Assembly: GCA_016218825.1 (NCBI GenBank)
Contig: JACRCV010000075.1
Span: 166,358 to 230,357 of the forward strand
DNA length: 64,000 nt
Direction: 5' to 3'
From: Deltaproteobacteria bacterium
GTDB taxonomy: Bacteria; Myxococcota; XYA12-FULL-58-9
In this document: in pieces, positions 1 through 64,000 of the stretch
How the letters are laid out: each line of letters begins with the position of its first letter
Numbering within the stretch: position 1 is the first letter of the stretch
The notes under the pieces: model-generated
Database searches by the model: none
What the model was told of the DNA's origin: nothing
Seen by the model: the letters and a program-made list of their open reading frames with translations, nothing else
Made by a program: the position numbers and the translations under genes

Positions 1-216
1 GGTGACGTTCTTGCCGTCGGCGGTGCGCGCCACCCGTTGCACCAGCTTGCCGGTCTCGCGGTCGCGCAGCAGTAGGAAGCCGCGGTCGGCCTCGGAGGCC
101 TCGATGAAGGCGTCGGTGATCAGCGCCAGCAAGCGGTCGAGGTCCCGGGTCGCCAGCATGTTGCGGCTGACTTGCAGTAACCAGATCAGGCGTTCGTCGA
201 AGGACTCCTGCGGCAT
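1..216 (-). CDS. GAF-domain regulator, N-terminus (partial, continues beyond window start)
   Basis: Reverse strand from ATG at 214-216 reads MPQESFDERLIWLLQVSRNMLATRDLDRLLALITDAFIEASEADRGFLLLRDRETGKLVQRVARTADGKNVT, a typical GAF-domain N-terminus as in sigma54-activator-type regulators. Runs off the window edge, so it is not in the ORF track. Confidence 0.55.
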   Translation of the reverse strand, partial: MPQESFDERLIWLLQVSRNMLATRDLDRLLALITDAFIEASEADRGFLLLRDRETGKLVQRVARTADGKNVT

Positions 217-247
217 GCGGAGGACCGTATCACACAACCGGGGCTCG

Positions 248-811
248 TCACCAACCCCGCGACCCCGGCGCCTCCGGCGGCGCGACGCTGAGGGTCTCGA
301 CCGCGGTGTCGAACGCCGGCAGCCCGCTCCAAAACAGCCGCGGCACCGCCGAGTACGCCAGATCGACGACGACCCCAGAACCGGCGAGCAGCAGCCCGAC
401 CCGACGTCGCGGGCTGTCCTCCAGATCGAAGGCCACGTCGTAGTGGAGCGCCGGCCGGCCGGAGACCACCCGCGGCTCTTGGCGCTGCCAGACCAGACGT
501 CGGTCGCTGGCGAGCGGTGCGAACATCAGGTCGAGGGCGGCTTCGAGCGGGGCGCCGTCGTCGACGACGCCCTGAAGGCTGATGACGGTGTAGAAGGCGT
601 CGGTGCTCGCCGGACCGGCGTAGAGCAGCGCGGCGCCGTCGCCCTGCGGCAGCCACGCGGCCGGAAGCGCCAAACAGACGCCGAGCGCGTCGTGGCAGAC
701 GCTCTGCGTCGGTGGCTCCGGTGGCGGCTCCGGCGGCGACTGGCAGCCGGCGATCCACCACGCCATCGAGGCCGACAAGAGGGTGCGCCGCAGCATAAGA
801 ACGTATACCAT
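248..811 (-). CDS. hypothetical lipoprotein
   Basis: ORF track 248..811. N-terminus MVYVLMLRRTLLSASMAWWIAGC is a lipoprotein signal with lipobox. The overlapping + strand ORF 2..820 is Arg/Pro-rich antisense. Confidence 0.6.
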   Translation of the reverse strand: MVYVLMLRRTLLSASMAWWIAGCQSPPEPPPEPPTQSVCHDALGVCLALPAAWLPQGDGAALLYAGPASTDAFYTVISLQGVVDDGAPLEAALDLMFAPLASDRRLVWQRQEPRVVSGRPALHYDVAFDLEDSPRRRVGLLLAGSGVVVDLAYSAVPRLFWSGLPAFDTAVETLSVAPPEAPGSRGW

Positions 812-826
812 GGAGACTAGACCGTC

Positions 827-947
827 TTCAGGTGGACGTGATCCGGCCCCCGCCCCACTCGGGGGCGGGGGATTCAGGGGGTGGGGGTGGGGAGCGACGC
901 CGCATCGGCGGCGCGGGAATCAGATGAAGGCGAAAACGGTCTAGGCG
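827..947. repeat. structured GC-rich repeat, copy G (subfamily 2), flanked by inverted 13-mers ctagaccgtcttc / gaaaacggtctag
   Basis: Contains hairpin ccccgccccactcgggggcgggg and G-tract gggggtgggggtggggag, then gcgggaatca. About 85% similar to copy E at 46499-46600. Confidence 0.5.
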
Positions 948-979
948 CCGGTACCCACGCGGGGAGTCGAGGTTGCAGC

Positions 980-1297
980 ATGGCGGATGACGATCGCAGA
1001 GTCGAAGCCCGGCTGGACCTCGGCGGCCGGGGCCTGTCGGCGACGCCGGAGCGGATCGGCGAGCTCGAGCGACAGGCGGCGCAGATCGAGAAACAGACGC
1101 GCGCCAAGCCGGCCAAGACCTTCGACAAGGTGATGGCGGAGCGCGGCGGGGCGCCGCCGCCCGTGGTCAGCGCCAAGGAGAAGAAGCGTCGGGCGCTGCC
1201 GAAACAGGGGCCGCGCCTCGGGCTGCGGCATCCAGCACAGCGTGCCGCGTACGGCCGCGACGACGACAGTCAGGACCCGGTGGTGATCAAAGGATAG
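980..1297 (+). CDS. hypothetical small charged protein
   Basis: Internal ATG of ORF 881..1297 (MADDDRRVEARLDLGG...PVVIKG). High GC3 and coiled-coil-like composition; no recognisable domain. Confidence 0.3.
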   Translation: MADDDRRVEARLDLGGRGLSATPERIGELERQAAQIEKQTRAKPAKTFDKVMAERGGAPPPVVSAKEKKRRALPKQGPRLGLRHPAQRAAYGRDDDSQDPVVIKG

Positions 1298-1314
1298 CGC
1301 GAGGGGCGGACTGA

Positions 1315-4296
1315 ATGGTCGAAGAGTTGATGGCACTGGGCGCGGCCGCGGTGCGCCGCCTGGGCGTCGTCGCCTCCCTGTGTGGCGCTGCCTGTCTCGA
1401 GCCCGGCGGCCCTGCTCCCGACAAGGGCGCGGTGGCGTGCGTCCGCGACGGCGACTGCGCCGGTGACGAGCGCTGCGCCGGCGGGTACTGCGAGAAGCTC
1501 TCCGGCACCGACGCCGACGTCACCCGACCCCGGCGACCGGCGATCGTGCTGCTCACCGAGTCGGTGCGCTTCGTCGACGTCGGCCCGGGCCGGCGGCAGA
1601 CGCGGACGGTGCGGCTGACGAATCACGGCGACGACAACCTCCTGGTGCACCGAATCGACGTCGCCGGCGATTCGGGGCGGGTGCGCGTCGACCCGGCGCC
1701 GGACGGCTTCGTCTTGGTGGTGCCGCCGCAGGTCGAGTACGCGCTGACCGTCACCTTCGTCGGCTCGGACGGGGTGGCGTTCGTGGGCTCGCTGAACATC
1801 GACAGCAACGACCAGGCGCTGAGCCGGGCGTCCCTGCCGGTCGCGGTGCAGTACACCGGCCGGCCGTTCTTGATCCTCACCGGAGACGAGGCCGGCCAAC
1901 ACGCGGAGAACCTGGCCGACAAGGCCGTCGACCTCGGGCCGCAGCCGACCGGGCTCGCACCGCCGCACCGCTTCTTCCTGAAGAACCTCGGCATCGGCGG
2001 CGCCTTCGCGGTGTTGGAGCCGCCGAGGTTGGTGGGCGACGCCGGCTTCAGCGTCACGATCCGACCGGCGCCGGATCTGGACGGACGTTATCGCCTCGGC
2101 CGGTTCGCGGCATTCTGCGACACCATCGCCGACTGCGAGGGGGCGGCGGACGCGTGTCGCGGCCGCGTTTGCGTCCAGGCCGACCTGCCGGTGGACGAGC
2201 TGGTGCTGGAGGTCGTCGCCGATCCGGGGCTCGGCCAGAGCGGCGCCACCAGCCTGCAGGTGCGCTACGGCACCCCGAACGGCGCGGTCAGCGACGAGGT
2301 GCGCGTGAGCCTTACGGCGCGGGGCGTCGCGGCCGACCTCTTCCTGGATCCGGTCCAGGTCGACTTCGGGGACGTGAGCGTCGGTTTTCCACAGTCGCGC
2401 CTGGTCGAGATCCACAACCTGAAGAGCGCCGCCTTGAGCGTCACCGCGCTCGATCTGCTCGGGCCTGCGGCCTCCGGTGCCACGCCGCTCTTGCGGGCCG
2501 AGGTGCCGCAGGGCGCGCCGCCGTTCGTGCTCGAGCCCATGGCGACCGCGATCGTCCGTCTCGACTTCGTCGCCGCGGCCGCGAACCTCGGTGACACCAC
2601 GGCGACTCTGGCGATCGAGACCGATGCCGCGGCGCTGCCCTACGTGGTGGCGATCACCGGGCGTTCACGGATCGGTCCGGACCTGGTGACGGTGCCGCTC
2701 CTCGAGCTCGACGCCGGCGTGACCCATGTGCGCCGCGCCGCCACGGCGATGCTCCGCGTCGGCAACGCCGCCGAGCCGACCGCTGATCCGCTGCGGTTGA
2801 CCGCGGTCCACGCGGCCTCGACCCACGGCCAGGGCGAGATCAGGGTGAGCCCGGTCGCCGTCGATCTGGCCGTTTATCCTGGGGATTTTGTCGAGGTCGC
2901 GGTGGAGTGTACGCCCGCGGTGATCGGAGTGCTCGAAGGCATCGTGACCCTGGAGAGCGACGCGCCCGACAACCCGGCGCGGCGCCTCGAGGTCCGCTGC
3001 GAGGGGATCGATCCCACCCTGACCCTGGGTTACGAGAGCCTGGACAGGGCGGGGGTGGGCACCTTCCAGCTCGGCGACGACCACCCCTGTCGCGACGATG
3101 CCGCCAGCTATCCGAGTCCGTGTCTCGACGTCGGCCGGCTGTACGTGAGCGGCGCCCGGCGCGCCCCGCTGACGCTCGGCAACGTCGGTGTCGGTCCACT
3201 CACCGTGCGCGCGGTCGCGGTCTCGCCGGCGGACGCCGGCTTCGCCGTGGACGGCGCGTTCCCGCTGACGCTCGCTCCCGGCTCAGGCGCCGAGGTCGCG
3301 GTGACGTTCACCGGCGGCTCGGCCACCGAGACGCGAGGCGCGGTGTTGGCGTTCGACCACGACGACGACGACACCGCGGCCACCATCCACCTGGTCGCGT
3401 CCACCGCCGACTGCGGCGGCACGCTGCGGGGCTGCCCAGCGATCGCCGAGTGTGTGACGACCGCCACCCACGACGCCTGTTGTCGGGCCTACGACGACCC
3501 GCGCGCCTGTGGTCCGAGCTGTGCCCCGTGCCCGGCGAAGAGCCACACCCGCCGCGCCTGCGTCGGCGACGCTTGTGCTTACGAATGTCTCTCCGGTTGG
3601 CACGACCTCAACGGCAACGGGGACGGTACCGGCGGCAGCATCGACGACGGCTGCGAGTACGCCTGCGTCGCGACCAACGCCGGCGTCGAGGTCTGTGACG
3701 GCCTCGACAACGACTGCGACGGCCTTGCCGACAACGGCCTGGTGCTCTTCGACTCGCTGGGCGCGGAGGCGCCGCAGGTGTGCACCCCCGGGACCAGCGC
3801 CGGCTTCCTCGGTTGGTATCAGGAAGCCGACTTCGGCAGCGTCACGGCGGTCGGCGGCAGCGCCATGGAGCTCACGGTCTTTCCCGGCCGGCTCTATCGC
3901 TCCGACCCGCTCGGTCCGGCGGGCGACGTCGACTGGCTGCGGGCGGTGTTCGCGGAGGTCGACGCCTGCGCGACCATCGGTTTCCGCATGGACATGGAGC
4001 TGGCGGCGCCGCCGGGGACTCGGCTGCAAATGTGCGGTCGCCTGCACGGCGCCGACGTCGCGCCGCTGTTCACGCTGCCGTGCGACGAGATCGGCGGCGA
4101 GCCGGTGCTCGACGTCTGCGCGGTCGCCGACGGGGTCACGGCGGCGTCCCTGCGTTTCGAGTGGCCGGAGAGCTGCGGCGTCGCCGACGATCGGGTCCTC
4201 GATCTTCGGGTGCAGGCGGCACCCGGCGCCACCGGAGGGGCCGCGGCGTCGTGCGCGCCGTACGTCCTGACGTTGTCCGGCGCCCGTCTCTATTGA
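1315..4296 (+). CDS. large secreted protein with repeated Ig-like/'choice-of-anchor D'-type beta-sandwich domains and a C-terminal Cys-rich MopE-like metal-binding motif
   Basis: ORF track, 993 aa. Signal-like N-terminus, then repeated ~100-aa modules (e.g. VDVGPGRRQTRTVRLTNHGDDNLLVHRIDVAGDSG). C-terminus ...CVGDACAYEC...CDGLDNDCDGLADNG matches the myxobacterial MopE/'putative metal-binding' motif. Confidence 0.8.
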   Translation: MVEELMALGAAAVRRLGVVASLCGAACLEPGGPAPDKGAVACVRDGDCAGDERCAGGYCEKLSGTDADVTRPRRPAIVLLTESVRFVDVGPGRRQTRTVRLTNHGDDNLLVHRIDVAGDSGRVRVDPAPDGFVLVVPPQVEYALTVTFVGSDGVAFVGSLNIDSNDQALSRASLPVAVQYTGRPFLILTGDEAGQHAENLADKAVDLGPQPTGLAPPHRFFLKNLGIGGAFAVLEPPRLVGDAGFSVTIRPAPDLDGRYRLGRFAAFCDTIADCEGAADACRGRVCVQADLPVDELVLEVVADPGLGQSGATSLQVRYGTPNGAVSDEVRVSLTARGVAADLFLDPVQVDFGDVSVGFPQSRLVEIHNLKSAALSVTALDLLGPAASGATPLLRAEVPQGAPPFVLEPMATAIVRLDFVAAAANLGDTTATLAIETDAAALPYVVAITGRSRIGPDLVTVPLLELDAGVTHVRRAATAMLRVGNAAEPTADPLRLTAVHAASTHGQGEIRVSPVAVDLAVYPGDFVEVAVECTPAVIGVLEGIVTLESDAPDNPARRLEVRCEGIDPTLTLGYESLDRAGVGTFQLGDDHPCRDDAASYPSPCLDVGRLYVSGARRAPLTLGNVGVGPLTVRAVAVSPADAGFAVDGAFPLTLAPGSGAEVAVTFTGGSATETRGAVLAFDHDDDDTAATIHLVASTADCGGTLRGCPAIAECVTTATHDACCRAYDDPRACGPSCAPCPAKSHTRRACVGDACAYECLSGWHDLNGNGDGTGGSIDDGCEYACVATNAGVEVCDGLDNDCDGLADNGLVLFDSLGAEAPQVCTPGTSAGFLGWYQEADFGSVTAVGGSAMELTVFPGRLYRSDPLGPAGDVDWLRAVFAEVDACATIGFRMDMELAAPPGTRLQMCGRLHGADVAPLFTLPCDEIGGEPVLDVCAVADGVTAASLRFEWPESCGVADDRVLDLRVQAAPGATGGAAASCAPYVLTLSGARLY

Positions 4297-4505
4297 AGCT
4301 CGTGCGGTGCGGGCGCCACCCCGAGGTGGGTCTTGGCGCGGGCGAGCTGCGAGGCGATGGCGCTGTCGAGGGTGTCCGCGAGGGCGCCGTCCGGATCGGC
4401 GGCCGTCGACAGGGCCTTTGGCGCGGCGGTCGCGAGCATCAAGAGACCGCTGGTGGCGAGCATTGCCATCGAGGTGGCGATCACGGCTAGCAAAGTGCGC
4501 TTCAT
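4290..4505 (-). CDS. small secreted protein (71 aa)
   Basis: Internal start MKRTLLAVIATSMAMLATSGLLMLATAAPKA... within ORF 4290..4652. GGGAGA Shine-Dalgarno sits 6 nt upstream. Convergent with the 3' end of the big gene. Confidence 0.45.
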   Translation of the reverse strand: MKRTLLAVIATSMAMLATSGLLMLATAAPKALSTAADPDGALADTLDSAIASQLARAKTHLGVAPAPHELQ

Positions 4506-4636
4506 GCGTGGTCTCCCGGCGTCCGCCTGTGGTAGTGGATTGCCTCGCTGGCTGTGATCGTACGAGGGGCCCCGGAGGCGGTCAAAAAACCGGCGCCCGG
4601 TCGACCGCCCGCCGTCGGGGTGGCGAAAGTGAGGCC

Positions 4637-6436
4637 ATGGAGCGAGCAGCACCGGAAGAGCGGTTTGGGCGCTACACGTTGGTCCGCCGGCTGGCGTTCG
4701 GGGGCATGGCCGAGATCTTCTTGGCCAAGCTGCGGCTCGAAGCGGGCTTCGAGAAGGACGTGGTGCTCAAGCGCATCCTGCCGCAGTTTGGCGCCGATCC
4801 GGCGTTCGTCGCGATGTTCGTCGACGAAGCCAGGCTGGCGGCGCGGCTCTCGCACCCCAACATCGTCCAGGTCTCCGACTTCGGCGCCGAGGACGGCGTC
4901 TACTTCCTGGCGATGGAGTATGTCGACGGCCTCGATCTACGGGAGATCCTCAAGGATCGCCACGATCGCCAGCAGCGCTTGTCGCCGGCGGTGGCCGCGG
5001 CGATCGGTGAAGGCGTGGCGCGCGGTCTCGCCTATGCCCACGATCTCGGGGACGCCGACGGCCGGCCGCTCGGCATCGTCCACCGGGACGTGAGCCCGCA
5101 CAACATCATGGTCAGCCGGACCGGCGACGCGAAGATCATGGACTTTGGCATCGCCAAGGCGGCGGGGCGCGCGACCCGCACCGCCACCGGCCTGATCAAG
5201 GGCAAGGTCGCCTACATGGCGCCCGAGCAAGCCGCGGGCCGCGACATCGACCACCGCGCCGACCAGTTCGCGCTCGGCCTCGTGATCTGGGAGTGTCTGA
5301 GCGGCCAGCGCATGTTTCAGGGCGGCTCCGATCTCGAGGTGCTGCGGGCGGTCGTCGAGTGCCGGGTTCGTCCGGTGACCGAGCTCTGCCCAGAGGTCCC
5401 GGACGCGCTGGCGCAGATCCTGTCGCGCACCCTGGCGCCGACCCCGGAGCAACGCTACCCGCACCTCGCCGATCTGGCTCGCGAGCTCGCGACGTTTCGC
5501 TTCGCTCTCGGTGCCGGCGGCGCCGTCCACCTCGGGGACCTCGTCACCGGCGGCGCGCCCCGCGCTGAGGTCAGGCGCAAACGGGCAACGCTGCCGCTCG
5601 GCGCCGCCGCCTCGGCTCCGGCGGCCGAAGCCCCCGAAGTTCCCACCTTGGCCACCCGCGCCAGCGACGCGGCCGAGACCACGGTGGTGACCCCGGAGCC
5701 ACGGATCGCTTCGCGGTCGCCGCCACGTCCGACGCTGCAGCGGTCCGGGGCACGGATGCGCTGGGGGCTCGCGTTCTTGTCAGTGGCGTCGTCGGTGGCC
5801 GTCGGTGGCCTCGCGAGTCGGGTTCGCGACCGCCGCCACGCCCTGGAACGACCCGCCGGCGAGGTCAGGCCGATCCCCGAGGTCGCCGCCGGCTCGGTCC
5901 GGGTGACGAGCATTCCCGCCGGCGCCATGCTGTTCTTGGACGGTCTCGCCACCGGCCTCACGACCCCGGTCACCTTGCCGCGCCTACCGCTCGGCGGGCG
6001 CTGGCCGGTGCGCCTCGATCTCTTTGGCCACCTATCGTGGCACGGCGAGGTCACCGTGACGCCCGGGGACAGCCTGGTGGCCGCGACGCTTTCACCGCTC
6101 GGCCCGCCGGCAGCGCCGCCGCCAGATACGGCGCCCACCGCCGCGCCGGCGAAGCCGAGCGCCGCCGGACGTCACGAGGGCGGCGGTCGTCCCGGTGACC
6201 GCGAGCCCGGCAAGCGGCGGGGCGTGGGCGAGGCCCGCCTCTGGCTGCGTTCGACCGGCGCCTGGTTCGACGTGTTCCTCGACGACACCAAGCTCGGCAC
6301 GACCCCGCTATCGGGGGTCGCGGTTCCGGCCGGACATCTCGAGCTCCGTCTGGTGAACGCCGAGGCGGGCCTGGAGCGCCGCCTGGTCCTCGATCTGGCG
6401 CGCGGCGAAGAGGCCCGCCGCACCTACACTCCCTGA
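4637..6436 (+). CDS. Ser/Thr protein kinase with C-terminal PEGA domains
   Basis: Hanks kinase motifs are present: GGMAEIFLA, VLKRI, HRDVSPHNIM, DFGIAK, APE. Two C-terminal PEGA-like beta modules (VRVTSIPAGAMLFLDG..., FDVFLDDTKLGTTP...). Start ATG 4637 (MERAAPEERFGRYTL). Confidence 0.9.
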   Translation: MERAAPEERFGRYTLVRRLAFGGMAEIFLAKLRLEAGFEKDVVLKRILPQFGADPAFVAMFVDEARLAARLSHPNIVQVSDFGAEDGVYFLAMEYVDGLDLREILKDRHDRQQRLSPAVAAAIGEGVARGLAYAHDLGDADGRPLGIVHRDVSPHNIMVSRTGDAKIMDFGIAKAAGRATRTATGLIKGKVAYMAPEQAAGRDIDHRADQFALGLVIWECLSGQRMFQGGSDLEVLRAVVECRVRPVTELCPEVPDALAQILSRTLAPTPEQRYPHLADLARELATFRFALGAGGAVHLGDLVTGGAPRAEVRRKRATLPLGAAASAPAAEAPEVPTLATRASDAAETTVVTPEPRIASRSPPRPTLQRSGARMRWGLAFLSVASSVAVGGLASRVRDRRHALERPAGEVRPIPEVAAGSVRVTSIPAGAMLFLDGLATGLTTPVTLPRLPLGGRWPVRLDLFGHLSWHGEVTVTPGDSLVAATLSPLGPPAAPPPDTAPTAAPAKPSAAGRHEGGGRPGDREPGKRRGVGEARLWLRSTGAWFDVFLDDTKLGTTPLSGVAVPAGHLELRLVNAEAGLERRLVLDLARGEEARRTYTP

Positions 6437-6504
6437 GCACATCGATCGCGACCGGTGTCGATGCGGATCCCTGAGGCCTCGGCCCGTCCGCGGCGTTGAG
6501 GGAG

Positions 6505-6625
6505 GCATAAATACATCGAAGAGATATTCTCAGGGGAGCTCGAGAAAAGAATCACATGGATGGAGGATTGTGAGGCGAATATTTCTAGGAGAAGATTGTT
6601 AGACGAATATTGTGAGAAGAATAGC
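6505..6625. promoter_or_regulatory. AT-rich island (~35% GC) with three ATATT-core repeats (GATATT at 6524-6530, AATATT at 6578-6583 and 6606-6611) and GAGAAGA purine repeats
   Basis: Seen directly in the sequence. AATATT should occur less than once per 64 kb at this GC content, yet there are two copies plus a GATATT variant within 90 bp. Confidence 0.4.
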
Positions 6626-6661
6626 AGCGCCCGATGGGCGCGGCAGTCCGGGTTGTGGACA

Positions 6662-7471
6662 ATGACGGCGGTGCTGTGGCAGGGATGGGGCGTGGAGACG
6701 GCCGAGATCGTCGATGGGTGGCTGGCGGCGCTGTTCGAGCGTCACCGCGCCAGTCTGACTTTTCAAGAAGTCCGGCGTGGGGTCCAGGCGCTGTCGCGCT
6801 CCTACGTCGAGCTGCGCGACCGGCGCCGGGCGCCCAAGGCGCTGGACGGCGCCGGCAAGCGGGCCGCGTTCGCCTGTTTCTTTACGCCGCTCCATTTTCT
6901 CCTCGTTCGTGAGCTCCTGGTGCAGCTGGCTCCGGCAGCGGTCGAGCGGGTCGTCGATCTCGGCTGTGGTTGTATGGGCGCGGGGCTGGCCTGGGCGACG
7001 GCGTCGACTACTGCGCAGACCGAGGTCCACGGTGTCGATCGCAATCGCTGGGCGCTGGACGAGGCGGCGCGCAACCTGTCGTGGTTTGGCCGCCGCGGTC
7101 GCGCGGTGCTCGGGGACCTCTGCTCCTTTCCGTCGCCGGCGGGGGCCACCGGCGTGGTCGTGGCGTTTGCCGCGAATGAGCTCGACGACGACGGTCGACA
7201 GCGCCTGCTGCAGCGGCTGCTCAGCGGGGTGGCCGCGGGCGCGTCGGTTCTGGTCGTCGAGCCCATCGCCCGCAGCTTGACCGCGCGGTGGTGGCCGGGC
7301 TGGGAGGCCGCGTTCGTGGGTGCCGGCGGACGGACCGATCTCTGGCGCTTGCCGGTCGAGCTGCCGCCGCGGCTTCGCGAGCTGGACCGGGCCGCCGGCC
7401 TGGATCACCGCGAGCTCACCGCCAGGACCCTGTACGTCGCGCGCCGCTCGGCCGACGCCGCGGTTCGTTGA
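6662..7471 (+). CDS. class I SAM-dependent methyltransferase-like protein
   Basis: ORF track 6560..7471. Motif VVDLGCGCMGAGLAW resembles SAM-binding motif I. I prefer the in-frame ATG 6662 because 6560-6661 is AT-rich, unlike any other coding DNA here. The 6560 start remains possible. Confidence 0.6.
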   Translation: MTAVLWQGWGVETAEIVDGWLAALFERHRASLTFQEVRRGVQALSRSYVELRDRRRAPKALDGAGKRAAFACFFTPLHFLLVRELLVQLAPAAVERVVDLGCGCMGAGLAWATASTTAQTEVHGVDRNRWALDEAARNLSWFGRRGRAVLGDLCSFPSPAGATGVVVAFAANELDDDGRQRLLQRLLSGVAAGASVLVVEPIARSLTARWWPGWEAAFVGAGGRTDLWRLPVELPPRLRELDRAAGLDHRELTARTLYVARRSADAAVR

Positions 7472-7511
7472 GTCCTTGCCGCGGGGTGGGGGAATGTAGG
7501 ATGAGACGGGC

Positions 7512-8069
7512 ATGATCGACGAGGCGGCCATCGCGGCGCTCTACGAGCGCTACGGCCACGCGCTGTATCGGCGCTGCCTGTCGTTGGTCGCAAACCCCGA
7601 CGACGCCCGCGAGCTCCTGCAGGAGATATTCTTGCAGTTCTGGCGGGGTAGAGACCGCTTCGAGGGTCGCAGCTCGGTGTTCACATATTTGTATCGGATC
7701 GCGACCAACAAGGCGATTGACATGTTGCGGCGAAGGACCACCGCAGGTGCGGTCGTGGACGAAAAGCATGCAGATGAGCGTTCTGGCGGCGGTTTTGGCG
7801 CCGAGCGGCGGGCCGCGGCGCTCCGGGAGCTGGCCGAGCTGACCGTTGGTCTGGACGAAGAGACGCTGACGATCGCGGTGCTCGCGTACGTGGACGGGAT
7901 GACACAGGACGAGGTGGCAGCGGCAATGGATCTGTCGCGGCGAACCGTGGGCAAGAAACTGAAGCGGTTCCTGGAGCACACCCGCGGGCGGGTGGGCGAC
8001 GGCCTGAGACAAGGCTTGGTGGCGCAACCGGTAGAAGGAACGGGCACGGATGGCGACACAGTCCCATAG
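7512..8069 (+). CDS. ECF (sigma-24 type) RNA polymerase sigma factor
   Basis: Region 2 (LQEIFLQFWR...FTYLYRIATNKAID) and region 4 (DGMTQDEVAAAMDLSRRTVGKKLKR) are recognisable. Confidence 0.9.
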   Translation: MIDEAAIAALYERYGHALYRRCLSLVANPDDARELLQEIFLQFWRGRDRFEGRSSVFTYLYRIATNKAIDMLRRRTTAGAVVDEKHADERSGGGFGAERRAAALRELAELTVGLDEETLTIAVLAYVDGMTQDEVAAAMDLSRRTVGKKLKRFLEHTRGRVGDGLRQGLVAQPVEGTGTDGDTVP

Positions 8070-9309
8070 CCGCAGGGCGCCGGACATCCTGCTGGAGCGC
8101 TATCTGGCGGGCGACCTCCCGGCGGCGATGGCCGAAGAGGTGGCGAAGCTGATCGCCCTTAGCGACGCCACCCGCGCGCGGCTCCGGGAGCTCGAGAGCG
8201 AACGCGCTGCCTTCCTCGCCGCCAACCCGGCGGCGCCGTTTGCGCATCAGCTCGCGACCCGACTCGCGGTCGACGGTGGCGCCGGTCCGCGTCGCCGGCC
8301 CTGGTGGGCCTGGGCTCTGGCGCCGGCGTTGACTGCGGCCGCGACCGCGGTGGTGGTCCTGGCGGTGGTTCGCCAGGTGCCCGACGTTGCACGCCCGCTG
8401 GCGAGCGTCCCGGCGCAGGATCTGGCGCTGCTCGCGCCCGAGGAGAGCGCGACTCCCGCGCCCGCGACCTCTTCCCGTTTCGCGACGCCCCCGCCCCCGA
8501 CCGCCGCGCCCGAGGCCGAGGCCGTGCGGCAGGCGGCCGCGGAGCCGGCGGGCGGCGCCAAGCCGCAACCGAAGAAGGACGCTCCGGTGCCCGGCCGGGC
8601 GCGATCGAAGGCCAGGGCGGCGCCCGACCCCGGCAAGGGCGGCGCGGCTGGCGGTGGAGGCCTAGGCGGGCTCGGCGACCGGGACGAGCGCAAGAAGGCG
8701 AAGGAGGAAGGGCAAAAGACCTCGGCCCCCGCGGCGTCGAAGCGGGACGACGCGATGGCCGCGCCGGCCGTCCCGATTCAGGTCGCCGACCAGCCGGCGG
8801 TGGCGACGCCGCCCCCGCCCCCGGCGCCGGTTGCGGAGTCGAGGCCGACGCGGGCTCCGGTGGCGATCGAACGGGAGATCGCGGCGCCAGCAAGCTCCCC
8901 CGGGGCCGCGGCGTCGGTCGGAGCTGCCGCCGCCGACGTGTCCGCCCCGCCCGCGGACGACAGCGGCGCAGGGATCACCGCGGTCGAGGCCGCGAAAGGG
9001 CGCAAAGCGTCCGCGCCGGTGCGGCCCGAGGTGCTGGCCGCCGTGAGGCGCCACGCTGCCGCGCTCGCCCTGTGCTTGCGGCCGGCGTTTGCCGCCGGCG
9101 AGCTGGGCTCCGGGAAGTACACCCTGTTGCTGGACTTCGTGATCCAGCCGAGCGGTGCGGTGATCAAGGGCCGGCTGCGGGGCCCGGAGGCCCTCGTCGC
9201 CAGCAGCGCGCGCCTCTGCGTCGTCACCGCGATGCGGAGCTGGCGACTCCCCCCTCCGGACGGCGACGAGGTCGTCACCGCGCTGCCGGTGACCGTTGCG
9301 ATTCCGTGA
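8050..9309 (+). CDS. anti-sigma factor (single TM, Pro/Ala-rich periplasmic linker, AgmX/PglI-like C-terminal domain)
   Basis: Overlaps the sigma gene by 20 nt. N-terminus LERYLAGDLPAAMAEEV resembles an anti-sigma motif. TM segment WWAWALAPALTAAATAVVVLAVV. The C-terminal ~80 aa resemble myxobacterial AgmX/PglI C-terminal (TonB-C-like) domains. Confidence 0.65.
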   Translation: MATQSHSRRAPDILLERYLAGDLPAAMAEEVAKLIALSDATRARLRELESERAAFLAANPAAPFAHQLATRLAVDGGAGPRRRPWWAWALAPALTAAATAVVVLAVVRQVPDVARPLASVPAQDLALLAPEESATPAPATSSRFATPPPPTAAPEAEAVRQAAAEPAGGAKPQPKKDAPVPGRARSKARAAPDPGKGGAAGGGGLGGLGDRDERKKAKEEGQKTSAPAASKRDDAMAAPAVPIQVADQPAVATPPPPPAPVAESRPTRAPVAIEREIAAPASSPGAAASVGAAAADVSAPPADDSGAGITAVEAAKGRKASAPVRPEVLAAVRRHAAALALCLRPAFAAGELGSGKYTLLLDFVIQPSGAVIKGRLRGPEALVASSARLCVVTAMRSWRLPPPDGDEVVTALPVTVAIP

Positions 9310-9340
9310 GCGTCGGTAGACTGTCACACATCGTCTCAGC

Positions 9341-9395
9341 ATATTCTATTGACAATATTATTGACTGCCGATCGGAGACGTTGTAGGTCGGAGGC
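9341..9395 (+). promoter_or_regulatory. putative promoter/operator: tandem -35-like hexamers TTGACA (9349-9354) and TTGACT (9361-9366) around an AATATT core, then a 17-bp spacer, TAGGTC, GGAGG and ATG
   Basis: Seen directly. It is an AT-rich island upstream of the MerR-like gene and shares an ATATTCT motif with the 6524 island. Confidence 0.4.
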
Positions 9396-9902
9396 ATGAC
9401 CCTTCTCTCGCAGGTAGAGCTTCGCCGCGTCGAGCGCCAGCACCCACAAGGCGTGAGCTCGGCGGTGATCGTGGACGCCTTCAAGAGTCGGCGGCAGCGG
9501 TTCAGTGAAGCGACGCTGCGCAAGTACGTGCAGCTCGGGTTGTTGCCGACCTCGCGCCGGGTCGGGAGTCGCGGCCGCAACCGCGGCTCGCGCGGTTTGT
9601 ATCCGGTGGTCGTGGTGCGGCTGGTCAATGAGATCAAGCGGGCCCTCGATCGGGGCGGCACCCTCGAGGAGATCCGGCGCGGCAGCGTTGGGTTGTCGGG
9701 GGAGCTGGTCGCGGTCGAGCGCGCCTGGGCACAGCTGTGGCGGCGTTTCGAAGACGCGGTGGCGCACGTGCCGGCAGGCAAGCAGCAGCGGGCGGTCCGG
9801 AAGCGACTGTCGCAGTCGCGGCGAATCATCGAGCGCGAGGTGCGGGCGCTTGACAGAGTGGCGGTCCGCCTGGGACAGCTCACCGACAGGAGGATGACAT
9901 GA
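9396..9902 (+). CDS. MerR-family-like HTH transcriptional regulator
   Basis: [55 protein letters not shown] matches the MerR HTH/wing pattern (TxRYYExxGLLP...GxRxY...EI). Confidence 0.55.
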
Positions 9903-10399
9903 CGGCGAAGACGACGTGGGAGGATCCGGTCGGTGATGCGGCGGTGGCCCGGCGTGGGCGGCCGGAGCGACGCCCGAAGACGATGTCGCGCCGCGAGATG
10001 ATGCGGGAAGCGCGGCGCCATGAGCGCGCCGGCGACACCGTCGAGATCATGGACTACGAGCGGCCGCGCAACCGTTCGGAGTGCGTCAACGGGCCGCGCC
10101 CTTGCCTGTTCGTGTCGTGCAAGCACCACCTCTACCTCGACGTCAACCCCGAGACCGGGTCGGTGAAGCTGAACTTCCCCGAGAAGGAGGTCTGGGAGCT
10201 CGAGGACACCTGCGCCCTCGACATCGCCGAGCGCGGCGGCATCACGCTCGAAGAGGTCGGCGAGATCCTGAACCTCACCCGTGAGCGTATCCGCCAGCTC
10301 GAGGTCGACGCGCTGAAGAAGCTCAAAGACGAGGCGCCGAAGCACGAGCTCGACGCCTTCGTGGGCTGGGATCCGCACCGGGGTGATCCGGAGCCCTGA
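9899..10399 (+). CDS. sigma-70 region 4.2-only DNA-binding protein with N-terminal Cys/His cluster
   Basis: ATGA overlap with the upstream gene. [30 protein letters not shown] is near-identical to the sigma70 region 4.2 HTH consensus. Preceded by [16 protein letters not shown]. Confidence 0.7.
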
Positions 10400-10478
10400 C
10401 GACGACGCGGCGCCGGTCGCCGTTCGTCGCGTCGATGGTCCCGTTCGACGCCTGACGATAGGCTCGGGTGATTGAGCC

Positions 10479-12755
10479 ATGGAGCTGGTCTGTCCCAGTT
10501 GCAAGACGACGTTCTCCGTGGCGGACGCCTCGGTGCCCGGCGGCGGTCGGGATTTCCCCTGTCCGAGCTGCGCCCAACCGGTGCCCGCGGGTTGGGGGGT
10601 GCTGGAGATCGACCTGGGTGTGGACCCGAAGGCGGCTCCGGTGCCGCCATCACCGACCCCGGTCGAGACGCCAATCACGACGGCGAAGTCGCCGACCGTC
10701 AGGCCGACGCCGGCAGCAGCGGTGTCAGCCGAGGCCGCCAAGGCGGCCCATCCGGCTTTGAGCGTGGCGCAGCCGGCGCCGGTGGAGGCGGGCCGGGTGC
10801 GCGTGACCGGGGTGACGGCGGCGGTCGACGAGGAGAGCCCCTGGCGGATCTATGCGGTCGTCGGCGGCACCGCGCTCTTCGCCATCCTGGTGGTGGTGAT
10901 CGTCTCGCTCTTCGAGCGGCGTCCGCCGCCGCCCCCGAAGATGCCGAACCCGTTGCAGCAGCGCGTCTCGAGTTGGCGCGGCCAAGGACTGAAGCCGGCC
11001 GTGGCGCCGTTGGCGGCGGCGGTGAAGACCGCAGAGGACGAGCTCGGCCGCGGCACCGACCGGGGGGTCAAGGAGGCGTTCAACGCGGTTCGCGCGGCGC
11101 TTCTCCTCGATCCGGACGCGCCGGCGGCGATTGCCACCTACGGCATGGTGCTCGCCGATTGGCCGGATCGGCTCGAGCCCGACGTCGTTGACGAGGCGCT
11201 GGCGGCGATCGCCTCGGCGATTGGCGACGCGCCCAGCGGGCGCTACCGCGCGGAGCTCGAGGCGGCGCGGGGCTGGCTGCTCTTGCGCACCGAGAGATTC
11301 GAGGCGGCGCGCCAGGCGGCGACGAAGGCGGCGGCCGCCCGGCCCGCGGACCCGGGGATCAAGATGCTGCAGGCCGTCAGTCGTATCTCGACGCGCCCCG
11401 AGGAGGCGGCGGCCGAGCTCGAGCGTCTGGCGCGGGAGGCACAGGCCCCCCGCCGTCTGGCGCTGTGGCGCGGCGAGGCCGAGCTGCGCTCCGGGCAGAT
11501 CGGACGGGCGCTGGCGATCTGGTCGGGGTCGCTCTCCGGTAGCGCCGCCGACGCCGCGGTGCTGCGGCGGCTGGCGCGGCTCGCGGTAGACGCCGGCGAC
11601 CAGGCCGGCGCGTTCGAACGCCTGCAGCAGATCGAAGCGGCCGGCTATGCCGGGGTCGACGACCGGCTGCTGCTGGCGCGGTTGCAGGCGCGGGCGCTGC
11701 GCAAACCGGCGTTGGCGATCGCGACCTTGGACGCGGCGCTCGCCGACCCGGGCTTGAGCGCCCTGAATCGCGCCCGGGTCTTGAGTGAGAAGGCCGCGGT
11801 GGCGCTCTTGGCGCCGCCGGCGTTCGTGAGCGCGGCGACGGTGTCGGGGTGGCTCGACGCCGCTCTCGACTTGGCGCCCGACTTGCCGGAGCTGTTGTAC
11901 GTCGCCGGTCTCGTCGACGAGAGAAACGGCGCCATCGACAACGCCCTGCAGTCCCTCGAGGCGGCCGCCGAGCTGGCGCCGGATCGACCGGAGGTGGCGC
12001 TGCGGCTCGCGCTCCTCGCCAAGGACGACCCGAGCCTGGCGCGCCCGGCAATCGCGGCGGCCAACCGCGAGGTGGCGCACTACGTCCCGGCGCACCTCGC
12101 GAGCGCCGTGCTGCTGCTCGCGGCCGGCGACAGCTCCGGCGCCGCCGCGGCAGTCCGGCGGGCGGCGGACTTCGATCCGCGACGCTATGCGGATGAGCAC
12201 GAGATGGATGCTTTCGTCGACCCGCCGGCGGCGCACCTCGCCATCGCCAAGCTGCTCTCGCCGTATGCCCGCCGGAGCGACAACGCCATGCTGACCACGG
12301 CGATGGGCATGGCGTACTACTTCGCGCAGGACTTCAAGCGCGCCGAAGCCACCTTGACCGCGGCGCTCAAGTCGGACCCCGAGGACGTCGGCGCTCGGCT
12401 GTACCACGCGATCCTGGCGCTTGGTCGCAAGAAGATCCCGGTGGCGCGCCGCGATCTGCAGGCGGCGGCGGCGGCCGACTCGCAGCACGCGGTCGTCCGG
12501 CTTTATCAGGCGCGCCTCTTCGAGCAGCTGAAGAAGCCGGCGGAGGCGGAGCGGCTCTACCGCGACCTGCTGGAGGTGAACCCCCTCGACACCGGCGCTC
12601 GGCTGGGGCTGTCGGGGGTGCTGTGGGGGCGGGGGCAGAAGGACGCGGCGCGCGCCGAGGTGTTGAAGCTGATGCGCACCCGGCAGGGGGACCGCGACGC
12701 CCTGCGTTTTCTGGTGGCGGCGGACCGTCGACCGATGGCAAAGAAGAGGCCGTGA
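10479..12755 (+). CDS. zinc-ribbon / TPR-repeat membrane-anchored protein
   Basis: N-terminus [12 protein letters not shown]...FPCPSCAQ is an MJ0042-type zinc ribbon. One TM follows, then many TPR-like Ala/Leu repeats. Confidence 0.8.
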
Positions 12756-14017
12756 ACGCTACCCCCACCCTGGCGAACGACGCAGGCTCGGAGTCACGGC
12801 TGTGCGACGCCCTCCAGGTGGGGGCGCGGTTCGCGCTCGTCTTCGTGCTGCCGCTGTATCCACTGGTGCCCAGGTTTCCGCTCTGGGGTCCGTTCGGCAC
12901 CGACGACGTCATCCCGGTGGCGGTGGTGGCGCTCGCGGCGGCGGCCCTCCTCGGCGCCCGGCGGCCGGCGCCACTGTCGCCGGTGCTGGTGGCGCTCGGG
13001 CTCGTCGCCGCGGTCGCGACGCTCGCCGCGCTGGTGAGCGCCGGCGGTCTGGTCGCGGCGCTGGTTGCCGCGGTGCGGGTCGCGGGACGGCTGGCGTTGT
13101 ATGGCGTCGTGGTGCTCGCCATCACCCGGCTGCTCGCGGCCGGCGATCGGCGGCGCTTGCTGGCGATGTTGGCGACGGTGGCGGTGCTCGAAGGTCTGGT
13201 CGGGGTCGCGGCCTACGCCGGCAAGGTCCAAGGGCCGTGGCAAACCGGGATGCTGGCGTACCCTGCAGAGCAGATGCCGGCCCACGGTCGGGTGCGGGTC
13301 CAGGGCACCTTTGGGGGCGAGGTGCCCGAGGGCCAGCTGTTCTTGAACCGCGCCAACTTCTACTCCGCGTACCTGGTGATGGGGCTCGCGGCGCTGGGGG
13401 TGTTCGTCGATCGGCGGCGCCGGGTCAGGGTCATCGTCGGCGCGGCGGCGATCGTGGCGGGGGTGCTGGTGTCGTTCTCGCGCATGAGCCTGCTCGCGGC
13501 GTTGCTCGCCGGCGCGGTGCTGGCGCTCTTGCATCGTCGCACCATCACCTTCGCCGTCGTCGTCGCCGTGACCGCGGTGGCTTTGGCCGTGGTCACGCCG
13601 CTGCGCGACCGGTTCTTGGAGTTCGGCAACGACCGCCTGCAGCAGTGGCGGATCGCGGCCCGAGTCATCGCCGCGCATCCGGCGCTGGGGGTCGGCGACG
13701 GGCGCTACCTCGAAGAGGCCTACCGCCTCTCCGCCGGTATCGACGTGCCGGAGACCCGAACCCCCCACAACTCGCTCTTGTACGCCGCCGCGAGCTACGG
13801 CATCCCGAGCGGCGTGGCGCTCGTCGGGCTCTACGTCACGTTGATCGCGGTCTCGGCGGGCGCCTGGCGCCGCCGCCGCACGCCTGCCGCCGCGGCCCTC
13901 GTGGCGCTGGTCGCGGCCTTCCTCCTCCACGACGTCAGCAACAACCTGTTCTTCATCCCCGAGGTGGCGCTCGCGTTCTGGATGGCGTTCGCCGCGACCA
14001 GCGCCGAGGAAGCCTGA
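12752..14017 (+). CDS. O-antigen ligase/Wzy-like polysaccharide polymerase family membrane protein
   Basis: GTG start in a GTGA overlap with the TPR gene stop. Multi-TM protein with a Wzy_C-like core (VLVSFSRMSLLAALLAGAV, HPALGVGDGRY, HNSLLY). Confidence 0.75.
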   Translation: MNATPTLANDAGSESRLCDALQVGARFALVFVLPLYPLVPRFPLWGPFGTDDVIPVAVVALAAAALLGARRPAPLSPVLVALGLVAAVATLAALVSAGGLVAALVAAVRVAGRLALYGVVVLAITRLLAAGDRRRLLAMLATVAVLEGLVGVAAYAGKVQGPWQTGMLAYPAEQMPAHGRVRVQGTFGGEVPEGQLFLNRANFYSAYLVMGLAALGVFVDRRRRVRVIVGAAAIVAGVLVSFSRMSLLAALLAGAVLALLHRRTITFAVVVAVTAVALAVVTPLRDRFLEFGNDRLQQWRIAARVIAAHPALGVGDGRYLEEAYRLSAGIDVPETRTPHNSLLYAAASYGIPSGVALVGLYVTLIAVSAGAWRRRRTPAAAALVALVAAFLLHDVSNNLFFIPEVALAFWMAFAATSAEEA

Positions 14018-14018
14018 T

Positions 14019-14819
14019 ATGCGCCTCTCGGTCTTGATCGTCAGCTACAACGTCGAGCCGCTGCTCGAGCGATGTCTGGCGAGCCTCGGCGAGGCCGACG
14101 AGGTCGTGGTCGTCGACAACGGCTCCAAAGACGGCAGCGCCGCGATGGTTCGCGAGCGCTTTCCCAACTGTCGCCTGCTGGCGCTCTCCGACAACCGCGG
14201 CTTCGCCGTCGGCGTGAACCTCGCCGCCCGCGAGGCCAAGGGCGAGCTCCTACTGCTCTTGAACCCCGACGCCGAGCTGTCGCCGGGCAACGTCGCCGCG
14301 ATGGCGCAGGAGCTCGATCTGCGTCCCGAGGCCGCGGCGTTGGGTTTCCGCCAGATCGACGAGGCCGGGCGGTTCCAGCTCGCGGTGGGGCCGGCGCCTT
14401 GGCTGAGCCTGGAGCTCGCGCGCCTGGTGTTGCAGCGCCGCCTCGATCGGGGCGACCGGCTGCTCGGTCGTGCGCTCGATCGGGCGCTGTCGCGACCGAT
14501 GCGGGTGCCGTGGGTCGCGGGCTCGTGCCTTCTGGTGCGCCGCGGCGCGTTCGAGGCCGTCGGCGGCTTCGACGAGCGCTTCTTCCTGTTCTTCGAGGAC
14601 ATCGACTTCTGTCTCCGACTGGCGTCGAGCTGCGGGCCGGTCTTCTACGTGCCGACGGTCACCGTCCGGCACCACCGCGGCGCCAGCGCCGCGAAGGACG
14701 AGCGGCGCGCGGCCCGGGCATACCGCCACAGCCAGATCTGGTTCTGGCGCAAGCACCGTGGGGTGCTCGTGGCGTCGGCGGTCAAGCTCTACCAACGGCT
14801 GCGGGGTGTGGCGCCCTGA
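14019..14819 (+). CDS. family 2 glycosyltransferase
   Basis: MRLSVLIVSYNVEPLLERCL...VVVVDNGSKDGS...LSDNRGFAVGVN is a GT2 DxD-type signature. Confidence 0.85.
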   Translation: MRLSVLIVSYNVEPLLERCLASLGEADEVVVVDNGSKDGSAAMVRERFPNCRLLALSDNRGFAVGVNLAAREAKGELLLLLNPDAELSPGNVAAMAQELDLRPEAAALGFRQIDEAGRFQLAVGPAPWLSLELARLVLQRRLDRGDRLLGRALDRALSRPMRVPWVAGSCLLVRRGAFEAVGGFDERFFLFFEDIDFCLRLASSCGPVFYVPTVTVRHHRGASAAKDERRAARAYRHSQIWFWRKHRGVLVASAVKLYQRLRGVAP

Positions 14820-14841
14820 AAGAGCGCAGGAGAGATCGGTG

Positions 14842-15960
14842 ATGACGGCGGCCGCCGCGGGCCCGCGGGTGCTCCACGTCATGGCCTCGGGCGAGCGCGG
14901 CGGCGGCGCCGATCACCTCACCCACGTGATCTCCAAGCTCACCGCGCTCGGGGTGCGGTCGAGCGTCGCGGTGAGCGGCGGCGGGCCGCTCGCGGCCCGC
15001 CTCGAGCAGCAGGGGGTCGCGGTGCACCGCGTCGAGATGATGCGGTCCCGCCTGGACCCGCGGGCGGTGCTGGCGCTGCGCCGGTTGGTCGTGGCCGAGG
15101 CGCCCGACGTCGTGCACTGCCACGGCACCCGGGCGGCGTTCTTCGCGGCGCTGGCGCGCTTGCCCGCGGGTTACGTCTACACGGTCCACGGCCTGAGCTA
15201 TCGCCAGGACGTCAGCCGCGCGCGGCGCGCCGTGCTGCTCGCCGCCGAAGCCCTCGCCTGCCGGCGGGCGCGCTTCGTGGTGTCGGTGTCGGCCGCGGAC
15301 CTCAACGACCTGACCCTGAGAGGCTACGTGCCTCCGGGCGCCGGCCGGCACATCCCCAACGCCGTGGCGCTGGATCGCTTCAAGCCTGGGGACCGGCGGC
15401 AGGCGAAGGCGCGGCTCGGCTTGGCAGAGAGCGCGGTCGTGGTCGGGACGGTCGCGCGGTTGGTGCCGCAGAAGGCGGTGCACGACCTCGTCGACGCGGT
15501 GCTGCAGTGCGAGCCCGTGAGCCTGGTGATCGTCGGTGACGGGCCGCTGCGGCGCGGCCTCGAGGCCAGGGCGGCGGCGGCCGGCGCCCGGATCCAGTTC
15601 CTCGGCGCCCGCGACGACGTCGCCGCGGTGCTCCAGGCGTTCGACGTCTTCGCGCTCAGCTCCCGCTGGGAAGGGGAGCCGATCGCGCTCCTCGAGGCGA
15701 TGGCGACCGGGCTCCCGTGCGTCGCGACCGCGACCGCGGGCGCCACCGAGGTGCTCGGCGAGGACGGCGAGGCGGGGCGACTGGTGCCGATCGGCGCCCC
15801 GCGGACCATGGCCGCGACCTTCGCCGAGCTCGCGGCAGACCCGGCGGCGCGCGAACGATTGGGCAAGACGGCGCGGGCCCGGGTCGAGCCGCGCTCCTGG
15901 GAGTCTGTTGCGGCCCAACTCGCTCGGCTCTATAGGGACGTATGCCCAACCGGCCGGTGA
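14842..15960 (+). CDS. family 4 (group 1) glycosyltransferase
   Basis: ATG 14842 with AGGAGAG Shine-Dalgarno. RVLHVMASGERGGG... then C-terminal EGEPIALLEAMATGLPCVAT is a GT4 E-x7-E motif. Confidence 0.85.
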   Translation: MTAAAAGPRVLHVMASGERGGGADHLTHVISKLTALGVRSSVAVSGGGPLAARLEQQGVAVHRVEMMRSRLDPRAVLALRRLVVAEAPDVVHCHGTRAAFFAALARLPAGYVYTVHGLSYRQDVSRARRAVLLAAEALACRRARFVVSVSAADLNDLTLRGYVPPGAGRHIPNAVALDRFKPGDRRQAKARLGLAESAVVVGTVARLVPQKAVHDLVDAVLQCEPVSLVIVGDGPLRRGLEARAAAAGARIQFLGARDDVAAVLQAFDVFALSSRWEGEPIALLEAMATGLPCVATATAGATEVLGEDGEAGRLVPIGAPRTMAATFAELAADPAARERLGKTARARVEPRSWESVAAQLARLYRDVCPTGR

Positions 15961-17588
15961 GCCGCCGTCACACATGGCTCCTCGTCGGGGCCGCGGCGCC
16001 TTTCCTCGTGCCGCTCGCGGTCGGACCGGCGCCGCCCGCCGCGTGGTGTCTCGCGGGCGCGGCCCTGGTCGCTGCGGCGGCGCTGCCGTTCACGCTCGCG
16101 TGGGGGTGGCTCGCGGCGGTCGGTGGCGTCGTCGTCTACCTCGGGGCGGCGGCGTCGGCGTGGTCGTGGGGTGGGGTGGCGGCGGGCGGCGTGGCGCTCC
16201 TCCTGCTGCAGCTCGCCGAGCCGCCGTCGCGGCGCGCGCTCTGGCTGTCGTCCACGGCCGCGGTGGCCGTCGCCATCGGCCTCGGGGTCGCGGTGTTGCA
16301 GCGCTCGAGCCGGCAGGCCGATGCCCTCACCTTGGGACGGTTGAGCTTCGGGCTGGTCCTCGGGGCGGGTTTCTGGCTCGTCGCCACCAAGCTGCAGCGC
16401 GAAACCGGGGGTGCGGCGCGCGCCGCCGCCAAGCGCGGGGTTGCGCTCCTGGTCGCCGTCGCGGCGCTCGTCGGTGGTCTGCGGTCCGAGTCGGACGCGG
16501 CGATCCCGGCGTGGCGCCGACACGCCGCCCGCCTCGCGGCCTTCCCGGCCTCGGCGCCGAGCCTGGCGGCGACGGACCCCCAGGGCGATCTGGAGGCGTT
16601 GCGCGCCGCCGGCTTCGGGGACGCCGGGCTCGCGACCGTGGCGCTGGGGCTGCACGCCAACGCCGATCCCGACAGCCTCAGGCGCTGGTGTCCGCGGCGA
16701 CACGTCGAAAGCGCGCTGCCGCCGGCGTGGGATGGCACGGTGCAGCTCGGCGAGCTGGTGTGCGAGATGCTCGGGCTCTGGCCCGAGGTGGCGGCCGAGC
16801 GTCTGTGGCACGAGAGCCGCTGTGCGCTCGATGGCGCACCGCGTGCCTGTCGATTACGACCCGCGCCGTCGCCGTCGATCCGCGCCGAGCTGCTGCGCCT
16901 GCGGGCGGACGTCTTGGCGGGGGCGGGTCGGATCGAGGCCGCCGCCGCAGCCTATCTGGAAGCCGCCGCCGCCGGCGACCGGTGGGCGCGCCGCGACGGG
17001 GTCCAGGCGATGCTGGAGCGCAACCGCGGGCGGGAGGCCGCGAGCCTCGCGGACGCGAGCGACCCGTTGGCGGCGGTGTGGCTCGGTCGGCCGGTGGATC
17101 CGCCGCGCGCCTGGCAGGCGTGGAACGAGAGCCTCGACTTCGCGCGCGTCGTGGCGCCGCGACGCTCGGGCCTGCAACCGGTCGGGGCGCCCGGCCAGAT
17201 CGTGACCTTCGTCGACCCGGTGTTGGCGCGCCGGGTCGCCACCAGTCTGACGAAGTACGTCCTCGCCTCCGGCATGCAGCTGCCGCCGCCGCCGGCCGGC
17301 GAGATGCCGGCGGTGCTCAAGCTGTGGTTTCGGGCGCGCCGCGGCTTCGCGATCAACCTGGTGACGATCGACGGGCCGATCCTGTCGTACGGCTGCGCCG
17401 ACCCGGGCCCCGAGCCCGGCCACGTCTTCGCGCCGCTGCCGCGCTCGGGGTGCGACGGCGAGTGGACGGTGGCGGCGCTCACGCCTCGGGAGCTGTCGCG
17501 CGCCCGGCTGTCCCGACTGGAGCTGATGGGGGAGTACTCGGTGGCCAGCATCGAGGCTTTGCCGCCGGCGGACGGGGGCGGACCATGA
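15942..17588 (+). CDS. hypothetical polytopic membrane protein with a large C-terminal soluble domain
   Basis: ORF track. Five or six N-terminal TM helices, then ~350 aa with no recognisable domain. ATGA-coupled to the downstream ligase-like gene. Confidence 0.5.
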   Translation: MPNRPVSRRHTWLLVGAAAPFLVPLAVGPAPPAAWCLAGAALVAAAALPFTLAWGWLAAVGGVVVYLGAAASAWSWGGVAAGGVALLLLQLAEPPSRRALWLSSTAAVAVAIGLGVAVLQRSSRQADALTLGRLSFGLVLGAGFWLVATKLQRETGGAARAAAKRGVALLVAVAALVGGLRSESDAAIPAWRRHAARLAAFPASAPSLAATDPQGDLEALRAAGFGDAGLATVALGLHANADPDSLRRWCPRRHVESALPPAWDGTVQLGELVCEMLGLWPEVAAERLWHESRCALDGAPRACRLRPAPSPSIRAELLRLRADVLAGAGRIEAAAAAYLEAAAAGDRWARRDGVQAMLERNRGREAASLADASDPLAAVWLGRPVDPPRAWQAWNESLDFARVVAPRRSGLQPVGAPGQIVTFVDPVLARRVATSLTKYVLASGMQLPPPPAGEMPAVLKLWFRARRGFAINLVTIDGPILSYGCADPGPEPGHVFAPLPRSGCDGEWTVAALTPRELSRARLSRLELMGEYSVASIEALPPADGGGP

Positions 17589-18826
17589 CCCGAGAGCGCA
17601 GCCATGGCGCAGCGCTGGTGCTGCTCGCGGTCGCGGTGCCGATCGGCGAGGGGGTCGGGGTGTTCGCCACCGCGGCCTTGGCATTGGCGACCGTCGCCCG
17701 GCGTCGCGAGCTCGAGCTCGCGCCTTGTGTCGCGGGGGTCGCGGGCCGGACGCTGTTGGCGTTTGGCGTCTGGCTCGCGGCCGGCCTCGTGGCGGTCGCT
17801 CTGGGGCACGAGGGGCTGCATCGCGCCTCGGAGCTCGGGATCCTGGTGCCGCTGTTGGCGCTGCCGTTGGTGCTGATCGCGGTCCGGGCGCTGCCGCCCC
17901 GGTGGCTGGCGCTTGCGACCGCGGCCTTCGTGCTCACGCTCGCCGTCGCCTGCGTCTTCGCGCTGCTGCAGTTCGCCTTCAACGTCCGCCCGGGCGAGTC
18001 GATCGCGCGGGTCGCGTCCACGGTCGCGAGCCAGGGGCGGATCCCCGGCGACTTCGAGCGCACCGCCGCCGGTGGGTTCTACTTCCATCGTTTGAAGATG
18101 GCCCACGTGCTGCTCCTGGGCATCGGCGTCTTGTGGTCGCGGCAGCTCTTCGGGGCGTTGAGCGCGAGGCGGCGGGTCGCGGAGCTGGTGCTCCTCGGCC
18201 TCTACGCCTGCACCCTCATGTTCACCTACACCCGCGGCGCGTTGCTCGCCGCCGCGGTGGCGATGGTCGCGACCTTGGTCTTTGCACCGCGGCGCTACAA
18301 GGTCGCGGGGCTCGGGCTCGCGGTCGTCGCCGGGATCCTGATGCTGAGCATCCCCAGCGTCCGCGGCCGGCTGGCGTCGATCGGCGGCAGCGAGGCCAAG
18401 GCGGTGCGGGCCCTCATCTGGTCGCAGGGGGTTCGGATCATCGCCGACCATCCGCTCGGCGTCGGGCTGTCGAACTACCCCGCGGTGGTCAACCGTTACT
18501 ACGACGCCGAGGACCCCCACTTCGACATCCGCACCTACCCGCACAACATCCTGTTCGCGGCCTGGGCGGAGGCCGGACCGATCGGGCTCGTCGCTTACGC
18601 GATGGCCTGGCTGCAGGTGATCCTCGGCTGCATCGCGGCGCTGTGGCGGCGTGGCGGAGACCGGGCGCTGCGCGTGACGGCGGGGGCGGGGCTGTTCGGA
18701 GTCACGGCGTTGTTCGTCGTGGGCTTGACTCACGACGTGCTCTTCCACAAGCCTGTGGCCCTGGCGTTCAGCTTGCTCGTCGGGGCGACCCTCGCGCGCC
18801 TTGCCACCGAGCCTGAGGAGGGTTGA
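17585..18826 (+). CDS. O-antigen ligase (WaaL/Wzy_C) family membrane protein
   Basis: Internal start MTRERSHGAALVLL... of the long frame 15536..18826. Wzy_C motifs YTRGALLAAAVAMV, HPLGVGLSNY, HNILFAAWAE. Confidence 0.8.
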   Translation: MTRERSHGAALVLLAVAVPIGEGVGVFATAALALATVARRRELELAPCVAGVAGRTLLAFGVWLAAGLVAVALGHEGLHRASELGILVPLLALPLVLIAVRALPPRWLALATAAFVLTLAVACVFALLQFAFNVRPGESIARVASTVASQGRIPGDFERTAAGGFYFHRLKMAHVLLLGIGVLWSRQLFGALSARRRVAELVLLGLYACTLMFTYTRGALLAAAVAMVATLVFAPRRYKVAGLGLAVVAGILMLSIPSVRGRLASIGGSEAKAVRALIWSQGVRIIADHPLGVGLSNYPAVVNRYYDAEDPHFDIRTYPHNILFAAWAEAGPIGLVAYAMAWLQVILGCIAALWRRGGDRALRVTAGAGLFGVTALFVVGLTHDVLFHKPVALAFSLLVGATLARLATEPEEG

Positions 18827-18883
18827 GTCACGTCGAGAGCACGTCCCAGGTCCGCGGCGGGCGAAGCCCGGTCGCACGGGAAG

Positions 18884-20029
18884 GTGGCGTTGGTCCACGA
18901 CTGGCTCGTGGCGCAGCGCGGCGGCGAGCACGTCCTGTTGCAGCTGGCGCGCTTGTTTCCCGAGGCGCCGATCTACACCCTGGTCCACGCCAAGGGGTCG
19001 GCGGACCCCGAGATCGAGGCGCACCCGATCCGCACCAGCTTCATCCAGTCGTTGCCCGGCGTGCCCCACACTTTCCGCCCGTACCTGCCGCTGTTTGCGG
19101 CGGCCATCGAGACCTTCGATCTGAAGGCCTTCGACCTGATCCTCTCTACCAGCCACTGCGTCGCCAAGGGCGTTCGACTCCGAACCGGGCAGGTGCACCT
19201 GGCTTACATCCACACGCCGATGCGCTACCTCTGGGATCAGCTCGCCGAGTACCTGCCCCAGATCCCGGGCCGCCACCTGCTCGAGCCCCCGGTGCGGCTG
19301 TTGACCGCGCCGTTGCGCCACTGGGACGTCACGAGCAGCCGGCGGCCGACGCGCCTCATCGCCAACTCCGAGTTCGTCGCCGGCCGCATCAAGCGCGTGT
19401 GGGGCCGCAACGCCGACGTCGTTTACCCGCCGGTCGACGTCGACTACTTCGCTCGGGCGCGGCGTGTCGCGCGGCGCGGTTTCCTGGTGGTCAGCGCCCT
19501 CGTCGCCTACAAGCGCGTCGACCTCGCGGTGGCCCTCGCCACCCGCAGCCTGCTCGACCTCACCGTGGTCGGCGACGGCCCCGAGCTCCCCCGCCTCCGG
19601 GCGATGGCCGGCCCCACGGTCCGCTTCGTGGGCTCGCTGGGACCGGCGGAGCTGCGGCAGGCGTACGCCGGCGCCCGGGCGCTGTTGTTCTGCGGCGTCG
19701 AAGACTTCGGCATCGTGCCGGTCGAGGCCATGGCCACCGGCTGCCCGGTGATCGCGCTGCAGGAGGGCGGGGCCCTCGAGACCGTCAAGGCCTTCGGCAA
19801 GACCCCGACCGGCGTCTTCTTCCGCGAACCGTCCCTCGCGGCGATTGATGACGCGGTGCGGCGCTTCGAGGTCTTGGAGGCCGAGGGGGCCTTCGCCCGC
19901 GACGTGCTCCTGGCGCACGCGCGTCGCTTCTCCTCCGACCGGTTCGTCGCCGGCTTTACCGCGATCCTCGATCAGTACGCCAGGGGCTCGGCCCCGACCC
20001 CTGAAAAGCCATCGCAGCCGGCCGGCTGA
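18884..20029 (+). CDS. family 4 glycosyltransferase
   Basis: GTG start. MALVHDWLV... and PVEAMATGCPVIALQEGGALETV are GT4 signatures. Confidence 0.85.
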   Translation: MALVHDWLVAQRGGEHVLLQLARLFPEAPIYTLVHAKGSADPEIEAHPIRTSFIQSLPGVPHTFRPYLPLFAAAIETFDLKAFDLILSTSHCVAKGVRLRTGQVHLAYIHTPMRYLWDQLAEYLPQIPGRHLLEPPVRLLTAPLRHWDVTSSRRPTRLIANSEFVAGRIKRVWGRNADVVYPPVDVDYFARARRVARRGFLVVSALVAYKRVDLAVALATRSLLDLTVVGDGPELPRLRAMAGPTVRFVGSLGPAELRQAYAGARALLFCGVEDFGIVPVEAMATGCPVIALQEGGALETVKAFGKTPTGVFFREPSLAAIDDAVRRFEVLEAEGAFARDVLLAHARRFSSDRFVAGFTAILDQYARGSAPTPEKPSQPAG

Positions 20030-20243
20030 TCCGACCGCGCCCGCAAGCTTTTCTCCGCCCCGACATCCGTGTCGCGCTCCCAAGCGCGCCGGGCAAACGA
20101 CCGTGCCACCGCCGGCCAACCGTGCCGCAGCACGCACCGAGAACCGGTCGAGAAAGACGCCTGAACGCCATGATAACCGTCATGTTTTCCGGCGCCACCT
20201 ATCAACGTTGCCGCAAACGTGCTACAGGCAGCCGTCCTTCGCG

Positions 20244-20266
20244 GCTGGGGCGTGTTTTTTGCACTT
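20244..20266 (+). promoter_or_regulatory. weak sigma54-like -24/-12 element (ctgGGgCgtgttttTTGCAc)
   Basis: GG at 20248-49 and GC at 20261-62 give the canonical 12-bp offset, with TTGCA at -12. It lies in the ~260-bp lower-GC gap before the priming transferase gene. The consensus match is only partial. Confidence 0.2.
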
Positions 20267-20289
20267 CGGCCGCGGGGGCGCTGATAAAG

Positions 20290-21690
20290 ATGTTGAGAAG
20301 GCACCACAGGTTCTTCCAATCGCTGCAGGTGTTGCGCGACGCCGTCCTCGTGGGCGTGAGCTTCTACCTCGCGTATCTCGGGCGGTTCTCGTTCCCGGGG
20401 CTGTTGCCGTTCGGCACCGTGACGCCGCGGCAGGAGGCCATCTGGGTCGGCTTGATGCTGATGATGGTGTGGCCGGCGATGGGTTGGATGGCCGGGCTGT
20501 ACGTGAGCCGGCGGTCGCGGGGGGTCGCGGCGGAGTTCTTCGACGTCTCGCGGACGTCGTTCATCGCGTTCATGGTGCTCGTGACGTTGGCCTACTTCAG
20601 CCGCGACGAGCGCTTTTCGCGCGGCATCCTGGTCTTGTGGGCGCTGTTGTCGGTGCTCGTCGTCGGGCTGGCTCGGGTGGCGAGCCGGGTGGCGCTGGGG
20701 TCGGTGCGCTCCCGGGGTTACAACCTCCGGCACGTGATCATCGTCGGCACCGGGGACCTGGCGCGGCGGGTCGCGAGCCTGATCCGGCAGCAAGGGTCGT
20801 TGGGGATGCGGGCGGTCGGCGTGGTGGCGCCGAACACCGAGCGCGCCAAGACCAAGATCGGAAACCTCCCTGTTTTTGGAAAGGTCAGCGACTTGCACCG
20901 CATCCTCGCCGAGCACGCGGTGGACCAGGTGATCGTGGCGCTGCCGATCGACAAGCTCGGGGCGTTGAAGGAGATCATGACCGTCTTGTCGCAGGAGCCG
21001 GTCGACGTGCGGGTGATCCCCGACTTCTACCAGTACATGACGCTGTGCGGCAGCGTCGAAGAGTTCGCCGGGCTGCCGATCATCAACCTGCAGGCGACGC
21101 CCCTCGTCGGCTGGAACCTGGTCGCGAAGCGGACCTTCGACATCGTGGTGACCGGCATCGGCCTGGTGTTGGTGACGCCGCTCGTCACGCTCACCGCGCT
21201 GTTCATCAAGCTCACGAGCCCCGGGCCGGTGTTCTACGTCCAGGAGCGGGTCGGGATGGACGGCCGCAAGTTCCAGATGTTCAAGCTCCGCACCATGCGG
21301 GTCAACGCCGAGGCCGACGGCGTGCAGATGACGAGCCCCGACGACCCGCGCCGCACCCGGCTCGGCTCGCTGTTGCGCCGCCTGTCGATCGACGAGCTGC
21401 CGCAGCTCTGGAACGTGATGAAGGGCGACATGAGCCTGGTGGGGCCGCGGCCGGAGCGCCCGTGCTTCATCGAGACCTTCAAGCGCGACATTCCGCGCTA
21501 CGCGTTGCGGCACAAGATCAAGGCCGGGATGACGGGTTGGGCGCAGGTGCACGGGATGCGCGGCGACACCAGCATCGCGAAGCGCATCGAGCTCGATCTG
21601 TACTACATCGAGAACTGGTCGCTGCTCCTCGACTTGCGCATCCTGTTCCGCACCGTGTTTGGAGGCTTCTTGTCCCCGAACGCCTACTAG
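20290..21690 (+). CDS. undecaprenyl-phosphate sugar phosphotransferase (WcaJ/EpsZ-like polyprenyl glycosylphosphotransferase)
   Basis: ATG 20290 after the lower-GC intergenic region. C-terminal bacterial sugar transferase domain (FDIVVTGIGLVLVTPL...GPVFYVQERVGMDGRKFQMFKLRTM...DELPQLWNVMKGDMSLVGPRP). Confidence 0.85.
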   Translation: MLRRHHRFFQSLQVLRDAVLVGVSFYLAYLGRFSFPGLLPFGTVTPRQEAIWVGLMLMMVWPAMGWMAGLYVSRRSRGVAAEFFDVSRTSFIAFMVLVTLAYFSRDERFSRGILVLWALLSVLVVGLARVASRVALGSVRSRGYNLRHVIIVGTGDLARRVASLIRQQGSLGMRAVGVVAPNTERAKTKIGNLPVFGKVSDLHRILAEHAVDQVIVALPIDKLGALKEIMTVLSQEPVDVRVIPDFYQYMTLCGSVEEFAGLPIINLQATPLVGWNLVAKRTFDIVVTGIGLVLVTPLVTLTALFIKLTSPGPVFYVQERVGMDGRKFQMFKLRTMRVNAEADGVQMTSPDDPRRTRLGSLLRRLSIDELPQLWNVMKGDMSLVGPRPERPCFIETFKRDIPRYALRHKIKAGMTGWAQVHGMRGDTSIAKRIELDLYYIENWSLLLDLRILFRTVFGGFLSPNAY

Positions 21691-21799
21691 CGCTCGGGGT
21701 CTTTTGAAATTGGCGTCGCGGTTCGAATTTGCTAGGTTCCCGACACCCTTCGGCGCCGTGGCCCGCGGGGAAGGACACACTCATCAAGGTGGAGCTTCG

Positions 21800-22918
21800 A
21801 TGTCAGCACCCGTCCCATTCTTGGATCTTCCGCAACAACACCGGCCGCTGCTCAACGAGCTGAACCAGGTCATCGGCGGCCTCATCGCCGAGGGCAAGTT
21901 CATCGGCGGCGCCCCGGTCGCCGAGTTCGAGAAGGCGTTCGCCAAGTTCGTCGGCAGCGCGCACGCGGTCGGGGTCGCGAACGGCACCGACGCCCTGATG
22001 CTGGCGCTCCGGGTGCTCGGGGTCTCGAGGGGCGACGTGGTCATCGTCCCGGCGCACACCTTCATCGCCACCGCCGAGGCGGTCAGCATGGTGGGCGCGA
22101 CGCCGCGCTTCGTCGACATCGATCCGATCACCTACACCCTCGATCCGAAGGCCCTCGCCGCGGTCGACAAGACCGGGGTCAAGGCGGTGATGCCGGTGCA
22201 CCTCTACGGGCAGCCGGCGGACATGGCCCCGATCCTCGCCACCGCGAAGCAGCACGGCTGGCACGTGGTCGAGGACTGCGCCCAGTCGCACGGCGCGACC
22301 TACCAGGGCAAGGTCACCGGCTCGTTCGGGGTGCTCGCCGGGTTCTCGTTCTATCCCGGCAAGAACCTCGGCGCCTTCGGCGACGGCGGCGCGGTCACCG
22401 GCTCCGACGACGCCCGCATCGATCACCTGCGGCGGGTGGCCGATCACGGCCGGCAGACCAAGCAGCTGCACGGCGAGCCGGGCGTCAACTCGCGTTTGGA
22501 CGCCATCCAGGCGGCGGCGCTGACCATCAAGCTCAAGCACCTCGCGGCGTGGAACAAAGAGCGCGCGGTCGCCGCCGGCTGGTACGAGGCCCGCCTCAAG
22601 GACGTCAAGGGCGTCGTGACGCCGAAGGTCGGCGCCCTGCGGTCCCACATCTACCACATCTACGCCCTCCAGGTGCCGGAGCGCGATCGCTTCCTCGAGC
22701 ACGCTGCCGCGCAGGGCGTCGGCTGCGGCGTGCACTACGCGGTGCCCTTGCACCTGCAGCCGGCGTACAAGGCGCTCGGCCACAAGCAGGGCGACTTCAA
22801 GGTGGCGGAGCAGGTGACCGCGCGTTGCGTCAGCCTGCCGATGTTCCCCGGGATCACCGAGGCGCAGGTGGACCAGGTCGTGAAGGTCGTCAAAGAACAC
22901 GTGAAGGCCGGGAGCTAA
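21800..22918 (+). CDS. DegT/DnrJ/EryC1/StrS-family sugar aminotransferase (PLP-dependent)
   Basis: ATG 21800 with AAGGTGGAG Shine-Dalgarno. ...GTDALMLAL...VIVPAHTFIATAEAV... and FYPGKNLGAFGDGGAVT are family signatures. Confidence 0.9.
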   Translation: MSAPVPFLDLPQQHRPLLNELNQVIGGLIAEGKFIGGAPVAEFEKAFAKFVGSAHAVGVANGTDALMLALRVLGVSRGDVVIVPAHTFIATAEAVSMVGATPRFVDIDPITYTLDPKALAAVDKTGVKAVMPVHLYGQPADMAPILATAKQHGWHVVEDCAQSHGATYQGKVTGSFGVLAGFSFYPGKNLGAFGDGGAVTGSDDARIDHLRRVADHGRQTKQLHGEPGVNSRLDAIQAAALTIKLKHLAAWNKERAVAAGWYEARLKDVKGVVTPKVGALRSHIYHIYALQVPERDRFLEHAAAQGVGCGVHYAVPLHLQPAYKALGHKQGDFKVAEQVTARCVSLPMFPGITEAQVDQVVKVVKEHVKAGS

Positions 22919-22922
22919 AGAC

Positions 22923-23924
22923 ATGCCGCGCATCGCCGTCGTCGGGGCGGGCTACTGGGGCCCCAACCTCGTCCGCAATTTCCAGGGCCACAAAGACTGC
23001 ACCGAGCTGTGGGTCTGCGACCAGTCCAAGGCCCGCCTCGATCAGATGCGCACCCGCTTCCCGGGGCTGAAGTACACCGAGAGCTATGACGAGGTGCTGA
23101 AGTCCAACGTCGACGGCGTGGTGTTGGCGACGCCGGTGTCGACGCACTACGAGCTGGCGCGCCGGGCGCTGGAGCGCGGCAAGCACGTGTTCGTCGAGAA
23201 GCCGCTGGCGTCGTCGGCGGAGCACGCCAAAGATCTGGTGAGCCGCGCCGAGGCGGCGAAGCGCACCCTGATGGTCGGCCACACCTTCCTCTACAGCCCG
23301 CCGGTCTTGAAGGTGAAGGATCTGATCGCCAAGGGCGAGCTCGGCCGGATCTTCTTCGTCACCACGATGCGGGTGAACCTCGGGCTGCACCAGAAGGACG
23401 TCTCGGTCATCTGGGACCTGGCGCCGCACGACTTCTCGATCCTGTTCTATTGGCTGGGCGAGCGGCCGTCGGTCATCACCGCGACCGGCAAGGCGTTCGT
23501 GGTCTCCGGGATCCACGACGTGGCCTTCATCTCCGCCGAGTTCCCGTCGGGGACCATCGCCCACCTCGAGGTCAGCTGGCTGGCGCCGTCGAAGCTGCGG
23601 CGCACCGCGATCGTCGGCGACAAGAAGATGGCGGTCTACGACGACACCGAGGCGATCGAGAAGGTGAAGATCTTCGACCGCGGCGTCGACTTCAAGGACC
23701 CGGAGACCTTCGGCGAGTTCCAGCTGTCGTACCGCACCGGCGACATCTGGAGCCCGAAGCTCGCGCAGTCGGAGCCGCTGGCGCTCGAGGCCGGCGACTT
23801 CCTGAAGGCGATCAGCGACGGCACCACCCCGAAGAGCGACGGCCTGATGGGTCTGCGGGTCGTGGAGGCGCTGGCGGCGGCGCAAAAGAGCCTGGAGCAG
23901 GGCGGGGTGCCGATCAAGCTGTGA
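22923..23924 (+). CDS. Gfo/Idh/MocA-family NAD-dependent sugar oxidoreductase (WbpB/GnnA-like)
   Basis: MPRIAVVGAGYWGPNLVRNF... is a Rossmann N-terminus, followed by EKPLASS. Confidence 0.9.
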   Translation: MPRIAVVGAGYWGPNLVRNFQGHKDCTELWVCDQSKARLDQMRTRFPGLKYTESYDEVLKSNVDGVVLATPVSTHYELARRALERGKHVFVEKPLASSAEHAKDLVSRAEAAKRTLMVGHTFLYSPPVLKVKDLIAKGELGRIFFVTTMRVNLGLHQKDVSVIWDLAPHDFSILFYWLGERPSVITATGKAFVVSGIHDVAFISAEFPSGTIAHLEVSWLAPSKLRRTAIVGDKKMAVYDDTEAIEKVKIFDRGVDFKDPETFGEFQLSYRTGDIWSPKLAQSEPLALEAGDFLKAISDGTTPKSDGLMGLRVVEALAAAQKSLEQGGVPIKL

Positions 23925-23927
23925 CCC

Positions 23928-25385
23928 ATGATGGAGCGCGGCGACTACGAGCAGAAGCTCTGGCTCTTCGTTCTCGACATGGTCGCGTTCTTCGTGGCGC
24001 TGAACGGCGCCATCTACCTGCGCTACGGCTCGCTGTTGCCCTTTGCCAAGGGCGGCCCCGCTCCCTGGGAGCGGATCTTCGTGGCGTTTCCGTTCGTCGC
24101 CCTCGTCTGGCTGGTCGCCGGGGCGATGTTCGGCAGCTATCGGGCGCGGCAGAGCGCCTTCGAGGAGGTGGCGGCGGTGGTGCGCGCCACCTTGGTGGCG
24201 TTCCTCGCGGTCCTGAGCGTGACCTTCTTCTACCGCGGCTTCTCGTACTCCCGCGGCATGATCGGCTTTCTGATCCCGCTCGTGCTCCTGACCGTGATCG
24301 GCGGTCGGCTCCTGTTTCGCGCGGTGCGGCGGCGGGTGCTGCGGCGCTTCGGTGGGCGGCCGCGGGTCGCCATCCTCGGCAGGAGCAAGATCGGCAATAG
24401 CCTCTTGAAGGCGTTGTTGCGGGAGCGCGACTACTACGACGTCGTCGGGGTGGTGGCGACGACCGGGGTCTCCCCGATCACCCCGGACGCCGACGCCGAG
24501 GCGGCGGCGGAGCTGCCGCTGTTGGGCCACGTGCGCGACATCGAGGAGCTGTGCCGGAGCCAGAAGTTCGAGGCCCTGGTGCTCGTCGAGCGTCACCTGC
24601 CGGAGGACGTGGTGCTCGACTCGATCGAGGCCTGCCTGCGGCACCAGGTGAGCTGGAACATGATCCCGGCGGTGCACGAGCTGTTGCTCGATCGGGCCCG
24701 GGTCGATCTGGTGGACGGTATTCCGCTGGTCGGGATGCGGCGCAGCAACATCGTCGGCTTCAACTGGGCGGTCAAGCGCCTGTTCGACATCGCCCTGTCG
24801 CTGGCCTTGATCCTGCTGGCGTCGCCGCTGATGGCGGTGGTAGCACTCGCCATCAAGCTCAGCTCCAAGGGCCCGATCTTCTACGTACAACAGCGGATCG
24901 GCTACCACGGCCGGGCGTTCCCGTTCTACAAGTTCCGCTCGATGCACCGGAACAACGACGACGCCATCCACCGCGAGTACACCCGCAAGTGGATCATCGA
25001 GAACAAGGCGCACACCGAGGCCGGGGTGCGCAAGGTCCACAAGATCACCGACGATCCGCGGGTGTTCAAGGTCGGCAGGTTCATCCGCAAGTACTCCATC
25101 GACGAGCTGCCGCAGCTGTTCAACGTCCTCGGCGGCGAGATGAGCCTGATCGGGCCGCGGCCGGCGCTGCCCTACGAGGTCGAGGTCTATCGCGAGTGGC
25201 ATCGGCGGCGCTTCGAGGCGCCGCCGGGGATCACCGGGCTGTGGCAGGTGTCGGGGCGCAACCAGGTGTCGTTCGAGGAGATGGTGAAGCTCGACATCGA
25301 CTACCTCGAGAACTGGTCGCTGCTCTTGGACCTGCGCATCCTGGTGCGGACGGTGCGCGTCGTGCTCTTCGAGCACGCCTACTGA
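23928..25385 (+). CDS. second polyprenyl-phosphate sugar phosphotransferase (WbaP/PglC-like)
   Basis: Same C-terminal transferase domain as 20290 (KRLFDIALSLALILLASPLM...GPIFYVQQRIGYHGRAFPFYKFRSM...DELPQLFNVLGGEMSLIGPRP). Confidence 0.85.
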   Translation: MMERGDYEQKLWLFVLDMVAFFVALNGAIYLRYGSLLPFAKGGPAPWERIFVAFPFVALVWLVAGAMFGSYRARQSAFEEVAAVVRATLVAFLAVLSVTFFYRGFSYSRGMIGFLIPLVLLTVIGGRLLFRAVRRRVLRRFGGRPRVAILGRSKIGNSLLKALLRERDYYDVVGVVATTGVSPITPDADAEAAAELPLLGHVRDIEELCRSQKFEALVLVERHLPEDVVLDSIEACLRHQVSWNMIPAVHELLLDRARVDLVDGIPLVGMRRSNIVGFNWAVKRLFDIALSLALILLASPLMAVVALAIKLSSKGPIFYVQQRIGYHGRAFPFYKFRSMHRNNDDAIHREYTRKWIIENKAHTEAGVRKVHKITDDPRVFKVGRFIRKYSIDELPQLFNVLGGEMSLIGPRPALPYEVEVYREWHRRRFEAPPGITGLWQVSGRNQVSFEEMVKLDIDYLENWSLLLDLRILVRTVRVVLFEHAY

Positions 25386-25423
25386 GCCTTCCCGTGGGGC
25401 TGTCGCCGCGACAGGCCGGATTG

Positions 25424-26149
25424 ATGATCGCCGAGGCGCTCGGCGGCAGCGGCCGACTGGCGGTGTTGACCGGCGCCGGGATCTCGGCGGAGAGCGGCCT
25501 CAAGACCTTTCGCGATCCGGGCGGCCTCTGGCAGCAGTACCGCCTCGAGGAGCTGGCGACGCCCGAGGCCTTTCGGGCCCACCCCGAGCGTGTCCTCGAG
25601 TTCTACAACATGCGGCGCGCGAAGCTCTCGGAGGTCCATCCGAACGCCGGCCACGTCGCCCTCGCCGCGCTCGAGCGGCGGCTCGAGGAGCGCTTCACCC
25701 TCATCACCCAGAACGTCGACGACCTGCACGAGCGCGCCGGCAGCCGGCGGCTGTTGCACATGCACGGCGAGCTGAAGAACGTCCGCTGCGTCCGGTGTGC
25801 CGCGGTCGTCCCCTGGACCGCGGCGCTGCGCCTCGGGGATCGGTGCGCGGCGTGTCAGGGACAGCTGCGGCCGCACATCGTCTGGTTCGGGGAGGTGCCG
25901 TTCTTCCTCGATGACGCGATCCCGGCGGCGCTCGCCGGCGCGACCTTCCTGAGCATCGGCACGAGCGGCACGGTCTATCCGGCGGCCGGGTTCGTCGCCG
26001 CGGTCAAGGCCCAAGGCGGGCTCACCGCCGAGGTCAACCTCGAGCCGTCGGCGAACGCCGAGCTCTTCGACCTGCAGGTCTTGGGCAAGGCGGGCGAGGT
26101 CTTGCCGACCGTCTTGGAGGCGATCGGCGGCGCGCAGGCGCCCGCTTAG
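25424..26149 (+). CDS. NAD-dependent protein deacylase (Sir2/CobB family)
   Basis: GAGISAESGLKTFRD, ITQNVDDLHERAG, zinc ribbon CVRC...CAAC, and GTSGTVYPAAG. Start ATG 25424; GTG 25394 is an alternative. Confidence 0.85.
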   Translation: MIAEALGGSGRLAVLTGAGISAESGLKTFRDPGGLWQQYRLEELATPEAFRAHPERVLEFYNMRRAKLSEVHPNAGHVALAALERRLEERFTLITQNVDDLHERAGSRRLLHMHGELKNVRCVRCAAVVPWTAALRLGDRCAACQGQLRPHIVWFGEVPFFLDDAIPAALAGATFLSIGTSGTVYPAAGFVAAVKAQGGLTAEVNLEPSANAELFDLQVLGKAGEVLPTVLEAIGGAQAPA

Positions 26150-26646
26150 AAGCGCCAGATCCCGCCGAGATAGCCGTGGTAGTTGTCGATGTTGTCGCCG
26201 CCGTAGGCGAGGCGCTTGAACTGCACCATCGCGAAGGCGTCGAGGTTGGAGACCAGGTTCAACGCGAAGTAGCCCAGGGCGCCGTAGTGTCCGAGGTAGT
26301 CGCCGAGCCCGGTGGTGAGGCCGGCGGTGAGGCCGGCGCCGAGGGTCGCGAAGCCGAGGGGCACGAGGAACTTGAAGTTCAGATCGACGTCGGTGAGCGC
26401 CTCCTTGTCGGTGCTCCGCTTCATCTCGTACACCGTCGTCTGCGGCGTGATGTAGAAGTTGGCGGCGACCGGGATGTCGACGAAGAAGCCCCAGGCGAAG
26501 TTCGCCTTGTTCTTCTGGACCTTGCCGTGTTGGATATCGGCGCCGGCGGCGACGCCGAGACCGACGCCGCTGGCGTTGGCGGACGCGTCGATCGGCAGGG
26601 CGAGCAGGGCCACGAGGGTGATCATCGACGAGAGAGAGCGCTGCAT
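26146..26646 (-). CDS. small outer-membrane beta-barrel protein (OmpW/OMP_b-brl-like)
   Basis: Signal MQRSLSSMITLVALLALPIDASA, alternating beta-strand pattern, and C-terminal ...GGIWRF with aromatic end. GGAGG Shine-Dalgarno. Confidence 0.6.
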   Translation of the reverse strand: MQRSLSSMITLVALLALPIDASANASGVGLGVAAGADIQHGKVQKNKANFAWGFFVDIPVAANFYITPQTTVYEMKRSTDKEALTDVDLNFKFLVPLGFATLGAGLTAGLTTGLGDYLGHYGALGYFALNLVSNLDAFAMVQFKRLAYGGDNIDNYHGYLGGIWRF

Positions 26647-26697
26647 GGGAGACCTCCAGGGGCGAAGGATGATGGACGTCGGCCGTCGCCCGAACAT

Positions 26698-27756
26698 TCA
26701 ACCTACTGCCGGCGTGGCGGGCGGACAAGCAGCGCGGATCTGGGCGCGACCGCAGAGCTTGTAGAGCAGGCGCGCGCCGACGTTCGCGTCCCACGAGTCG
26801 TCGAAGGCCCCCTCGCCCGGCGCGACCTCGGTGAGGTCGAAGCCGACGATCCGCCGGCCGGAGTTGGTCACGGTCTCGAACAGCAGGCAGGCCTCGCGAA
26901 ACGACAGGCCGCCCGGCACCGGGGTGCCGGTGTTGGGACAGAGGGTCGGGTCGAGGCCGTCGACGTCGAAGGAGATGTAGACCTCTTCGGGCAAGTGACC
27001 GACGATCTCGTCCGCGAGCGCGGCAAACGACGTCCCCGACAGCTGACGGCGCCCGAGATCGGCGTCGAAGAAGGTCTTGACCCGATCGGGGTTGGCCTGG
27101 ATGTGGGCGATCTCGCCGCGGCCGAAGTCGCGGATCCCGACCTGCACCAGCTTCTTCAAGGCGCTTCGATCGAGGACGTTGCGCATCACCGAGGCGTGCG
27201 ACCAGGTGAAGCCCTCGTAGGCGGCGCGCAGGTCGGCGTGGGCGTCGACGTGCAAGACCCCCATCTCCGGGTAGCGCGCCAGATGGGCGCAGATGGCGCC
27301 GTAGGCCACCGAGTGCTCGCCGCCGACGGTGCCGACGATCTGACCGCGCGCCAAGAGCGCGTCGACGGTCTCCTGCACCGACTGCTGCAGGCGGTCGCCG
27401 ATACGGTTGAGCTCCTCGACCGCCGTCTGGCTGTCGTCGCCGTCCTCGCGGGCCGCGAGCGCGAGCTTCCTGGCGATGTCGTTCAGGTGCCGGGTCTGGG
27501 TGGCCTCCTCGAGCATCGCGATCCCGGCGGCGTGCACCGCGCCGAGCTCGGCGTCGTAGAGATCCACTTGATGGCTGGCGGCGAGGATCGCCGCCGGGCC
27601 GTCGCTGGTGCCGCGGCGGTAGCTGGTGGTGGCGTCGAACGGCACCGGCACGATCACGACCCGAGCGGTGTCGGCGTGGGCGTTGAGGCCGAAGAGCCCC
27701 GAGGCCGCGGCGGCCGGGGCATCGGGATCGAACTCGGGCTCGGGCGCGTTCGTCAT
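26698..27756 (-). CDS. ureohydrolase (agmatinase/arginase/formiminoglutamase family)
   Basis: Binuclear-Mn motifs GGEHS, DAHADL and SFDVDGLDP. Confidence 0.85.
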   Translation of the reverse strand: MTNAPEPEFDPDAPAAAASGLFGLNAHADTARVVIVPVPFDATTSYRRGTSDGPAAILAASHQVDLYDAELGAVHAAGIAMLEEATQTRHLNDIARKLALAAREDGDDSQTAVEELNRIGDRLQQSVQETVDALLARGQIVGTVGGEHSVAYGAICAHLARYPEMGVLHVDAHADLRAAYEGFTWSHASVMRNVLDRSALKKLVQVGIRDFGRGEIAHIQANPDRVKTFFDADLGRRQLSGTSFAALADEIVGHLPEEVYISFDVDGLDPTLCPNTGTPVPGGLSFREACLLFETVTNSGRRIVGFDLTEVAPGEGAFDDSWDANVGARLLYKLCGRAQIRAACPPATPAVG

Positions 27757-27862
27757 TGCTGATCCTCTTCCGTGTGGCTCGGCTGGTCGACTACGTAGAT
27801 GAGCGCGGCGCTTCAGGCAACCCCATTGTCGAAGACCGGGTTTGGCTGATAAGCGTCAGGCG

Positions 27863-28567
27863 ATGGGAGCGTTGACCGGCGATACTCGCGGACGGAGCAC
27901 GCCCTGGGTCCGGCTCAAGGCCGACGGACGGCGCGCGGTGCTGCGGGCGGCGGCGGCGGCGTTCGAGCGCCACGGCCTGGTGGTGTTCCCCACCGAGACC
28001 TTCTACGGCCTCGCGGTCAAGGCGACCGATGACGAGGCGATAAGGCGGCTGGTGCTGTTGAAGGCGCGCGAGGCCACGAAGCCGATCCCGGTGATCGCCG
28101 CGAGCCGCGCCGACGTCGAGAGGATCGGCCCGGTCCCGGCGGCGCTCGAGCAGGTGGTGCGCGCCTTCTGGCCCGGCCCGCTCACGGTCGCGATCACGCC
28201 GGCCGGGAATTGGCCCGAGGCCCTGCTCGGCAGCGGCCGTGACATCGGGGTGCGGGTGTGCGGCCACACGCTGGCGCGCGAGCTCGCGGCGCTCGCGGGC
28301 GGAGTGATCACCGCGACCAGCGCCAACCTCGGCGGCCGTCCGGCCGCGGCGCGCACCGACGAGCTCGATCCGGAGCTGGTGCGTCAGGTGGACTTGGTGA
28401 TCGACGCCGGGCCGTGTCAGGGCGGGCTGCCGTCGACGGTCGTCGCGGTGACCGCGAGCGGCGCCCTCGAGGTACGGCGGCCGGGCGCGGTGGCGGCCTC
28501 GGAGCTGGCGCGCCTGGTCGGCTACACGCCGAGGCTCAGGACCGCGGGCGCCGGGGCGCGCCGTTGA
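27863..28567 (+). CDS. tsaC: L-threonylcarbamoyladenylate synthase (TsaC/YrdC family)
   Basis: VFPTETFYGLA...KAREATKPIPVIAAS...WPGPLTVAI...SANLGGRPA are YrdC-domain motifs. ORF-track TTG start at 27842 is an alternative. Confidence 0.8.
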   Translation: MGALTGDTRGRSTPWVRLKADGRRAVLRAAAAAFERHGLVVFPTETFYGLAVKATDDEAIRRLVLLKAREATKPIPVIAASRADVERIGPVPAALEQVVRAFWPGPLTVAITPAGNWPEALLGSGRDIGVRVCGHTLARELAALAGGVITATSANLGGRPAAARTDELDPELVRQVDLVIDAGPCQGGLPSTVVAVTASGALEVRRPGAVAASELARLVGYTPRLRTAGAGARR

Positions 28568-29292
28568 GCGTGGCCGCGCCGCCGAGTCGCGATACCTTGC
28601 TCGGTGGCGATCTGGTGTTGTGGCAGCCGGCGCGCGGCCACGGCTATCGCACCAACCTCGATCCAGTGCTGCTCGCCGGCTTCGTGCTGCCGGCGAGGCG
28701 GGTGTTGGACCTGGGCGCGGGCTGCGGCGTCGTCGGGCTGCTGCTCTTGAAGATGGGCAAGGCCCTTGAGGTGACCGCGGTGGAGGTGCAGCCGGAGCTC
28801 GCAGAGCTCGCGGCGAAGAACGTCGTCGACAACCGGCTCGAGGCGGCGATGCAGGTCCGCACCGGCGATCTGCGGACGCTCGATCTAGGGGTCTTCGACG
28901 CGGTGGTCTTCAACCCGCCGTACTTTCGCGCCGCGCACGGCCGCCGTCCCCCCGAGCCGGGTCGCGCGACCGGCCGCTACGAGACCCACGGCACGCTCGC
29001 GGACTTCATCAGCGCCGGGATGCGGGCGCTCGATTTACGCGGGCGGATGAGCGCCATCGTGCCGACGGCACGCCTCGGCGAGGTGCGACGGGCGCTCGCT
29101 GCCGATGACGCTGGGCTCGAACGAGTGCGGCCGGTCTGCTCGAGGGCCGGGAGCGCGTCGCGGTTGGCGGTGTGGCAGGCGGCGCGGCAGAGGGCATCGG
29201 CGCGCGAGGTCACGAGCGAAGCGCCGATCGTGGTGCACGCCGGGGTCGGTCGGGAGTACGCCGCCGAGGTGCGCGGCTGGCTCAGGGAGTAG
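28564..29292 (+). CDS. N6-adenine methyltransferase (tRNA m6A37 TrmN6/YfiC-like)
   Basis: LDLGAGCGVVGLLL (SAM motif) and VVFNPPYF (NPPY/F catalytic motif). Start TTG 28564 or GTG 28570, right after the tsaC stop. Confidence 0.7.
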   Translation: MSVAAPPSRDTLLGGDLVLWQPARGHGYRTNLDPVLLAGFVLPARRVLDLGAGCGVVGLLLLKMGKALEVTAVEVQPELAELAAKNVVDNRLEAAMQVRTGDLRTLDLGVFDAVVFNPPYFRAAHGRRPPEPGRATGRYETHGTLADFISAGMRALDLRGRMSAIVPTARLGEVRRALAADDAGLERVRPVCSRAGSASRLAVWQAARQRASAREVTSEAPIVVHAGVGREYAAEVRGWLRE

Positions 29293-29793
29293 CTATGAGC
29301 GGTTTCGGGCGCGGCGGGCGCGGCGATCGAGGAGCACGATGCGCTCGAAGGCCGCCTTCATGTCCCGATCTTTGAGCGGCAGCGACGCGTCGGCGGCGAC
29401 CGCGCGGTCGTCCGCGGTGGGCGCCTGGTCGAGCCAGACCGGACGCTCCTCGGGCTTCGGGCGGGTGCGGAGGCTGCCGCCGACGACCCGCAGCTCGCGG
29501 ACCGCGCCTTCTCTTCCCAGCACCTGGTTCAAGCGGCTGAGGATGTCGTGCTTCAGGAAGGTGAGCTCGTTTTGCCACGCGGCGCTGGTGGCGCGGACCA
29601 CGAGGACGCCGCGGCTCAGGCTCTGGGGCTCGGTGCGCGCCGCGAGCTCGGGGCCGACGGCTTGCCCCCACGCCGCGGAGATCCGGACCCGCTTCGCGAC
29701 CTCGGAGAGCCCGAGCTTCTTCAGGGTGCCGACGACGCTCTTGTCGAGGCCTTTGAGGACCTTGCGTCGCGGGCGGCGGCGATTGCCGGGCAT
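29293..29793 (-). CDS. DUF721 (DciA-like) protein
   Basis: Internal start MPGNRRRPRRKV... of ORF 29293..30192. LVVRATSAAWQNELTFLKHDILSRLN matches the DUF721 core. Confidence 0.55.
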   Translation of the reverse strand: MPGNRRRPRRKVLKGLDKSVVGTLKKLGLSEVAKRVRISAAWGQAVGPELAARTEPQSLSRGVLVVRATSAAWQNELTFLKHDILSRLNQVLGREGAVRELRVVGGSLRTRPKPEERPVWLDQAPTADDRAVAADASLPLKDRDMKAAFERIVLLDRRARRARNRS

Positions 29794-29874
29794 CGGCAGA
29801 GTATACGCGAACAGGGCGGGCAAAGGACAACGGCGCTTTACTCGGCCGGTCGTAGACGGGTAGGGTCGTCGCCC

Positions 29875-30390
29875 ATGGACCTCGTACGCGCGCTCGTTCG
29901 TGACGTCCCCGATTTCCCCAAGAAGGGGATCCTGTTCCGAGACATCACCCCGGTGCTCGGTGACGCCGCGGCCTTTCGGCAGGTCATCGACGCGCTCGCC
30001 GGCCGCTACGCGGATCGGGGCGTGACCAAGATCGCCGGCATCGAGAGCCGCGGCTTCGTGTTCGCGTCGGCGGTGGCGTACGTGCTCGGCTGCGGCTTCG
30101 TGATCTTGCGCAAGCCCGGCAAGCTGCCGCGGCCGACCTACAAGGCGACCTACGCGCTCGAGTACGGCCAGGACACGTTGCACGTGCACCAAGACGCGCT
30201 CGCGGCCGCCGACCAGGTGGTGGTGCTGGACGATCTGATCGCGACCGGGGGCACCGCGAAGGCCGCCGCCGAGCTCGTCGGCATGGCGGGGGCGACGCTC
30301 GTGGAGCTGGCGTTCGTCATCGAGCTCACGGCGCTCGGCGGCCGCGAGCGGCTCCGCGGCCTGCCGGTGTTCTCCCTGCTCAGCTATTGA
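29875..30390 (+). CDS. apt: adenine phosphoribosyltransferase
   Basis: FPKKGILFRDITPVLGD...GIESRGFVFASAVAY...VVVLDDLIATGGTAKAA is the classic APRT PRPP-binding motif. Confidence 0.9.
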   Translation: MDLVRALVRDVPDFPKKGILFRDITPVLGDAAAFRQVIDALAGRYADRGVTKIAGIESRGFVFASAVAYVLGCGFVILRKPGKLPRPTYKATYALEYGQDTLHVHQDALAAADQVVVLDDLIATGGTAKAAAELVGMAGATLVELAFVIELTALGGRERLRGLPVFSLLSY

Positions 30391-30430
30391 CCGTGAAGAT
30401 CGCGTGCCCTAAGGTCGAAGCGCAGCAGGC

Positions 30431-30506
30431 GCCCCCGTAGCTCAGTTGGATAGAGCGCGGGATTCCTAATCCCGGTCTGCCACAGGTTCGACTCCTGTCG
30501 GGGGCG
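30431..30506 (+). tRNA. tRNA-Arg (anticodon CCT)
   Basis: GCCCCCG-TA-GCTC-AGTTGGATA-GAGC-G-CGGGA-TTCCTAA-TCCCG-...-GGTTCGACTCC-...-CGGGGGC-G, followed by an encoded CCA. Anticodon loop TT-CCT-AA. Coordinates ±1. Confidence 0.85.
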
Positions 30507-31527
30507 CCAAGCCCTGCACCGGCACCAACGCCATCGGCCGGTCGTGGCTCAAGGCTCGCCGGCAGGCGTCGAACATCTCGGCGTGGGTCCGGGCCCGGCG
30601 CACCTCGCGCCAGAAGCTGCCGTCGGCGTCGACCCCCGGGCCGACGTAGCCCATCGCCCGCTTCACGATCTGTACGCGTTTCGCCTCCGGCAGCGTGCTC
30701 AGCGACGAGGCCTCGTAGAGATCCTCGAGATAGGCGAGCAGGTCGCGGCCGACCGGCACCGGGGCGGGGCGTGCCTCTCGGTGCGCGCGGATCTGGTCGA
30801 AGATCCACGGGTTGCGGATCGCCGCCCGGCCGATCATCACCCCGCGCGCCCCGGTGCGCGCCAGCACCGCCGCCGCCTTCGCGGCCGAGTCGATGTCGCC
30901 GTTCGCCAGCACCGGGCACGCCAGGCTCGACACCGCCTGCGCGATGCGATCGTAACGCACCTGACCATGGTAGCAGTCGGCGACCGTCCGGCCGTGCACG
31001 GTCACGAGGTCGAGCGAGTGCCGCGCCAGGATCGCGAGCAACGGCTCGAGCTCCGCGGGAGAGTCGAAGCCGAGGCGGGTCTTCACCGACAGCTTGATCG
31101 ACACCGCGGCGCGCAGCGCGCCGAGCAGGTGGTCGATGCGGCTCGGATCGCGCAACAACCCCCCGCCCGCGCGCTTGCGGTAGACGATCGGCGCCGGGCA
31201 GCCGAGGTTGAAGTCGATGCCGACGATCGGTCTTTGCTGGAGCTCCCGGGCGGTGCGCACCAGCGCCGCGGCGTCGTTGCCGATCAGCTGGGCGATGACC
31301 GGCCGGCCGGTCGGGTTGTCGTCGATCGCCCGCAGGATCGACGTCCGGGGCTTCGAGGTGCCGTGCACCCGGATGTACTCGGTGAAGTACAGATCCGCGC
31401 CGCCATAGCGGCAGATCAAGCGCCAGAAGCGCAGGTCGGTGACGTCGTGCATCGGCGCCAACGCCAGGCACGGCGTCGGTCCCCGCAAGACGTCATCGAA
31501 GGGGTTCTGCAGCGGCAGCGCCGTCAT
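30466..31527 (-). CDS. tRNA-dihydrouridine synthase (Dus family)
   Basis: ORF track. LAPMHDVTDLRFWRLICRYGGADLYFTEYI..., GIDFNLGCP, and KTRLG are Dus TIM-barrel motifs. The 3' end runs antisense into the tRNA-Arg gene. Confidence 0.85.
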   Translation of the reverse strand: MTALPLQNPFDDVLRGPTPCLALAPMHDVTDLRFWRLICRYGGADLYFTEYIRVHGTSKPRTSILRAIDDNPTGRPVIAQLIGNDAAALVRTARELQQRPIVGIDFNLGCPAPIVYRKRAGGGLLRDPSRIDHLLGALRAAVSIKLSVKTRLGFDSPAELEPLLAILARHSLDLVTVHGRTVADCYHGQVRYDRIAQAVSSLACPVLANGDIDSAAKAAAVLARTGARGVMIGRAAIRNPWIFDQIRAHREARPAPVPVGRDLLAYLEDLYEASSLSTLPEAKRVQIVKRAMGYVGPGVDADGSFWREVRRARTHAEMFDACRRALSHDRPMALVPVQGLAPPTGVEPVADRD

Positions 31528-31542
31528 CAGGCGCCCGCCGGC

Positions 31543-32058
31543 TCAGAAGACGTAGCTGCCGAAGGCGACGATCTCGACCATCCCGAGGAACGCCGGTCGC
31601 TGGCCCATCGTCGTGCTCAGGTCGACGCCCACCTGGCCACCCACCGAGAGCTTCGCGGTCAAGAAATAGTCGGCGCCGGCGCCGAGATAGGCGCCGAGCG
31701 TCGTGAGGTTGGCGCCGATGACGTCCCAGATCCGACCGAACGACAGCTGCGCCTGCGCGAACGGCGACACCGGCAGGTCGAGGTCCGCGAGACGGTAGCG
31801 AGCGCCGGCACGCAGGCGCAGCGGCACGCTGCCGGAGACGCCGAGGTTCAGCCCCGCGACCGCCGAGAGCGACTTGTCGAACGCGTACTCGCCCTGCGCG
31901 TTTACCAACAGGTAGGCGCCGGACGCGCCCAACGCGGAGCCCAGCCGGAAGCCGGGGCCCAACGCGGCGCTGCCGATGATCGATCCGGGCTCGACCGTAA
32001 GACCCCACGCCGTGGTCGGTACCAACAGGAGTGCTACTGCTAGGAACCGAGCGCGCAT
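31543..32058 (-). CDS. small outer-membrane beta-barrel protein (paralog of 26146..26646)
   Basis: Signal MRARFLAVALLLVPTTAWG, alternating hydrophobic pattern, and C-terminal ...AFGSYVF. GGAGGG Shine-Dalgarno. 15 bp upstream of dus on the same strand. Confidence 0.6.
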   Translation of the reverse strand: MRARFLAVALLLVPTTAWGLTVEPGSIIGSAALGPGFRLGSALGASGAYLLVNAQGEYAFDKSLSAVAGLNLGVSGSVPLRLRAGARYRLADLDLPVSPFAQAQLSFGRIWDVIGANLTTLGAYLGAGADYFLTAKLSVGGQVGVDLSTTMGQRPAFLGMVEIVAFGSYVF

Positions 32059-32124
32059 CGAGCTACCCTCCGGACAGTGTGGCTTGAGGCGTAACATGGT
32101 CTATTCAACAGGTCAAACGGGCAC

Positions 32125-32290
32125 CGGCCACGACACCGGGCAATCGATTTCTCGCGTTCTTGATTCCCGGCGGGCGCTTCGCGCCCGTCCTCCCCACCCC
32201 CACCCCGGAGCGTCGCCTTCGGCGCCGCTCTCGGCCCGCCCCAGATTGGGGCGGGCAACATCGGCAAAGCCCGAGAGCTCGATCGCCCTG
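32125..32290. repeat. structured GC-rich repeat, copy B (subfamily 1, inverted relative to copy A), flanked by 9-bp direct repeat GGCCACGAC (32116-32124 and 32291-32299)
   Basis: The reverse complement is ~90% identical to copy A over ~150 bp, including terminus cagggcgatcgag, the hairpin, G-tract and cccgccgggaatca. Seen directly. Confidence 0.7.
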
Positions 32291-32311
32291 GGCCACGACG
32301 TCCTCCGCCGC

Positions 32312-33550
32312 TTGCGCCGGCTGCTCCCGACCCATGTGCAAGGTGTCCTCGCCCGCCTTCAAGATCACGGCGGTCGCGCGGTGATCGTCGGCGGCGCGGT
32401 GCGCGACGTGATGCTCGGCCGCCGGCCGCCCGACTGGGACCTCGCCACCGACCTGCGGCCCGCCGCCGTCGCGACCCTGTTCCCGCGGGTCAATCGGGCC
32501 GGGGAGAAGCACGGCACGATCATGGTGCTCACCGGCCACGGGCCGGTCGAGGTGACCACCTTCCGCGGCGAAGGGCCGTACCTCGACGGCAGGCGTCCGT
32601 CCACCGTGATCTTCCACGACGACCTCGAGGCCGACCTGGCGCGCCGCGACTTCACGATCAACGCGATCGCCGCGGATCTCGCGACGAACGAGTTCGTCGA
32701 TCCGTTCTCGGGCGAGATGGACCTGCGCCGCGGCCGAGTGCGCGCGGTCGGCGATCCGCGCCAGCGCTTCGCCGAAGACGGCCTGCGGTCGCTGCGCGCG
32801 ATCCGCCTCGCGGCCGTCCTCGGGTTCGAAATCGACAAAGCGACCAAAGACGCGCTCCCCGGCGCGGTCGAAGTCCTTCGTCAGGTCGCATGGGAGCGCC
32901 GCCGGGACGAGATGGCGCGCCTGCTCGCCGGCGCCGTGGCCCTCGCCCCCGCGGTGCGGCTGCTCGTCGACTCCGGCCTCATCCGCGAGGTCGCCGCCGA
33001 GCTCGAGCCGGCGCCGCTCAAGGCGGTGGCGAGGCTCGATCGGCTCGCGCCCGATCCCTGGCTGCGTTTGGCGGGCTGGGCAACCGCCGCCCGGCTCGAG
33101 CCACACGCCGCCGCCGGCGTCGCGACCCGGTGGCGGGCGGGAACGGCCGTCGCGCGCGCGATCGAGAGCCAAACGAAAGGCTACCAGCGCCTCGGTCGCC
33201 GCCCCCCGACTGGAGCCGCGCTCCGACTCTGGCTCGCCGAGGTCGGCCCCGAGGCGGCGCTCGGCGCCGCCGCCCTCGCCGCGGCCCTGCGCCCTGACCC
33301 TTGGCAGCGCTTCCCTGCCGCGGTGCGGCGCACTCTGGCGCGAAAGCCGTGCCTGAGCCTCGCGACCCTCGCTGTCGACGGCCACGACCTCGAGGCGGCG
33401 GGCTTCTTCGGCCCGGCCGTCGGCCGGATCCTCCAGGCCCTCCTCCGGGAGGTCCTGCACCGGCCGGCATTGAACCAAGAAACCAGGCTCTTGGCCCTTG
33501 CCCACACCTTGTCCACAGCCACCGACCCCCGTCTTGCCCTCGGACCCTGA
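32312..33550 (+). CDS. tRNA nucleotidyltransferase (CCA-adding enzyme) / poly(A) polymerase family
   Basis: AVIVGGAVRDVMLGRRPPDWDLAT...GTIMV...DFTINAIA are polymerase-beta head-domain motifs. The 5' end is uncertain (TTG 32312 or GTG 32336) because repeat copy B sits where the start would be expected. Confidence 0.75.
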   Translation: MRRLLPTHVQGVLARLQDHGGRAVIVGGAVRDVMLGRRPPDWDLATDLRPAAVATLFPRVNRAGEKHGTIMVLTGHGPVEVTTFRGEGPYLDGRRPSTVIFHDDLEADLARRDFTINAIAADLATNEFVDPFSGEMDLRRGRVRAVGDPRQRFAEDGLRSLRAIRLAAVLGFEIDKATKDALPGAVEVLRQVAWERRRDEMARLLAGAVALAPAVRLLVDSGLIREVAAELEPAPLKAVARLDRLAPDPWLRLAGWATAARLEPHAAAGVATRWRAGTAVARAIESQTKGYQRLGRRPPTGAALRLWLAEVGPEAALGAAALAAALRPDPWQRFPAAVRRTLARKPCLSLATLAVDGHDLEAAGFFGPAVGRILQALLREVLHRPALNQETRLLALAHTLSTATDPRLALGP

Positions 33551-33589
33551 ATCCCTGCTGTCGAGCCTTTTGGCCGCGGCCCCAGGGGC

Positions 33590-33690
33590 GGACGAGCGAT
33601 CCTGTGGTTTGTAATATCGATATAAAACATAGACATACGCCAGAAATCTGAAAGCTAGTTGTGGTTTCACCGTTCGTATTTCCGGGGATC
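33590..33690. promoter_or_regulatory. AT-rich island (~35% GC) upstream of mnmA with direct repeat TGTGGTTT ×2
   Basis: gtttgtaatatcgatataaaacatagacatacgccagaaatctgaaagctagttgtggtttcac. A TTGACA-17-TACGTG promoter-like element follows at ~33758-33786. Confidence 0.35.
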
Positions 33691-33823
33691 TCGACCTGCC
33701 GGGCCGGGCCGGGGGGGTTGGGGATAGGGTGTGGAGAAGTGGGCGGCGGTCGCGGTTGACAGATGCCGGCGAACCGTCTACGTGTGCCTGCCCGCGGGCC
33801 CACCCCCGGGTCGAGGAGAGCGC

Positions 33824-34906
33824 GTGCGGATCGTGGTGGCGATGAGCGGCGGCGTCGATTCGTCGACCGCGGCGGCGCTGTTGAAGGAGCAGGGACACGA
33901 CGTGATCGGCGTGACCCTGAAGACCCACACCGCGGCGCACCACCAGGCCCGGGTTTGCTGCACCACCGACGTCCTCAATGACGCGCTGCGGGTCGCCCTG
34001 CACCTCCAGATCCCCTTCGAGGTGCAGAACTGCCAGGAGGCGTTCGGCCGCGAGGTCATCCTGCCCTTCGTCGCCGCCTACCAGGACGGCCGGACGCCGA
34101 ACCCCTGCATCGCCTGCAACGAGCGCATCAAGTTCGGGCTGTTGTGGGAGCGGGCCCGCGCCCTCGGTGCGACGCGGATCGCGACCGGCCACTACGCACG
34201 GCTCGAGACCGACTCTCACGGCCGGACCGCGTTGCGCCGCGGCCGCGACGCGGCCAAGGACCAGTCCTATTTTCTCTACCGCCAGGTGGCGGTGCTCGAC
34301 CGTGCCCTGTTTCCGGTGGGTGGCTACACCAAGGTCGAGGTGCGGGCGCTCGCGGCGCGGTTCGGGCTGCCGGTGGCCGAGAAGATCGAGAGCCAGGAGA
34401 TCTGCTTCGTCGGCGCGGACGGCTACGCGGCGACGGTGGAGCGCCTCGCGGGCGGCGGCCGGCCCGGGCCGATCCTCGACCCGGCCGGCAAGGTGCTCGG
34501 CCGGCACGACGGCGTCCACCACTTTACGCTGGGCCAGCGCCACGGCCTGGGGGTCTCGGCGCCGACGCCGCTGTACGTCACCGCGATCGACGCCATGTCG
34601 GGCGAGGTCAGGGTGGGGCGGCAGGAAGATCTGCTGGTGCGCGTCGTCGAGCTCGCCGACGTCGTGTGGGGCGAGCGCGCGATCGGCCCCGACCAGGTGG
34701 TCGGCGTGCAGCAGCGCTATCGCGATCGCGCCCGGCCGGCGCGGGTGCGCCTCGGCGAAAAGGGACGCGCGATCGTCACCTTCGTCGAGCCGACGCCCCG
34801 GGCGGCGCCGGGCCAGGCGGCGGTGGTCTACGACGGCGACGAGGTCCTGGGCGGCGGCGTCGTGGTCCGCTCGCACGTCGAAGTGACGCCGGCGGTGCAC
34901 GCATGA
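33824..34906 (+). CDS. mnmA: tRNA 2-thiouridine(34) synthase MnmA
   Basis: GTG start with GAGGAGAG Shine-Dalgarno. VRIVVAMSGGVDSS is the PP-loop. CIACNERIKF and GHYAR are MnmA motifs. Confidence 0.9.
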   Translation: MRIVVAMSGGVDSSTAAALLKEQGHDVIGVTLKTHTAAHHQARVCCTTDVLNDALRVALHLQIPFEVQNCQEAFGREVILPFVAAYQDGRTPNPCIACNERIKFGLLWERARALGATRIATGHYARLETDSHGRTALRRGRDAAKDQSYFLYRQVAVLDRALFPVGGYTKVEVRALAARFGLPVAEKIESQEICFVGADGYAATVERLAGGGRPGPILDPAGKVLGRHDGVHHFTLGQRHGLGVSAPTPLYVTAIDAMSGEVRVGRQEDLLVRVVELADVVWGERAIGPDQVVGVQQRYRDRARPARVRLGEKGRAIVTFVEPTPRAAPGQAAVVYDGDEVLGGGVVVRSHVEVTPAVHA

Positions 34907-35589
34907 GCCCCGAGAGCGCGGTCACCGTCCTCGAACAGCGGCTCGGACGCGAGTTCGAGAGCAGGCGCTTTGGGGAGGCGGCGCTCACCCATTCGACCTA
35001 CGTCAACGAGCACCCCGAGGCCGGTCCGGCGAACGAGCGCCTCGAGTTCGTCGGCGACGCGGTGCTCGGCCTGCTCGCGGCCGAGCTGTTGTTCAACGGC
35101 AGCGCCGACGGCTCCGAGGGCGAGATGACGGTGCGGCGGGCGCAGGTGGTCGAGCGCCGGGCGCTGGCCGAGATGGCGACGCGCCTCGATCTCGGAGCGC
35201 TGCTCCGGATGGGCGAGGGCCAGAGGCGAGACGGCGGCGCCTTGTCCTCCCGGATCCTGGCCGGCGCCTACGAGGCGGTGGCGGGCGCGGTGTTCATGGA
35301 CGGGGGCTACGACGCCGCCAAGCGCTGCTTCGCCGCGCCGCTCCAGGCCGCGATCGATCTCGCGACGACGCCGGTGGACTTCAAGACCGCGCTCCAGGAG
35401 CTCTGCCACCGCCGCCGGCTGCAGGCGCCGGCCTACACCGTGACCGGGGTGCACGGCCCGGATCACGCGCGCACCTACACCTGCGGCATCGTCGTCGGCG
35501 ACGTGCGGCTGGAGAAGACCGCCGCCAACAAGAAGGACGCCGAGCAGGCGTGCGCGCGCGCCGCGCTCGCGGCTTTGGGAGGCACATGA
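34903..35589 (+). CDS. rnc: ribonuclease III
   Basis: ATGA overlap with mnmA. RNase III signature ERLEFVGDAVLGL. C-terminal dsRBD. Confidence 0.9.
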   Translation: MSPESAVTVLEQRLGREFESRRFGEAALTHSTYVNEHPEAGPANERLEFVGDAVLGLLAAELLFNGSADGSEGEMTVRRAQVVERRALAEMATRLDLGALLRMGEGQRRDGGALSSRILAGAYEAVAGAVFMDGGYDAAKRCFAAPLQAAIDLATTPVDFKTALQELCHRRRLQAPAYTVTGVHGPDHARTYTCGIVVGDVRLEKTAANKKDAEQACARAALAALGGT

Positions 35590-36503
35590 GCGAGTTCCGC
35601 TCCGGCTTCGTCGCCCTCGTCGGCCGGCCGAACGTCGGCAAGTCCACCCTGGTGAACGCCCTGGTCGGCCAGAAGCTCGCCATCGTCTCGCCGAAGCCGC
35701 AGACCACCCGCCGCGGCCTGCGGGCGATCGTCAACAGCGACGACGCCCAGGTGGTGCTCGTCGACACCCCCGGCCTGGTCGAAGGCGGGGACGCGCTGCG
35801 GCGCTCGCTGCGCCGGGTGACCGGTATGGCCGCGGCCGAGGCGGACCTGGGCCTGGCGCTCTTCGAGCTCCACCGCGGCGCGGCCCACCTCGAGCCCGCC
35901 GACCGCGAGGTGTTGCAGCTGGCGGCGCGCGGCACCATGGTGGTGGCGATCAACAAGGTCGACCTGCTGGCGCGCAAAGAGGAGCTGTTGCCGTGGATGG
36001 CGCTGTTCGCCGAAGCCTCGAAGGGCGCGCCGGTGGTGCCGATCTCGGCGAAGACCGGCGACGGGCTCGAGGCGTTGCTGCGCGAGCTCAAGGGCCGGCT
36101 GCCGGTCGGACCGCCGCTGTTTCCGCCCGACATGATCACCGACGAGGCCGAGCGGGTGCTAGTGGCGGAGCTGGTCCGGGAGCAGCTCTTGGCAAAGACC
36201 CACGACGAGGTGCCGCACAGCACCGCGGTGGAGATCGAGGAGTTCGTCGACGGCCGGGGGAGCGGCGCCGATCCCATCTGCCACCTGACCGGGCGGATCG
36301 TCGTCGAGCGCGACTCGCAGAAGGGGATCGTCGTCGGCAAGAAGGGCCAGATGATCAAGTCGATCAGCACCGCGGCGCGCCGGCAGATCGAGCTGTTGCT
36401 CGGCGCCCGGGTGTACCTGCGCCTGACGGTGCACGTCGACAAGGATTGGCGCACGAACGCCCGCGCCGTCAGCCGTCTGGGCTACGGCGGGAGCGACTCA
36501 TGA
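35586..36503 (+). CDS. era: GTPase Era
   Basis: ATGA overlap with rnc. GRPNVGKST, DTPG, NKVD and a KH domain. Confidence 0.9.
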   Translation: MSEFRSGFVALVGRPNVGKSTLVNALVGQKLAIVSPKPQTTRRGLRAIVNSDDAQVVLVDTPGLVEGGDALRRSLRRVTGMAAAEADLGLALFELHRGAAHLEPADREVLQLAARGTMVVAINKVDLLARKEELLPWMALFAEASKGAPVVPISAKTGDGLEALLRELKGRLPVGPPLFPPDMITDEAERVLVAELVREQLLAKTHDEVPHSTAVEIEEFVDGRGSGADPICHLTGRIVVERDSQKGIVVGKKGQMIKSISTAARRQIELLLGARVYLRLTVHVDKDWRTNARAVSRLGYGGSDS

Positions 36504-37945
36504 AGGGGCACCTGCCGCTCGTCGCCCTCGTCGGCCGCCCGAACGTCGGCAAGTCGACGCTCTTCAACCGCCTGGTCGGTGAGCGCGCCGCCCTCGTCGA
36601 CGACCGCCCCGGCGTCACCCGCGACCGGCTGTTCGGCGAGTGCGAGCACGAGGGTCGGGTGTTCCGGGTGGTCGACACCGGCGGCTTCGAGCCGCGCGCC
36701 GACGACGAGCTCTGGGTCTCGGTGCGGGAGCAGACGACGCTGGCGATCGACGAGGCCGACCTGGTGCTCCTGGTGTTGGACGGCGCCGCCGGCCTGCAAG
36801 CGACCGATCGCGACATCGCGGCGCTGTTGCGCCGCGGCGCCAAGAAGGTCGTCGCCGTGGTCAACAAGATCGACACCGGCGCCCACGAGGACCGCCTCGC
36901 CGACTTCTACGCCCTCGGCTTCGAGTCGGTGCTGCCGGTGAGCGCCGAGCACGGGCGCGAGGTGGGGGCGCTCTGCGACCTGGTGGTCAGCGTCCTCGAC
37001 CCACCGCTCGCGAGCGAGGCCGACCTGCTCGCGGCGCCGCTGCCGGTCAGGGCCGAGGAGCCGGAGGCGGCGGTCTCGAGCGTCATCGAGTGGCAGGGCG
37101 GGCCGGTGCGGGTCGCGGTGATCGGCCGGCCGAACGTCGGCAAGTCGTCGTTGGTCAATGCGCTCGTCGGCGAGAAGCGCCTGGTCGAGTCGCCGGTCGC
37201 CGGCACGACGCGCGACGCCGTCGACTCCGAGGTGACGATCGACGGCCAGCCGTTCGTGTTCATCGACACCGCCGGCATGCGGCGCAAGTTCTCGATCGCC
37301 GAGCGCCTCGAGCGCTTCGCGGTGATGGTCGCGGTCCGCAGCCTCGATCGCGCCGACGTGACGTTGGTGGTGCTCGACGCGACCACCGGGGTCACCGAGC
37401 AGGACGCCCACATCGTCGGCCTGGCGAACGAGCGCGGCAAAGGGGTCCTGCTGGTGATGAACAAGTGGGACCTGGTCGAAACCGAGGAGCGCCGCCACGA
37501 GCTCAAGGACGCCGTGCGCTATCGCTTGCCCTTCGTCCCCTACGCGCCGCTGTTCACGACCTCGGCGCACACCGGCAAGGGCGTGTCGCAGCTCCTGGGG
37601 GCCGCGGTCGCCGCGCAGCGCGAGCGGCATCGCCGGGTGCCCACCGCCGAGCTCAACCGGTTCTTCGCCGCCGTGGTCGACCGCCACCCGCCGCCGATCC
37701 AGAACGCCAAGCGCCCCCGACTGTACTTCGTGACCCAGCCCCTGATCCGGCCGCCGACCTTCGTGTTCGCGGCGAGCCGCATCGAGGCGATCCCGGAGGC
37801 GTACCGGCGCTACCTCGCGAACGCGCTGCGCGAGCGCTATGGCTTCGAGGCCACGCCGTTGTGGATCAAGTTCCGCCCGCACGGCGGCAAGAACAAGCGC
37901 ACCGGCACCTATCAGTCGAGCAAACGCCCGGCCGCGAAGCGCTGA
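36500..37945 (+). CDS. der: ribosome-associated GTPase Der (EngA), tandem GTPase domains
   Basis: ATGA overlap with era. Two G-domains (GRPNVGKSTLFN...; GRPNVGKSSLVN...) and a C-terminal KH-like domain. Confidence 0.9.
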   Translation: MKGHLPLVALVGRPNVGKSTLFNRLVGERAALVDDRPGVTRDRLFGECEHEGRVFRVVDTGGFEPRADDELWVSVREQTTLAIDEADLVLLVLDGAAGLQATDRDIAALLRRGAKKVVAVVNKIDTGAHEDRLADFYALGFESVLPVSAEHGREVGALCDLVVSVLDPPLASEADLLAAPLPVRAEEPEAAVSSVIEWQGGPVRVAVIGRPNVGKSSLVNALVGEKRLVESPVAGTTRDAVDSEVTIDGQPFVFIDTAGMRRKFSIAERLERFAVMVAVRSLDRADVTLVVLDATTGVTEQDAHIVGLANERGKGVLLVMNKWDLVETEERRHELKDAVRYRLPFVPYAPLFTTSAHTGKGVSQLLGAAVAAQRERHRRVPTAELNRFFAAVVDRHPPPIQNAKRPRLYFVTQPLIRPPTFVFAASRIEAIPEAYRRYLANALRERYGFEATPLWIKFRPHGGKNKRTGTYQSSKRPAAKR

Positions 37946-37993
37946 GGCGCGCTGCGGCCTGCTTTGCTTCCCGCGCGGGAATCAAAGGATAGG
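37946..37993. repeat. repeat fragment, copy F (3' terminal part: ...cccgcgcgggaatcaaagg)
   Basis: Fills the 48-bp spacer between the convergent der and rne stop codons. Matches the cccgcSgggaatcaa(a)g end of copies A, C and E. Confidence 0.4.
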
Positions 37994-40132
37994 TCAACCG
38001 CCGAACAGCTTCTTGACGAAGCCGAGGAAGCCGCCGGTCTTCGCCGGCGGCAGTGAGGCGGCCGGCACTGCCATCGCCGGCGCGGCGCCATGGGACGGTG
38101 GGCGTTGCCCCGAGCCCGTAAGACCCGGGAGCTGGCCCTGGGTGCCCAGCTGCTCGCGGCCTCGACCCCGGCCGCGGCGACGCCGGCGGCGGCGGCTCGA
38201 GCCGCCTTCCTCGTCGGTCTCGCCGCCCGGTCGCTCGCTCGGGCCACGCTTGGGTTCGACGCCGTGCTTCACGAGATAGGCCTCGAGGTCGAGGAGCTCG
38301 AAGCTCGGCAGGCCCAGGTGGGTCGTCGGGTCGTCGCTCTTCCCGTGCTGCGGCGCGCCGCGCTTGTCGTCGGCCTCGTCCCGGCCACCGTGACGCCCGC
38401 GCCGCCGTCCGCGCCGCGAGCCCCGCTCCCCACGGTCGCCGCGATCTCCGCGCCCGCCACGCTCGCCTAGATCCTCGCGCTCCGAGGTGGCGCCGTCACC
38501 GTCGCCGGCCTCCTCCTGGTCGAGGTGCGCCTCGTCGCCGGCCTCCTCGTCGTCCGCGCCCTCGGCCTCGCGCTCCTCGGTGTCCTCGTCCTCGTCGTCG
38601 AGGGCGTCGGGATCGAAGTCCGCCGGCAGCTCCGGCGGCCCGAAGTTCGGCTCGGGCAGCGGCTGCACCACAGCGTGGGCGTTGGCCTCGAAGGTGAAGT
38701 CGTCCTGGCCCGCGACGAAGCGCGGCTCGGGGAGGATGTCGACGCGGACGTTGAAGATCCGCACCAGCTCCTGGACGTCGTTCCACTTGGTGGTGCGCAG
38801 GTGATTCGCGGCCTCGGACTCGACCTTGACGGACGCCGAGAGCAGATCGCCGCGCGCCGCCCGGTCTCGCAAGCGGCGCAGCACCGCGACCGCGTGCGAC
38901 GCCGGGTTGAGGATGTGCCCGGTGCCCTTGCACACCGGACAGGTGCGAAACACGCTGGCCTCGAGGGCGCTGCGCAGCCGCTGCCGGGTGAGCTCGAGGG
39001 TGCCGTTCGGCGAGATCCGGCCGATCTTGACCCGGGCCTTGTCGGCCTTGAAGGCCTCGCGCGCCGCGCGCTCGACCTTGCGCTCGTTGCGGCGGGACAT
39101 CATGTCGATGAAGTCAATGACGATGATGCCGCCGAGATCGCGCAAGCGCAGCTGCCGCGCCGCCTCGAAGGCCGCCTCGAGGTTGGTCCGAAGCGCGGTC
39201 TCCTCGTGGTGCGACTCTTTCTGCTTGCCGGAGTTGACGTCGATCGCGACCAGCGCCTCGGTCTGCTCGATGACCAGCGAGCCGCCGGACTTCAGCGGCA
39301 CCTTGTTGGCGTAAAGGACCTCGAGCTGCTCCTCGATGCGGTAGTGATGGAAGATCGGCCGGCGCTCGACGTAGCGCGACAACACGCTGCGCTGCTTCGG
39401 CATCACCAGGTGCATGTACTCCGCGGAGCGGTCGTAGGCGTCGTCGGAGTCGACGACGATCTCGTCGATGTCCTCGGTGAAGTAGTCGCGCAGGGCGCGG
39501 ATGACGACGTCCTGCTCTTTGAGGATGAGGGCCGGCGCCTTCGCGACCTCGGCCTCCTTGCGGATGTTCTCCCACAGCCGGGTCAGGACCTGCAGATCCC
39601 GCATCAGATCGGGCTTGGGGCGGTCGCGGCCGGCGGTGCGGATGATGAGGCCCATGCCGTCGGGGACGTCGAGGCGGGTCGCCGACTCGCGCATCCGCCG
39701 CCGGGTCTCGTCGTCCTCGATGCGGCGCGACACTCCCTGGCGGTCCTCGCCGGGCATGATGACCAGGTAGCGGCCGGCGATCGACAGGTAGGTGGTGAGC
39801 ACCGCCCCCTTGCTGCCGACCTCCTCCTTGACCACCTGCACCAGGATCTCTTGCTTCGGCTTCAAGAGCTCGTTGACCCGGTGGTACTTGTCGCGCGGCA
39901 GGCCGGCGATCTTCGGGTCGACCTCACCCGCGGTCAGGAAGCCTTCCTTCTCGGCGCCGTAGTCGACGAACGCGGCGTTCAACGCCGGCTCGACGGCGCG
40001 GACGATGGCCTTGTAGATGTTGCCCTTGTTCTTCTCGACCCCGCGGGTCTCGATGTCCAGGTTCTCGAGCACGCCCCGATCACCGAGGATGGCGATGCGC
40101 ACCTCCTCGGGGTCGATGGCGTTGATGATCAT
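37994..40132 (-). CDS. ribonuclease E/G family endoribonuclease with Arg/Asp/Glu-rich low-complexity C-terminal tail
   Basis: MIINAIDPEEVRIAILGDRG... is the S1 domain. The catalytic core resembles Rne/Rng (RNase H-like, DNase I-like, Zn-link CPVCKGTG). Start at 40132 (GGAAGA Shine-Dalgarno) or 40144. Confidence 0.9.
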   Translation of the reverse strand: MIINAIDPEEVRIAILGDRGVLENLDIETRGVEKNKGNIYKAIVRAVEPALNAAFVDYGAEKEGFLTAGEVDPKIAGLPRDKYHRVNELLKPKQEILVQVVKEEVGSKGAVLTTYLSIAGRYLVIMPGEDRQGVSRRIEDDETRRRMRESATRLDVPDGMGLIIRTAGRDRPKPDLMRDLQVLTRLWENIRKEAEVAKAPALILKEQDVVIRALRDYFTEDIDEIVVDSDDAYDRSAEYMHLVMPKQRSVLSRYVERRPIFHHYRIEEQLEVLYANKVPLKSGGSLVIEQTEALVAIDVNSGKQKESHHEETALRTNLEAAFEAARQLRLRDLGGIIVIDFIDMMSRRNERKVERAAREAFKADKARVKIGRISPNGTLELTRQRLRSALEASVFRTCPVCKGTGHILNPASHAVAVLRRLRDRAARGDLLSASVKVESEAANHLRTTKWNDVQELVRIFNVRVDILPEPRFVAGQDDFTFEANAHAVVQPLPEPNFGPPELPADFDPDALDDEDEDTEEREAEGADDEEAGDEAHLDQEEAGDGDGATSEREDLGERGGRGDRGDRGERGSRRGRRRGRHGGRDEADDKRGAPQHGKSDDPTTHLGLPSFELLDLEAYLVKHGVEPKRGPSERPGGETDEEGGSSRRRRRRRGRGRGREQLGTQGQLPGLTGSGQRPPSHGAAPAMAVPAASLPPAKTGGFLGFVKKLFGG

Positions 40133-40296
40133 TTTTCTTCCCATGGCGATTCGTTGCGGGCGCGTTTTGGGGTGCCCGTCCTCAGGTTGACCAAAGCGGC
40201 TCTGGCCGCGGTCCGATGAAGTGGAGAGACTCTCGTGAGCGCTATCCTCGTGGCGCACAAACTGTCGACCTGAACGTCGGCGACCCCCGCCGCCGG

Positions 40297-40818
40297 CTAT
40301 TTGCCCCAGTCCAGCGCCAAACCGATGCGTCCATGCAGGGTCGCGTAGGCTGGAGCTTGTAACAGGTCTGTACCGAACAGCGGGTAGTACCGCATGACGA
40401 CCCCCCAAAGCAACCAGTCAAAATGGACGACCTCGAAGCCGGCGCCGACGACGCTGACCGTCGACGTCGCCGGCACCCCGTGGCGGTTCACCGAGACGCT
40501 GACGTTGGCGACGCCGAGCTCGAGGGTCGGCGCGATCCGAAAGTCGTCGAGGCGATAGCAGAGGGTTGCGCCGAGGACGTCCACCGCCACCCCGGGCTTT
40601 CGGGTGGGGAAGGTCTGGCGATTGCCGAAGACCGTGGCCCGCAGCTGCTCGCCGAGACCCAGCTCCGCCTGGAGCCCGCCGCCGTAGCCGAAGGCGCGCC
40701 GCTCGAAGGGCGGCGCGAGGCCGCTGACCCCGGGCTCGATCGCGAGCTGCAATGAGCCGAGACCGGCGGCGTGCGCCGGGCTGAGGTGCGACGAGCCCAA
40801 GACGACCGTCACGAGCAA
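40297..40818 (-). CDS. small outer-membrane beta-barrel protein (third paralog); start uncertain
   Basis: The C-terminal 160 aa of ORF 40297..41427 resemble the other two small OMPs (signal ...LLLVTVVLGSSHLSPAHA). No ATG is in frame; only TTG 40818 or GTG 40812. Repeat copy C abuts the 5' end. Confidence 0.4.
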   Translation of the reverse strand: MLVTVVLGSSHLSPAHAAGLGSLQLAIEPGVSGLAPPFERRAFGYGGGLQAELGLGEQLRATVFGNRQTFPTRKPGVAVDVLGATLCYRLDDFRIAPTLELGVANVSVSVNRHGVPATSTVSVVGAGFEVVHFDWLLWGVVMRYYPLFGTDLLQAPAYATLHGRIGLALDWGK

Positions 40819-40837
40819 CAGCGGACGCGAAGTGCGT

Positions 40838-41036
40838 CGATGTTGCCCGCCCCACCCGGTCGGGCACCGAGCAGCTGGCTTTGCCCGTGCGAGGTGCGGG
40901 GGCACGGGGGGACGCAGAGCCGGCGCGTCACTCCGTTGTCGCCCTCGGACCACGTGCCGGCGGGCGGTCCCCCCGCCAGGTTGCTGGGGCGCCAAGCGCC
41001 CGCCGGGAATCAAAGAAGCGAGAACCAGTCGATTGC
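40838..41036. repeat. structured GC-rich repeat, copy C (subfamily 1 variant with longer, divergent centre)
   Basis: Shares 5' cgatgttgcccgccccacccgg and 3' gcgcccgccgggaatcaaagaagcgagaaccagtcgattgc with copy A. Confidence 0.55.
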
Positions 41037-41116
41037 TCTGACGCAAAGTGCGATGGAGTATAGCAATCCGCGCCTCTTCGCGGTAAGAGGCCGGATCCGA
41101 AAATCGTTTCCAGGAG

Positions 41117-41929
41117 ATGACCGTGGCCAACGTATCTCGCAAGGAGCTTCTCAAGCCCGAGGACGCGTTCCTCGTCGCCGCCGCCCAGAGCGCCAAGTGG
41201 CTCACCGCCCACCGCACGCCGCTCGTCGCCGGCAGCATCGCGGTAGTGGCGGCCATCCTCGGCACCTGGGGCGTCGTCGAGTACGTCCGGAGCCGCGACC
41301 GCGGCGCGTCGGAGATGTTCGAGACCGCGATGCAGGTCCTCGACGCCGAGGTCCTGGCCGCGGGGGCGACCGAGCAGCCGGCGCCCGAGGACGCCGACAA
41401 CCCCAAGTTTGCGACCGAGGCCGACAAGCGTAAGGCGGTCCGTGATCGCTTTCAGAAGGTGGTCGACGAGAAGGGCGGCAGCGGTGTCGCCGATCTGTCG
41501 TTGTTCTTCGTGGCCGACGCCAACCAGAAGCTCGGTGACAACGCGCTGGCGTTGAAGCAGTTCACGCAGATCGCCGATCGGCTGAGCCCCACCGACAGCC
41601 TGTTCTTCCTGGCGGTCGAGCGCGCCGCGTACCTGCAGGAGGCGGCGGGCGACAAGGACGCGGCCTTGAAGAGCCTGGGCCGCCTGGCAAACACCGAGGG
41701 CGGCTTCTACCGGGACTACGCGACCTTCCACCAGGCGCGGCTCTACCTCGCGAAGGGCGACGTCGACCGGGCGCGCAATCTCTTCGAGCACATCGAGAAG
41801 ACGTTCCCCGAGTCGAGCGTCGCCGAGAAAGCCCGCGACCGGCTCGCGGAGCTCGGACCGGCAAAGCCGGCGGACACCGGCGCGGCGGCGACGCCGGCCG
41901 CGAAGCCCGAGGCGGACCAAGCTCCATGA
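41117..41929 (+). CDS. YfgM-like (UPF0070) TPR-like membrane-anchored protein
   Basis: N-terminal TM (LVAGSIAVVAAILGTWGVV), then TPR-like helices. Sits immediately upstream of bamB, as in the E. coli yfgM-bamB arrangement. GTG 41123 is an alternative start. Confidence 0.65.
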   Translation: MTVANVSRKELLKPEDAFLVAAAQSAKWLTAHRTPLVAGSIAVVAAILGTWGVVEYVRSRDRGASEMFETAMQVLDAEVLAAGATEQPAPEDADNPKFATEADKRKAVRDRFQKVVDEKGGSGVADLSLFFVADANQKLGDNALALKQFTQIADRLSPTDSLFFLAVERAAYLQEAAGDKDAALKSLGRLANTEGGFYRDYATFHQARLYLAKGDVDRARNLFEHIEKTFPESSVAEKARDRLAELGPAKPADTGAAATPAAKPEADQAP

Positions 41930-43122
41930 CGCTCCTCCTCGCGGGCCTGACCGCGCTGGGAGTGGCGGCTGCCTCCGGCCTTCCGGGGGATGACGAGCTC
42001 GTCGGCGGCGGCGCGCGGCGCGTCAGCGTCGACGCTTCGAAGAACGCGGTGTTTGGGCTCGACTGGCGCCGGCCGGTCGTGCGCACCGGCGTCTTCCGGA
42101 CGGTCGCGACCTCGTTCGGCGCCCCGGTGGTCTCCGAGACCCACCGCCTGATCGTCATCGGCTCCGGGGGCGGCGACGTCTTGGCGTTGTCGCTCGCCGA
42201 CGGCACGCTGCGTTGGCGCTATCGCCACGGCGCGCCCTTCATCGGCACCGCGGTCCTCGCCAAGCTCGCCGGCGACGATGTCGAGGCCGAGCTCGTGGTG
42301 CTCGGCAGCCTCGACTCGTCGTTGCTCGCGATCGACGTCGGCACCGGGGCGCTGCTGTGGCGCGCCGAGCTCGACGGCGCGGTGCGGGCGCCGGCGCGCG
42401 TCCTCGGGACCCGGCTGCTCGTCACCACCAGCAACAACAAGCTGGTGTTGCTCGACGGCCTGACCGGCAACCGGCTGTGGAGCAAGGGCAGGGCGGCGCC
42501 CTCCGGGCTCACGGTGGACGGCAACGCCGCGGCGCTCGCGGTGGGCGGCCGGGTGTACGCGACCTACGCCGACGGCTACGCCGAGGCCTACCGGCTCGAG
42601 GACGGCTCGCTGGTCTGGTCGCGGCCGCTGTCGATCTCGGGCGCCAAGTTCATCGACGCCGACGCCGATCCGGTGCTCGCCGACGGCCGCCTCTACGTCG
42701 CCGCCTACGCCGACGGGGTGTTCGCGCTCAACCCCGAAGACGGCCAGACGCTCTGGAGCCGCAACGCCCCTGCGGTCGTCAGCCTCGGCACCTACGAGGA
42801 CATCCTGGTCGCGGCGAGCGCCGACGGCTGGGTCTGGGGCTTCGCGACCGAGGACGGCCGGTTGGCGTACCGCACCCGCTTCAAGGCCGGCGCGGTGTCG
42901 CGCCTCGCGATCCACGATCGGCTGATGGTGTTGTCCGCCGGCGACTACGGCCTGGTGGTGCTGGACGCCGCGACCGGTAAGCCGCTGCAGAGCCTGTCGC
43001 TCGGCAGCGCGTTCGCCGGCGATCCGGCCTGGGACGGCGACCACGTCGCCCTCTTGAGCAGCGCCGGCTATCTCTACGCCTTCGAGCGTCGACGCCAGGA
43101 CGGCCCGTTCGCGTCGAAGTGA
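41926..43122 (+). CDS. bamB: outer membrane protein assembly factor BamB (PQQ-like beta-propeller)
   Basis: ATGA overlap. Repeated PQQ-like blades (...DGTLRWRY..., ...TGALLWRAEL..., ...TGNRLWSK..., ...DGSLVWSRPL..., ...DGQTLWSRN...). Confidence 0.8.
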   Translation: MTLLLAGLTALGVAAASGLPGDDELVGGGARRVSVDASKNAVFGLDWRRPVVRTGVFRTVATSFGAPVVSETHRLIVIGSGGGDVLALSLADGTLRWRYRHGAPFIGTAVLAKLAGDDVEAELVVLGSLDSSLLAIDVGTGALLWRAELDGAVRAPARVLGTRLLVTTSNNKLVLLDGLTGNRLWSKGRAAPSGLTVDGNAAALAVGGRVYATYADGYAEAYRLEDGSLVWSRPLSISGAKFIDADADPVLADGRLYVAAYADGVFALNPEDGQTLWSRNAPAVVSLGTYEDILVAASADGWVWGFATEDGRLAYRTRFKAGAVSRLAIHDRLMVLSAGDYGLVVLDAATGKPLQSLSLGSAFAGDPAWDGDHVALLSSAGYLYAFERRRQDGPFASK

Positions 43123-43146
43123 TCGATCAGGTCCGAGGGGCTCGAG

Positions 43147-43935
43147 ATGAGGATGCGCTGGCCGCAAGCCCTCGTGGCCGCGATGCTGGCGTGGGTCGCC
43201 GCCGATCTCCTCGTTGGCCGACTTCCGGGGTGGCCCGAGGCCGCGGGGCTTGCCGTCATGTTCGGCGGCCTGGCGCTCGCGGCGATGCGCCTCTCTGCGC
43301 AGGGCTTCGTCAAGGCGTTCTGCCGGGCCGCGGGGGCGCGGGCGCGGATCGCGCTGACCTTCGACGACGGCCCCGATCCGGCGACGACACCACAGGTGCT
43401 CGATGTGCTGCGCCGCCACGGGGTGCGGGCGACCTTCTTCGTCCTCGGCGCCAAGGTGGACGCCCATCCGCAGCTCGTCGCGCGTCTCAGAGAGCAGGGG
43501 CACGAGGTCGGCACCCACGGCTACGACCACGATTGGCGCTCGGTGCTGACGGTCGCGGGCGCTCGGCGTCAGGTGCAGCGCGGCGTCGACTCGCTGTTGC
43601 GGGCCCTCGGGGTGCCGCCGGTCTTCTTTCGTCCGCCGTACGGCGTCGTGACCCCGGCCTTGGCGGTGGCGCTGGCGGGCGCTCGGCTGCAGGTGGTCGG
43701 GTGGTCGCTGCGCACTCGTGACGGCACCGGCCGCGGCGAGCCGCTGGCGCGCGCCCAGTGGGTCGTGCGGGTGGCCCGCGCCGGGGACGTGATCCTGATG
43801 CACGACGCGCCGCGCGAGCCGGGGGGACGGATGCCGCTCGGCCCGGCGATGTTGGAGTCGGTGATCGTCGGCCTGAAGGATCGTGGTTTCGAGCTCGTGG
43901 TGCTTTCTGATCTTCTCGCCCGAGCCGCGGCTTGA
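43147..43935 (+). CDS. polysaccharide deacetylase (NodB homology domain)
   Basis: IALTFDDGP, HGYDH and FFRPPYG are CE4/NodB motifs. N-terminal TM. Confidence 0.85.
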   Translation: MRMRWPQALVAAMLAWVAADLLVGRLPGWPEAAGLAVMFGGLALAAMRLSAQGFVKAFCRAAGARARIALTFDDGPDPATTPQVLDVLRRHGVRATFFVLGAKVDAHPQLVARLREQGHEVGTHGYDHDWRSVLTVAGARRQVQRGVDSLLRALGVPPVFFRPPYGVVTPALAVALAGARLQVVGWSLRTRDGTGRGEPLARAQWVVRVARAGDVILMHDAPREPGGRMPLGPAMLESVIVGLKDRGFELVVLSDLLARAAA

Positions 43936-46019
43936 TACACAGCCGCGCCGTGAAGCCCCGATTCGCCGACCCCGCCGTCCGGCCGCAGACCGAGCGCTTT
44001 GACTTGGCGACTTTGAACGAGCCGCAGCGGCAGGCGGTGCTGCACGAAGGTGGGCCGCTGTTGGTGCTGGCCGGCGCCGGCAGCGGCAAGACCCGCACCA
44101 TCATCTATCGCATCGCGCGCCTGATCCGCGACGGCGTGCCCGCACAGCGCATCCTCGGGGTGACCTTCACCAACAAGGCGGCGGCGGAGATGCGCGAGCG
44201 CCTGTGGAGCATCGCCGGCGGCGACGGCGCCAAGGTCCGGCTGTCGACCTTCCACAGCCTCGCGGTTGCCATCCTCAAAGAGGAGCTGAAGGCCGCCGGG
44301 CTGAAGCGCGGCTTCTGCATCTACGACACCGGCGATCAGCTGAGCCTGGTCCGCGAGCTGATGCGGCAGGTGCGGGTCGCGGATCGGCGGCTCGACGCGG
44401 CGCGGGTTCTGGACCTCATCTTGCGCGCCAAGCGCGAGCGCAAAGCCGAGATCGCGATCGACACCGGCGACGACTACGAGCTCGCGGCGTTCGACCTCTA
44501 CCCGCGCTACCGGGCGCAGCTCGCGGCCTTCAACGCGGTCGACTTCGACGATCTGCTGCTGCTCGCCGAGGACGTCCTCGACACCCCCGGGCCGCGCGAG
44601 CGCTGGAGCAGCCGCTTCGACGAGCTGCTCGTCGACGAGTACCAGGACACCAGCCCCGATCAGTTGAAGCTCCTGAAGATCCTCGCCGGCAGCGAGAAGC
44701 GGGTGTGCGTGGTCGGCGACGACGATCAGTCGATCTACGCCTGGCGCGGCGCCGACGCCAAGAACATCCTGATCTTCTCGAACCAGTTCAAAGGCGCCCG
44801 CGAGATCGTGCTCGATCAGAACTACCGCTCCACCGGCTTCATCCTCGCGGCCGCGAACCAGGTGATCAAGAACAACAGCGGCCGCAAGCCCAAGGCGCTG
44901 TGGTCGGACGCCGGCGACGGCGAGCCGGTGGACGTGGTCGCCTGCACCGACCCGAACGACGAGGCGGCCTTCGTCGTCGCCCAGATCCAGCGGTTGCTGG
45001 CCGACGGCGAGGTGAAGGACGAGATCGCCGTGCTCTACCGCGCCAACGTCCAGAGCCGGATCTTCGAGGAGGAGCTCGGCGTCGAGCGGATCCCGTTCCG
45101 GGTCGTCGGCGGCCAGGCGTTCTTCGAGCGCAAGGAGGTCAAGGACGCGCTGGCGTACCTGACCGTGGCGATGAACCCCAGAGACGAGATCGCGTTGCGG
45201 CGGATCATCAACACCCCGCCGCGCGGCATCGGGCCGACGAGCGTCTTGCGGCTCGCGGCCGCCGGCGAAGCGTCGGGGCGTGGCCTGTGGTCGGCGTTGA
45301 AAGAGGCCGCGACCGTGTCCGACTTGCCGCCGCAGGCGGTGGTCGGCGCGGCGCAGCTGGTCGGGGTCGTCGAGCGCAGCGCTCCGGGGTTGCGACGCGC
45401 GAAGCGCGGCGAGCTTTCGCACCTCGCGGGGACTCTGTTCCAGGAGCTCGGGCTGCGGGACCACGTGCTCGCCGCCGACGACGCGCCGGGGTTGGCGGAG
45501 CGCCGGCTGGAGAACCTCGACGAGGTGGTCCGTTCGCTCGAGCGCTTCGAGCGGAGCGTCGCCGCCGACGTGCCGATCCTCTCCGAGTACCTGACGAGCG
45601 CGGCGTTGACCAACGCCGACGAGGGCGAAGAAGAGGACCAGGCCGGCCGCGTGACCCTGATGACGTTGCACTCGGCGAAGGGCCTGGAGTTTCGCAACGT
45701 GTTCCTGGTGGGGGTCGAAGAGGAGCTGTTGCCGCACCAGCGCACCGTGGACGACGCCGCGGGCGATCTGGGTGAAGAGCGGCGCTTGTTCTACGTCGGC
45801 ATGACGCGGGCGCGACGACGCCTGTGGCTGACGCACGTCAAGACCCGGCTGAAGCACGGCAAGCCGACGCCGCGGACGCCGTCGCGATTTCTCCAGGAGC
45901 TGCCCGAGGGCGAAGGGGTGCGGCGGCGCAACCGGGACGACCCCAAGGGCGACGCCGAGTCGGAGAAGCTCGCCGGCGACTTCTTTCGCAACCTGCGGGC
46001 CAACCTCGGGATCACGTAA
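43932..46019 (+). CDS. ATP-dependent DNA helicase, UvrD/PcrA/Rep superfamily 1
   Basis: GAGSGKTRTI (Walker A), VTFTNKAAAEMRERL, and LVDEYQDTS. TTG start overlapping the upstream stop. Confidence 0.9.
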   Translation: MIHSRAVKPRFADPAVRPQTERFDLATLNEPQRQAVLHEGGPLLVLAGAGSGKTRTIIYRIARLIRDGVPAQRILGVTFTNKAAAEMRERLWSIAGGDGAKVRLSTFHSLAVAILKEELKAAGLKRGFCIYDTGDQLSLVRELMRQVRVADRRLDAARVLDLILRAKRERKAEIAIDTGDDYELAAFDLYPRYRAQLAAFNAVDFDDLLLLAEDVLDTPGPRERWSSRFDELLVDEYQDTSPDQLKLLKILAGSEKRVCVVGDDDQSIYAWRGADAKNILIFSNQFKGAREIVLDQNYRSTGFILAAANQVIKNNSGRKPKALWSDAGDGEPVDVVACTDPNDEAAFVVAQIQRLLADGEVKDEIAVLYRANVQSRIFEEELGVERIPFRVVGGQAFFERKEVKDALAYLTVAMNPRDEIALRRIINTPPRGIGPTSVLRLAAAGEASGRGLWSALKEAATVSDLPPQAVVGAAQLVGVVERSAPGLRRAKRGELSHLAGTLFQELGLRDHVLAADDAPGLAERRLENLDEVVRSLERFERSVAADVPILSEYLTSAALTNADEGEEEDQAGRVTLMTLHSAKGLEFRNVFLVGVEEELLPHQRTVDDAAGDLGEERRLFYVGMTRARRRLWLTHVKTRLKHGKPTPRTPSRFLQELPEGEGVRRRNRDDPKGDAESEKLAGDFFRNLRANLGIT

Positions 46020-46025
46020 GTGAGG

Positions 46026-46050
46026 TAGCCGAGCGGCCGCGGCTCGGCTA
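46026..46050 (+). terminator. perfect 9-bp-stem hairpin tagccgagc-ggccgcg-gctcggcta between uvrD-like and NUDIX genes (no U-tract)
   Basis: Seen directly. The stem is GC-rich and the loop contains a NotI-like GCGGCCGC core. Confidence 0.3.
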
Positions 46051-46083
46051 TGATGGCGCCTTCCTTCCAGTGAGGAGGGGGCC

Positions 46084-46497
46084 ATGTCGAAGCGTCGGAT
46101 CTGTGTGGTGAGTGCCGCCTTGGTGCGTGAGGGACGCTACCTCATCACGCAGCGCCTCGAGAAGGCGGTGCTGCCGTTGTTGTGGGAGTTCCCGGGCGGC
46201 AAGGTCGAGGAAGGCGAGAGCGACGAGGTGGCGTTGAAGCGCGAGCTCAAGGAGCGCCTCGGCATCGACGCGGTGGTGAAGAAGCGCATCGCCTCCACCG
46301 AGCGGGAGTATCGCGACTACGTCGTCGAGATGCACCTGTACTCGTGCGACCTCGGGCCGGTGGAGCCGCGCAAGGTCAACGTCCGCGATCTGAAGTGGGT
46401 CAACTCCAAGGAGTTCGGCCGCTACGAGTTCACGCCCGCCGACCAGGGCTCGATGGACGCGCTGCTGTTCGGCGACAAGAAGACCGCGAAGCGTTAG
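46084..46497 (+). CDS. NUDIX hydrolase (MutT-like)
   Basis: Nudix box GGKVEEGESDEVALKRELKERLGI. GAGGAGGGGG Shine-Dalgarno. Confidence 0.85.
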   Translation: MSKRRICVVSAALVREGRYLITQRLEKAVLPLLWEFPGGKVEEGESDEVALKRELKERLGIDAVVKKRIASTEREYRDYVVEMHLYSCDLGPVEPRKVNVRDLKWVNSKEFGRYEFTPADQGSMDALLFGDKKTAKR

Positions 46498-46498
46498 G

Positions 46499-46600
46499 CC
46501 GCATGCATCACTTGATTCCCGCGCGGCCGCTGCGCCCGCGCTCCCCACCCCCACCCCCATCCCCCGCCCCCGGGTGGGGCGGGGGCGACGAACGCTGGAT
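46499..46600. repeat. structured GC-rich repeat, copy E (subfamily 2), flanked by perfect 14-bp direct repeat CGCGAAGCGTTAGG (46485-46498 and 46601-46614)
   Basis: Seen directly. The duplicated 14-mer contains the stop codons of both convergent flanking genes. Confidence 0.65.
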
Positions 46601-46609
46601 CGCGAAGCG

Positions 46610-47434
46610 TTAGGCGCGCTTCAAGATCCAGTCGGCGATCTCGGCGTGGAGCTTCACGCGCCCGGTCTCGTTCAGGATCTCGTGCATCTCGCCGTCGCGC
46701 CGCCACACGGTCTTGTCGGGCGATTGGATCCGCTCGGCGAAGGCGGCGTTGGCCGCCATTGACACCACGCGGTCGCGCTCGGCGTAGGCGAACAACAACG
46801 GTTGCTCGACGCGGTCGCGGGCGGCGAGGCGCGCCCACGCGGTCTGCACCGCCTTGAACCAGCCGGCGGACGCGGTGGTGAACACCAGCGGGTCGCTGCG
46901 ATAGGCCTCGACGATGCTCCGGTCGTGGGTCAGGTCGTTCGGGTCGATGCCCGAGGGCAGCGTCATCGTCGGCAACAACGCGCCCAGGATCCGGCCGGCG
47001 AGGATCTTCGCCTTCGGCACCGAGGCCGGCAGACCCAACATCGGGCTGGTGATGACGAGACCCGCCCAGGGTGTCTTCTTGCTCGAGACGTAGTCGAGCG
47101 CCACCAGACCGCCGGCGGAGTGCCCGAGCAGGAAGCGCTTCTGGCCCTGGACCAGGGTGAGCGCCGCGTCGACGTCGAGGTGGTACTCCTCGAAGCGCTT
47201 GACGTAGCCGCGCCGGCCGCTCGAGGTGCCGTGGCCGCGCAGATCGACCGCCACCACGGCGATGCCCTTGGCGCAGAAGGCTTCGGCGAGCTCCCGGTAG
47301 CGTCCCGAGTGCTCGGCGTAGCCGTGCAGCACCAGGACCTCGGCCGTGGCGGCGGCCGGGGGCGCAAAGCGCTGGGCGAACAGGGCGGCGCCGTCTGCGG
47401 CGCGTAACGTCGTCTCGGTGTGCGACATGGTCAT
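46610..47434 (-). CDS. alpha/beta-hydrolase (lysophospholipase/monoacylglycerol-lipase-like)
   Basis: Internal start MTMSHTETT... of ORF 46610..47809. HGYAEHSGRY and GHSAGG (GxSxG nucleophile). Confidence 0.8.
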   Translation of the reverse strand: MTMSHTETTLRAADGAALFAQRFAPPAAATAEVLVLHGYAEHSGRYRELAEAFCAKGIAVVAVDLRGHGTSSGRRGYVKRFEEYHLDVDAALTLVQGQKRFLLGHSAGGLVALDYVSSKKTPWAGLVITSPMLGLPASVPKAKILAGRILGALLPTMTLPSGIDPNDLTHDRSIVEAYRSDPLVFTTASAGWFKAVQTAWARLAARDRVEQPLLFAYAERDRVVSMAANAAFAERIQSPDKTVWRRDGEMHEILNETGRVKLHAEIADWILKRA

Positions 47435-47556
47435 GTGGGCTCCCGTCGGGCCCAACCTGCTCGAATCACGACCCGGGCGCAAGGGCTCTATTGAACGGTG
47501 GGTCAGCGCGGGTGCGGCAGGTGCGGGCGAGGCCGCGGTCGCGCGGCTCGACGCGG

Positions 47557-48006
47557 CTACTCGACGCTGCCGCCGTTCGCGTAGCAGACGCCCGCGTCGC
47601 ACTCGTCGCCGACGACACAGGGACGGCCGGCGTCGCAGAAGTCGGGCGGGGAGGGGTAGTCGAGGCGGATCGAGACGTCTTGCTCCGCGAGCGCCTCGGC
47701 GCCGTGGATGTCGATCGCGTGCACGACCACGGTGACCAGGATCTCGCGGCCGAAGACGTGGGTGGCGGCGGATTCGCTGGCGCGCGTCGCCTCGGTGCCG
47801 TCGTTCCACTGGAACACGAAGGTGAGCAGGTCGCCGTCGTCGTCCTGGGAGGCCGAGGCGTCGAAGCGGACCGGCATGCCCTGAGGCGCGATGACCGGCG
47901 CCCGCAGCGCCGCGACCGGTGGGGTGTTGCCGCGGACGAGATCGTCTTCCGGGGGGTTACACGCCGAAAAGCTCGCGAGGCCAATCACGACAACGCTAAA
48001 CTTCAT
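47557..48006 (-). CDS. small lipoprotein with PKD-like domain and Cys-rich C-terminus
   Basis: MKFSVVVIGLASFSAC is a lipobox. FDASASQDDDGDLLTFVFQWNDG is a PKD-like motif. C-terminal CDAGRPCVVGDECDAGVC. Confidence 0.7.
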   Translation of the reverse strand: MKFSVVVIGLASFSACNPPEDDLVRGNTPPVAALRAPVIAPQGMPVRFDASASQDDDGDLLTFVFQWNDGTEATRASESAATHVFGREILVTVVVHAIDIHGAEALAEQDVSIRLDYPSPPDFCDAGRPCVVGDECDAGVCYANGGSVE

Positions 48007-48145
48007 TGCGAAATCAGGGTATCACGCGATTGCGCCCCCGCCAAGTAAACCACGGTTGGCCGCAACCGGAGCCCGGACGCGCCGATAACCAGACGAGCGA
48101 AGTAGTCGCAGCCCCTCCTATGGGGCGTCAGGGAGATGGCTCAAC

Positions 48146-49432
48146 GTGGCATTCTGGCGCAAAAACACATTGAATATCACGGCGATGGCGCTGTTGTCGG
48201 CCTGTGGCGGCGCCGGCGCGGTCATGTCCAGCGTGGCGGAGGACCCGGTCGTCGCGGCTGAGCCTCTCCAGACGCCGAGTGTGCGCCTGGTGTCGCCGCC
48301 GCAGTGGGCGGCAGGGGACGTCGTGACGGTGCTCGGCGCCGGCTTCGTCGATTCCGGGCGCGGCCACACCGAGCTCGCTCTCGACGGCGAGTTCGTCACC
48401 GCCGCGGGCCTGCGCTCGCCGGTGTCGATGACGGTCTCGGAGACCACGTTCCGCAACGCTGGCCGCGTGGAGTTCGTCTTCGAGCCGGCGCTACCGCCCG
48501 CGGGGTTCGGGCACGACCTCGGCACCTTCACCGGCAGCGTGCGGGCCAAGAACGTCGACGACGAGAGCGCCTCGCCGGCGTCGGCGCCGGTGACGGCCGC
48601 GATCGAGGTCGGGCCGTCGCTCATCCTCTGGTCGTTGCTCCCGACCGGGCTCGCCTGCGGCGAGGTGATGCGGGTGCGCGAGGTCCAGGACGGCAGCAAG
48701 ATCGACGTCAACCTCGAGGCCGTCGGCCTGTCGACGCCCACCACCACCGCGCCGCTCGTGGTCACCGCGACCTTCGTGGATCTGGCGAACGCCCCGATCG
48801 AGGTGCAGAAGACCATCGGCAGCGGACGCCGCACCGCGTTGACCCTCGACGTCGGCCGGTTGCCGGACGGCAAGGTCGAGGCCACGCTGCACGTCAACCT
48901 CAGCGTCACCGACGCGGTCGGCGCCGGCGTCGATCGCACCTTCAGCGTCGCCGTCGGCCGGGAGCACAGCGTCGCTTACGACGGCAACGTGCGCGTCGCC
49001 GAGCTCTACGCCCCGGTGCAGGTGAGCTCGTGCTTGCCGGGTGGCGCGACCGGCCGCGACGTCAGCTACTCGTCGGGCACCTCGGAGTCGCGCAGCCGCA
49101 CCATCGGCTTCAGCGTCGACGTCGGCCTCAACATCTGGGTGGTGAACGTCGGCTTCGGGATCAACGTCAGCGACTCGGTGTCGACGACCGAGTGTCAGGA
49201 TCTGTCGCTGAACGGGCACATCAACCCCGGCCAGTTCGGGGTGTTCTACCGCCAGACCCAACGCCTCGAGCGCCTCGGCCAGATCGTGCGCCTCGACAGC
49301 TGTGGCGCGAAGCGCGTCATCGGCGACGCGCGGGTGACCGACTGGTCGTGGGCGCCGGATCTCGCGATCACCACCAACCGTCAGTGTCCTCCCGCACCGC
49401 CGTCCAACCTTCCACCCGCACAGGTGTTCTGA
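48146..49432 (+). CDS. hypothetical lipoprotein, no recognisable domain
   Basis: GTG start. MAFWRKNTLNITAMALLSAC is a lipobox. No clear domain. Confidence 0.6.
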   Translation: MAFWRKNTLNITAMALLSACGGAGAVMSSVAEDPVVAAEPLQTPSVRLVSPPQWAAGDVVTVLGAGFVDSGRGHTELALDGEFVTAAGLRSPVSMTVSETTFRNAGRVEFVFEPALPPAGFGHDLGTFTGSVRAKNVDDESASPASAPVTAAIEVGPSLILWSLLPTGLACGEVMRVREVQDGSKIDVNLEAVGLSTPTTTAPLVVTATFVDLANAPIEVQKTIGSGRRTALTLDVGRLPDGKVEATLHVNLSVTDAVGAGVDRTFSVAVGREHSVAYDGNVRVAELYAPVQVSSCLPGGATGRDVSYSSGTSESRSRTIGFSVDVGLNIWVVNVGFGINVSDSVSTTECQDLSLNGHINPGQFGVFYRQTQRLERLGQIVRLDSCGAKRVIGDARVTDWSWAPDLAITTNRQCPPAPPSNLPPAQVF

Positions 49433-50412
49433 TGCGTAGCCTGGTCACCGCGTGTGCTGTTCTGCTGTCCGCGAGCGCCTGCGGCGAGCTGCCCGACCCG
49501 CCGCTCCCCGACGGCAACCCGGGCGGCCAACCGGCGGCCAACCCCGGCGACCCGCCGCCCCCCGAGGATCCGGCGCTCGATCCGAACGCGCCGCCGCCCG
49601 CGAGCCCGGCGCTCGCGGCGCTGCCGTCGCGTTACGGCTACGACACCATCCCGGTGCGCGGCACCGCGGCGCCGAACGAGACCGTGTTCGCCGAGGGCGG
49701 CAGCGCCCCGGTCGCGACCGACGCCGACGCCGGTGGTCGCTTCTGCCTGGACGTGCCGCTCGCGGCCAAGGCGACCCAGACCGTCGAGGTGTTCGTGCAG
49801 GACCAGCGCGGCGTCACCTCGTCGCCGGCCGCGGTGGTGATCGTGCAGGACCCGACTCTCGCGGTCAGCGAGTCGCCGCCGCGGCCGCAGGTCAACCTCG
49901 CGGCGCGCCTGCCGTTGTCGGCCGACGAGACCCCGAAGGCCGGGGTGTTCGCGAACCTGACCGACGAGGACACCACCTCCAGCGTCACGGTGCCGAGGGC
50001 GATCGTCTGGCTCGACTTCAGCGAGCTCGCCGACATCGAGAGCGTCGAGGTGGTGTTCAGCGACACGCTGACGACCGGCGACAACACCTTCGCGACCGAG
50101 TACCAGGTGCTGGTGAGCGACGTCGCGTCGCCGTCGATGCCGCCGGCGTGGGACAGCCCGGATTGGACGCTGCTCTACGACGTCTATCCCGGCTGCGGTT
50201 TGCCGGCGGGGGACGGCGGCTCGGATCTGTTCGGCCTCGAGACCCCGTGGACCGCCCGCTATGTGGCGTTCTCGTTCATCGAGAACAACAAGACCGACTG
50301 GCTGTCGTCCGAGGAGATCAAAGTGGCGGAGCTCCGCGTCCAAGGCCGCTCCGCCGTACCGCCGCCGCCCCAGCCGCAGACCCCGACCTGCGCCAACGGG
50401 AAGCAACCCTAA
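49432..50412 (+). CDS. lipoprotein with C-terminal F5/8 type C (discoidin)-like domain
   Basis: MRSLVTACAVLLSASAC is a lipobox, followed by a Pro-rich linker. C-terminal ...ARYVAFSFIENNKTDWLSSEEIKVAELRV is discoidin-like. Confidence 0.6.
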   Translation: MRSLVTACAVLLSASACGELPDPPLPDGNPGGQPAANPGDPPPPEDPALDPNAPPPASPALAALPSRYGYDTIPVRGTAAPNETVFAEGGSAPVATDADAGGRFCLDVPLAAKATQTVEVFVQDQRGVTSSPAAVVIVQDPTLAVSESPPRPQVNLAARLPLSADETPKAGVFANLTDEDTTSSVTVPRAIVWLDFSELADIESVEVVFSDTLTTGDNTFATEYQVLVSDVASPSMPPAWDSPDWTLLYDVYPGCGLPAGDGGSDLFGLETPWTARYVAFSFIENNKTDWLSSEEIKVAELRVQGRSAVPPPPQPQTPTCANGKQP

Positions 50413-50419
50413 GGTCAGA

Positions 50420-52192
50420 GTGCCGGTCTGCGTCTTACCCGCTCTAGCGCTCGCTCTCGCCTGGGTAGAGATCGGCGGCGGCCTGCCGGCCGGCGACGAC
50501 ATCACCGCGATGTCGTTCGGCAACGGCGCCGACGACATCCTGGTCGGCACCACCGCCGGCTACGTGTTCCGCACCCTGGACGGTGGTGAGACCTACCAGC
50601 CGATCTTCACGCCGCAAGACACCGAGCCGTTGGTCGAGCCGCGGCTCCACAACCTCGCGAGCGCGGCGGTGGACGACCTCGGTCGCGGTCACGATCGGAA
50701 TATGGATCCGCGGGACCGGGCCGGCAGCGTCAAGGCCGCGGCGAACCTCGCCGGCGAGGTGCGCGACAACCCGCAGATCCGCGCCACGCCGCTGCTCGCG
50801 TCGCTGGTCCGCGAGACCGCCCGCGAGCGCGCCGCGGTGACTCAGATCCAACGCTGCGCGCCCGCGACCTTTCTGCTCACGCCCGAGTCCCTGTGGCGGT
50901 CCACCGATGACGGCCTGCGCTTCGAGCAGCTCAACGTCGGTCCTTCGGGCTTGCGCTCGGCGATCTACTGGATCACCTGCGATCCGGCGCGCAAAGGCCA
51001 CGTGGCGCTGAACACCGCCGCCGGCGTCCTCGAGAGCTTCGACCTCGGCGAGACCTTCTTCATGTTCGGCAGCGCGTTTCCCGACGGCGCCAAGGTCGAC
51101 GGCATCGACTTCCGCGCCGACGGCCGGCTGGTGGTGACGGCGCAGGGGAGGGTGTTCGTCGAGCGCCAGGGGGGCGGCGGCTACGAGGCGGTCTGCAACT
51201 ATCGCCGGGGCGACAGCGTCGAGGGCAAGCTCGACTGGATCTGGTGGACCGAGGGGCGCGGCCGGCCGGTCTTGTACCTCGTGACCGGCGACGGCATCGT
51301 GGTGTGCGACGACGGCAAGCTCAAGCGCCTCGACCCGTTGGGCCTCGGGCGGGTCCAGGCGGAGTTCGTCTGGATCGACGACGCCGAGCCCGGCCACATC
51401 CTCGCGGCGACCAAGCACGAGGTCTACGAGAGCTTCGACGCCGGCGCGTCGTTCAAGCTGGCCTTCGTGGTCCCCACCGAGCGCTCGGTGCGCAAGCTCT
51501 TGATGGACGGCGGGCGCAAGGGGGATCTGCTGGTGGCGACCGGCGGCCAGATCTTTCGCCGGGTCCAGGACGACGATGGCGCCCGCAAGCGGGCGGTCGC
51601 CGGCCGCGAGGCCGCGGTGACCGAGCGGCTGATGAGCGAGGCGCCGTTGTGGCAGGTGTTGCAGACGGCGCTGGCGCGGATGGAGCTGGCGCCGGAGCGG
51701 GTCGCAGAGCGTCGGGTCGATTCGATGTTTCGCAACCTGATGCCGGACATCGCGGTGCGCGCCTCGTACGCGATGAGCGCGTCGCCCAGCCTGCGGACGC
51801 CGAGGTTCGACGCGGGCGCCGACCCGCGATTTCCGCAGTCCGGCGCGCCCGACGACTTCTCCGCCTTTGCCCGGACCCGCGGCGGCGCTGCCTATTGGAG
51901 CGTGGTGGCCGTCTGGGATCTCAGGGAGATCATCGCCGACCGCTATACCTCCGACCGACTCTGGGCCGACGTCGAGCGCCTGCGACAGAAGATGACGTTT
52001 CGGGTGCAAGACGAGTGGGTGGCCTGGGGTCAGGCGTCGGTGAAGCTCAGCCAGGCCGGCCTGTCGCGCCGCGCGCGGCTGTTCCACGAGTTGAAGCGGC
52101 GGGAAGCGGCGGCGATCCTCAACCAGATGACCGGCGGCGGGTTCGCGGTCTTCGCGACCGACGGCGCCGGGCGCACGCGCGCCAGGGAGTAG
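50420..52192 (+). CDS. BNR/Asp-box repeat secreted protein (Ycf48/sialidase-like beta-propeller)
   Basis: Repeats TTAGYVFRTLDGGETY, SLWRSTDDGLRF, and YESFDAGASF. GTG start assumed at 50420. Confidence 0.6.
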   Translation: MPVCVLPALALALAWVEIGGGLPAGDDITAMSFGNGADDILVGTTAGYVFRTLDGGETYQPIFTPQDTEPLVEPRLHNLASAAVDDLGRGHDRNMDPRDRAGSVKAAANLAGEVRDNPQIRATPLLASLVRETARERAAVTQIQRCAPATFLLTPESLWRSTDDGLRFEQLNVGPSGLRSAIYWITCDPARKGHVALNTAAGVLESFDLGETFFMFGSAFPDGAKVDGIDFRADGRLVVTAQGRVFVERQGGGGYEAVCNYRRGDSVEGKLDWIWWTEGRGRPVLYLVTGDGIVVCDDGKLKRLDPLGLGRVQAEFVWIDDAEPGHILAATKHEVYESFDAGASFKLAFVVPTERSVRKLLMDGGRKGDLLVATGGQIFRRVQDDDGARKRAVAGREAAVTERLMSEAPLWQVLQTALARMELAPERVAERRVDSMFRNLMPDIAVRASYAMSASPSLRTPRFDAGADPRFPQSGAPDDFSAFARTRGGAAYWSVVAVWDLREIIADRYTSDRLWADVERLRQKMTFRVQDEWVAWGQASVKLSQAGLSRRARLFHELKRREAAAILNQMTGGGFAVFATDGAGRTRARE

Positions 52193-52198
52193 GGACCC

Positions 52199-52807
52199 AT
52201 GATGATGTTGTCGTTGTCGTTGTCGCTGTGGCTGTGCGTCTCCGGCGCCGGTGAGGCCGACGCGGAGGTGGCGGAGGCGCTGCGGCTGCTCGCCGAGGAC
52301 CCGCCGATCGCCGACGTCCAGCGGGCGGCGCTCGAGCACTTCTCGGTGTCGCACGACGACCTGTCGTCCTATCGCGCCGCGGCCCGGCTGCGGGCGCTGT
52401 TGCCGTCCCTGACCGGCGGCTACTTGCAGGGCGACAACAAGCTGCGGCGCTCGTCGGCGGACCAGGCGGCGGGCTTCTCCTACGACCCCAACAACCCGCA
52501 AGTGACCGACAACACCAACGGCGTGGATCGAGCGTTCACCGCCGCCGCGACCTGGTCTCTGGGGAGCCTGGTGTTCGACGCCAATCAGATCGAGACCTAC
52601 TCGCTCGTCGGCATTCAGCAGGATCTGCTGACCGAGGTGACGCGGCTGTACTACACGCGGCAACACAACGTGCTGGCGCTGGCGCTGGAGCCGCCGCGCG
52701 ACCCGCGCGCCAGGGCGGCGTTGATGCTGCGCAGCCGCGAGATCGAGGCGATGCTCGACGCCCTGACCGGCGGCGCGTGGAGCAAGCTGCGCCGCAAGGG
52801 GCGCTGA
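52199..52807 (+). CDS. hypothetical secreted protein
   Basis: MMMLSLSLSLWLCVSGAGEA is a signal. No recognisable domain. Confidence 0.5.
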   Translation: MMMLSLSLSLWLCVSGAGEADAEVAEALRLLAEDPPIADVQRAALEHFSVSHDDLSSYRAAARLRALLPSLTGGYLQGDNKLRRSSADQAAGFSYDPNNPQVTDNTNGVDRAFTAAATWSLGSLVFDANQIETYSLVGIQQDLLTEVTRLYYTRQHNVLALALEPPRDPRARAALMLRSREIEAMLDALTGGAWSKLRRKGR

Positions 52808-52823
52808 GCGCAAGCGGCGACCC

Positions 52824-54518
52824 ATGGCGCAGGCGTTCGCGACCATCATCGAGGCGTTCCTGGCGCACGCGCGGGCGCGGCCGGAGGCGTCGTTCGCGAC
52901 CTTCATCGGCAGCAGCCCGCCGGACGTGACCTGGACCTTCGGGCAGGCGCTGGAGCAGGCGCGACGCGCCGCCGGGGGTCTGGTCGCCGAAGGGCTCGGC
53001 GCAGGCGATCGGGTGGTGATCGTCGGCGGCAACGAGCCCGCGGTCGCCGCGGTGCTGCTCGGGGCGATGGGGCGCGGCATGGTCCCGGCGGTCGTCCACC
53101 CGCCGATCCGGGCCGAGGCCAAGGCGGCGGCGACCTACCTCGAGAACATCGTCGTCAAGGCCGAGCCGGCGTTGGTGGTGGTGGCGTCGGCGGAGATTGC
53201 CGCGAGCGTCGGCGGTGGACGGCGGCTTCGCACCGCGGCGGAGCTGCTCACGAGCGCGGCGCCGCCCGTCGAGCTGCAGCCGCCCGCGGAATCGGCTCCG
53301 GCCTATATCCAGTTCTCGTCCGGCAGCACCGGCGCCGCCAAGGCGGTGCTGCTGTGCGCCGGCGCGCAGGCGCAAAACGCCTACGCCACCGGGGTCGAGA
53401 TCCGGGCGCAAGACGACGAGACCTGGGTCATCTGGTTGCCGCTCTACCACGACATGGGGTTGATGTCGGGCCTGCTCATCCCGTTGTTCCTGGGGCACCG
53501 CACCGTGCTGCTCGCCCCGGAGCGCTTCGTCGAGCGGCCGGTGGCCTGGCTGCAGGCGATCGACCTGCACCGCGGCACGCTCACCGTGGCGCCGAACTTC
53601 GCCTACGCGCTGGTCGCCAGGCGCGCGAGCCCGGAGCGCCTGGCCGGCCTCGACTTGTCGTGCCTGCGGGTGGCGTTCAACGGCGCCGAGATGGTGCTCG
53701 CCGACACCGTGGCGCGCTTCGAGGCGGCGCTGGCGCCGGTGGGGTTGCGACCGGACACGGTGTTCCCGGTGTACGGCCTCGCCGAGTTCACGCTGAGCGC
53801 CTGCTACTGGGACGTCGGCAGGCCGATCCTCGTGGACCACGTCGCCCGGGGCGATCTGGCCCGGGGCTACGCGGCGCCGGCGCTCGAGAATGATCGCCGT
53901 GCGACGAGCTTCGTCAGCGTCGGCCACCCGGTCGCCGGACATCGGCTGCGGGTCGTCGACGATCGGGGTCAGGAGTGCCAGGAGCGCGAGGTGGGGGAGA
54001 TCCAGCTCGCGGGGCGGTCGCGGATGCTCGGCTACGTGGGCGATCCGGCGCTGAGCGCGGCGACGATGGCGGGCGAGTGGTTGCTGACCGGAGACCTCGG
54101 CTACGTCGCGGCCGGTCAGGTGTTCGTCTGCGGCCGCAAGAAGGACCTGGTGATCCGCTTCGGCGAGAACTTCTACCCCGCGGATCTCGAGAGCGTCGCG
54201 GCGACCGCGCCGGGGGTGCGCGCCGGCAGGCTCGCGGTGCTCGGGGTCGCCGACTTGCGGCTCGCGACCGAGAGGGTGTGGTTGGTGATCGAGGCCGAGC
54301 TTGAGCCCGCCGCCGCCTACGAGCTCGCGGCCGCGGTGCGCGCCTTCGTCCTCGAGGCCGCCGGCTTCAAGTTCGACGGCATAAGCGTCGTGCCGCCGGG
54401 CTTCATCGACAAGACCTCGAGCGGCAAGGTGCGGCGCTACGCGGTGCGCGACAAGCTGCTCGTCCTCTTCGGCCGCGGCACGCCGCCGCCGTCGGTGGGA
54501 CGGTTCCCCGAGCCGTGA
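52824..54518 (+). CDS. fatty-acyl-AMP ligase (FAAL-type AMP-binding enzyme)
   Basis: YIQFSSGSTGAAK is the AMP-binding motif I. FAAL-like YGLAEFT, GEWLLTGDLGYV, and GRKKDLVI. Confidence 0.85.
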   Translation: MAQAFATIIEAFLAHARARPEASFATFIGSSPPDVTWTFGQALEQARRAAGGLVAEGLGAGDRVVIVGGNEPAVAAVLLGAMGRGMVPAVVHPPIRAEAKAAATYLENIVVKAEPALVVVASAEIAASVGGGRRLRTAAELLTSAAPPVELQPPAESAPAYIQFSSGSTGAAKAVLLCAGAQAQNAYATGVEIRAQDDETWVIWLPLYHDMGLMSGLLIPLFLGHRTVLLAPERFVERPVAWLQAIDLHRGTLTVAPNFAYALVARRASPERLAGLDLSCLRVAFNGAEMVLADTVARFEAALAPVGLRPDTVFPVYGLAEFTLSACYWDVGRPILVDHVARGDLARGYAAPALENDRRATSFVSVGHPVAGHRLRVVDDRGQECQEREVGEIQLAGRSRMLGYVGDPALSAATMAGEWLLTGDLGYVAAGQVFVCGRKKDLVIRFGENFYPADLESVAATAPGVRAGRLAVLGVADLRLATERVWLVIEAELEPAAAYELAAAVRAFVLEAAGFKFDGISVVPPGFIDKTSSGKVRRYAVRDKLLVLFGRGTPPPSVGRFPEP

Positions 54519-54566
54519 CGCCCGGCCTTTACACTTGGGGTCCGGTCCCCATACGGTGCCCGGCCC

Positions 54567-55502
54567 GTGGCTGACCAACTCTACCTCTGGCCCGAAGACC
54601 AACAAGGCGATCGCCTGACGTGGTCGTGGTCCAAGGACCGGCGCCTGAAGGACTGCCTGCGGCGTTACTATCTGCACCACTACGTCAGCCGCGGCGGCGC
54701 CAGCGCCGGCGCCCAGCCGCTGACCCGGGAAGCGTACCTGCTGAAGAACCTGCGCAACCGCCACATGTGGGTCGGCGAGGTGGTCCACGAGATGATCGAG
54801 CTCGGGCTCGGGGCGCTGCGGCGCGGCGAGCAGGCGAGCCCGGCGGCGCTGGTGGAGCGGGGCACGCGGCGGATGCGGGCGCAGTACGCCGAGTCGCTCC
54901 AGGGGGTCTACCGCGAGCGGCCGCTGCACGCCTGCGGGCTGATGGAGCACGAGTACCGCGAAGAGGTGCCGAAAGAGGAGTGGAAGCGGCAGCGAGATCG
55001 CATGGAGCGCTGCGTGCGCGCGTTCTTCGAGCTCGAGCTGGTCGCGAAGCTCGAGGGCTCGCCGCCCTGGCGCTGGCTGGCGCTCGAGAACCTGACGAGC
55101 TTCGATCTGGACGGCGCGACGGTGCTCGTCAAACCCGACCTGGCGTGGCGGGACCACGACGACACCGTGGTCCTCGTCGACTGGAAGACCGGCAAGGCGC
55201 GCCCCGACGACGAGGAGCGCCAGCTCGCGGTGTACGGCCTGTTCGCGCGCCGCTCCTGGGTCGGCGGCGGCGGCGGCTTGCGCGGCGTCGTCGCCCACCT
55301 CGACGACGGCGGGGTGTCGGAGACCAACCTCGACGACATGGCGCTGGCGCGGGCCGAAGCCTCGATCCGCAGCTCTCTGGCGACGATGCGGGCGTTGCAC
55401 CCCGAGGCCGCGGGGCCCGAGCTCCGCCTCGATCGCTTCCCGGTCACCGCGGACGCCGGCTTCTGCGTGCACTGCGCCTTCAAACGGCTCTGCGATCGCT
55501 GA
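54567..55502 (+). CDS. Cas4-like RecB-family PD-(D/E)xK nuclease with Fe-S Cys motif
   Basis: GTG start. VLVKPDLAWRDHDDTVVLVDWKTGK has the D...D-W-K nuclease motif. QLAVYGLF is the QxxxY motif. N-terminal Cys (HACG) plus C-terminal CVHCAFKRLC (C-x2-C-x5-C). Confidence 0.75.
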   Translation: MADQLYLWPEDQQGDRLTWSWSKDRRLKDCLRRYYLHHYVSRGGASAGAQPLTREAYLLKNLRNRHMWVGEVVHEMIELGLGALRRGEQASPAALVERGTRRMRAQYAESLQGVYRERPLHACGLMEHEYREEVPKEEWKRQRDRMERCVRAFFELELVAKLEGSPPWRWLALENLTSFDLDGATVLVKPDLAWRDHDDTVVLVDWKTGKARPDDEERQLAVYGLFARRSWVGGGGGLRGVVAHLDDGGVSETNLDDMALARAEASIRSSLATMRALHPEAAGPELRLDRFPVTADAGFCVHCAFKRLCDR

Positions 55503-55508
55503 CGGCGG

Positions 55509-55552
55509 CGGGGCGGGCAACATCGGTCCAACTCGAGAGCTCGATCGCCTTG
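55509..55552. repeat. repeat fragment, copy D (44-bp 5'-terminal piece of subfamily 1, inverted; possible internally deleted element 55487-55552)
   Basis: The reverse complement caaggcgatcgagctctcgagttggaccgatgttgcccgcccc matches the first 44 bp of copy A with one mismatch. Confidence 0.6.
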
Positions 55553-55619
55553 GGCGGTGGGAAGGATCGACTTGCCGGGTCGGCGCCTGCTTGCTACACC
55601 CCGATGCGGAGGAGCGGCG

Positions 55620-58019
55620 ATGCCTCGGTCGACGACGATCGGCGTGGCCGTCCTGCTCCTGGCGCTGATTGGCTGCCAGGACAGCGGCGGCTGCGGCACC
55701 GACTACAACTATCCGCGCACCGATCCGGCGGCGGCGCCGAGCTTGCGGGCGCTGCGGCTGCGCGTCACCCAGACCGGGCTCGACTCGATCGCGCGCGCCT
55801 TCCCCGGCCTCGTCGCCAGCGCCTGCGCCGCGAATGTCGACGACGGCACCGCCCCCTGCGCGCTCCTGGCGCCCGGCTCCGACCGGGTGAAGTTCTACCT
55901 CGGCACGACCGCCGCGCCCCTCGCCTTCGACTTGTCGCTCACCCGTGGCCAGGTGCGGCCGCAAAGCACCGTGACCATCGACACCCAGAGCCTGCGCGGC
56001 AACGTGCACCTGAGCCTGGTGAACGTCGTCGGCGGCCGCGACGGCATCCAGGTGACGCTCGGCTGCAACGCGCCAAACTTCGCCAGCTGCACCAACCCCA
56101 GCGCCTTCGTCGACGCCGCGGTCGACATGGTGGTGTTCGTCGAGGGCTTCTCGCTCTTGGTGACGAGCTACAACGACAGCGCCTGCTTCGTGCAGGACGA
56201 CGCGCCGCCGGCGCCCGGGATCGTCATCCAACAGCTGCGCTTCACGATCTATCCGCACGTCGACGCCGGCGCCGACGGCAAGCCGTACCTGATCCTCGAC
56301 GATCAGGACGTGATCGTCGATCGCATGGAGGTGAGCCTCGACGTCCAGGCCGGCAGGGCGTGCTGGGACCCGGTGTGCAACGCCTGCGGCGCGGGCGGCG
56401 ACTGCGACCTGTGCGATGACCTGAGCGTCCTGACCTCGTACGTCATCGAGCCGCTCATCGAGACCGGCCCGGTCGCGAAGTATCTGTCGGCGGTGATCGC
56501 GAGGCAGCTGGTGAAGAAGTTCGCGGACCAGCCGCTCGAGGTGACCGGCGCCATCAACGTCGGCGAGCGCCTGAACGTCGCGAACAACGCCGCCCACGAC
56601 ACCGGCTACCTGATCGGCGCCAACGTCGATTCTCCCGACGTCACCGGGGGGGCGGGCGACCTGGGGATGAACTTCGACTTCGACACCGGCTTCGCGGCGC
56701 GCCACAGCCCGTGCGTGCCGGCCCTGGAGCCGCCGGCGTGGCTGTTGCCGGCGACCCCGGACCCGGGCGGGACGGTGATGGCGCCGGATCCGACGACCGG
56801 GGTGCTGCGGCCCGAGCCTTTTGACCTGGCGCTGATCGCCGGTGACGTGGTCGCGAACCGCGCGACCTTCGAGCTCTTCGACGCCGGCAGCTTCTGCTTC
56901 CACCTCCAGGCCGAGGAGGTCGCCGGCCTGTCGAACGGCAGCTTCGTGCCGACCGTCGGCGCGGTCAGCGTGGTCGCGCCCGGGTTGGCGTCCCTCGCCC
57001 CCGTGGACGCGCCGGTCACCCTCGGCACGCAGCCGTACATGCCGACCTTCGTGAGCTTCGGCACCGGCGACGGCGAGGGCCCGGCCCGCGACAGTCACCT
57101 GCGCGTCGTCTGGCCGCAGTTCACCCTCGAGATCATGCCGCTGGTCGACGACGCCTTCATCCGCGCCTTGGCGATGACCAGCGACTTCGAGATCGGCTTG
57201 AGCCTGGAGCCGACGCCGACCGGCGATCTGCAGATCATGATCGACAACATCGCGCTCAACAACCTCTCGGCCTCGTACAACGAGATCCCGATCCAGTTCG
57301 ACGTCGACGGCGTCGGGCGCCTGGTCGAGGCGTTGGTGCCGCGCCTCTTGAACGGCGATCCCTTCAACGTCCCGCTCACCGCGACGACGCTCGGGTTCCC
57401 GTTCGTGCCCAAGGTGCGGGCGGTGACCGCGCTCGATCTGCAGAAGCGCTTCCTCGGGGTCTTCATCCGCTTCTGCTCCGACGAGGACCTCCACGACGCC
57501 GCGAACCCCCTGTGCTTCGACCCGGCGGCCGGTGCCGGGCGCGCGCCGAGCGCCAGGCGTCTCGAGCTGCAGCGGCTGCCCCTCGGCAGCCCGGGCCGCG
57601 CCGACGCCGTCGGCGTCCGCGCGCTCGCCAACGCCTGGGATCCGGCGGCGCTGCAGATCGCCTACCGGGTCGACGGCAAGGGGCCGTTCTTCGGGTTTCG
57701 GGGGCCGCGCGCCGACGGCGTGTTCGTCGTCACGCATCCGGCACTGGCGGCGCCCGGCTGGCACGAGATCGAGGCGATCGGCCGATCGCGGCAGCTGAAG
57801 AATCAATGGACCGAGCCGACGACCCTCGCGGTCCTCGTGGACGACGCCTCGACCCCATCGCCCCCGGCGGTGGCGCCGAGCGTCGCCGCCCCGGTCCCGT
57901 CGTCGCCGCCGTACGGCGACGGTTGCCGGGCGGTGCCGACGGGGGGGCTCTGCCTCGTTCTGTTGGCGTCGCTGTGGACCTTCGCCGGCGCTCGACAAAG
58001 CGCCCGGCATCGTCGATAA
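55620..58019 (+). CDS. large lipoprotein of unknown function with C-terminal MYXO-CTERM sorting signal
   Basis: ATG 55620 with GGAGGAG Shine-Dalgarno. MPRSTTIGVAVLLLALIGC is a lipobox. C-terminal ...GCRAVPTGGLCLVLLASLWTFAGARQSARHRR follows the MYXO-CTERM pattern. Confidence 0.75.
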   Translation: MPRSTTIGVAVLLLALIGCQDSGGCGTDYNYPRTDPAAAPSLRALRLRVTQTGLDSIARAFPGLVASACAANVDDGTAPCALLAPGSDRVKFYLGTTAAPLAFDLSLTRGQVRPQSTVTIDTQSLRGNVHLSLVNVVGGRDGIQVTLGCNAPNFASCTNPSAFVDAAVDMVVFVEGFSLLVTSYNDSACFVQDDAPPAPGIVIQQLRFTIYPHVDAGADGKPYLILDDQDVIVDRMEVSLDVQAGRACWDPVCNACGAGGDCDLCDDLSVLTSYVIEPLIETGPVAKYLSAVIARQLVKKFADQPLEVTGAINVGERLNVANNAAHDTGYLIGANVDSPDVTGGAGDLGMNFDFDTGFAARHSPCVPALEPPAWLLPATPDPGGTVMAPDPTTGVLRPEPFDLALIAGDVVANRATFELFDAGSFCFHLQAEEVAGLSNGSFVPTVGAVSVVAPGLASLAPVDAPVTLGTQPYMPTFVSFGTGDGEGPARDSHLRVVWPQFTLEIMPLVDDAFIRALAMTSDFEIGLSLEPTPTGDLQIMIDNIALNNLSASYNEIPIQFDVDGVGRLVEALVPRLLNGDPFNVPLTATTLGFPFVPKVRAVTALDLQKRFLGVFIRFCSDEDLHDAANPLCFDPAAGAGRAPSARRLELQRLPLGSPGRADAVGVRALANAWDPAALQIAYRVDGKGPFFGFRGPRADGVFVVTHPALAAPGWHEIEAIGRSRQLKNQWTEPTTLAVLVDDASTPSPPAVAPSVAAPVPSSPPYGDGCRAVPTGGLCLVLLASLWTFAGARQSARHRR

Positions 58020-58027
58020 CTCCCATC

Positions 58028-60313
58028 ATGCCCCGGCTCTCGCGGATCCCACGGCCGACGATGCGCGGCCGCCGCTGGCGACACCTGCGCCTGGTGTTGG
58101 TCCTGCTGCCGCAGGTCGCCTGCAGCGGGCAGACCGGGTGCCTGGGCTGCGGCGGCTCCTATGACTACCCGAGCCCGCCGCCGGCCGCCGGGGAGATCCA
58201 GAACAACACCCTGCTCGGACACGTGCAGCAGAGCGGCGTGCTCTTCGTGGCGCGCCACCTCGCCGATGTCCTGCGGGCGCGGCTCCCGACCCGGACCGTC
58301 GGCGGCATCGAGCGCGCCACCTTCTACCTGCCGGAGACCACCTACAGGTCGACGCTCGCCGACGTGACCCTCCGTGACGGCTGCATCGGACCGACGCCCA
58401 TCGAACAGTGCCCCAACCTCAACCCCGACGACGGCGACACCACGCGCGGGCCGACCTATCGCTCGATGATCGAGCTGAACCTCGACACCATCGACGACAC
58501 CATCGACGCCACCTTCATCCCCGGCTCCGGGTCGACGCCCGACGGGGTGCGCATCAGCCTCTACAACGTCGACGTCTTCATGGATCTGGCGATCCTGGCG
58601 CAGGGGCTCGCGGTGCCGGGCGACGCCGCCTGCCACATCCAGGACAAGTACAACGACCGCGCCGCGTTCCACCTCGAGCGGTTGCGCTTCACGGTGACGC
58701 TCGCGGTCGACGCCCAGAGCCGTTTTCAGGGCGACGTCGTCGACGTCGAGGTGCTGATCGACCGCGACTCGTTCATCAACAGCGACATGTTGAGCCTCGA
58801 CGTCTCGCCGTGCAACGGCGGCGTCTGCAACGATCCGACCTGCCACGACTCGTGGCTCAACTGGGACTGCAGCGTGAACTGCGCGGTCGGCGGCTTCGTC
58901 TTCGGCGCCGCGGACTTCCTCGCCGGCGTCCTCGAGCCGCTCATCGAGTGGATCGCCCCCTCGGTGGTCGAGCTGGCGATGGGCATGGCCCTCGACCAGG
59001 TGAACGGCCAGCCGCTGATGATGTCGGGGCGCTACGGCTTCGACGAGATCTTCGGCGCCAACGGGCGCCTGGCGCCGCTGCTCATGGACCCCACCGCGAT
59101 CAGCTTCGGCGCCTGGCCGAACGACGACGCCTTCGTGGTCAGCGGGCCGATCGACGCCCGCGGCATGCGGCTGGCGCTCGACGCCGGCACCTTCGCCGAC
59201 CCGAGCCAGTGCGCGCCGATGGTGGTACTGCCGCGGTTCGCGGCGCAGCTCGGCCCACCGCCGTTCTTCGACGGCACCTTGCAGGTGAACGGTCACACCG
59301 AGGCCTACGACTTCGCGGTGTCGGTGTCGGAGGCGTTCGCGGCGCAGGCGGCCTTCAGCGCCTACACGCTCGGGGGCATGTGCCTGTTCCTGTCCACCGA
59401 CGAGCTCGCACGCCTGTCGAACGGCGCGGTCAGCCTCGCGACCTTGGCGCTCTTGGTGCCGTCGCTCGTCGACTGGGCGAGCCCGCACGCCCCGGTGATG
59501 TTCATCGTCCATCCGACGGCGGCGCCCAAGGTCCGCTTCGGCACCGGGGCGACCACCGGCCACGATCCGGACGGCGCGCCGATCATCGACTCGCTGTTGC
59601 AGATCGACTTCGGCGAGATGGGCGTCTCGATCTACACCCTGGTGGACGACGAGCTCACCCGCCTGGCGACGGTGGCGGCGGACGTGAAGCTCGGGGCGCC
59701 GCTCAACCGCACGCCGCAGAACACCATCGAGATCGGCATCGACAAGCTCGAGGTCGCGAACGTCGTCGAGGTCTACGACGAGTTGTTGCCGGCGTCCGAC
59801 TGGGGCTCGCTGTTGGAGGTGCTGTTGAACGTCGCGATCGGCGCGATGATCGACGGCATGGGGAGCTTCAACCTCGACCTGGCGCCGATCGTGTCGCGCA
59901 TGCTCGGCGGCGCGCCGGTCTACGCCCGCATCAACGCGGTGGAGCGGGCCGGCGCCGATGTCGACAAGGGCTTCGTCGTCGCCTACCTGACCCTGTGTGA
60001 CGCCGCGGATCTGACGAACCCGGCGAAGCCGCCGTGCTACACCGCGCCGATCCCGACGGCGCTCGGCGCGGTGCGCCTCGTCGGCGCGGCTCGCGGCGCG
60101 GTGCGCTTCGCGGTCGAGCGGACGCGGGAGTACCAGGTGCGGGTGGACGGCGGCGCCTGGACCGGGTTCCGGGGCGCCGTGGACGGCGAGGTCCGATTCG
60201 GGTCGCCGCTGTTGCGTCTCCCCGGGGACCATCAGGTCGAGCTGCGCGGGCGCAGCGTCGGCCGCTACCAGACCCTCGGCCCGGCGACGGCGTTTGCGGT
60301 CCCTGTCGATTGA
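58028..60313 (+). CDS. large lipoprotein, tandem paralog of 55620..58019 (no MYXO-CTERM)
   Basis: Shared blocks: GCG.SY.YP, LRFT..L.VDA, .C..L...E.A.LSNG. Signal ...MRGRRWRHLRLVLVLLPQVAC. An alternative start is at 58061. Confidence 0.75.
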   Translation: MPRLSRIPRPTMRGRRWRHLRLVLVLLPQVACSGQTGCLGCGGSYDYPSPPPAAGEIQNNTLLGHVQQSGVLFVARHLADVLRARLPTRTVGGIERATFYLPETTYRSTLADVTLRDGCIGPTPIEQCPNLNPDDGDTTRGPTYRSMIELNLDTIDDTIDATFIPGSGSTPDGVRISLYNVDVFMDLAILAQGLAVPGDAACHIQDKYNDRAAFHLERLRFTVTLAVDAQSRFQGDVVDVEVLIDRDSFINSDMLSLDVSPCNGGVCNDPTCHDSWLNWDCSVNCAVGGFVFGAADFLAGVLEPLIEWIAPSVVELAMGMALDQVNGQPLMMSGRYGFDEIFGANGRLAPLLMDPTAISFGAWPNDDAFVVSGPIDARGMRLALDAGTFADPSQCAPMVVLPRFAAQLGPPPFFDGTLQVNGHTEAYDFAVSVSEAFAAQAAFSAYTLGGMCLFLSTDELARLSNGAVSLATLALLVPSLVDWASPHAPVMFIVHPTAAPKVRFGTGATTGHDPDGAPIIDSLLQIDFGEMGVSIYTLVDDELTRLATVAADVKLGAPLNRTPQNTIEIGIDKLEVANVVEVYDELLPASDWGSLLEVLLNVAIGAMIDGMGSFNLDLAPIVSRMLGGAPVYARINAVERAGADVDKGFVVAYLTLCDAADLTNPAKPPCYTAPIPTALGAVRLVGAARGAVRFAVERTREYQVRVDGGAWTGFRGAVDGEVRFGSPLLRLPGDHQVELRGRSVGRYQTLGPATAFAVPVD

Positions 60314-60369
60314 CATCGGGCCCGAAGCCGCGCCACAAGTTACTCGGCCGCAACATTCACCGATCGGGG

Positions 60370-61323
60370 ATGAACATGTCACGCTTGCTCGCTGTCGCCG
60401 CCGTTGTCGCCGCGCTCTCGGGCGGGGCGTGTGGGGGCTCGCCGCCGCCGCCGCCGGTCGTCGCCTCGAAGCCGGAGCAGACCGTCAAGGCGGTGCCGCC
60501 GCCCAAGATCGCGTTGGTGCTCGGGGGCGGCGGGGCGCGGGGCTTCGCGCACGTCGGCGTGCTGCGGGCGCTCGAGCACGAGAAGATCCCGTTGTCGCTC
60601 GTGGTCGGCACCTCGGTCGGCAGCCTGATCGGCGCGCTCTACGCCGCCGACCCGAACACCTTCGAGCTGGAGTGGAAGTCCTTCAAGATCGAAAAGGACG
60701 ACCTCTTCGACTTCTCGTTGTTCGCCGCCACCACCGGCCCGGTGAAGGGGGACGCGGTGCGCAAGTTCGTGGCCGAGAACGTCAAGGAGCAGCAGATCGA
60801 GCGCTTCAAGGTGCCCTACGTCGCGGTCGCCGCCGACCTCAACACCGGCGAGCGGGTCCTCTTCAAGTCCGGGAGCATCGTCGACGCGGTGCGCGCCTCG
60901 GTGTCGATCCCCGGCGTCTTCACCCCGGTGCGCATCGGCAACCGGACGCTGGTCGACGGCGGCGTGGTCGCCAACCTCGCGATCGACGTCGCCCGCGACC
61001 AAGGCGCCGACATCGTGATCGCCTCGAACATCACCCAGCGGGTCGTGGACTACGAGGTCAACGACGTGGTGTCGATCATCATGCAGTCGATCAACATCAT
61101 GATGGGGGAGATGGCCAAGTTTCAGCAGAAGGCGGCCGACGTCGTCATCACCCCCGACATCGGTGACGTCGGGACCATGGACTTCACGCAGAAGAAGCGC
61201 TGCATGCAGGCCGGGATCGCCGCGGTCGAGGCCGAGCGGGGCGCGATCAGCGCGGCCATCCGCAAGTACTACACCGATCGGGGCGGGGAGCCGCCGGCGG
61301 GCGGCCTGCCGTCCATTCGGTGA
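60370..61323 (+). CDS. patatin-like phospholipase lipoprotein
   Basis: MNMSRLLAVAAVVAALSGGAC is a lipobox. Patatin motifs GGGARG...GTSVGS (GxSxG) and catalytic DGG. Confidence 0.85.
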   Translation: MNMSRLLAVAAVVAALSGGACGGSPPPPPVVASKPEQTVKAVPPPKIALVLGGGGARGFAHVGVLRALEHEKIPLSLVVGTSVGSLIGALYAADPNTFELEWKSFKIEKDDLFDFSLFAATTGPVKGDAVRKFVAENVKEQQIERFKVPYVAVAADLNTGERVLFKSGSIVDAVRASVSIPGVFTPVRIGNRTLVDGGVVANLAIDVARDQGADIVIASNITQRVVDYEVNDVVSIIMQSINIMMGEMAKFQQKAADVVITPDIGDVGTMDFTQKKRCMQAGIAAVEAERGAISAAIRKYYTDRGGEPPAGGLPSIR

Positions 61324-61368
61324 CGCCGATTGACCTGCAAACCCCGCGGGTGAGATAAGGCGCGTCAG

Positions 61369-63009
61369 ATGAAGCTCACCCCCTGGTCAAGGCGATCGAG
61401 TTCTCGAGTTGGACCGATGTTGCCCGCCCCACCCGGGGGCGGGCCGAGAGCGGCGCCGCAGGCGACGCTCCGGGGTGGGGGTGGGGAGGACGGGCGCGAA
61501 GCGCCCGCCGGGAATCAAAGAAGCGAGAGCGCGATTGCCCTGACCCCCTGGTGCCGGCTCCTTGCCATCGTTGCGCTGTCGATCGGCGGCTGTGCCCGCG
61601 AGCTCCCGGGCGACACGCCGCCGGGCAAGGCGTTCTACTACCCGGTCAGCGTCACGGTGGCGCCGAACGGCCTCCATGCCTACGTCGTCAGCTCGAACTT
61701 CGACCTGCACTACAGCTCGGGCTGGGTCTCGGTCGTGAGCCTCGAGAGCCTCTTGGACGGCTTGCCCATCGAGACCACGGTGGTCTCCGAGGCGAAGGTG
61801 CTGTCGCTCGCGGGCGGGCTGAGCCTGTCGCGAAGCGGCACGATGGCGGTCACCGCGCACCGCGGCGCCGCGGCGCTGTCGCTGCTCGAGATCGGTGACG
61901 ACGGCAAGACGATCGGCTGCGGCGTCCAGGGCGACACCACGGATCTCAGCTACAAGGAGCGGCTCACCGACTGCGATCGCGCCCACATGCTGCAGACCGC
62001 GTGCACCGCGCCGCAGCTCGAGGACGCCGATCGGCCCGCCGGCTGTCCCTGGGAGCAAGACGGCGGACGTCGGGTGTTCGGGACGTCGCTCAACGATCTC
62101 GAGCTCGCCGACCCGTTCGCGACCGCGATCTTCGAGGTGCCGGCGGCGAGCGGCGGCACCGAGCCGTTGCTCGCGGTTTCCCACTTGACCAGTGGCGACC
62201 CGTCCGTCGGCCAGACCAACCAGCTGCTGCTCTTCGACGTCGAGTCCGGCACGACGGCGGGCGAGTCGGTCGTCTTGGCGCCGCGGCACGCGGTGCGGCT
62301 GGGAGGTGGCGGCAACCTGGGTGTCGCCGCGCTCGCGGTGCGCTCCGACGCTGCCGGCACGTTCCTCGCCGCTGCCACCCAAAAGGCCTTCACCGGCGAG
62401 TCGCAGGATCCGAGCGCGGTCTACGTCGTCGACGTGACCAGGACGCTTTCCGACCAGCAGGACCGGGTGTCATCCCATTCAATCAATGCCGAGGTCGGCG
62501 GTGTGAACCTGGCCGGGATCACCTTCGCCGCGAACAACCCCGACCTGGCGTTCGTGACCAACCGTATTCCCGACAGCGTCGTGACCTTGGACACGTCGAT
62601 CGAGACCGTCGACGAGCGCGACTCGCTCGGGACCGTGACGGTCGCGCGTCGGCCGCGCTTCGCGGTGCTCTCGGCGCAGGCCTTGCAGCCGCGTCCGGCG
62701 GGGCTGCTCTACGTCACCCGGGCGGCGGGGGAGGATCTGCTGGCGGTCGCGAGCTTCGCCGACAACGTGGTCTACCTGTTCTCGGTGCATGGGAGCGAGC
62801 TGCGCCCGACCGGGCGCCTGCCGGTGCCGGGGTACGGCCCGTTCGCTCTCGCGCACGTCGCCCGCGACGGCAGCGACTTCCTGCTGGTGACGACGTTCTT
62901 CACCCATGCGCTGGTGGTCTTCGACGTCACCGGCGACGACGCCGCGCGGTTCCGGTACGTGACCGAGCTCCGGTCGGGCGTGCCGCCGGCCGGCGATCCG
63001 GCGCGGTAG
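61369..63009 (+). CDS. YVTN-type beta-propeller lipoprotein whose signal-peptide coding region carries an in-frame repeat insertion
   Basis: ORF track. Codons 1-6 read MKLTPW. The 152-bp element plus duplication (165 bp, in frame) follows, then ...LTPWCRLLAIVALSIGGC lipobox. Downstream are YVTN-like 40-residue repeats. Confidence 0.6.
   Translation: MKLTPWSRRSSSRVGPMLPAPPGGGPRAAPQATLRGGGGEDGREAPAGNQRSESAIALTPWCRLLAIVALSIGGCARELPGDTPPGKAFYYPVSVTVAPNGLHAYVVSSNFDLHYSSGWVSVVSLESLLDGLPIETTVVSEAKVLSLAGGLSLSRSGTMAVTAHRGAAALSLLEIGDDGKTIGCGVQGDTTDLSYKERLTDCDRAHMLQTACTAPQLEDADRPAGCPWEQDGGRRVFGTSLNDLELADPFATAIFEVPAASGGTEPLLAVSHLTSGDPSVGQTNQLLLFDVESGTTAGESVVLAPRHAVRLGGGGNLGVAALAVRSDAAGTFLAAATQKAFTGESQDPSAVYVVDVTRTLSDQQDRVSSHSINAEVGGVNLAGITFAANNPDLAFVTNRIPDSVVTLDTSIETVDERDSLGTVTVARRPRFAVLSAQALQPRPAGLLYVTRAAGEDLLAVASFADNVVYLFSVHGSELRPTGRLPVPGYGPFALAHVARDGSDFLLVTTFFTHALVVFDVTGDDAARFRYVTELRSGVPPAGDPAR
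61388..61539. repeat. structured GC-rich repeat, copy A (subfamily 1, reference copy), flanked by 13-bp direct repeats ctCaccccctggt (61375-61387) and ctGaccccctggt (61540-61552)
   Basis: Termini caaggcgatcgag ... gcgcgattgcc form imperfect terminal inverted repeats (GGCRATCG). Hairpin gcccgcccc-acccg-ggggcgggc. G-tract ggggtgggggtggggagg at 61473-61490. Confidence 0.75.
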
Positions 63010-63025
63010 AGGATCGAAGGTACCG

Positions 63026-64000
63026 ATGCGACCCACCGCTCTCAGGTTGTCTTGCATGCTCGTGCTCTCGGCCCTCGGTGGCTGCAGCCAGACGACCACG
63101 ACGACGACGTCCAGCTTCCAGACCCCGATGGGGCTCGCGGTCGCGGCCGCTCCGATCGAGGGTGGCGGGTACGAGTACCGCCGCCTGTTCGTCTCGAACT
63201 TCACCGAGGACAGCCTGCAGGTCCTGGAGCTCGGTGACACGCTCGCCGACGTGGAGCTCTTGTACGGCCCGAACAACTACTTTCCGCTGCGGATCCCGGC
63301 GGGCGCCGGGCCCGGGGATCTGGCCGCCACCAGCGACGGTCGCTTCGTCGTGGTGCTGGATCTGATCACCGAGAGCGTGCGCTTGGTGGACGCGAAGGCG
63401 CTCACGCTGGTGCGCGACGCCGCCGGCGGCATCCTCGAGCTGCCTCTCGGGGGTGGCGGCGCGCGACCGACGTCTCTCATCGCCGCGCCGGTCTGCGTTG
63501 CCGGCGGCGGCTGCAAGGGCGTCTGCGGCACGGGGTGCGAGGCGGGACTCCTCGGCCGCTTCTACGTCAGCATGCCCGGGAGCGCGTCGATCCTGGCCTT
63601 CGACGTGGTCAAGGACGGGGCGGCCGGCAACACGCCGCCGGTGGTCCTCAAACCGTCGCGGATCTACGACGTCGGCGGCGAGCCGACCGACCTCGCGGTG
63701 GACCGGGCCGGGACGCTGGTGTTCGCCTCGGACTCGGCGGCGATGCAGGTGCTGCGCCTGGACTTGGCGTCGGGCCTCGTGGATCGCCGCGACGTCGGTG
63801 GCGCGCCGGGCCCGCTCGCGGTCACCCCGGACGGGACCCTGCTCTTGGTCGGCCGGCCCGAGTGGAGCGACCTGGTGGTGTTCGACGACGCCTCCGGGAG
63901 CCGCTTCGCGCCCTTGGACGCCAACCCCGCGTACACGCCGCTGCCGCAGTGCTTATCCGCGTGTGCCGCCACCGACCCCGCGGTCTGCGACGGCGCTCAT
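63026..64000 (+). CDS. YVTN-type beta-propeller lipoprotein (3' partial; open to window end)
   Basis: ATG 63026. MRPTALRLSCMLVLSALGGC is a lipobox. YVTN-like repeats follow. No stop before 64000, so it is absent from the ORF track. Confidence 0.6.
   Translation, partial: MRPTALRLSCMLVLSALGGCSQTTTTTTSSFQTPMGLAVAAAPIEGGGYEYRRLFVSNFTEDSLQVLELGDTLADVELLYGPNNYFPLRIPAGAGPGDLAATSDGRFVVVLDLITESVRLVDAKALTLVRDAAGGILELPLGGGGARPTSLIAAPVCVAGGGCKGVCGTGCEAGLLGRFYVSMPGSASILAFDVVKDGAAGNTPPVVLKPSRIYDVGGEPTDLAVDRAGTLVFASDSAAMQVLRLDLASGLVDRRDVGGAPGPLAVTPDGTLLLVGRPEWSDLVVFDDASGSRFAPLDANPAYTPLPQCLSACAATDPAVCDGAH

Follow-up and report, generated by a model that had tools for sequence, protein, structure and literature searches.

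A family of small, GC-rich, structured repeats is scattered through a 64-kb stretch of DNA (hereafter, the window) from an uncultured Myxococcota-type host, represented by an NCBI MAG that is labelled "Deltaproteobacteria bacterium" and carries HY903_ locus tags. Our analysis confirms a real family of small, noncoding mobile elements inserted between and even within genes, and these elements probably constitute a new family of miniature non-autonomous transposable elements (MITEs). They are small and have no transposase gene, their long form has terminal inverted repeats, several copies are flanked by target-site duplications, and the copies are dispersed, with the site of A empty in orthologs and no room for E at its site in a relative. 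The kind of element is well known; the folded parts of this family are unusually conserved.

The window contains four full copies (G, B, E, and A) and three partial ones (C, D, and F). With their flanking repeats, they are as follows.

841-930, plus strand: copy G, short-form core, flanked by a gene on the minus strand that starts at 811 and by an ORF on the plus strand (frame of 881-1297).
32135-32290, minus strand: copy B, long form, 156 nt, 89% identical to A.
32126-32134 (left) and 32291-32299 (right): 9-bp target-site duplication of B, GGCCACGAC, 9/9 exact.
37946-37993, plus strand: copy F, a 3'-module remnant of ~48 nt with a 5-bp stem and a large loop, followed by CGGGAATCAAAGG.
40837-41041, plus strand: copy C, a 205-nt variant between divergent RNase E/G and TPR genes.
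40826-40836 and 41042-41052: flanking repeats of C, CGCGAAGTGCG and CGCAAAGTGCG, 10/11 identical.
46500-46600, minus strand: copy E, short form, ~101 nt.
46485-46499 (left) and 46601-46615 (right): 15-bp flanking duplication of E, CGCGAAGCGTTAGGC, 15/15 exact and 17/18 when extended.
55510-55552, minus strand: copy D, a fragment with only the left end of the long form (the terminal repeat and the 5' arm of hairpin 1).
61388-61543, plus strand: copy A, long form, 156 nt, with left terminal repeat CAAGGCGATCGAG and right end CGATTGCCCTGA.
61379-61387 (left) and 61544-61552 (right): 9-bp target-site duplication of A, CCCCCTGGT, 10/10 exact when the adenine just before it is counted.

The same seven copies were listed in a first-pass annotation of this DNA, and that list is complete, since a covariance-model scan of the whole window, run with no filters, returned the four full cores, weak matches at C and F (the latter at 37919-37992), and no others. 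BLASTN with copy A as the query recovered B at 32138-32290 on the minus strand (89% over 153 nt), D at 55507-55561 (89% over 55 nt), C at 40987-41042 and 40838-40927, E at 46512-46583, and G at 849-938. Sequence patterns gave the same picture. Within the window, GGGGTGGGGGTGGGGAG-N15-30-GGGAATCA matches exactly A, B, E, and G (shuffles expect 0), and the hairpin pattern CCGCCCCANNNKGGGGCGG picks out these four again, on both strands in every case (0.07 expected). Moreover, all six CGGGAATCA sites in the window fall inside copies (G, B, F, C, E, and A), with 0.4 expected. The elements span 101 to 205 nt, within the roughly 50 to 500 bp usual for MITEs, and their reading frames yield only low-complexity peptides.

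The core runs in a fixed order: hairpin 1 (CCCGCCCC-ACYCG-GGGGCGGG), an invariant GGGGTGGGGGTGGGGAG tract, hairpin 2 with a stem of free sequence, the invariant CGGGAATCA, and an A-rich stretch. A single architecture had been ascribed to all copies, and this description applies to the core of A, B, E, and G, but F and D are fragments and C has no G tract. In copy C, the 5' arm of hairpin 1 is followed by a structured insert of ~125 nt of unrelated sequence, which replaces the G tract, and then by hairpin 2, CGGGAATCA, and the right terminal repeat; the left terminal repeat is absent.

The long form ends in imperfect terminal inverted repeats of the CARGGCGATCGA type (left, CARGGCGATCGAG; right, CGATTGCC), which extend imperfectly to ~21 nt. 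The motif CARGGCRATCGA occurs at both ends of A, B, and a metagenomic copy, L017, which is exactly 156 nt long, as are A and B. Terminal inverted repeats had been proposed for the A/B/D group; A and B have one at either end, whereas C has only the right one and D only the left one. The ends of the short forms differ, in that G is flanked by a different, perfect 9-nt inverted repeat, CTAGACCGT (817-825 and 936-944), and E has no clear inverted repeat.

Flanking direct repeats adjoin the homology boundaries of the elements. At random sites, exact repeats of at least 9 nt arose in 2.6% of trials and repeats of at least 13 nt in 0 of 3,000. The target-site-like duplications of 9 to 14 bp claimed previously thus hold for four copies, A and B with exact repeats of 9 to 10 and 9 bp, C with 10/11, and E with an exact 15 bp, a range of 9 to 15 bp, but at D the repeat is weak (8/9), and none was found at G, F, or L017, where they were also sought. 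At G, what had been taken for a direct repeat is the inverted repeat described above. The pattern of duplications runs against the MITE reading: their lengths vary (9, 9, 11, and 15), G and L017 have none, and C is duplicated without a left terminal repeat. A single DDE transposase normally produces one fixed duplication length.

Direct evidence for insertion comes from copies A and E. Copy A interrupts a lipoprotein gene (ORF 61369-63009) behind codon 6 and keeps the reading frame; in silico excision of A removes 165 nt (55 codons) and restores MKLTPWCRLLAIVALSIGGCARELPGD, a canonical lipoprotein signal peptide. In the four lipoprotein orthologs P0002 to P0005, the signal peptide is short and ordinary, and the 55-residue insert is absent. 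Copy E separates two convergent genes, a NUDIX gene (46084-46497, plus strand) and a lysophospholipase gene (minus strand, stop codon at 46610-46612), and not the uvrD-NUDIX pair to which it had been assigned. Its 15-bp duplication covers the overlapping ends of both genes, and in silico excision leaves overlapping convergent stop codons (TTAG) with both C termini unchanged. A syntenic relative has only 14 nt between the ends of its hydrolase and NUDIX genes, too little to accommodate E. Also, orthologous loci L049 and L050 have no copy, and none was found across the orthologous or neighboring loci L049 to L053. The comparison of empty sites suggested in the first-pass annotation therefore favors insertion at both places, and no conservation was seen at orthologous sites, be it in the lipoprotein orthologs, L049, L050, or the relative of the E site. 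Flanking duplications, terminal inverted repeats, and clean in silico excision all fit insertion, and we regard it as shown for A and E.

The remaining copies have varied surroundings. Copy B occupies a spacer from which two genes start divergently, an outer-membrane beta-barrel gene (31543-32097, minus strand) and a nucleotidyltransferase gene of the PolyA_pol/CCA type (plus strand, ending at 33550). Copy D separates a PD-(D/E)XK nuclease gene from the plus-strand gene that comes next, and copy F takes up the whole 48 nt that separate der from the convergent RNase E/G gene. Overall, some copies precede genes, some separate convergent genes, and some lie within genes; the flanking genes are functionally unrelated, with no tie to a gene family or position class.

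The family extends beyond the window. MutL (MBI5509213.1), encoded on a different, 225-kb contig of the same MAG, contains another long-form copy that is translated in frame. This copy lies in the linker (residues 371 to 424) between the DNA_mis_repair (235 to 339) and MutL_C (432 to 544) domains, and its peptide is identical to that of A over 36 consecutive residues. Among 1.84 billion representative proteins, only one other protein carries the peptide. Related copies occur in one other Myxococcota MAG (L001) and on six metagenome contigs, so the family is not confined to the window, a result that would have counted against mobility. The 3' module is found alone in L036, L039, and F, and the 5' module is found alone in L036 (1789-1848). 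A-rich tails of up to A9 follow CGGGAATCA in genomes of ~66 to 69% G+C (L023a, L036, and L039). Recent mobility had been claimed for the family as a whole; the 89% identity of A and B and the MutL peptide match bear this out for the long form, but they do not extend to the short form.

How might these elements move? We infer that the long form, with its 156-nt length and 9-bp target duplication, would depend on a cut-and-paste transposase of the DDE type that acts in trans from another place in the genome. In the window, Pfam searches of all ORFs with coding-like composition found no transposase of any kind, and neither the window nor 53 fetched loci contained a full-length IS with matching termini; both results count against the MITE reading. 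The short form (~100 nt), which has the same core without the long-form termini, may, in view of the 15-bp duplication of E, use a different enzyme, or it may be the module around which the long form was built. The folded strand or palindromic duplex may be needed for mobilization or persistence, with a DNA cruciform or hairpin, a transcript, or a G-quadruplex as candidate forms of the core. Insertions would survive where they do little harm: in intergenic spacers, at duplicated gene ends, and in frame within tolerant protein segments. The two coding sites hit are the n-region of a signal peptide (A) and the MutL linker.

Family comparisons, which rest on 11 distinct copies, indicate that the core is maintained as a structure. 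Overall, 96.3% of cells are paired, versus 73.8% in shuffles and ~50% in slid controls, as counted on a model-fitted alignment, which favors structure. Both sides have changed in 11 of 19 base pairs, including 8 of 9 in hairpin 2, and hairpin 2 fills the entire gap between the two invariant blocks in 11/11 distinct copies. The first-pass annotation had described one stem as kept by compensatory changes, and this proves true of both, which on sequence grounds points to selection on the fold. No known RNA family accounts for the elements: at Rfam gathering scores only one tRNA passes in the window, and the best subthreshold matches at copies A and G have E values of 0.2 or worse, far below gathering. 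An intrinsic terminator was considered and rejected, as there is no U-run; hairpin 2 is followed by CGGGAAUCA, and on the other strand the sequence after the hairpins is C rich or mixed.

The G tract is a second conserved feature. Three invariant G runs are spaced by a single T, and either the 3' arm of hairpin 1 or the invariant GGG that follows hairpin 2 provides the fourth, such that all core-bearing copies contain at least four runs of at least three G with short loops, the usual sequence definition of a G-quadruplex. ViennaRNA predicts a quadruplex in 7/7 sequences folded, and for the four short forms it predicts a quadruplex of 4 to 5 layers at much lower energy (e.g., -82 versus -47 kcal/mol), although its quadruplex energies are crude. 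In an alternative fold, the G tract can pair with the 5' arm of hairpin 1. G-quadruplex motifs, among them quadruplex-duplex hybrids whose loop holds a hairpin, are one of the closest known systems, but a quadruplex does not account for the conserved AATCA or for hairpin 1.

In ordinary MITEs, the ends are conserved and the interior is not. Here, the interior blocks are the invariant part, and together with the covarying stems they are kept across genomes from 59% (L001) to 71% (window) G+C. A functional module would explain this invariant interior no less well than a purely selfish element does, and the pattern invites a second explanation, which we consider possible but unlikely: that the core is a host-functional structured module carried by transposition, with host selection keeping the G tract, CGGGAATCA, and the two stems. 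Such a module might act as a hairpin/G-quadruplex switch, an mRNA 3'-end stabilizer, or a modulator of transcription or translation. The persistence of blocks and stems across base compositions favors it, as do the solitary 3' and 5' modules, the alternative pairing of hairpin 1, the consistent quadruplex prediction, and the occurrence of one core in several outer shells (the 156-nt form, G with its inverted flank, and E). It is weakened by the absence of copies at orthologous sites in relatives, by the lack of any tie to a gene family or position class, by the missing U-run after either hairpin on either strand, and by the crudeness of the predicted quadruplex energies. Host function is compatible with mobility and only adds a role to it.

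A related proposal, which we hold to be rather improbable, is that the mobile unit is not an end-defined MITE at all but a portable structured module composed of hairpin 1, three G runs, a free stem-loop, GGG, and AATCA. This unit might toggle between hairpin and G-quadruplex or form a quadruplex-duplex hybrid and be selected across divergent Myxococcota, and its varied outer shells and duplications of 9 to 15 bp might reflect several spreading routes.

Two other modes of mobility fare considerably worse. First, REP/REPIN-type repeats are moved by RAYT, an IS200/IS605-like HUH tyrosine transposase that recognizes single-strand hairpins. Hairpins conserved in structure and not in sequence are what structure-recognizing enzymes would want, and the repeats are GC rich and mostly extragenic. 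However, HUH single-strand transposition (IS200/IS605) leaves no target duplication, and the copies have duplications of 9 to 15 bp. Further, the terminal inverted repeats of the long form are of the classical kind, there is no GTAG-type motif at the feet of the hairpins (CCCGCCCC and GCG...), and no Y1_Tnp/RAYT gene was matched among the window ORFs. We regard this reading as largely refuted and very unlikely, and of the earlier label "MITE/REP-like" only the MITE half stands. Second, the copies might be retroposed, SINE-like derivatives of a small structured RNA that arose by target-primed reverse transcription. Such an RNA-mediated route, a more extreme version of the portable module, is hinted at by the A-rich tails, the 3'-only fragments (L036, L039, and F), the variable duplications, and the 5'-truncated look of C, whose flanks are duplicated and whose left end is missing. 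Very few copies are available, though, and retroposition does not make terminal inverted repeats with a fixed element length, as seen in A, B, and L017. Moreover, 5' truncation would leave 3' ends, whereas D is a 5'-end fragment, and the window encodes no reverse transcriptase, so we rate this route as slightly less likely still. Finally, vertically conserved intergenic regulatory sequence or a local duplication, with nothing more in its favor than the mostly intergenic location, is refuted and deserves almost no credence, given the copy on another contig of the same MAG and others on unrelated contigs, the empty orthologous sites, the flanking target duplications, and two copies inside coding sequence.

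The MITE reading is also informed by comparison with known systems. Bacterial MITEs include Correia/NEMIS of Neisseria, QMITE1/2 of Coxiella, and Nezha of cyanobacteria (PMC10969869). The present family resembles bacterial MITEs in its size of 100 to 200 bp, lack of coding capacity, short target-site duplications, terminal inverted repeats (in the long form at least), strong predicted secondary structure, scattered and mostly intergenic copies, and truncated copies and solo ends. It differs in having no matching parent IS in the sequences searched, in conserving internal parts (G tract, CGGGAATCA, and two covarying hairpins) over termini, and in combining one core with different termini or none and with duplications of variable length. 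Rickettsia palindromic elements are palindromic repeats of ~150 bp that lie in frame in coding genes and are read through as an extra peptide (PMC10969869, section 4.2). The 165-nt insert of A and the MutL linker are alike in this respect, but the likeness is functional only. The host phylum is unrelated, base composition differs, target duplications are clear, and coding insertions number two while most copies are intergenic. With REP/BIME/REPIN sequences, the family shares extragenic GC-rich palindromic units, conserved hairpin structure, and a possible side role at mRNA 3' ends; in addition to the differences listed above, its unit is 100 to 156 nt with two or three different hairpins, as opposed to a single palindrome of 20 to 40 nt.

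This family adds a documented MITE to uncultured lineages of Myxococcota, for which our literature search found none described. That search likewise found no mobile quadruplex module described in bacteria, and we know of no such report. If the G tract and covarying hairpins are functional, the family would be a mobile structured or quadruplex module, with a bearing on how regulatory structures spread in GC-rich genomes. The copies also offer clear cases of tolerated insertion, namely, 55 codons in frame at a signal peptide (A), a 15-bp duplication that saves two gene ends (E), and the MutL linker. There are practical consequences too. The repeats break assemblies, as evidenced by Logan contig L002, which ends within copy E, and they mislead gene calls: the NCBI start of the lipoprotein gene is an ATG inside element A, and MutL is annotated with 50-odd residues encoded by the element.

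The repeats dispersed through the window are best supported as a MITE family. The first-pass annotation had listed the copies below, and an unfiltered scan of both strands of the window, using a covariance model of the shared core (hairpin 1, a G tract, hairpin 2, and a conserved 3' block), indicated that its list and coordinates were essentially exact.

841-930 (+), copy G, short form
32135-32290 (-), copy B, long form
37946-37993 (+), copy F, 3' remnant
40837-41041 (+), copy C, variant
46500-46600 (-), copy E, short form, between the NUDIX and lysophospholipase genes
55510-55552 (-), copy D, fragment consisting of a solo left end
61388-61543 (+), copy A, long form, inside a lipoprotein gene

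The model found full cores at G, B, A, and E and weak matches at C and F, with no further copies anywhere in the window. A BLASTN search of the window with copy A placed B (153 nt, 89% identity), D (55 nt, 89% identity), C (as two segments), and E and G (as partial alignments spanning the hairpin, G tract, and 3' block) all above background. Motif scans of the window returned four matches to the G tract joined to GGGAATCA (0 expected), four hairpin motif sites (0.07 expected), and six matches to CGGGAATCA (0.4 expected), counts so far above expectation that the family is not a product of chance. Moreover, every one of the six CGGGAATCA sites falls within a listed copy, lending support to weak copy F being a remnant.

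The long form, represented by A and B, is 156 nt and comprises, in order, a left terminal repeat (CARGGCGATCGAG), a spacer of ~20 nt, hairpin 1 (GCCCGCCCC, a 3- to 5-nt loop, and GGGGCGGGC), a middle hairpin, GGGGTGGGGGTGGGGAG, hairpin 2, CGGGAATCAA, another spacer of ~20 nt, and a right terminal repeat (CGATTGCCC). The metagenomic locus L017 shares these termini and is likewise 156 nt long; its middle hairpin and hairpin 2 differ in sequence from those of A and B and pair perfectly. The short form (G, E, and the external loci L001/L029 and L022) packs hairpin 1, the G tract, hairpin 2, and CGGGAATCA into ~90 to 100 nt. Copy C retains both flanks of the long-form right half around an unrelated, structured interior of 125 nt. 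Two metagenomic loci, L036 and L039, carry the 3' module alone, i.e., the G tract, hairpin 2, and CGGGAATCA. In L036, a 2.4-kb contig, this module with an A9 tail occupies positions 241-337, and a separate piece with hairpin 1 and a G run lies ~1.5 kb away at 1789-1848 (-), indicating that the core modules can occur separately. Runs of up to nine A residues directly follow CGGGAATCA in L023 (~646-660), L036 (~225-240, -), and L039 (~94-100). Such runs are unusual for these contigs of 66-70% G+C and could represent a target preference, a tail, or sequence belonging to the element.

Evidence for insertion comes from direct repeats that adjoin the homology boundaries of four copies, as follows.

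Direct repeats flanking copies in the window
A: CCCCCTGGT, 9 bp, 10/10 with the preceding A
B: GGCCACGAC, 9/9
C: CGCGAAGTGCG / CGCAAAGTGCG, 10/11
E: CGCGAAGCGTTAGGC, 15/15

Among 3000 random sites arranged in the same way, 2.6% had an exact repeat of at least 9 and none had one of at least 13. Copy G and L017 have no flanking duplication; G is flanked by a different, perfect inverted repeat, CTAGACCGT (chance P of ~0.018). A 15-nt inverted repeat with 87% identity (CTGGATCGCGAAGCG / CGCTTCAAGATCCAG), at 46595-46631, covers the end of E, the flanking duplicate, and the last lysophospholipase codons. The apparent terminus of E may therefore be partly target derived, or a hairpin may already have existed at the site when E inserted.

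At sites A and E, comparison with relatives and removal of the copy in silico both fit insertion. Excising A with one duplicate takes out 165 nt, or exactly 55 codons. With A in place, the encoded N-terminus reads MKLTPW, 55 further residues, and then CRLLAIVALSIGGC; after excision it becomes MKLTPWCRLLAIVALSIGGCARELPGD, a textbook lipoprotein signal peptide. Four orthologs of the lipoprotein, at 41-56% identity, likewise carry the short N-terminus (e.g., MIRRLALVLLAGALGCARELPGD), and no family member is present at two orthologous loci, L049 and L050, where the patatin-lipoprotein synteny is retained. The NCBI start of the lipoprotein gene (61369-63009; P0001/MBI5510127.1) is an ATG inside the element (MLPAPPGGG...), and the original ATG at 61369 remains in frame, so the true N-terminus may lie at either start and the protein may or may not still be exported. 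Likewise, once E and one duplicate are removed, the NUDIX and lysophospholipase genes keep their C-termini and their stop codons overlap as TTAG. The order PKD, hydrolase, NUDIX, and UvrD is conserved in a relative with 69% identity, where the gap between the gene ends at the E site is 14 nt versus 112 nt in the window. A 1831-nt Logan contig from SRR12113407 (L002) carries an identical NUDIX gene and stops within copy E, apparently where a repeat broke the assembly, consistent with several copies of the element in SRR12113407. In a relative (L051, 2935-2995), a tandem duplication of ~27 nt (GTCCGTATTAGCGGGTTTTCGA, twice) that is unrelated to the family follows the 3' end of the lysophospholipase gene.

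The family is not confined to the window. A search with the lipoprotein also returned MutL (P0006/MBI5509213.1), encoded on a different, 225-kb contig of the same source MAG, with a protein accession ~900 away from that of the lipoprotein. MutL residues 371-429 share 75% identity with the element-encoded peptide and its flank, including 36 consecutive identical residues shared with the copy A peptide, and the insert falls in the linker between DNA_mis_repair (235-339) and MutL_C (432-544). The insert is bordered by ARF on one side and GRF on the other, residues that at the protein level would agree with a 9-bp duplication. When the in-frame peptide of A was searched exhaustively against 1.84 billion representative proteins, MutL was the sole match, indicating that read-through coding insertions are rare. 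In a search for ORFs that run into copies, a concatenated six-frame translation of A returned P0001 alone, probably because low-complexity words swamped the candidates.

A strict motif applied to 185,579 species genomes, a collection evidently without the source MAG, matched once, in the Myxococcota MAG RA.bin128 (L001). A metagenome scan gave 46 loci, of which ~40 are chance G-rich matches and six contigs hold true members: L017, L022, L023 (with two copies, 1.2 kb apart), L029 (identical to L001), L036, and L039. The pattern matches in L007 (~8856-8908) and L027 (~879-922) lie within an apparent shared stretch unrelated to the family, which indicates that most matches outside Myxococcota-like contigs arise by chance. 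An 18-kb stretch from a more distant relative (L053) contains no member of the family, and plasmid and viral collections gave no match.

When 11 distinct copies were aligned to the core model, standard pairs filled 96.3% of the cells in its two helices, compared with 73.8 ± 2.1% when partners were shuffled and ~50% when they were slid by 1 to 3 columns, figures that reflect an alignment fitted to the structure and a small sample of related copies. Both partners have changed in 11 of the 19 pairs, among them 8 of the 9 in hairpin 2, and none of the five observed covariation measures was reached in any of 500 shuffles. Exchanges in hairpin 1 include C-G to G-C and C-G to U-A. Independently of the model alignment, the segment from GGGGAG to GGGAATCA forms, in every copy, a hairpin that uses the whole segment, even with hairpin 2 arms only ~50% identical between copies; its folding energy lies 1.5 to 5.6 standard deviations below that of shuffles (at least 4 in six copies). 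No variation is seen in the G tract or CGGGAATCA, not even across genomes of 59% and 71% G+C. We conclude from these sequence comparisons that the core structure is under selection. The core might be kept because the mobilizing machinery reads its structure or because it is useful to the host; overall, we rate a functional core as unlikely.

The 5' arm of hairpin 1 is predicted to pair alternatively with the G tract, and the 3' arm together with the G tract supplies four or five G runs separated by loops of 1 to 5 nt. A candidate fourth run in the long form is the invariant GGG that follows hairpin 2, an arrangement that would place a stem-loop within the loop. ViennaRNA with quadruplex energies predicted a quadruplex in all seven sequences folded, with four to five layers in four short forms and two or three in A and two 3'-module sequences. 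These predictions raise the possibility that the core is a hairpin/G-quadruplex alternative.

Another reading is that of REP sequences mobilized by a RAYT. The first-pass annotation had called the copies MITE/REP-like; the MITE half of that label holds, given the terminal inverted repeats and target duplications, and the REP half does not, as the copies carry these same repeats and duplications and lack a GTAG motif, and the window has no RAYT gene. A Pfam survey of all ORFs with coding-like codon composition found no transposase, RAYT, or reverse transcriptase in the window. A gene-specific leader is contradicted by unrelated neighboring genes and mixed position classes: divergent promoters (G, B, and C), convergent gene ends (E, F, L022, and L023), codirectional spacers (L001 and D), and coding sequence (A and MutL). 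In codirectional contexts, A, MutL, and L001 are forward and D is reverse, too few for a test of orientation bias. An ECF-sigma -35 element (GGAAT) or IHF site (WATCAA-N4-TTR) within GGGAATCAA was rejected since the half-sites downstream vary from copy to copy, and an insertion sequence around the PD-(D/E)XK gene, with terminal-repeat-like matches at 54603 and 55541, was rejected because that gene is syntenic in relatives. Neither an intrinsic terminator (no U run follows any hairpin on either strand) nor a known RNA family (no Rfam match, with noise alone at permissive thresholds) fits.

The MITE reading, anticipated in the earlier proposal of a mobile, nonautonomous element, is borne out by small size, long-form terminal repeats, duplications, dispersed copies, and empty sites. 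The long form resembles a classical derivative of a DDE transposon that duplicates 9 bp, a length typical of relatives of IS4, IS903-type IS5, IS1, IS256, and ISAs1. Some traits of the family sit less easily with this reading. The duplications are unequal (9, 9, 11, and 15) or, in G and L017, missing; C has a duplication without a left terminal repeat; the inverted flank of G is different; and the interior is conserved rather than the ends. Taken together, these traits suggest a core that travels as a module inside several shells. In its behavior the family resembles known bacterial MITEs, and in its two in-frame coding insertions it also resembles Rickettsia palindromic elements (PMC10969869). 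Literature searches on myxobacterial MITEs or repeats and on the G-tract string found nothing relevant and no prior description of these repeats. This is, then, a newly described family of the known MITE kind, with an unusually constrained, modular core.

The window itself (71% G+C) is an ordinary chromosomal region, as judged by Pfam across every ORF with coding-like codon composition, and its nearest homologs bear the names Myxococcota or Polyangiaceae. A protein match at 100% places it on a 283-kb contig of the source MAG, an NCBI assembly with locus tags HY903_ that carries the label 'Deltaproteobacteria bacterium'. It encodes exopolysaccharide genes, tRNA-modification enzymes, Era, Der, RNase E/G, BamB, UvrD, NUDIX, and lysophospholipase. 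Other repeats occur there too. Two paralogous Bac_transf sugar-transferase genes (20005-21690 and 23925-25385), in an apparent exopolysaccharide cluster at ~12.2-25.4 kb, share DNA stretches that are 76-82% identical (repeat families D4 and D12). An 80-nt repeat with 73-80% identity (35608-35687, 36519-36598, and 37110-37189) corresponds to the P-loop/G1 of Era and of both Der GTPase domains and is ordinary paralogy. A single tRNA gene, at 30431-30506, is the sole Rfam match in the window at gathering score.

Follow-up and report, generated by a model that had tools for sequence, protein, structure and literature searches.

By analogy, the sites that seem to come closest to the DNA element described here are the AT tracts of CarD and the direct-repeat operators of CarH and BldC. 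In Myxococcus xanthus, CarD sites consist of two AT tracts centred at -63 and -77 of PQRS, 14 bp apart and upstream of an ECF-sigma promoter, and at least ten other M. xanthus ECF sigma factors depend on CarD (PMC8156234, PMC4374960). Outside Myxococcus and its close relatives, neither CarD nor CarG has been reported (PMC4374960). The operators of CarH and CarA contain three to four tandem 11-bp repeats, nAnnTnnACAn, each taken by one MerR-type domain, and they overlap the promoter (PMC8156234). BldC of Streptomyces, a MerR-like winged-helix protein, reads a variable number of AT-rich 9-bp direct repeats, AATTNNNN(C), on which it forms a cooperative head-to-tail filament; its Arg-rich wing enters a narrowed AT minor groove and its sequence recognition is loose (PMC5859096).

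In uncultured Myxococcota cis-regulatory DNA is almost unknown. The element that we report lies in a window of 64 kb (by which we mean the whole stretch of DNA that was analysed), where Ser/Thr-kinase signalling meets an ECF sigma/anti-sigma module and an exopolysaccharide locus. It is an AT-rich island; it is non-coding, and its repeat structure is real. Our preferred reading, which we hold with moderate confidence, is that the island is a directional cis-regulatory array of about four to six head-to-tail 14-bp sites, which would be loaded by one DNA-binding protein. Protein binding, a local promoter and the identity of the binder are what we infer. The coordinates of all features are collected in Table 1.

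Table 1. Features of the island and its surroundings (positions in the window)
Feature	Position	Strand	Evidence and remarks
PEGA-domain Ser/Thr protein kinase	4637..6436	+	Pfam Pkinase + PEGA; P0121 100% identical over 599 aa
AT-rich island	6507..6626	+	38% GC, non-coding, G>C on + strand; holds the repeat array
Degenerate upstream copies	6515..6552	+	ATCGAAGAGATATT at 6515 (6.5 bits), CTCGAGAAAAGAAT at 6539 (9.3-9.4 bits)
Core array, four head-to-tail 14-bp repeats	6567..6622	+	TRF, autocorrelation, PWM 9.3-14.6 bits
Core repeat copies	6567, 6581, 6595, 6609	+	ATTGTGAGGCGAAT (6567), ATTTCTAGGAGAAG (6581), ATTGTTAGACGAAT (6595), ATTGTGAGAAGAAT (6609)
Short GC hairpin GCGCCC-GAT-GGGCGC	6627..6641	.	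Inverted repeat I6; between array and methyltransferase start
Class I SAM-dependent methyltransferase (predicted start)	6662..7471	+	Pfam Methyltransf_25, homolog alignment, ortholog start contexts L042/L043/L044
ECF sigma factor	7512-8069	+	Pfam/NCBIfam; directly downstream of methyltransferase
Putative anti-sigma factor	8050-9309	+	Pfam/NCBIfam
Second, smaller AT island	9320..9395	+	Upstream of MerR-like gene; only other 14-bp motif matches in the window
Second-island motif matches	9343-9356, 9348-9361	-, +	PWM/consensus
MerR-like protein, 168 aa	9396-9902
Orphan sigma-region-4 protein, 166 aa	9899-10399

The AT-rich island and its 14-bp repeats

The original prediction described about 120 bp of AT-rich sequence in high-GC DNA, and this is indeed what the composition gives: the lowest-GC 120-bp segment of the 64 kb begins at 6507, with 38.3% GC against 71.0% overall (A46 C12 G34 T28 for 6507-6626), and the 60-bp segment at 6564, with 35% GC, is the second-lowest of its size. 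The word AATATT occurs three times in the 64 kb, at 6578-6583, 6606-6611 and 9354-9359, where dinucleotide shuffles lead one to expect 0.26 +/- 0.46 and none of 100 shuffles reaches three; the two positions named beforehand for the island, and the expectation of less than one per 64 kb, were right. The recurrence of ATATTCT in the other AT island is likewise correct (the word is found at 6524, 7626 and 9341). GATATT, reported for 6524-6530, is present with coordinates off by one base (actually 6523-6528) and falls inside the stretch of degenerate upstream copies. As for the ATATT cores and GAGAAGA purine repeats, both exist, but they are not separate words; they are parts of one 14-bp direct repeat.

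The consensus of this repeat is ATTGTGAGnAnAAT. TRF reports a period of 14 with 4.1 copies at 6567-6623 (consensus ATTGTGAGAAGAAT) and also a period of 28 with two copies, and the core array may alternatively be viewed as two 28-bp units, 75-78% identical, which a repeat search returns as a 28-nt direct repeat, D1, with 75% identity between units. In the autocorrelation of the island, lag 14 has z=3.9 and lag 28 has z=4.5. Only one of the 12 TRF rows for the whole window is an AT-rich tandem array, namely the one at 6567-6623. When the 64 kb are searched with the consensus, allowing up to three mismatches, four matches are returned against 0.48 expected (6567, 6595, 6609 and, on the minus strand, 9343), and PWM matches of at least 8 bits fall only in the array island and in the one that precedes the MerR-like gene. 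The upstream copies were found by PWM refinement and scanning; they are weak and were missed by TRF. A strict degenerate pattern of the repeat has no match across 55 further loci; neither the PWM scan of the window nor these loci revealed dispersed copies, and no recombinase genes flank the array. A literature search on 14-bp direct repeats returned nothing relevant.

The second island has no significant 14-bp periodicity by autocorrelation. It carries a promoter-like TTGACT (9361-9366)-N17-TAGGTC (9384-9389) just before the MerR-like gene, and TTGACn-N17-TA(G/A)nnn is conserved in L044, L045, L046 and L053.

Homologous islands in related loci

Homologous AT-rich islands are found in five other loci (L043, L044, L045, L046 and L049) representing four further lineages, where they come after the orthologous PEGA-domain kinase or the kinase-methyltransferase pair. 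The strongest internal period of each is 14 or 28 bp (autocorrelation, z 2.7-4.8). Pooled over the five lineages, the Stouffer z reaches 8.0 for lag 14 and 6.4 for lag 28, with other lags at 2.5 or less, for islands that share ancestry and are therefore not fully independent samples. Ten other low-GC spots of the window are without a lag-14 peak, and so are the islands that precede the MerR-like gene and further low-GC spots in related loci. TRF, which returns nothing for L045, L046 and L049, finds the period in the window and in L044 alone; for the other loci the evidence is autocorrelation of short sequences (60-120 bp).

Between lineages the islands can no longer be aligned (37% mean column identity), and the consensus of such an alignment is itself a 14-bp repeat, in which the PWM keeps A1 T2 T3 G4, A10 and T14. 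Orientation relative to the kinase is identical in all loci. G/(G+C) is 0.68-0.77 in every island, and this G>C asymmetry (pooled p=9e-10) indicates more than pure AT-richness, which would not produce it. Across diverged relatives the sequence comparison shows that the island has conserved its position and orientation, its AT-richness and strand asymmetry, and its 14-bp phase. The element is cleanly delimited: although its sequence drifts, it retains its period, direction and composition.

The kinases of the island-bearing lineages have diverged to about 50% identity. In a neighbour-joining tree of the kinases the array-bearing loci cluster, and the array-less L050, L051 and L047, three more distant relatives in which the island is missing, fall outside, which fits a single origin followed by retention. 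Relatives with the same gene order and no island, which the original prediction had named as evidence that would refute it, do exist, L050 and partly L045, and at these array-less junctions the methyltransferase is translationally coupled to the kinase; hence the island is not required everywhere for methyltransferase expression. L046 and L049 have the array between two convergent genes, next to the 3' end of each, a setting in which it cannot be a simple upstream operator, and there the first repeat overlaps the stop codon of the kinase. The multi-site operator that the original prediction offered as an alternative survives, since the island is a phased direct-repeat array conserved in relatives.

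The gene order kinase-methyltransferase-ECF sigma-anti-sigma is also found in L044 and in the contig of P0002 (JGI 3300075153, the closest syntenic one), where kinase and methyltransferase are separated by a 140-bp gap. Among relatives the genes just downstream of the kinase vary (methyltransferase, PAP2, APP1_cat, Tyr-deacylase). No gene in the flanks of the compared loci tracks the presence of the array. The MerR-like/sigma-4 pair is present in the array-less L051 and also in L053, which has no kinase and has an AT-rich island without 14-bp phasing; hence the presence of this gene pair does not track the array. L051 likewise has the gene for a small secreted protein that precedes the kinase. 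Scanning of genome contigs with the methyltransferase yielded one distant Acidobacteriota locus only, and the corresponding metagenome scan gave 40 loci of at most 51% identity, none with an upstream kinase or a strong AT island.

A protein-loaded array and the competing readings

How could such an array work? We read the unit ATTGTGAGnAnAAT as an AT tract plus a G-containing core, and several copies of one DNA-binding protein would probably load side by side on the array. In this genome some 30-40 bp separate the end of the array from the real methyltransferase start (in L044 there is room of about 105 bp), and the array thus probably contains or abuts a promoter. Such a promoter would probably separate the methyltransferase, ECF sigma and anti-sigma genes from the upstream kinase operon; the ECF sigma and anti-sigma genes may form one unit with the methyltransferase. 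Occupancy of the array would then set the transcription that starts at, or passes through, the kinase-methyltransferase junction. Two types of binder are conceivable. The first is a sequence-specific winged-helix protein that reads direct repeats head to tail, and either the MerR-like protein or the orphan sigma-region-4 protein encoded downstream could be this binder. The MerR-like protein, of 168 aa, is modelled as a MerR-type winged helix (pLDDT 92), the top PDB fold matches of the model being SoxR, CarH, NmlR and RacA; it has an invariant Arg/Gly-rich wing and, in the model, a long helical hairpin. The second is a CarD-like architectural factor of the minor groove (AT-hook) type.

Some observations run counter to this model. 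Besides the convergent genes in L046 and L049 and the MerR-like/sigma-4 pair that does not track the array, the 14-bp period fits none of the repeat-binding families that we checked except for the CarD tract spacing, and a sigma-70 consensus scan of 6300-6800 (-35/-10 hexamers, 16-18 bp spacing, at least 9/12 matches) returned no sites. By eye, adjacent repeats make weaker TTGTGA-N15-nAnAAT combinations. Also by eye, no ECF-type GGAAC...CGT promoter was seen upstream of the methyltransferase, and a sigma-54 reading of TGGATGGAGGATTGT (6557-6571) was rejected, the near-invariant -12 GC being GT. Resemblances to the DnaA-box, Fur-box, CodY-box and dif patterns were dropped for misfit of spacing or symmetry.

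Tandem repeats can hold their period through slippage without any function. The island might accordingly be a plain AT-rich promoter or UP-element with no dedicated regulator, its 14- and 28-bp repeats being by-products of slippage kept by descent and concerted evolution. Other genes are indeed preceded by AT-rich islands as well, for example that at 9320-9395 with its promoter-like hexamers; the identity of the two 28-bp units suggests a fairly recent duplication; and the island-less L050 and L045 couple the methyltransferase to the kinase. In our opinion this reading is nevertheless unlikely, given that five lineages with unalignable sequences share the same top lag, that other AT-rich spots have no such period, and that orientation and G>C asymmetry are kept. 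Moreover, L046 and L049 have no downstream gene to promote, and no sigma-70-type site passes the scan.

The repeats may instead act at the level of RNA, as an unstructured A/U/G-rich element for an RNA-binding protein or as an entry or processing site of the RNase E type. The array would be transcribed as the 3' UTR of the kinase or as the intercistronic leader of the methyltransferase and would uncouple the stabilities of the two cistrons. Several facts are in keeping with this: the array is always downstream of the kinase gene and co-oriented with it, in L046 and L049 the stop codon of the kinase and the first repeat overlap, and the purine-rich G>C asymmetry is a property of one strand. Translational coupling of kinase and methyltransferase in array-less relatives further makes read-through transcription plausible. 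No intrinsic terminator of the kinase was found on the plus strand; the scan flags only the minus strand at 6641-6627. The hairpin listed in Table 1 is the sole stable element of the centroid fold, and small hairpins are seen by eye at the matching place in L044, L043 and L045. Against an RNA element stand the folding of both strands, which shows no significant stability (z-scores -0.62 and -1.61), and the lack of a meaningful Rfam match even at E<=10: with Rfam 15 nothing relevant was found in 6200-7000, the best hit over the island being TCL6_1 with 11.3 bits against a gathering threshold of 60 (E=9.4), and at gathering thresholds the whole window returns one tRNA only. Nor are we aware of any RNA-binding protein in bacteria that recognises 14-nt repeats. 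We therefore regard an RNA-level function as rather improbable.

A special case of the operator reading, which names the factor put forward in the original prediction, is an architectural site of the CarD type: as at PQRS of M. xanthus, an AT-hook/HMGA-like or H1-like protein would occupy the minor groove of phased AT tracts and aid an ECF-sigma holoenzyme. The centres of AT tracts are 13-15.5 bp apart in L046 and L049, spacings of 14 and 13 bp are among those in L045, and in the window they are 27.5 and 13 bp; in addition, the ECF sigma/anti-sigma pair comes after the methyltransferase. Nonetheless we give this version a low probability. Reports of CarD and CarG are limited to Myxococcus and close relatives (PMC4374960), and no AT-hook or RGRP-repeat protein is encoded in a genuine coding frame within the 64 kb. 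In the window the array stops some 35 bp short of the start codon, so that a promoter 60-80 bp further downstream would seem to have no room, and the ECF sigma gene carries a conserved upstream box of its own, TGTAGGAT, at 7495-7502. Reading through the minor groove would further leave the conserved G positions and the G>C asymmetry unexplained.

The sequence-specific version can be taken further, to a new lineage-specific system in which the sigma-region-4 protein and its MerR-fold partner would polymerise head to tail on phased -35-like repeats and gate the kinase operon, the ECF sigma module and the downstream exopolysaccharide cluster (TPR-Wzy-glycosyltransferase). The orphan protein is little more than region 4 of a primary sigma factor, its recognition helix TRERIRQ being identical to that of RpoD, and the phased repeats contain the -35-like words TTGTGA, TTGAGA and TTGACA. 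ATTG (z 2.6) and TGAGA (z 3.8) are moderately enriched; TTG alone is not (z 0.6), and the sigma-region-4 idea therefore stays weak. The full scheme is, to our mind, a long shot.

We think it very improbable that foreign or mobile DNA left the island behind, or that a xenogeneic silencer targets it: the island is indeed an extreme low-GC outlier in a high-GC genome, and gene content downstream of the kinase is variable among relatives, but mobile-element genes, tRNA and flanking inverted repeats are all absent, no further copies were found in the window or the 55 loci, and the position, orientation and period are kept in five lineages whose kinases are only about 50% identical.

Finally, we give virtually no credence to the proposal that the island codes for an atypical Glu/Cys/Asn-rich N-terminus of the methyltransferase, even though an ORF from ATG 6560 with the leader MEDCEANISRRRLLDEYCEKNSS... 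exists mechanically, one plus-strand frame being open from 6560 through the island, for the 34-residue leader has no counterpart in any homolog, its codons have a non-coding composition, every plus-strand frame is closed by stops in the homologous islands of L043, L044, L045 and L049, and a period of 14 bp is not divisible by 3. Among the best 120 homologs, coverage of this ORF is about 79-85%, and none has a counterpart to residues 1-34. GC1/2/3 of the leader codons is 0.38/0.53/0.59 against 0.77/0.55/0.85 in the gene body, and no 34-codon window of eight neighbouring genes has a GC3 as low as 0.59. In the three closest orthologs a conserved WQG motif lies within the first few residues, adjoining the start, and L043 has an in-frame TAG three codons upstream of its GTG-WQG start. 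On these sequence grounds the methyltransferase starts near ATG 6662, with GTG 6671 also possible (the NCBI call, P0001, has 259 aa and starts at GTG 6692), and the longest-ORF call adds 34 spurious residues.

Comparison with known systems

If a protein reads the array, as we prefer to think, its 14-bp head-to-tail geometry would extend the short list of repeat-polymerising regulators (BldC, CarH, CarD-type sites), and the array would provide a handle on how the locus is switched. Head-to-tail short repeats with a fixed non-helical period, loading many copies of one protein, are also familiar from plasmid Rep iterons, parC and tubC. The known periods of such iteron- or centromere-like arrays are 7, 11, 12 or 17-22 bp; here the neighbourhood lacks Rep and Par genes, and the chromosomal setting is a conserved one.

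With the CarD site the array shares the 14-bp spacing and a locus that encodes an ECF sigma/anti-sigma pair, and it has what is typical of CarD/HMGA-type sites, at least two AT tracts of at least 4-5 bp with regular spacing. It differs in the number of units (four to six instead of two), in its G-containing cores and strand asymmetry, and, in the window, in being apparently too near the start codon to lie 60-80 bp upstream of a promoter. The likeness to CarH consists of head-to-tail direct repeats and of a protein with a predicted MerR fold encoded 2.8 kb downstream, among whose fold matches is CarH itself. However, the CarH repeat is 11 bp long and ours is 14 bp (the pooled autocorrelation at lag 11 is z=1.7, against 8.0 at lag 14), and the local MerR-like protein lacks a B12-binding domain. 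BldC, in turn, has a 9-bp unit in place of the 14-bp ATTGTGAGnAnAAT, and is a protein of 68 aa without a helical tail, the local protein being one of 168 aa with, according to the model, a long helical hairpin.

The repeat array and its island

The island between the PEGA-domain Ser/Thr kinase gene and the methyltransferase gene is indeed exceptional in a window of 71.0% GC. The AT-rich stretch and the ATATT cores noted in the original prediction are real, as the GC minimum and the excess of AATATT bear out (0 of 100 dinucleotide-preserving shuffles reach the observed AATATT count). GATATT is also present, one base away from the position first assigned to it, and ATATTCT was found again in the other AT island at 9341. 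The GAGAAGA purine runs exist as well; however, they and the ATATT cores are not separate features, but parts of one tandem array.

Tandem Repeats Finder (TRF) gives this array the consensus ATTGTGAGAAGAAT; two 28-bp units (direct repeat D1) are an alternative reading. Of the 12 TRF rows for the window, no other is an AT-rich tandem array. The refined weight matrix is ATTGTGAGnATAAT, with information greatest at A1 T2 T3 G4, A10 and T14. Dispersed copies were found neither in the window scan nor in the fetched loci.

Islands, repeats and neighbouring features of the window and related loci
Feature	Locus	Position	Details
Minimum-GC 120-bp stretch of the 64 kb	window	from 6507	38% GC
60-bp stretch in island	window	from 6564	35% GC
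Array	window	6567-6623	period 14, 4.1 copies
Consensus, ≤3 mismatches	window	6567, 6595, 6609, 9343(-) only	4 vs 0.48 expected (64 kb)
Weight-matrix matches ≥8 bits	window	array island; 9343/9348 (island before MerR-like gene)	nowhere else in 64 kb
AATATT	window	6578, 6606, 9354	3 vs 0.26 expected
GATATT	window	6523-6528
Minimum-GC 60-bp stretch	window	33608 (in 33600-33670)	31.7% GC
Island	L044 (ENA)	~7920-8015	34% GC; kinase, 195-bp gap, methyltransferase-ECF
Island	L043 (Logan)		21-23% GC; after kinase 3' end, before methyltransferase
Island	L045		35% GC; 3' of methyltransferase, before MerR-like gene; kinase-methyltransferase 8 bp apart
Island	L046, L049		from kinase stop codon into 3' end of convergent APP1_cat gene; no methyltransferase
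Island absent	L050, L051 (kinase...methyltransferase), L047
AGAGTCGT(A/T)TAAAAATA	L043	699-716	island before methyltransferase
AGAGTCGT(A/T)TAAAAATA	L053	9945-9962	island before MerR-like gene
TTGAC(T/C/G)-N17-TA(G/A)nnn	window	9361-9398
same	L044	~10826-10860
same	L045	~8705-8742
same	L046	~10553-10588
same	L053	~9964-10003
TGTAGGAT(G) before ECF sigma gene	window	7495-7502
same	L044	~8962-8969
same	L053	~7981-7988
Corresponding place	L046		TGGTAGCAT
Corresponding place	L049		TGGTAACAT
Corresponding place	L050		TGTTAGTTT
Mechanical methyltransferase ORF	window	6560-7471
~70-aa antisense gene	window	4290-4652 (minus strand)	between ASH-domain gene and kinase
MerR-like gene	window	9396-9902	168 aa
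Sigma-region-4 gene	window	9899-10399	166 aa

The 60-bp stretch of lowest GC lies elsewhere in the window, in a region where TGTGGTTT stands twice at a distance of about 57 bp. A 14-bp period is lacking (the strongest lags are 7, 13 and 15), and the repeat search found nothing there.

Conservation of the period and the likely role of the array

Related loci with DNA were collected via methyltransferase and kinase homologs. The window's gene order (ASH-domain protein, kinase, methyltransferase, ECF sigma, anti-sigma, MerR-like protein, sigma-region-4 protein, TPR protein) is repeated on a JGI contig carrying the methyltransferase homolog P0002, where the 140-bp kinase-methyltransferase gap is known by its length alone. 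The island is absent from 40 more distant methyltransferase loci, most of them without the kinase. On a neighbour-joining kinase tree, with short internal branches, array-bearing loci cluster and array-less ones fall outside; every array points the same way with respect to the kinase.

The islands cannot be aligned between lineages (mean column identity 37%), yet the consensus of their alignment itself repeats every 14 bp. When each island is compared with 2000 shuffles of itself over lags 3-35, the top autocorrelation lag is 14 or 28 in all six (z 2.7-4.8). Pooling five lineages gives Stouffer z values of 8.0 (lag 14) and 6.4 (lag 28), with every other lag at or below 2.5, these figures resting on short islands of common ancestry, which are hence not independent draws. 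The lag-14 peak is missing from ten further low-GC spots in the window, from the islands before the MerR-like gene and from other low-GC spots in the related loci; TRF finds the period in the window and L044 only. The conserved property of the islands is their period. A strand asymmetry is also common to them, G/(G+C) being 0.68-0.77 in every island (pooled p=9e-10).

In our opinion, the chances are about even that the array is a directional row of putative protein-binding sites where the kinase operon meets the downstream unit. In the present genome it would contain or abut the predicted methyltransferase promoter. In the window and L044, where it lies between kinase and methyltransferase, ECF sigma and anti-sigma come immediately after the methyltransferase, an order shared by the P0002 contig; in loci without it, the methyltransferase shows translational coupling to the gene before it and stands apart from the ECF gene. 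Because the island faces a convergent gene in L046 and L049, the element appears tied to the kinase 3' side and not to one particular promoter. The multi-site operator, originally offered as an alternative, is the reading with the best support, strengthened by a 14-bp phase kept across diverged uncultured Myxococcota.

A plain AT-rich promoter with repeats from slippage is an alternative that we consider unlikely; a scan found no consensus sigma-70 site at the island. Somewhat less probable still is an element that acts at the RNA level, whether as 3' UTR of the kinase or as an A/U/G-rich repeat between cistrons. The strand asymmetry is consistent with it; no Rfam family matched the island, its fold stability does not exceed that of shuffles (z -0.62 and -1.61), and no plus-strand intrinsic terminator was found there. 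Foreign DNA, also suggested originally, is very improbable, and no mobile-element genes lie near the island in the window or related loci.

The sequence shared by L043 and L053 is followed by a -35-like TTAACA or TTGACG; the islands before the methyltransferase and before the MerR-like gene may be related modules.

Gene starts and neighbouring promoter-like elements

That the island encodes an N-terminal extension of the methyltransferase is hardly credible: no homolog has the leader, its codon GC is non-coding, and the relatives' islands contain stops. The ORF does run through it, but none of the homologs has anything equivalent to residues 1-34 (the best 120 matches cover 79-85% of the ORF). 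GC1/GC2/GC3 is 0.38/0.53/0.59 in the leader versus 0.77/0.55/0.85 in the gene body, the leader GC3 being below the minimum 34-codon window of eight neighbouring genes. Stops occur in all three plus frames of the islands of L043, L044, L045 and L049. The NCBI model of this gene (P0001, 259 aa, 'MAG: Deltaproteobacteria bacterium') begins at GTG 6692. In an alignment with the closest relatives (55-58% identity), the three nearest have a WQG motif few residues from the N-terminus, and L043 has an in-frame TAG three codons 5' of the GTG preceding it. The start is most likely ATG 6662 or GTG 6671.

At 6653-6680, GGGTTGTGGACAATGAC agrees with the ortholog start context (GGGTTGTGGATGAGG in L044 and L042), and P0002 begins VDNADESWQ. 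GTG 6655 is out of frame with the WQG-containing body, which leaves two accounts: a start shifted to ATG 6662 or GTG 6671, or a 1-nt assembly indel at about 6666-6677.

Other gene calls deserve comment. For the kinase, the longest ORF opens at GTG 4307; however, its first 110 codons (4307-4636) are probably spurious, since P0121, a database entry of 599 aa with 100% identity, has its start at ATG 4637, as do the orthologs. The antisense gene encodes a signal-peptide-like N-terminus (MKRTLLAVIATSMAMLATSGLL...), and genes of 65-82 aa are called at its position in L044, L045, L046, L049 and L051. In five lineages the promoter-like TTGAC element ends just 6-9 nt 5' of the MerR-like start codon, which suggests a leaderless or nearly leaderless mRNA. 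A box kept 9-15 nt 5' of the ECF sigma start codon suggests a separate promoter for this gene, of extended -10-like type, inside or just past the methyltransferase 3' end.

Candidate readers and known systems

The MerR-like protein is predicted to form a winged helix with a long helical hairpin (pLDDT 92). Its top PDB fold matches are all of the MerR family (SoxR, CarH, NmlR, RacA), with weak E-values, and the wing (RVGxxGRxRGSxGxYP) does not vary among 39 homologs. On this model it is a candidate reader of the array. The sigma-region-4 protein is another, judging from its sequence: it has little beyond primary-sigma region 4 and, with a recognition helix (TRERIRQ) that matches RpoD's exactly, would be expected to bind TTGACA-like hexamers. 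TTGTGA, TTGAGA and TTGTTA stand in phase within the repeats, where TTG itself is not enriched. Both proteins are likewise encoded in array-less L051 and in L053, a locus without the kinase whose AT-rich island shows no 14-bp phasing.

The 166-aa protein, a Cys/His-containing N-terminal part followed by sigma region 4.2, is always paired with the MerR-fold protein, then a TPR/zinc-ribbon protein, Wzy_C and glycosyltransferases. The MerR-like partner has 1764 homologs (E≤0.001); in many Myxococcota, the two together look like uncharacterised regulators of a locus of exopolysaccharide type.

The array would be akin to tandem direct-repeat or phased AT-tract regulatory sites. A CarD-type site, a special case of the protein-binding array, is a doubtful one: the earlier AT-hook guess points to this factor, which would by analogy be a candidate reader, but CarD is reported from Myxococcus and close relatives only (PMC4374960), and no genuine coding frame of the window encodes an AT-hook protein. 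The likeness lies in the spacing: the AT tracts bound by the AT-hook factor CarD at the ECF-dependent PQRS promoter, at -63 and -77, are 14 bp apart (PMC8156234, PMC4374960). Among MerR-type domains, CarH sits on tandem 11-bp direct repeats (PMC8156234), and BldC on 9-bp direct repeats, with an Arg wing in the AT-rich minor groove (PMC5859096).

Follow-up and report, generated by a model that had tools for sequence, protein, structure and literature searches.

The window, by which we mean the whole 64-kb stretch of DNA that was analysed, contains a cca gene and, divergent from it, a gene for an OMP beta-barrel protein. A short repeated element, which we call copy B, lies close to the 5′ end of cca. 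The features of this locus are as follows.

31543–32058, minus strand: OMP beta-barrel gene (MRARFLAVALLLV...), divergent from cca; synteny here is shared with the ortholog loci
32086–32089, plus strand: GAGG, a Shine-Dalgarno-like motif 6 nt before the ancestral cca ATG (anti-SD duplex −5.6 kcal/mol)
32096–33550, plus strand: cca read-through ORF of 484 aa plus stop, the 55-codon insertion included
32096–32134, plus strand: first 13 cca codons (MVYSTGQTGTGHD), upstream of the element, with start ATG 32096; they correspond to ortholog N-termini
32111–32116, minus strand: GGTCAA (TTGACC on the minus strand), overlapping cca codons 6–7 and left untouched by the insertion
32126–32135, no strand: left target-site duplication (GGCCACGAC plus A), matching the right copy at 9/9 positions, or 9/10 as a 10-mer
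32136–32290, plus strand: MITE copy B, 155 nt, with terminal inverted repeats CCGGGCAATCGATTTCTCGCG ... CGAGAGCTCGATCGCCCTG and 52 codons in frame
32160–32255, plus strand: core module within the MITE, consisting of TTGATTCCCG, hairpin 1, CTCCCCACCCCCACCCC, hairpin 2 and hairpin 3
32246–32248, plus strand: TTG, the sole in-frame canonical start codon within the element, in the loop of hairpin 3 (anti-SD −1.7 kcal/mol)
32291–32300, no strand: right target-site duplication (GGCCACGAC plus G), encoding G66-H67-D68, where the first modelled helix begins
32312–32314, plus strand: TTG proposed as a start by the initial annotation, encoding L73 within helix 66–76
32336–32338, plus strand: GTG proposed in the same place, encoding V81 within helix 79–90
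32381–32383, plus strand: GTG start in the NCBI annotation (MBI5510104.1, 389 aa), encoding V96 of the first beta strand

Copy B is flanked by the 9-nt direct repeat GGCCACGAC at 32126–32134 and 32291–32299, with 156 nt between the two and a period of 165 nt. The 9-bp repeats had already been recognised, but the length of 166 bp given with them was off by one. Over 153 nt, positions 32138–32290 were 89% identical to positions 61388–61540 (minus strand) of a second copy in the window.

61388–61542, minus strand: MITE copy A, with the exact 10-nt target-site duplication ACCCCCTGGT at 61378–61387 and 61543–61552 (period 165)

Copy B is a true repeat, as had been proposed, and each copy has its own flanking duplication. 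Because the duplications at copies A and B differ in sequence, chance is excluded. In both copies the ends close a stem, which in copy B is formed by the left end GGGCAATCGATTTCTCGCG pairing with the right end CGAGAGCTCGATCGCCC, and the predicted fold of copy B reached −83 kcal/mol (z = −5.2). With 155–156 nt and no transposase gene, the element is of bacterial MITE size. The 89% repeat, the terminal inverted repeats and the 9–10-nt target-site duplication together identify copy B as a MITE, that is, a 155-nt non-autonomous transposon with ISAs1-like CAGGG-type ends. Five of its six reading frames are open. This was set aside as evidence of adaptation to coding, since 18% of random genomic 156-mers have at least five open frames.

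The insertion point lies between cca codons 13 and 14. The element and the duplication add 165 nt, or 55 codons, without a stop codon, so the reading frame of cca is preserved; as previously reported, the frame is open back to 31976. Minus these 165 nt, the window reads MVYSTGQTGTGHDVLRRLRRLLP and is collinear with the orthologs. The 429-aa protein of the excised window aligns collinearly with 37 orthologs, and the 55-aa insert is absent from all of them (0/37). The earlier proposal that a mobile element had inserted at the 5′ end of cca is therefore supported, and the insertion has thrown off the NCBI annotation.

Alignment with orthologs, which had been suggested for finding the ancestral start of cca, led to ATG 32096, a codon missed by the initial annotation. 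Four GC-rich orthologous loci (L001, L002, L050 and L051) have an in-frame ATG at the matching place in their DNA. Their N-termini read M-x(3-4)-G-Q-[TI]; that of the window reads M-x4-G-Q-T and is encoded upstream of the element. Annotated N-termini of the form M-x(1-6)-[GS]-Q-[TIF] were found in 13 of the 37 close orthologs. At the four loci the ATG lies 9–12 nt before a conserved GGTCAA and 22–37 nt from the divergent OMP gene, and the layout of the window is the same, with a 37-nt gap between the cca ATG and the OMP gene. For L001 and L051, no other canonical start precedes the conserved A-L-x-R-L-R-R-W-x-P helix. Judged from these alignments, the ancestral cca start is ATG 32096 with GAGG 6 nt upstream, both intact and both 5′ of the element. 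The element was said to lie on the expected start of translation, immediately before the first residues recognisable as CCA enzyme. It lies instead 13 codons into the gene, and the conserved M-x4-G-Q-T is encoded before it. Nor does the ribosome-binding site appear to derive from the element, as had been thought: GAGG 32086–32089 is intact upstream of it, and the distance to the OMP gene fits the four orthologous loci.

The GGTCAA hexamer was kept at the DNA level at all four loci and was also found in the non-coding spacer of another locus (L052). We infer a promoter role for it, as a likely candidate for the −35 box of the OMP gene. The codons of G-Q-T may owe their conservation to the −35 box that they would form for the opposite gene, rather than to the protein.

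The cca product matched PF01743 (PolyA_pol head; 1.1e-32) and PF12627 (RNA-binding domain; 2.5e-07), with a weak, sub-threshold match to tRNA_NucTran2_2. It could be aligned over residues 82–467 with the CCA enzyme of Bacillus stearothermophilus (PDB 1MIV; E = 1.8e-49). The GGxVRD and DxD motifs are intact, and the invariant G99, G100, R103, D113 and D115 are all there. By sequence, the product is assigned to the class II CCA-adding enzymes of the PolyA_pol superfamily; its specificity for CCA, rather than CC or A addition, is putative. In the AlphaFold model (pTM 0.84), residues 1 to about 62 had a pLDDT of only 31–50. Confident modelling ran from residue 66 to about residue 470, with pLDDT above 95 across the enzyme, and helix 66–76 starts at the target-site duplication. 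As GTG 32381 encodes V96 of the first beta strand, MBI5510104.1 is truncated; it is 95 residues shorter than the read-through ORF.

That the NCBI annotation gives only a truncated product would suit a different explanation, in which the insertion inactivated this copy of cca and another nucleotidyltransferase gene is present elsewhere, or in which the junction is an artefact of MAG assembly. We regard this as highly improbable. The 484-codon ORF is intact, every family-invariant residue is present and the model is confident, which also speaks against the decaying paralog considered earlier, and a second gene of the PolyA_pol type was not found within the 64-kb window. As for an artefact, the sequences on either side of the element come from one syntenic locus: the left flank holds the OMP gene and 13 cca codons, and the right flank holds the remaining cca. 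They are joined by a perfect 9-nt duplication, and a chimeric join would not yield such a junction.

Other members of the family are also found inside genes. The census of the 64-kb window gave two full copies, one solo end fragment and the following long variant.

40837–41040, minus strand: F41, a longer variant of 204 nt, sharing its left end and core start with the family

A gene for a secreted beta-barrel protein carries F41 in frame at its 5′ end. This variant is flanked by 12-nt direct repeats (11/12 matching) at 41041–41052 and 40825–40836, and its period is 216 nt, or 72 codons; across the variant copies, the direct repeats were 12 and 15 nt long. Copy A sits in frame after codon 6 of a lipoprotein gene (61369–63009) and splits the n-region of the signal peptide. 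None of four orthologs of this lipoprotein (P0121) carries the insert, and the public gene model begins at an ATG inside the element. A further case, seen at the protein level, is MutL (P0126), which is encoded on another contig of the same MAG, whose protein accessions include MBI5509213.1, MBI5510104.1 and MBI5510127.1. Here the element peptide occupies residues 374–422, between PF01119 (residues 235–339) and PF08676 (residues 432–544), and one ORF is continuous across it. The two MutL domains belong to a single ORF only when the element is translated with them, so read-through is required in MutL. Besides cca, three genes thus have in-frame copies: those for the lipoprotein (in the signal peptide), the secreted protein and MutL (in the linker). 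The inserts of 165 nt (cca and the lipoprotein gene) and 216 nt (F41) are open in the frame of the host gene. The sites are permissive for folding in cca (the disordered tail before helix 66–76), MutL (between domains) and the lipoprotein (the n-region).

Outside the window, a 75%-identical copy was found on metagenome contig L045. A search of a plasmid collection with the element gave no match, and a scan of a genome collection with TTGATTCCCGGCGGGCGC gave 42 loci, all of them chance 18–20-mers beyond which there was no similarity. The joined translation of the five open frames had no match in a protein database; low-complexity proteins probably swamped the candidate list. No transposase gene with matching ends, or cognate autonomous IS, was found within the 64-kb window.

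The MITE sits inside cca with the frame kept, and we consider it probable that the old promoter and ATG 32096 still serve the gene, which would be read through the element. Transcription of cca would come from the old promoter region, which is intact and common to the divergent OMP gene, and translation would run from ATG 32096 straight across the element. The product would be an enzyme of 484 aa, its disordered N-terminal tail lengthened by 55 residues, with the folded enzyme starting exactly at the right-hand duplication. Such a protein would have the N-terminus MVYSTGQTGTGHDTGQSISR (MVYSTGQT...) and would give peptides of the insert and the N-terminus such as ATSAKPESSIALGHDVLR.

We infer present-day ribosome initiation at 32096, although several points weigh against read-through. 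The open frame is weak evidence by itself: in this genome of 71% GC, about 60% of frames stay open over 156 nt, and the 3n length is fixed across the family. With −5.6 kcal/mol, the ATG pairs with the anti-SD only a little more strongly than the genome background does on average (mean −4.2 kcal/mol). A structure of −83 kcal/mol 39 nt past the start could also hinder translation.

If the insertion uncoupled the old start, the enzyme would now be made from TTG 32312 or GTG 32336, the 68 upstream codons would be an untranslated or irrelevant leader, and transcription would pass through the element or arise from it. Upstream frames that stay open are no rarity in DNA as GC-rich as this and, as noted previously, no in-frame ATG follows the element, none occurring before the catalytic GGAVRD motif. 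In the alignment with 1MIV, query residue 82 is matched with residue 9, so initiation at TTG 32312 would yield a protein with an N-terminus of canonical length, that of the Bacillus stearothermophilus enzyme; this protein could be functional. Several orthologs (P0015-17 and P0023) are annotated from an internal Met near there. However, L050 is also annotated from an internal Met, yet its DNA has an upstream in-frame ATG and G-Q-T. The anti-SD pairing of TTG 32312 (−0.5 kcal/mol) and GTG 32336 (−1.7 kcal/mol) is near nil and below the genome mean. Both codons lie within confidently modelled helices, and L73, encoded by TTG 32312, is Leu in at least 90% of orthologs. Neither codon can be element-derived, as had been suggested for the start codon, because both belong to the native DNA that follows the right target-site duplication. 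A scan of 31900–32450 found no sigma-70 promoter or intrinsic terminator; an outward promoter borne by the element, assumed earlier, is therefore unsupported. Finally, the same family lies in frame between the MutL domains, where one ORF needs read-through. We judge a start at either codon to be rather unlikely.

Both codons are in frame, as the initial annotation had it, but a further in-frame TTG, at 32246 within the element, had been missed. A start there would be truly element-derived. It would preserve helix 66–76 behind a 15-residue tail encoded by the element, it would use the sole canonical in-frame start within the element, and its hairpin-loop position could make the codon accessible. 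Nevertheless, such a start seems very improbable. There is no Shine-Dalgarno complementarity (−1.7 kcal/mol), the codon is embedded in a GC hairpin of −18 kcal/mol, and 150 nt before it, in frame, there is an intact ATG preceded by GAGG.

The core module was found with differing hairpin-1 stems in the window and on metagenome contigs L045–L048, and the core alone also adjoins the ends of genes in unrelated metagenomes. With TTGATTCCCG, a covarying hairpin, CTCCCCACCCCCACCCC and a further hairpin, it could act in cis as an RNA or DNA element of an undescribed kind, and it is a candidate new structured motif. At the gathering score, Rfam 15 gave tRNA only in the window and no match for the element or its core; with permissive settings, the best sub-threshold matches of either had E of about 0.8–0.9. 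No core was found in a scan of viral contigs. A role of the core as a sense-strand terminator is not claimed, because its orientation in L048 is antisense to the genes on both sides.

It is possible, and we suggest it tentatively, that the family is compatible with coding by design or selection, as in "selfish DNA in proteins" of the Rickettsia type. It would be mainly intragenic, prefer the first few codons and include two housekeeping genes, cca and mutL, among its hosts, with a core that is maybe cis-acting. Two public gene models of this MAG, those of cca and the lipoprotein gene, are corrected here, and it seems that a MITE near a start codon misleads human readers and pipelines alike. 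The locus also offers a simple case of a ribosome facing a −83 kcal/mol, proline- and arginine-rich insert 13 codons past the start.

Compared with known systems, the cca product shares the PolyA_pol head and the RNA-binding domain with the class II CCA enzyme 1MIV. The clade of this cca has an extra N-terminal helix and tail that are absent from 1MIV, and the 55-residue element-encoded insert is in this gene alone. Insertion sequences of the ISAs1 family have 14–22-bp inverted repeats starting with CAGGG and a 10-bp direct repeat (PMC11946415). Similarly, the left end of copy A (CAGGGCAATCG) and the reverse complement of the right end of copy B (CAGGGCGATCG) start with CAGGG, the left end of copy B being mutated to CCGGG. 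The 10-bp direct repeat is also shared, and the family agrees with what ISAs1 would lead one to expect (CAGGG ends and a direct repeat of 8–10 bp). It differs in the variant copies with 12- and 15-nt direct repeats and in that no transposase with these ends is in the window. An ISAs1-family insertion sequence is a possible mobilising partner.

Enterobacterial MITEs of the ERIC/RU/YPAL type can be intragenic and carry open reading frames (Delihas 2007, PMC2759123; Delihas 2011, PMC3184786). They resemble the present family in small size, terminal inverted repeats, several open frames and occasional in-frame gene fusions. They belong to another sequence family and host and are mostly intergenic, whereas every copy here with the inverted-repeat left end is intragenic.

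The Rickettsia palindromic elements (RPEs; Ogata et al. 2000), as summarised in a review (PMC10969869), are palindromic repeats of about 150 bp found in frame in unrelated housekeeping genes. On that account, the two families are alike in size, palindromic structure and in-frame location in such genes, where a peptide is added at positions compatible with the fold, and in both there are orthologs without the insert. In contrast, the present element is very GC-rich and resides in a MAG of free-living type, deltaproteobacterial or Myxococcota-like. Its target-site duplications are clear and its inverted ends are of the CAGGG type, three of four copies sit in the first 14 codons of their gene, and four in-frame copies are known here against the dozens given for RPEs in that summary. 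Homology of sequence is not expected, given 72% GC here and the AT-rich genomes of Rickettsia. The resemblance is proposed as functional analogy, with no claim of membership by sequence. Selfish DNA placed in frame within genes, a phenomenon already described and most familiar from Rickettsia, is thus found in a new, GC-rich deltaproteobacterial or Myxococcota-like lineage, where it touches the essential or housekeeping genes cca and mutL.

The DNA enclosed by the duplications of copy B, a 155-nt non-autonomous miniature transposon (MITE) at 32136-32290 in cca, is a genuine repeat. The initial annotation had described an element between 9-bp direct repeats, and both parts of that description held. 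GGCCACGAC was found at 32126-32134 and again at 32291-32299, at a spacing of 165 nt, and positions 32138-32290 were 89% identical over 153 nt to 61388-61540 (-). The second full copy, copy A (61388-61542, -), was flanked by an exact 10-nt duplication, ACCCCCTGGT (61378-61387 and 61543-61552), and the spacing was likewise 165 nt. Taken as 10-mers, the duplications of copy B matched at nine of ten positions. The elements end in inverted repeats, (C/A)GGGCAATCG on the left and, as the reverse complement, CA(G/A)GGCGATCG on the right. The paired ends form the closing stem of a fold of -83 kcal/mol (z = -5.2 versus shuffles). The GC content of the window is 71%.

The open reading frame carrying copy B encodes a class II nucleotidyltransferase, with matches to Pfam PolyA_pol (1.1e-32) and PolyA_pol_RNAbd. 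Its best solved relative is the CCA-adding enzyme of Bacillus stearothermophilus (1MIV, E = 1.8e-49), and the protein-database entries closest to it were 46-60% identical. These relatives repeatedly start with M-x(1-6)-[GS]-Q-[TIF] (13 of 37 are annotated so), and 7-17 residues further on comes A-L-x-R-L-R-R-W-x-P, followed by the first canonical helix. In the window, ATG 32096 gives MVYSTGQTGTGHD, which carries the N-terminal motif; the element begins right after it, and beyond the element the frame continues with GHDVLRRLRRLLPTHVQGVLARL. When the 165 nt are removed, the product reads MVYSTGQTGTGHDVLRRLRRLLP and is collinear with all 37 orthologs, none of which has an insert at this site. Alignment with orthologous cca genes thus placed the ancestral start at ATG 32096.

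The DNA of orthologous cca loci showed the same layout. In four GC-rich loci (L001, L002, L050 and L051), a divergent gene for an outer-membrane protein (OMP) beta-barrel starts 22-37 nt from an in-frame ATG, and a conserved GGTCAA lies 9-12 nt past that ATG; the corresponding distance from the OMP gene start to ATG 32096 is 37 nt. L001 and L051 offer no other canonical start upstream of the conserved helix. The L050 protein is annotated from an internal Met, and its DNA has the upstream ATG and G-Q-T in frame. GAGG lies 6 nt upstream of ATG 32096, and the anti-SD duplex energy was -5.6 kcal/mol for this codon, -1.7 for GTG 32336 and -0.5 for TTG 32312. Because ortholog N-termini, the layout of the four loci and GAGG all put the ancestral start upstream, copy B sits 13 codons inside cca and does not occupy the expected translation start, as had been claimed. 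We consider it very probable that the anatomy is that of an intragenic, in-frame MITE with the ancestral start intact.

The 165 nt add 55 codons in the cca frame, TGQSISRVLDSRRALRARPPHPHPGASPSAPLSARPRLGRATSAKPESSIALGHD, with zero stops. We modelled the 484-residue read-through protein with AlphaFold2 from a 42-sequence alignment (pTM 0.84). With pLDDT of 31-50, residues 1 to about 62 were disordered; confident modelling set in with a helix (66-76, GHDVLRRLRRL) that started exactly at the right-hand duplication, and the remaining enzyme had pLDDT above 95. All family-invariant residues were present; therefore, this is not a decaying gene copy, an alternative that the initial annotation had raised. 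Its other observations, that TTG 32312 and GTG 32336 are in frame, that the frame has no later ATG before the catalytic motif and that it is open back to 31976, were confirmed. The downstream candidate starts fall within the folded part:

Candidate start codons of cca downstream of the element
32312, TTG: L73, a Leu conserved in at least 90% of orthologs, inside helix 1
32336, GTG: V81, inside helix 2
32381, GTG: NCBI start (MBI5510104.1, 389 aa, MIVGGAVRD...), V96, in the first beta strand of the head domain

The NCBI start drops both conserved N-terminal helices, and the 389-aa model is almost certainly too short.

The start of the cca coding sequence may also serve the divergent gene, whose putative promoter it overlaps (32090-32117). 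TTGACC, on the opposite strand, coincides with the G-Q-T codons. On the minus strand, TTGACC is followed after 17 nt by TAC(G/C)(C/G)C at the same relative position in all four GC-rich loci, and the low-GC relative L052 has GTCAAAC in a non-coding intergenic spacer. Since the spacing is kept in four loci and GTCAAAC occurs in the L052 spacer, TTGACC probably serves as the -35 box in the OMP promoter. Overlap with this putative promoter would explain why a GC-rich gene uses the rare codons GGT and CAA. Some of the apparent protein conservation of G-Q-T may thus be conservation at the DNA level; despite this, the ATG is kept in frame in all four loci. The MITE inserted 18 nt beyond the putative -35 box and left it intact.

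We lean towards the following reading as a whole. Transcription of cca would come from the old promoter, necessarily within or upstream of the 5′ region of the OMP gene, initiation would occur at ATG 32096, and translation through the element would leave the enzyme normal apart from a lengthened disordered tail. The openness of the element is in itself weak evidence, because open frames are common in such GC-rich DNA (about 60% of frames are open in 156-mers, and 18% of 156-mers have at least five open frames) and the 3n length is a fixed property of the MITE family. In addition, the anti-SD energy of ATG 32096 was only modestly better than background. Residue 9 of 1MIV aligns with query residue 82, where the alignment starts, so that initiation at TTG 32312 would yield a product whose N-terminus is canonical and which might be functional. 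A start or promoter supplied by the element, as suggested initially, found no support. The sole truly element-derived start codon, TTG 32246, lies in a strong hairpin and lacks Shine-Dalgarno complementarity, and a scan for promoter-like sites turned up none in the element. As proposed, the insertion remodelled the 5′ end of cca, but it did not replace the expression signals of the gene.

The region around cca holds many genes for tRNA and RNA maturation (dus, cca, mnmA and RNase III). A tRNA gene at 30431-30506 (+) (Rfam RF00005, 62 bits) lies just beyond, and overlaps, the 3′ (stop-codon) end of the dihydrouridine synthase gene 30466-31527 (-).

Other copies of the family also lie within genes. 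Copy A is in a lipoprotein gene (ORF 61369-63009, +), in the opposite orientation, relative to its host gene, to copy B. Four orthologs of this gene start with an ordinary lipoprotein signal peptide, some 20 residues long. In the window protein, MKLTPW is followed by 55 residues and then TPWCRLLAIVALSIGGCARELPG (also given as TPWCRLLAIVALSIGGC); copy A therefore split the signal peptide in frame after codon 6. NCBI places the start of this gene (MBI5510127.1, HY903_15325) at an ATG within copy A; the stretch from the element to the hydrophobic core has no canonical start codon. A third relative is a longer variant:

40837-41040 (-): F41, 204 nt, with the same left end and the same core start

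F41 has the left end CAGAGCAATCG...TTGATTCCCGGCGGGCGC, differs in its interior, terminates at GGGGCGGGCAACATCGA and lacks the right inverted repeat. The direct repeats that flank it, CGCACTTTGCGT and CGCACTTCGCGT, are 12 nt long and agree at 11 positions (whole span 40825-41052, -); their period of 216 nt equals 72 codons. F41 sits at the 5′ end of a gene for a secreted beta-barrel protein, whose frame stays open across it, and a TTG in the left repeat would start a neat signal peptide, MRPLLLVTVVLGSSHLSPAHA.

A search of the protein database with the lipoprotein sequence revealed a further copy in MutL (MBI5509213.1) on another contig of the same MAG. The element peptide GPMLPAPPGGGPRAAPQATLRGGGGEDGREAPAGNQKGENSIAL occupies residues 374-422, in the linker between DNA_mis_repair (235-339) and MutL_C (432-544), and is in frame within one ORF holding both domains. 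No further carrier emerged when 1.84 billion representative proteins were scanned in full. The MutL_C motif of this protein is VDRDAALHRLAYE; the usual motif is a DQHAxxE-type sequence. All copies with the left-end inverted repeat were intragenic and in frame. A solo right-end fragment, GGGGCGGGCAACATCGGTCCAACTCGAGAGCTCGATCGCCTTG (55507-55561, +), lies just past the stop of a gene ending ...FKRLCDR*.

Internally, the MITE has a core: TTGATTCCCG, hairpin 1, CTCCCCACCCCCACCCC, an optional hairpin 2 and a hairpin CCCCGCCCC-loop-GGGGCGGGG. Further copies of the core, most of them lacking the inverted ends, lie in the window and in unrelated metagenome contigs:

Copies of the core
46513-46585 (+), window: core without inverted ends
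847-922 (-), window: core without inverted ends
260-339, contig L046: core without inverted ends
604-645 and about 1809-1855, contig L047: core without inverted ends
7148-7222, contig L048: core without inverted ends
546-644, metagenome contig L045: core within a full MITE-like copy, 75% identical

The flanking motifs are invariant. The stem sequence of hairpin 1 differs in almost every copy and its pairing is always kept, with compensatory changes in 6 of 14 predicted pairs. No Rfam family matched the core, and a scan of viral contigs found no copy. The complementary strand has G-quadruplex potential. On either side of the core at 46513-46585 stands an exact direct repeat of 15 nt, CGCGAAGCGTTAGGC (46485-46499 and 46601-46615), at odds with the 10-nt duplication of the MITE copies; two convergent genes have overlapping stop codons there, which the repeat doubles, and so it leaves both C-termini intact. 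A perfect palindrome containing TTGATTCCCG, TTGCTTCCCGCGCGGGAATCAA (37964-37985), lies just past the stop of a large gene (ORF 37994-40408, -) and may be a core remnant or a terminator.

In insertion sequences of the ISAs1 family, the inverted repeats begin with CAGGG and the direct repeat is 10 bp long (PMC11946415). The MITE shares CAGGG-type ends and a 10-nt duplication, and was probably derived from an ISAs1-family element. Intragenic, in-frame behaviour has been described for Rickettsia palindromic elements (RPEs; review PMC10969869) and, more rarely, for other MITEs (Delihas, PMC2759123 and PMC3184786). Besides correcting public annotations and bringing a conserved core motif to light, our analysis identifies the cca element as an RPE-like in-frame MITE in an uncultivated deltaproteobacterial MAG, which adds a free-living GC-rich lineage, and the genes cca and mutL, to the known range of the RPE phenomenon.
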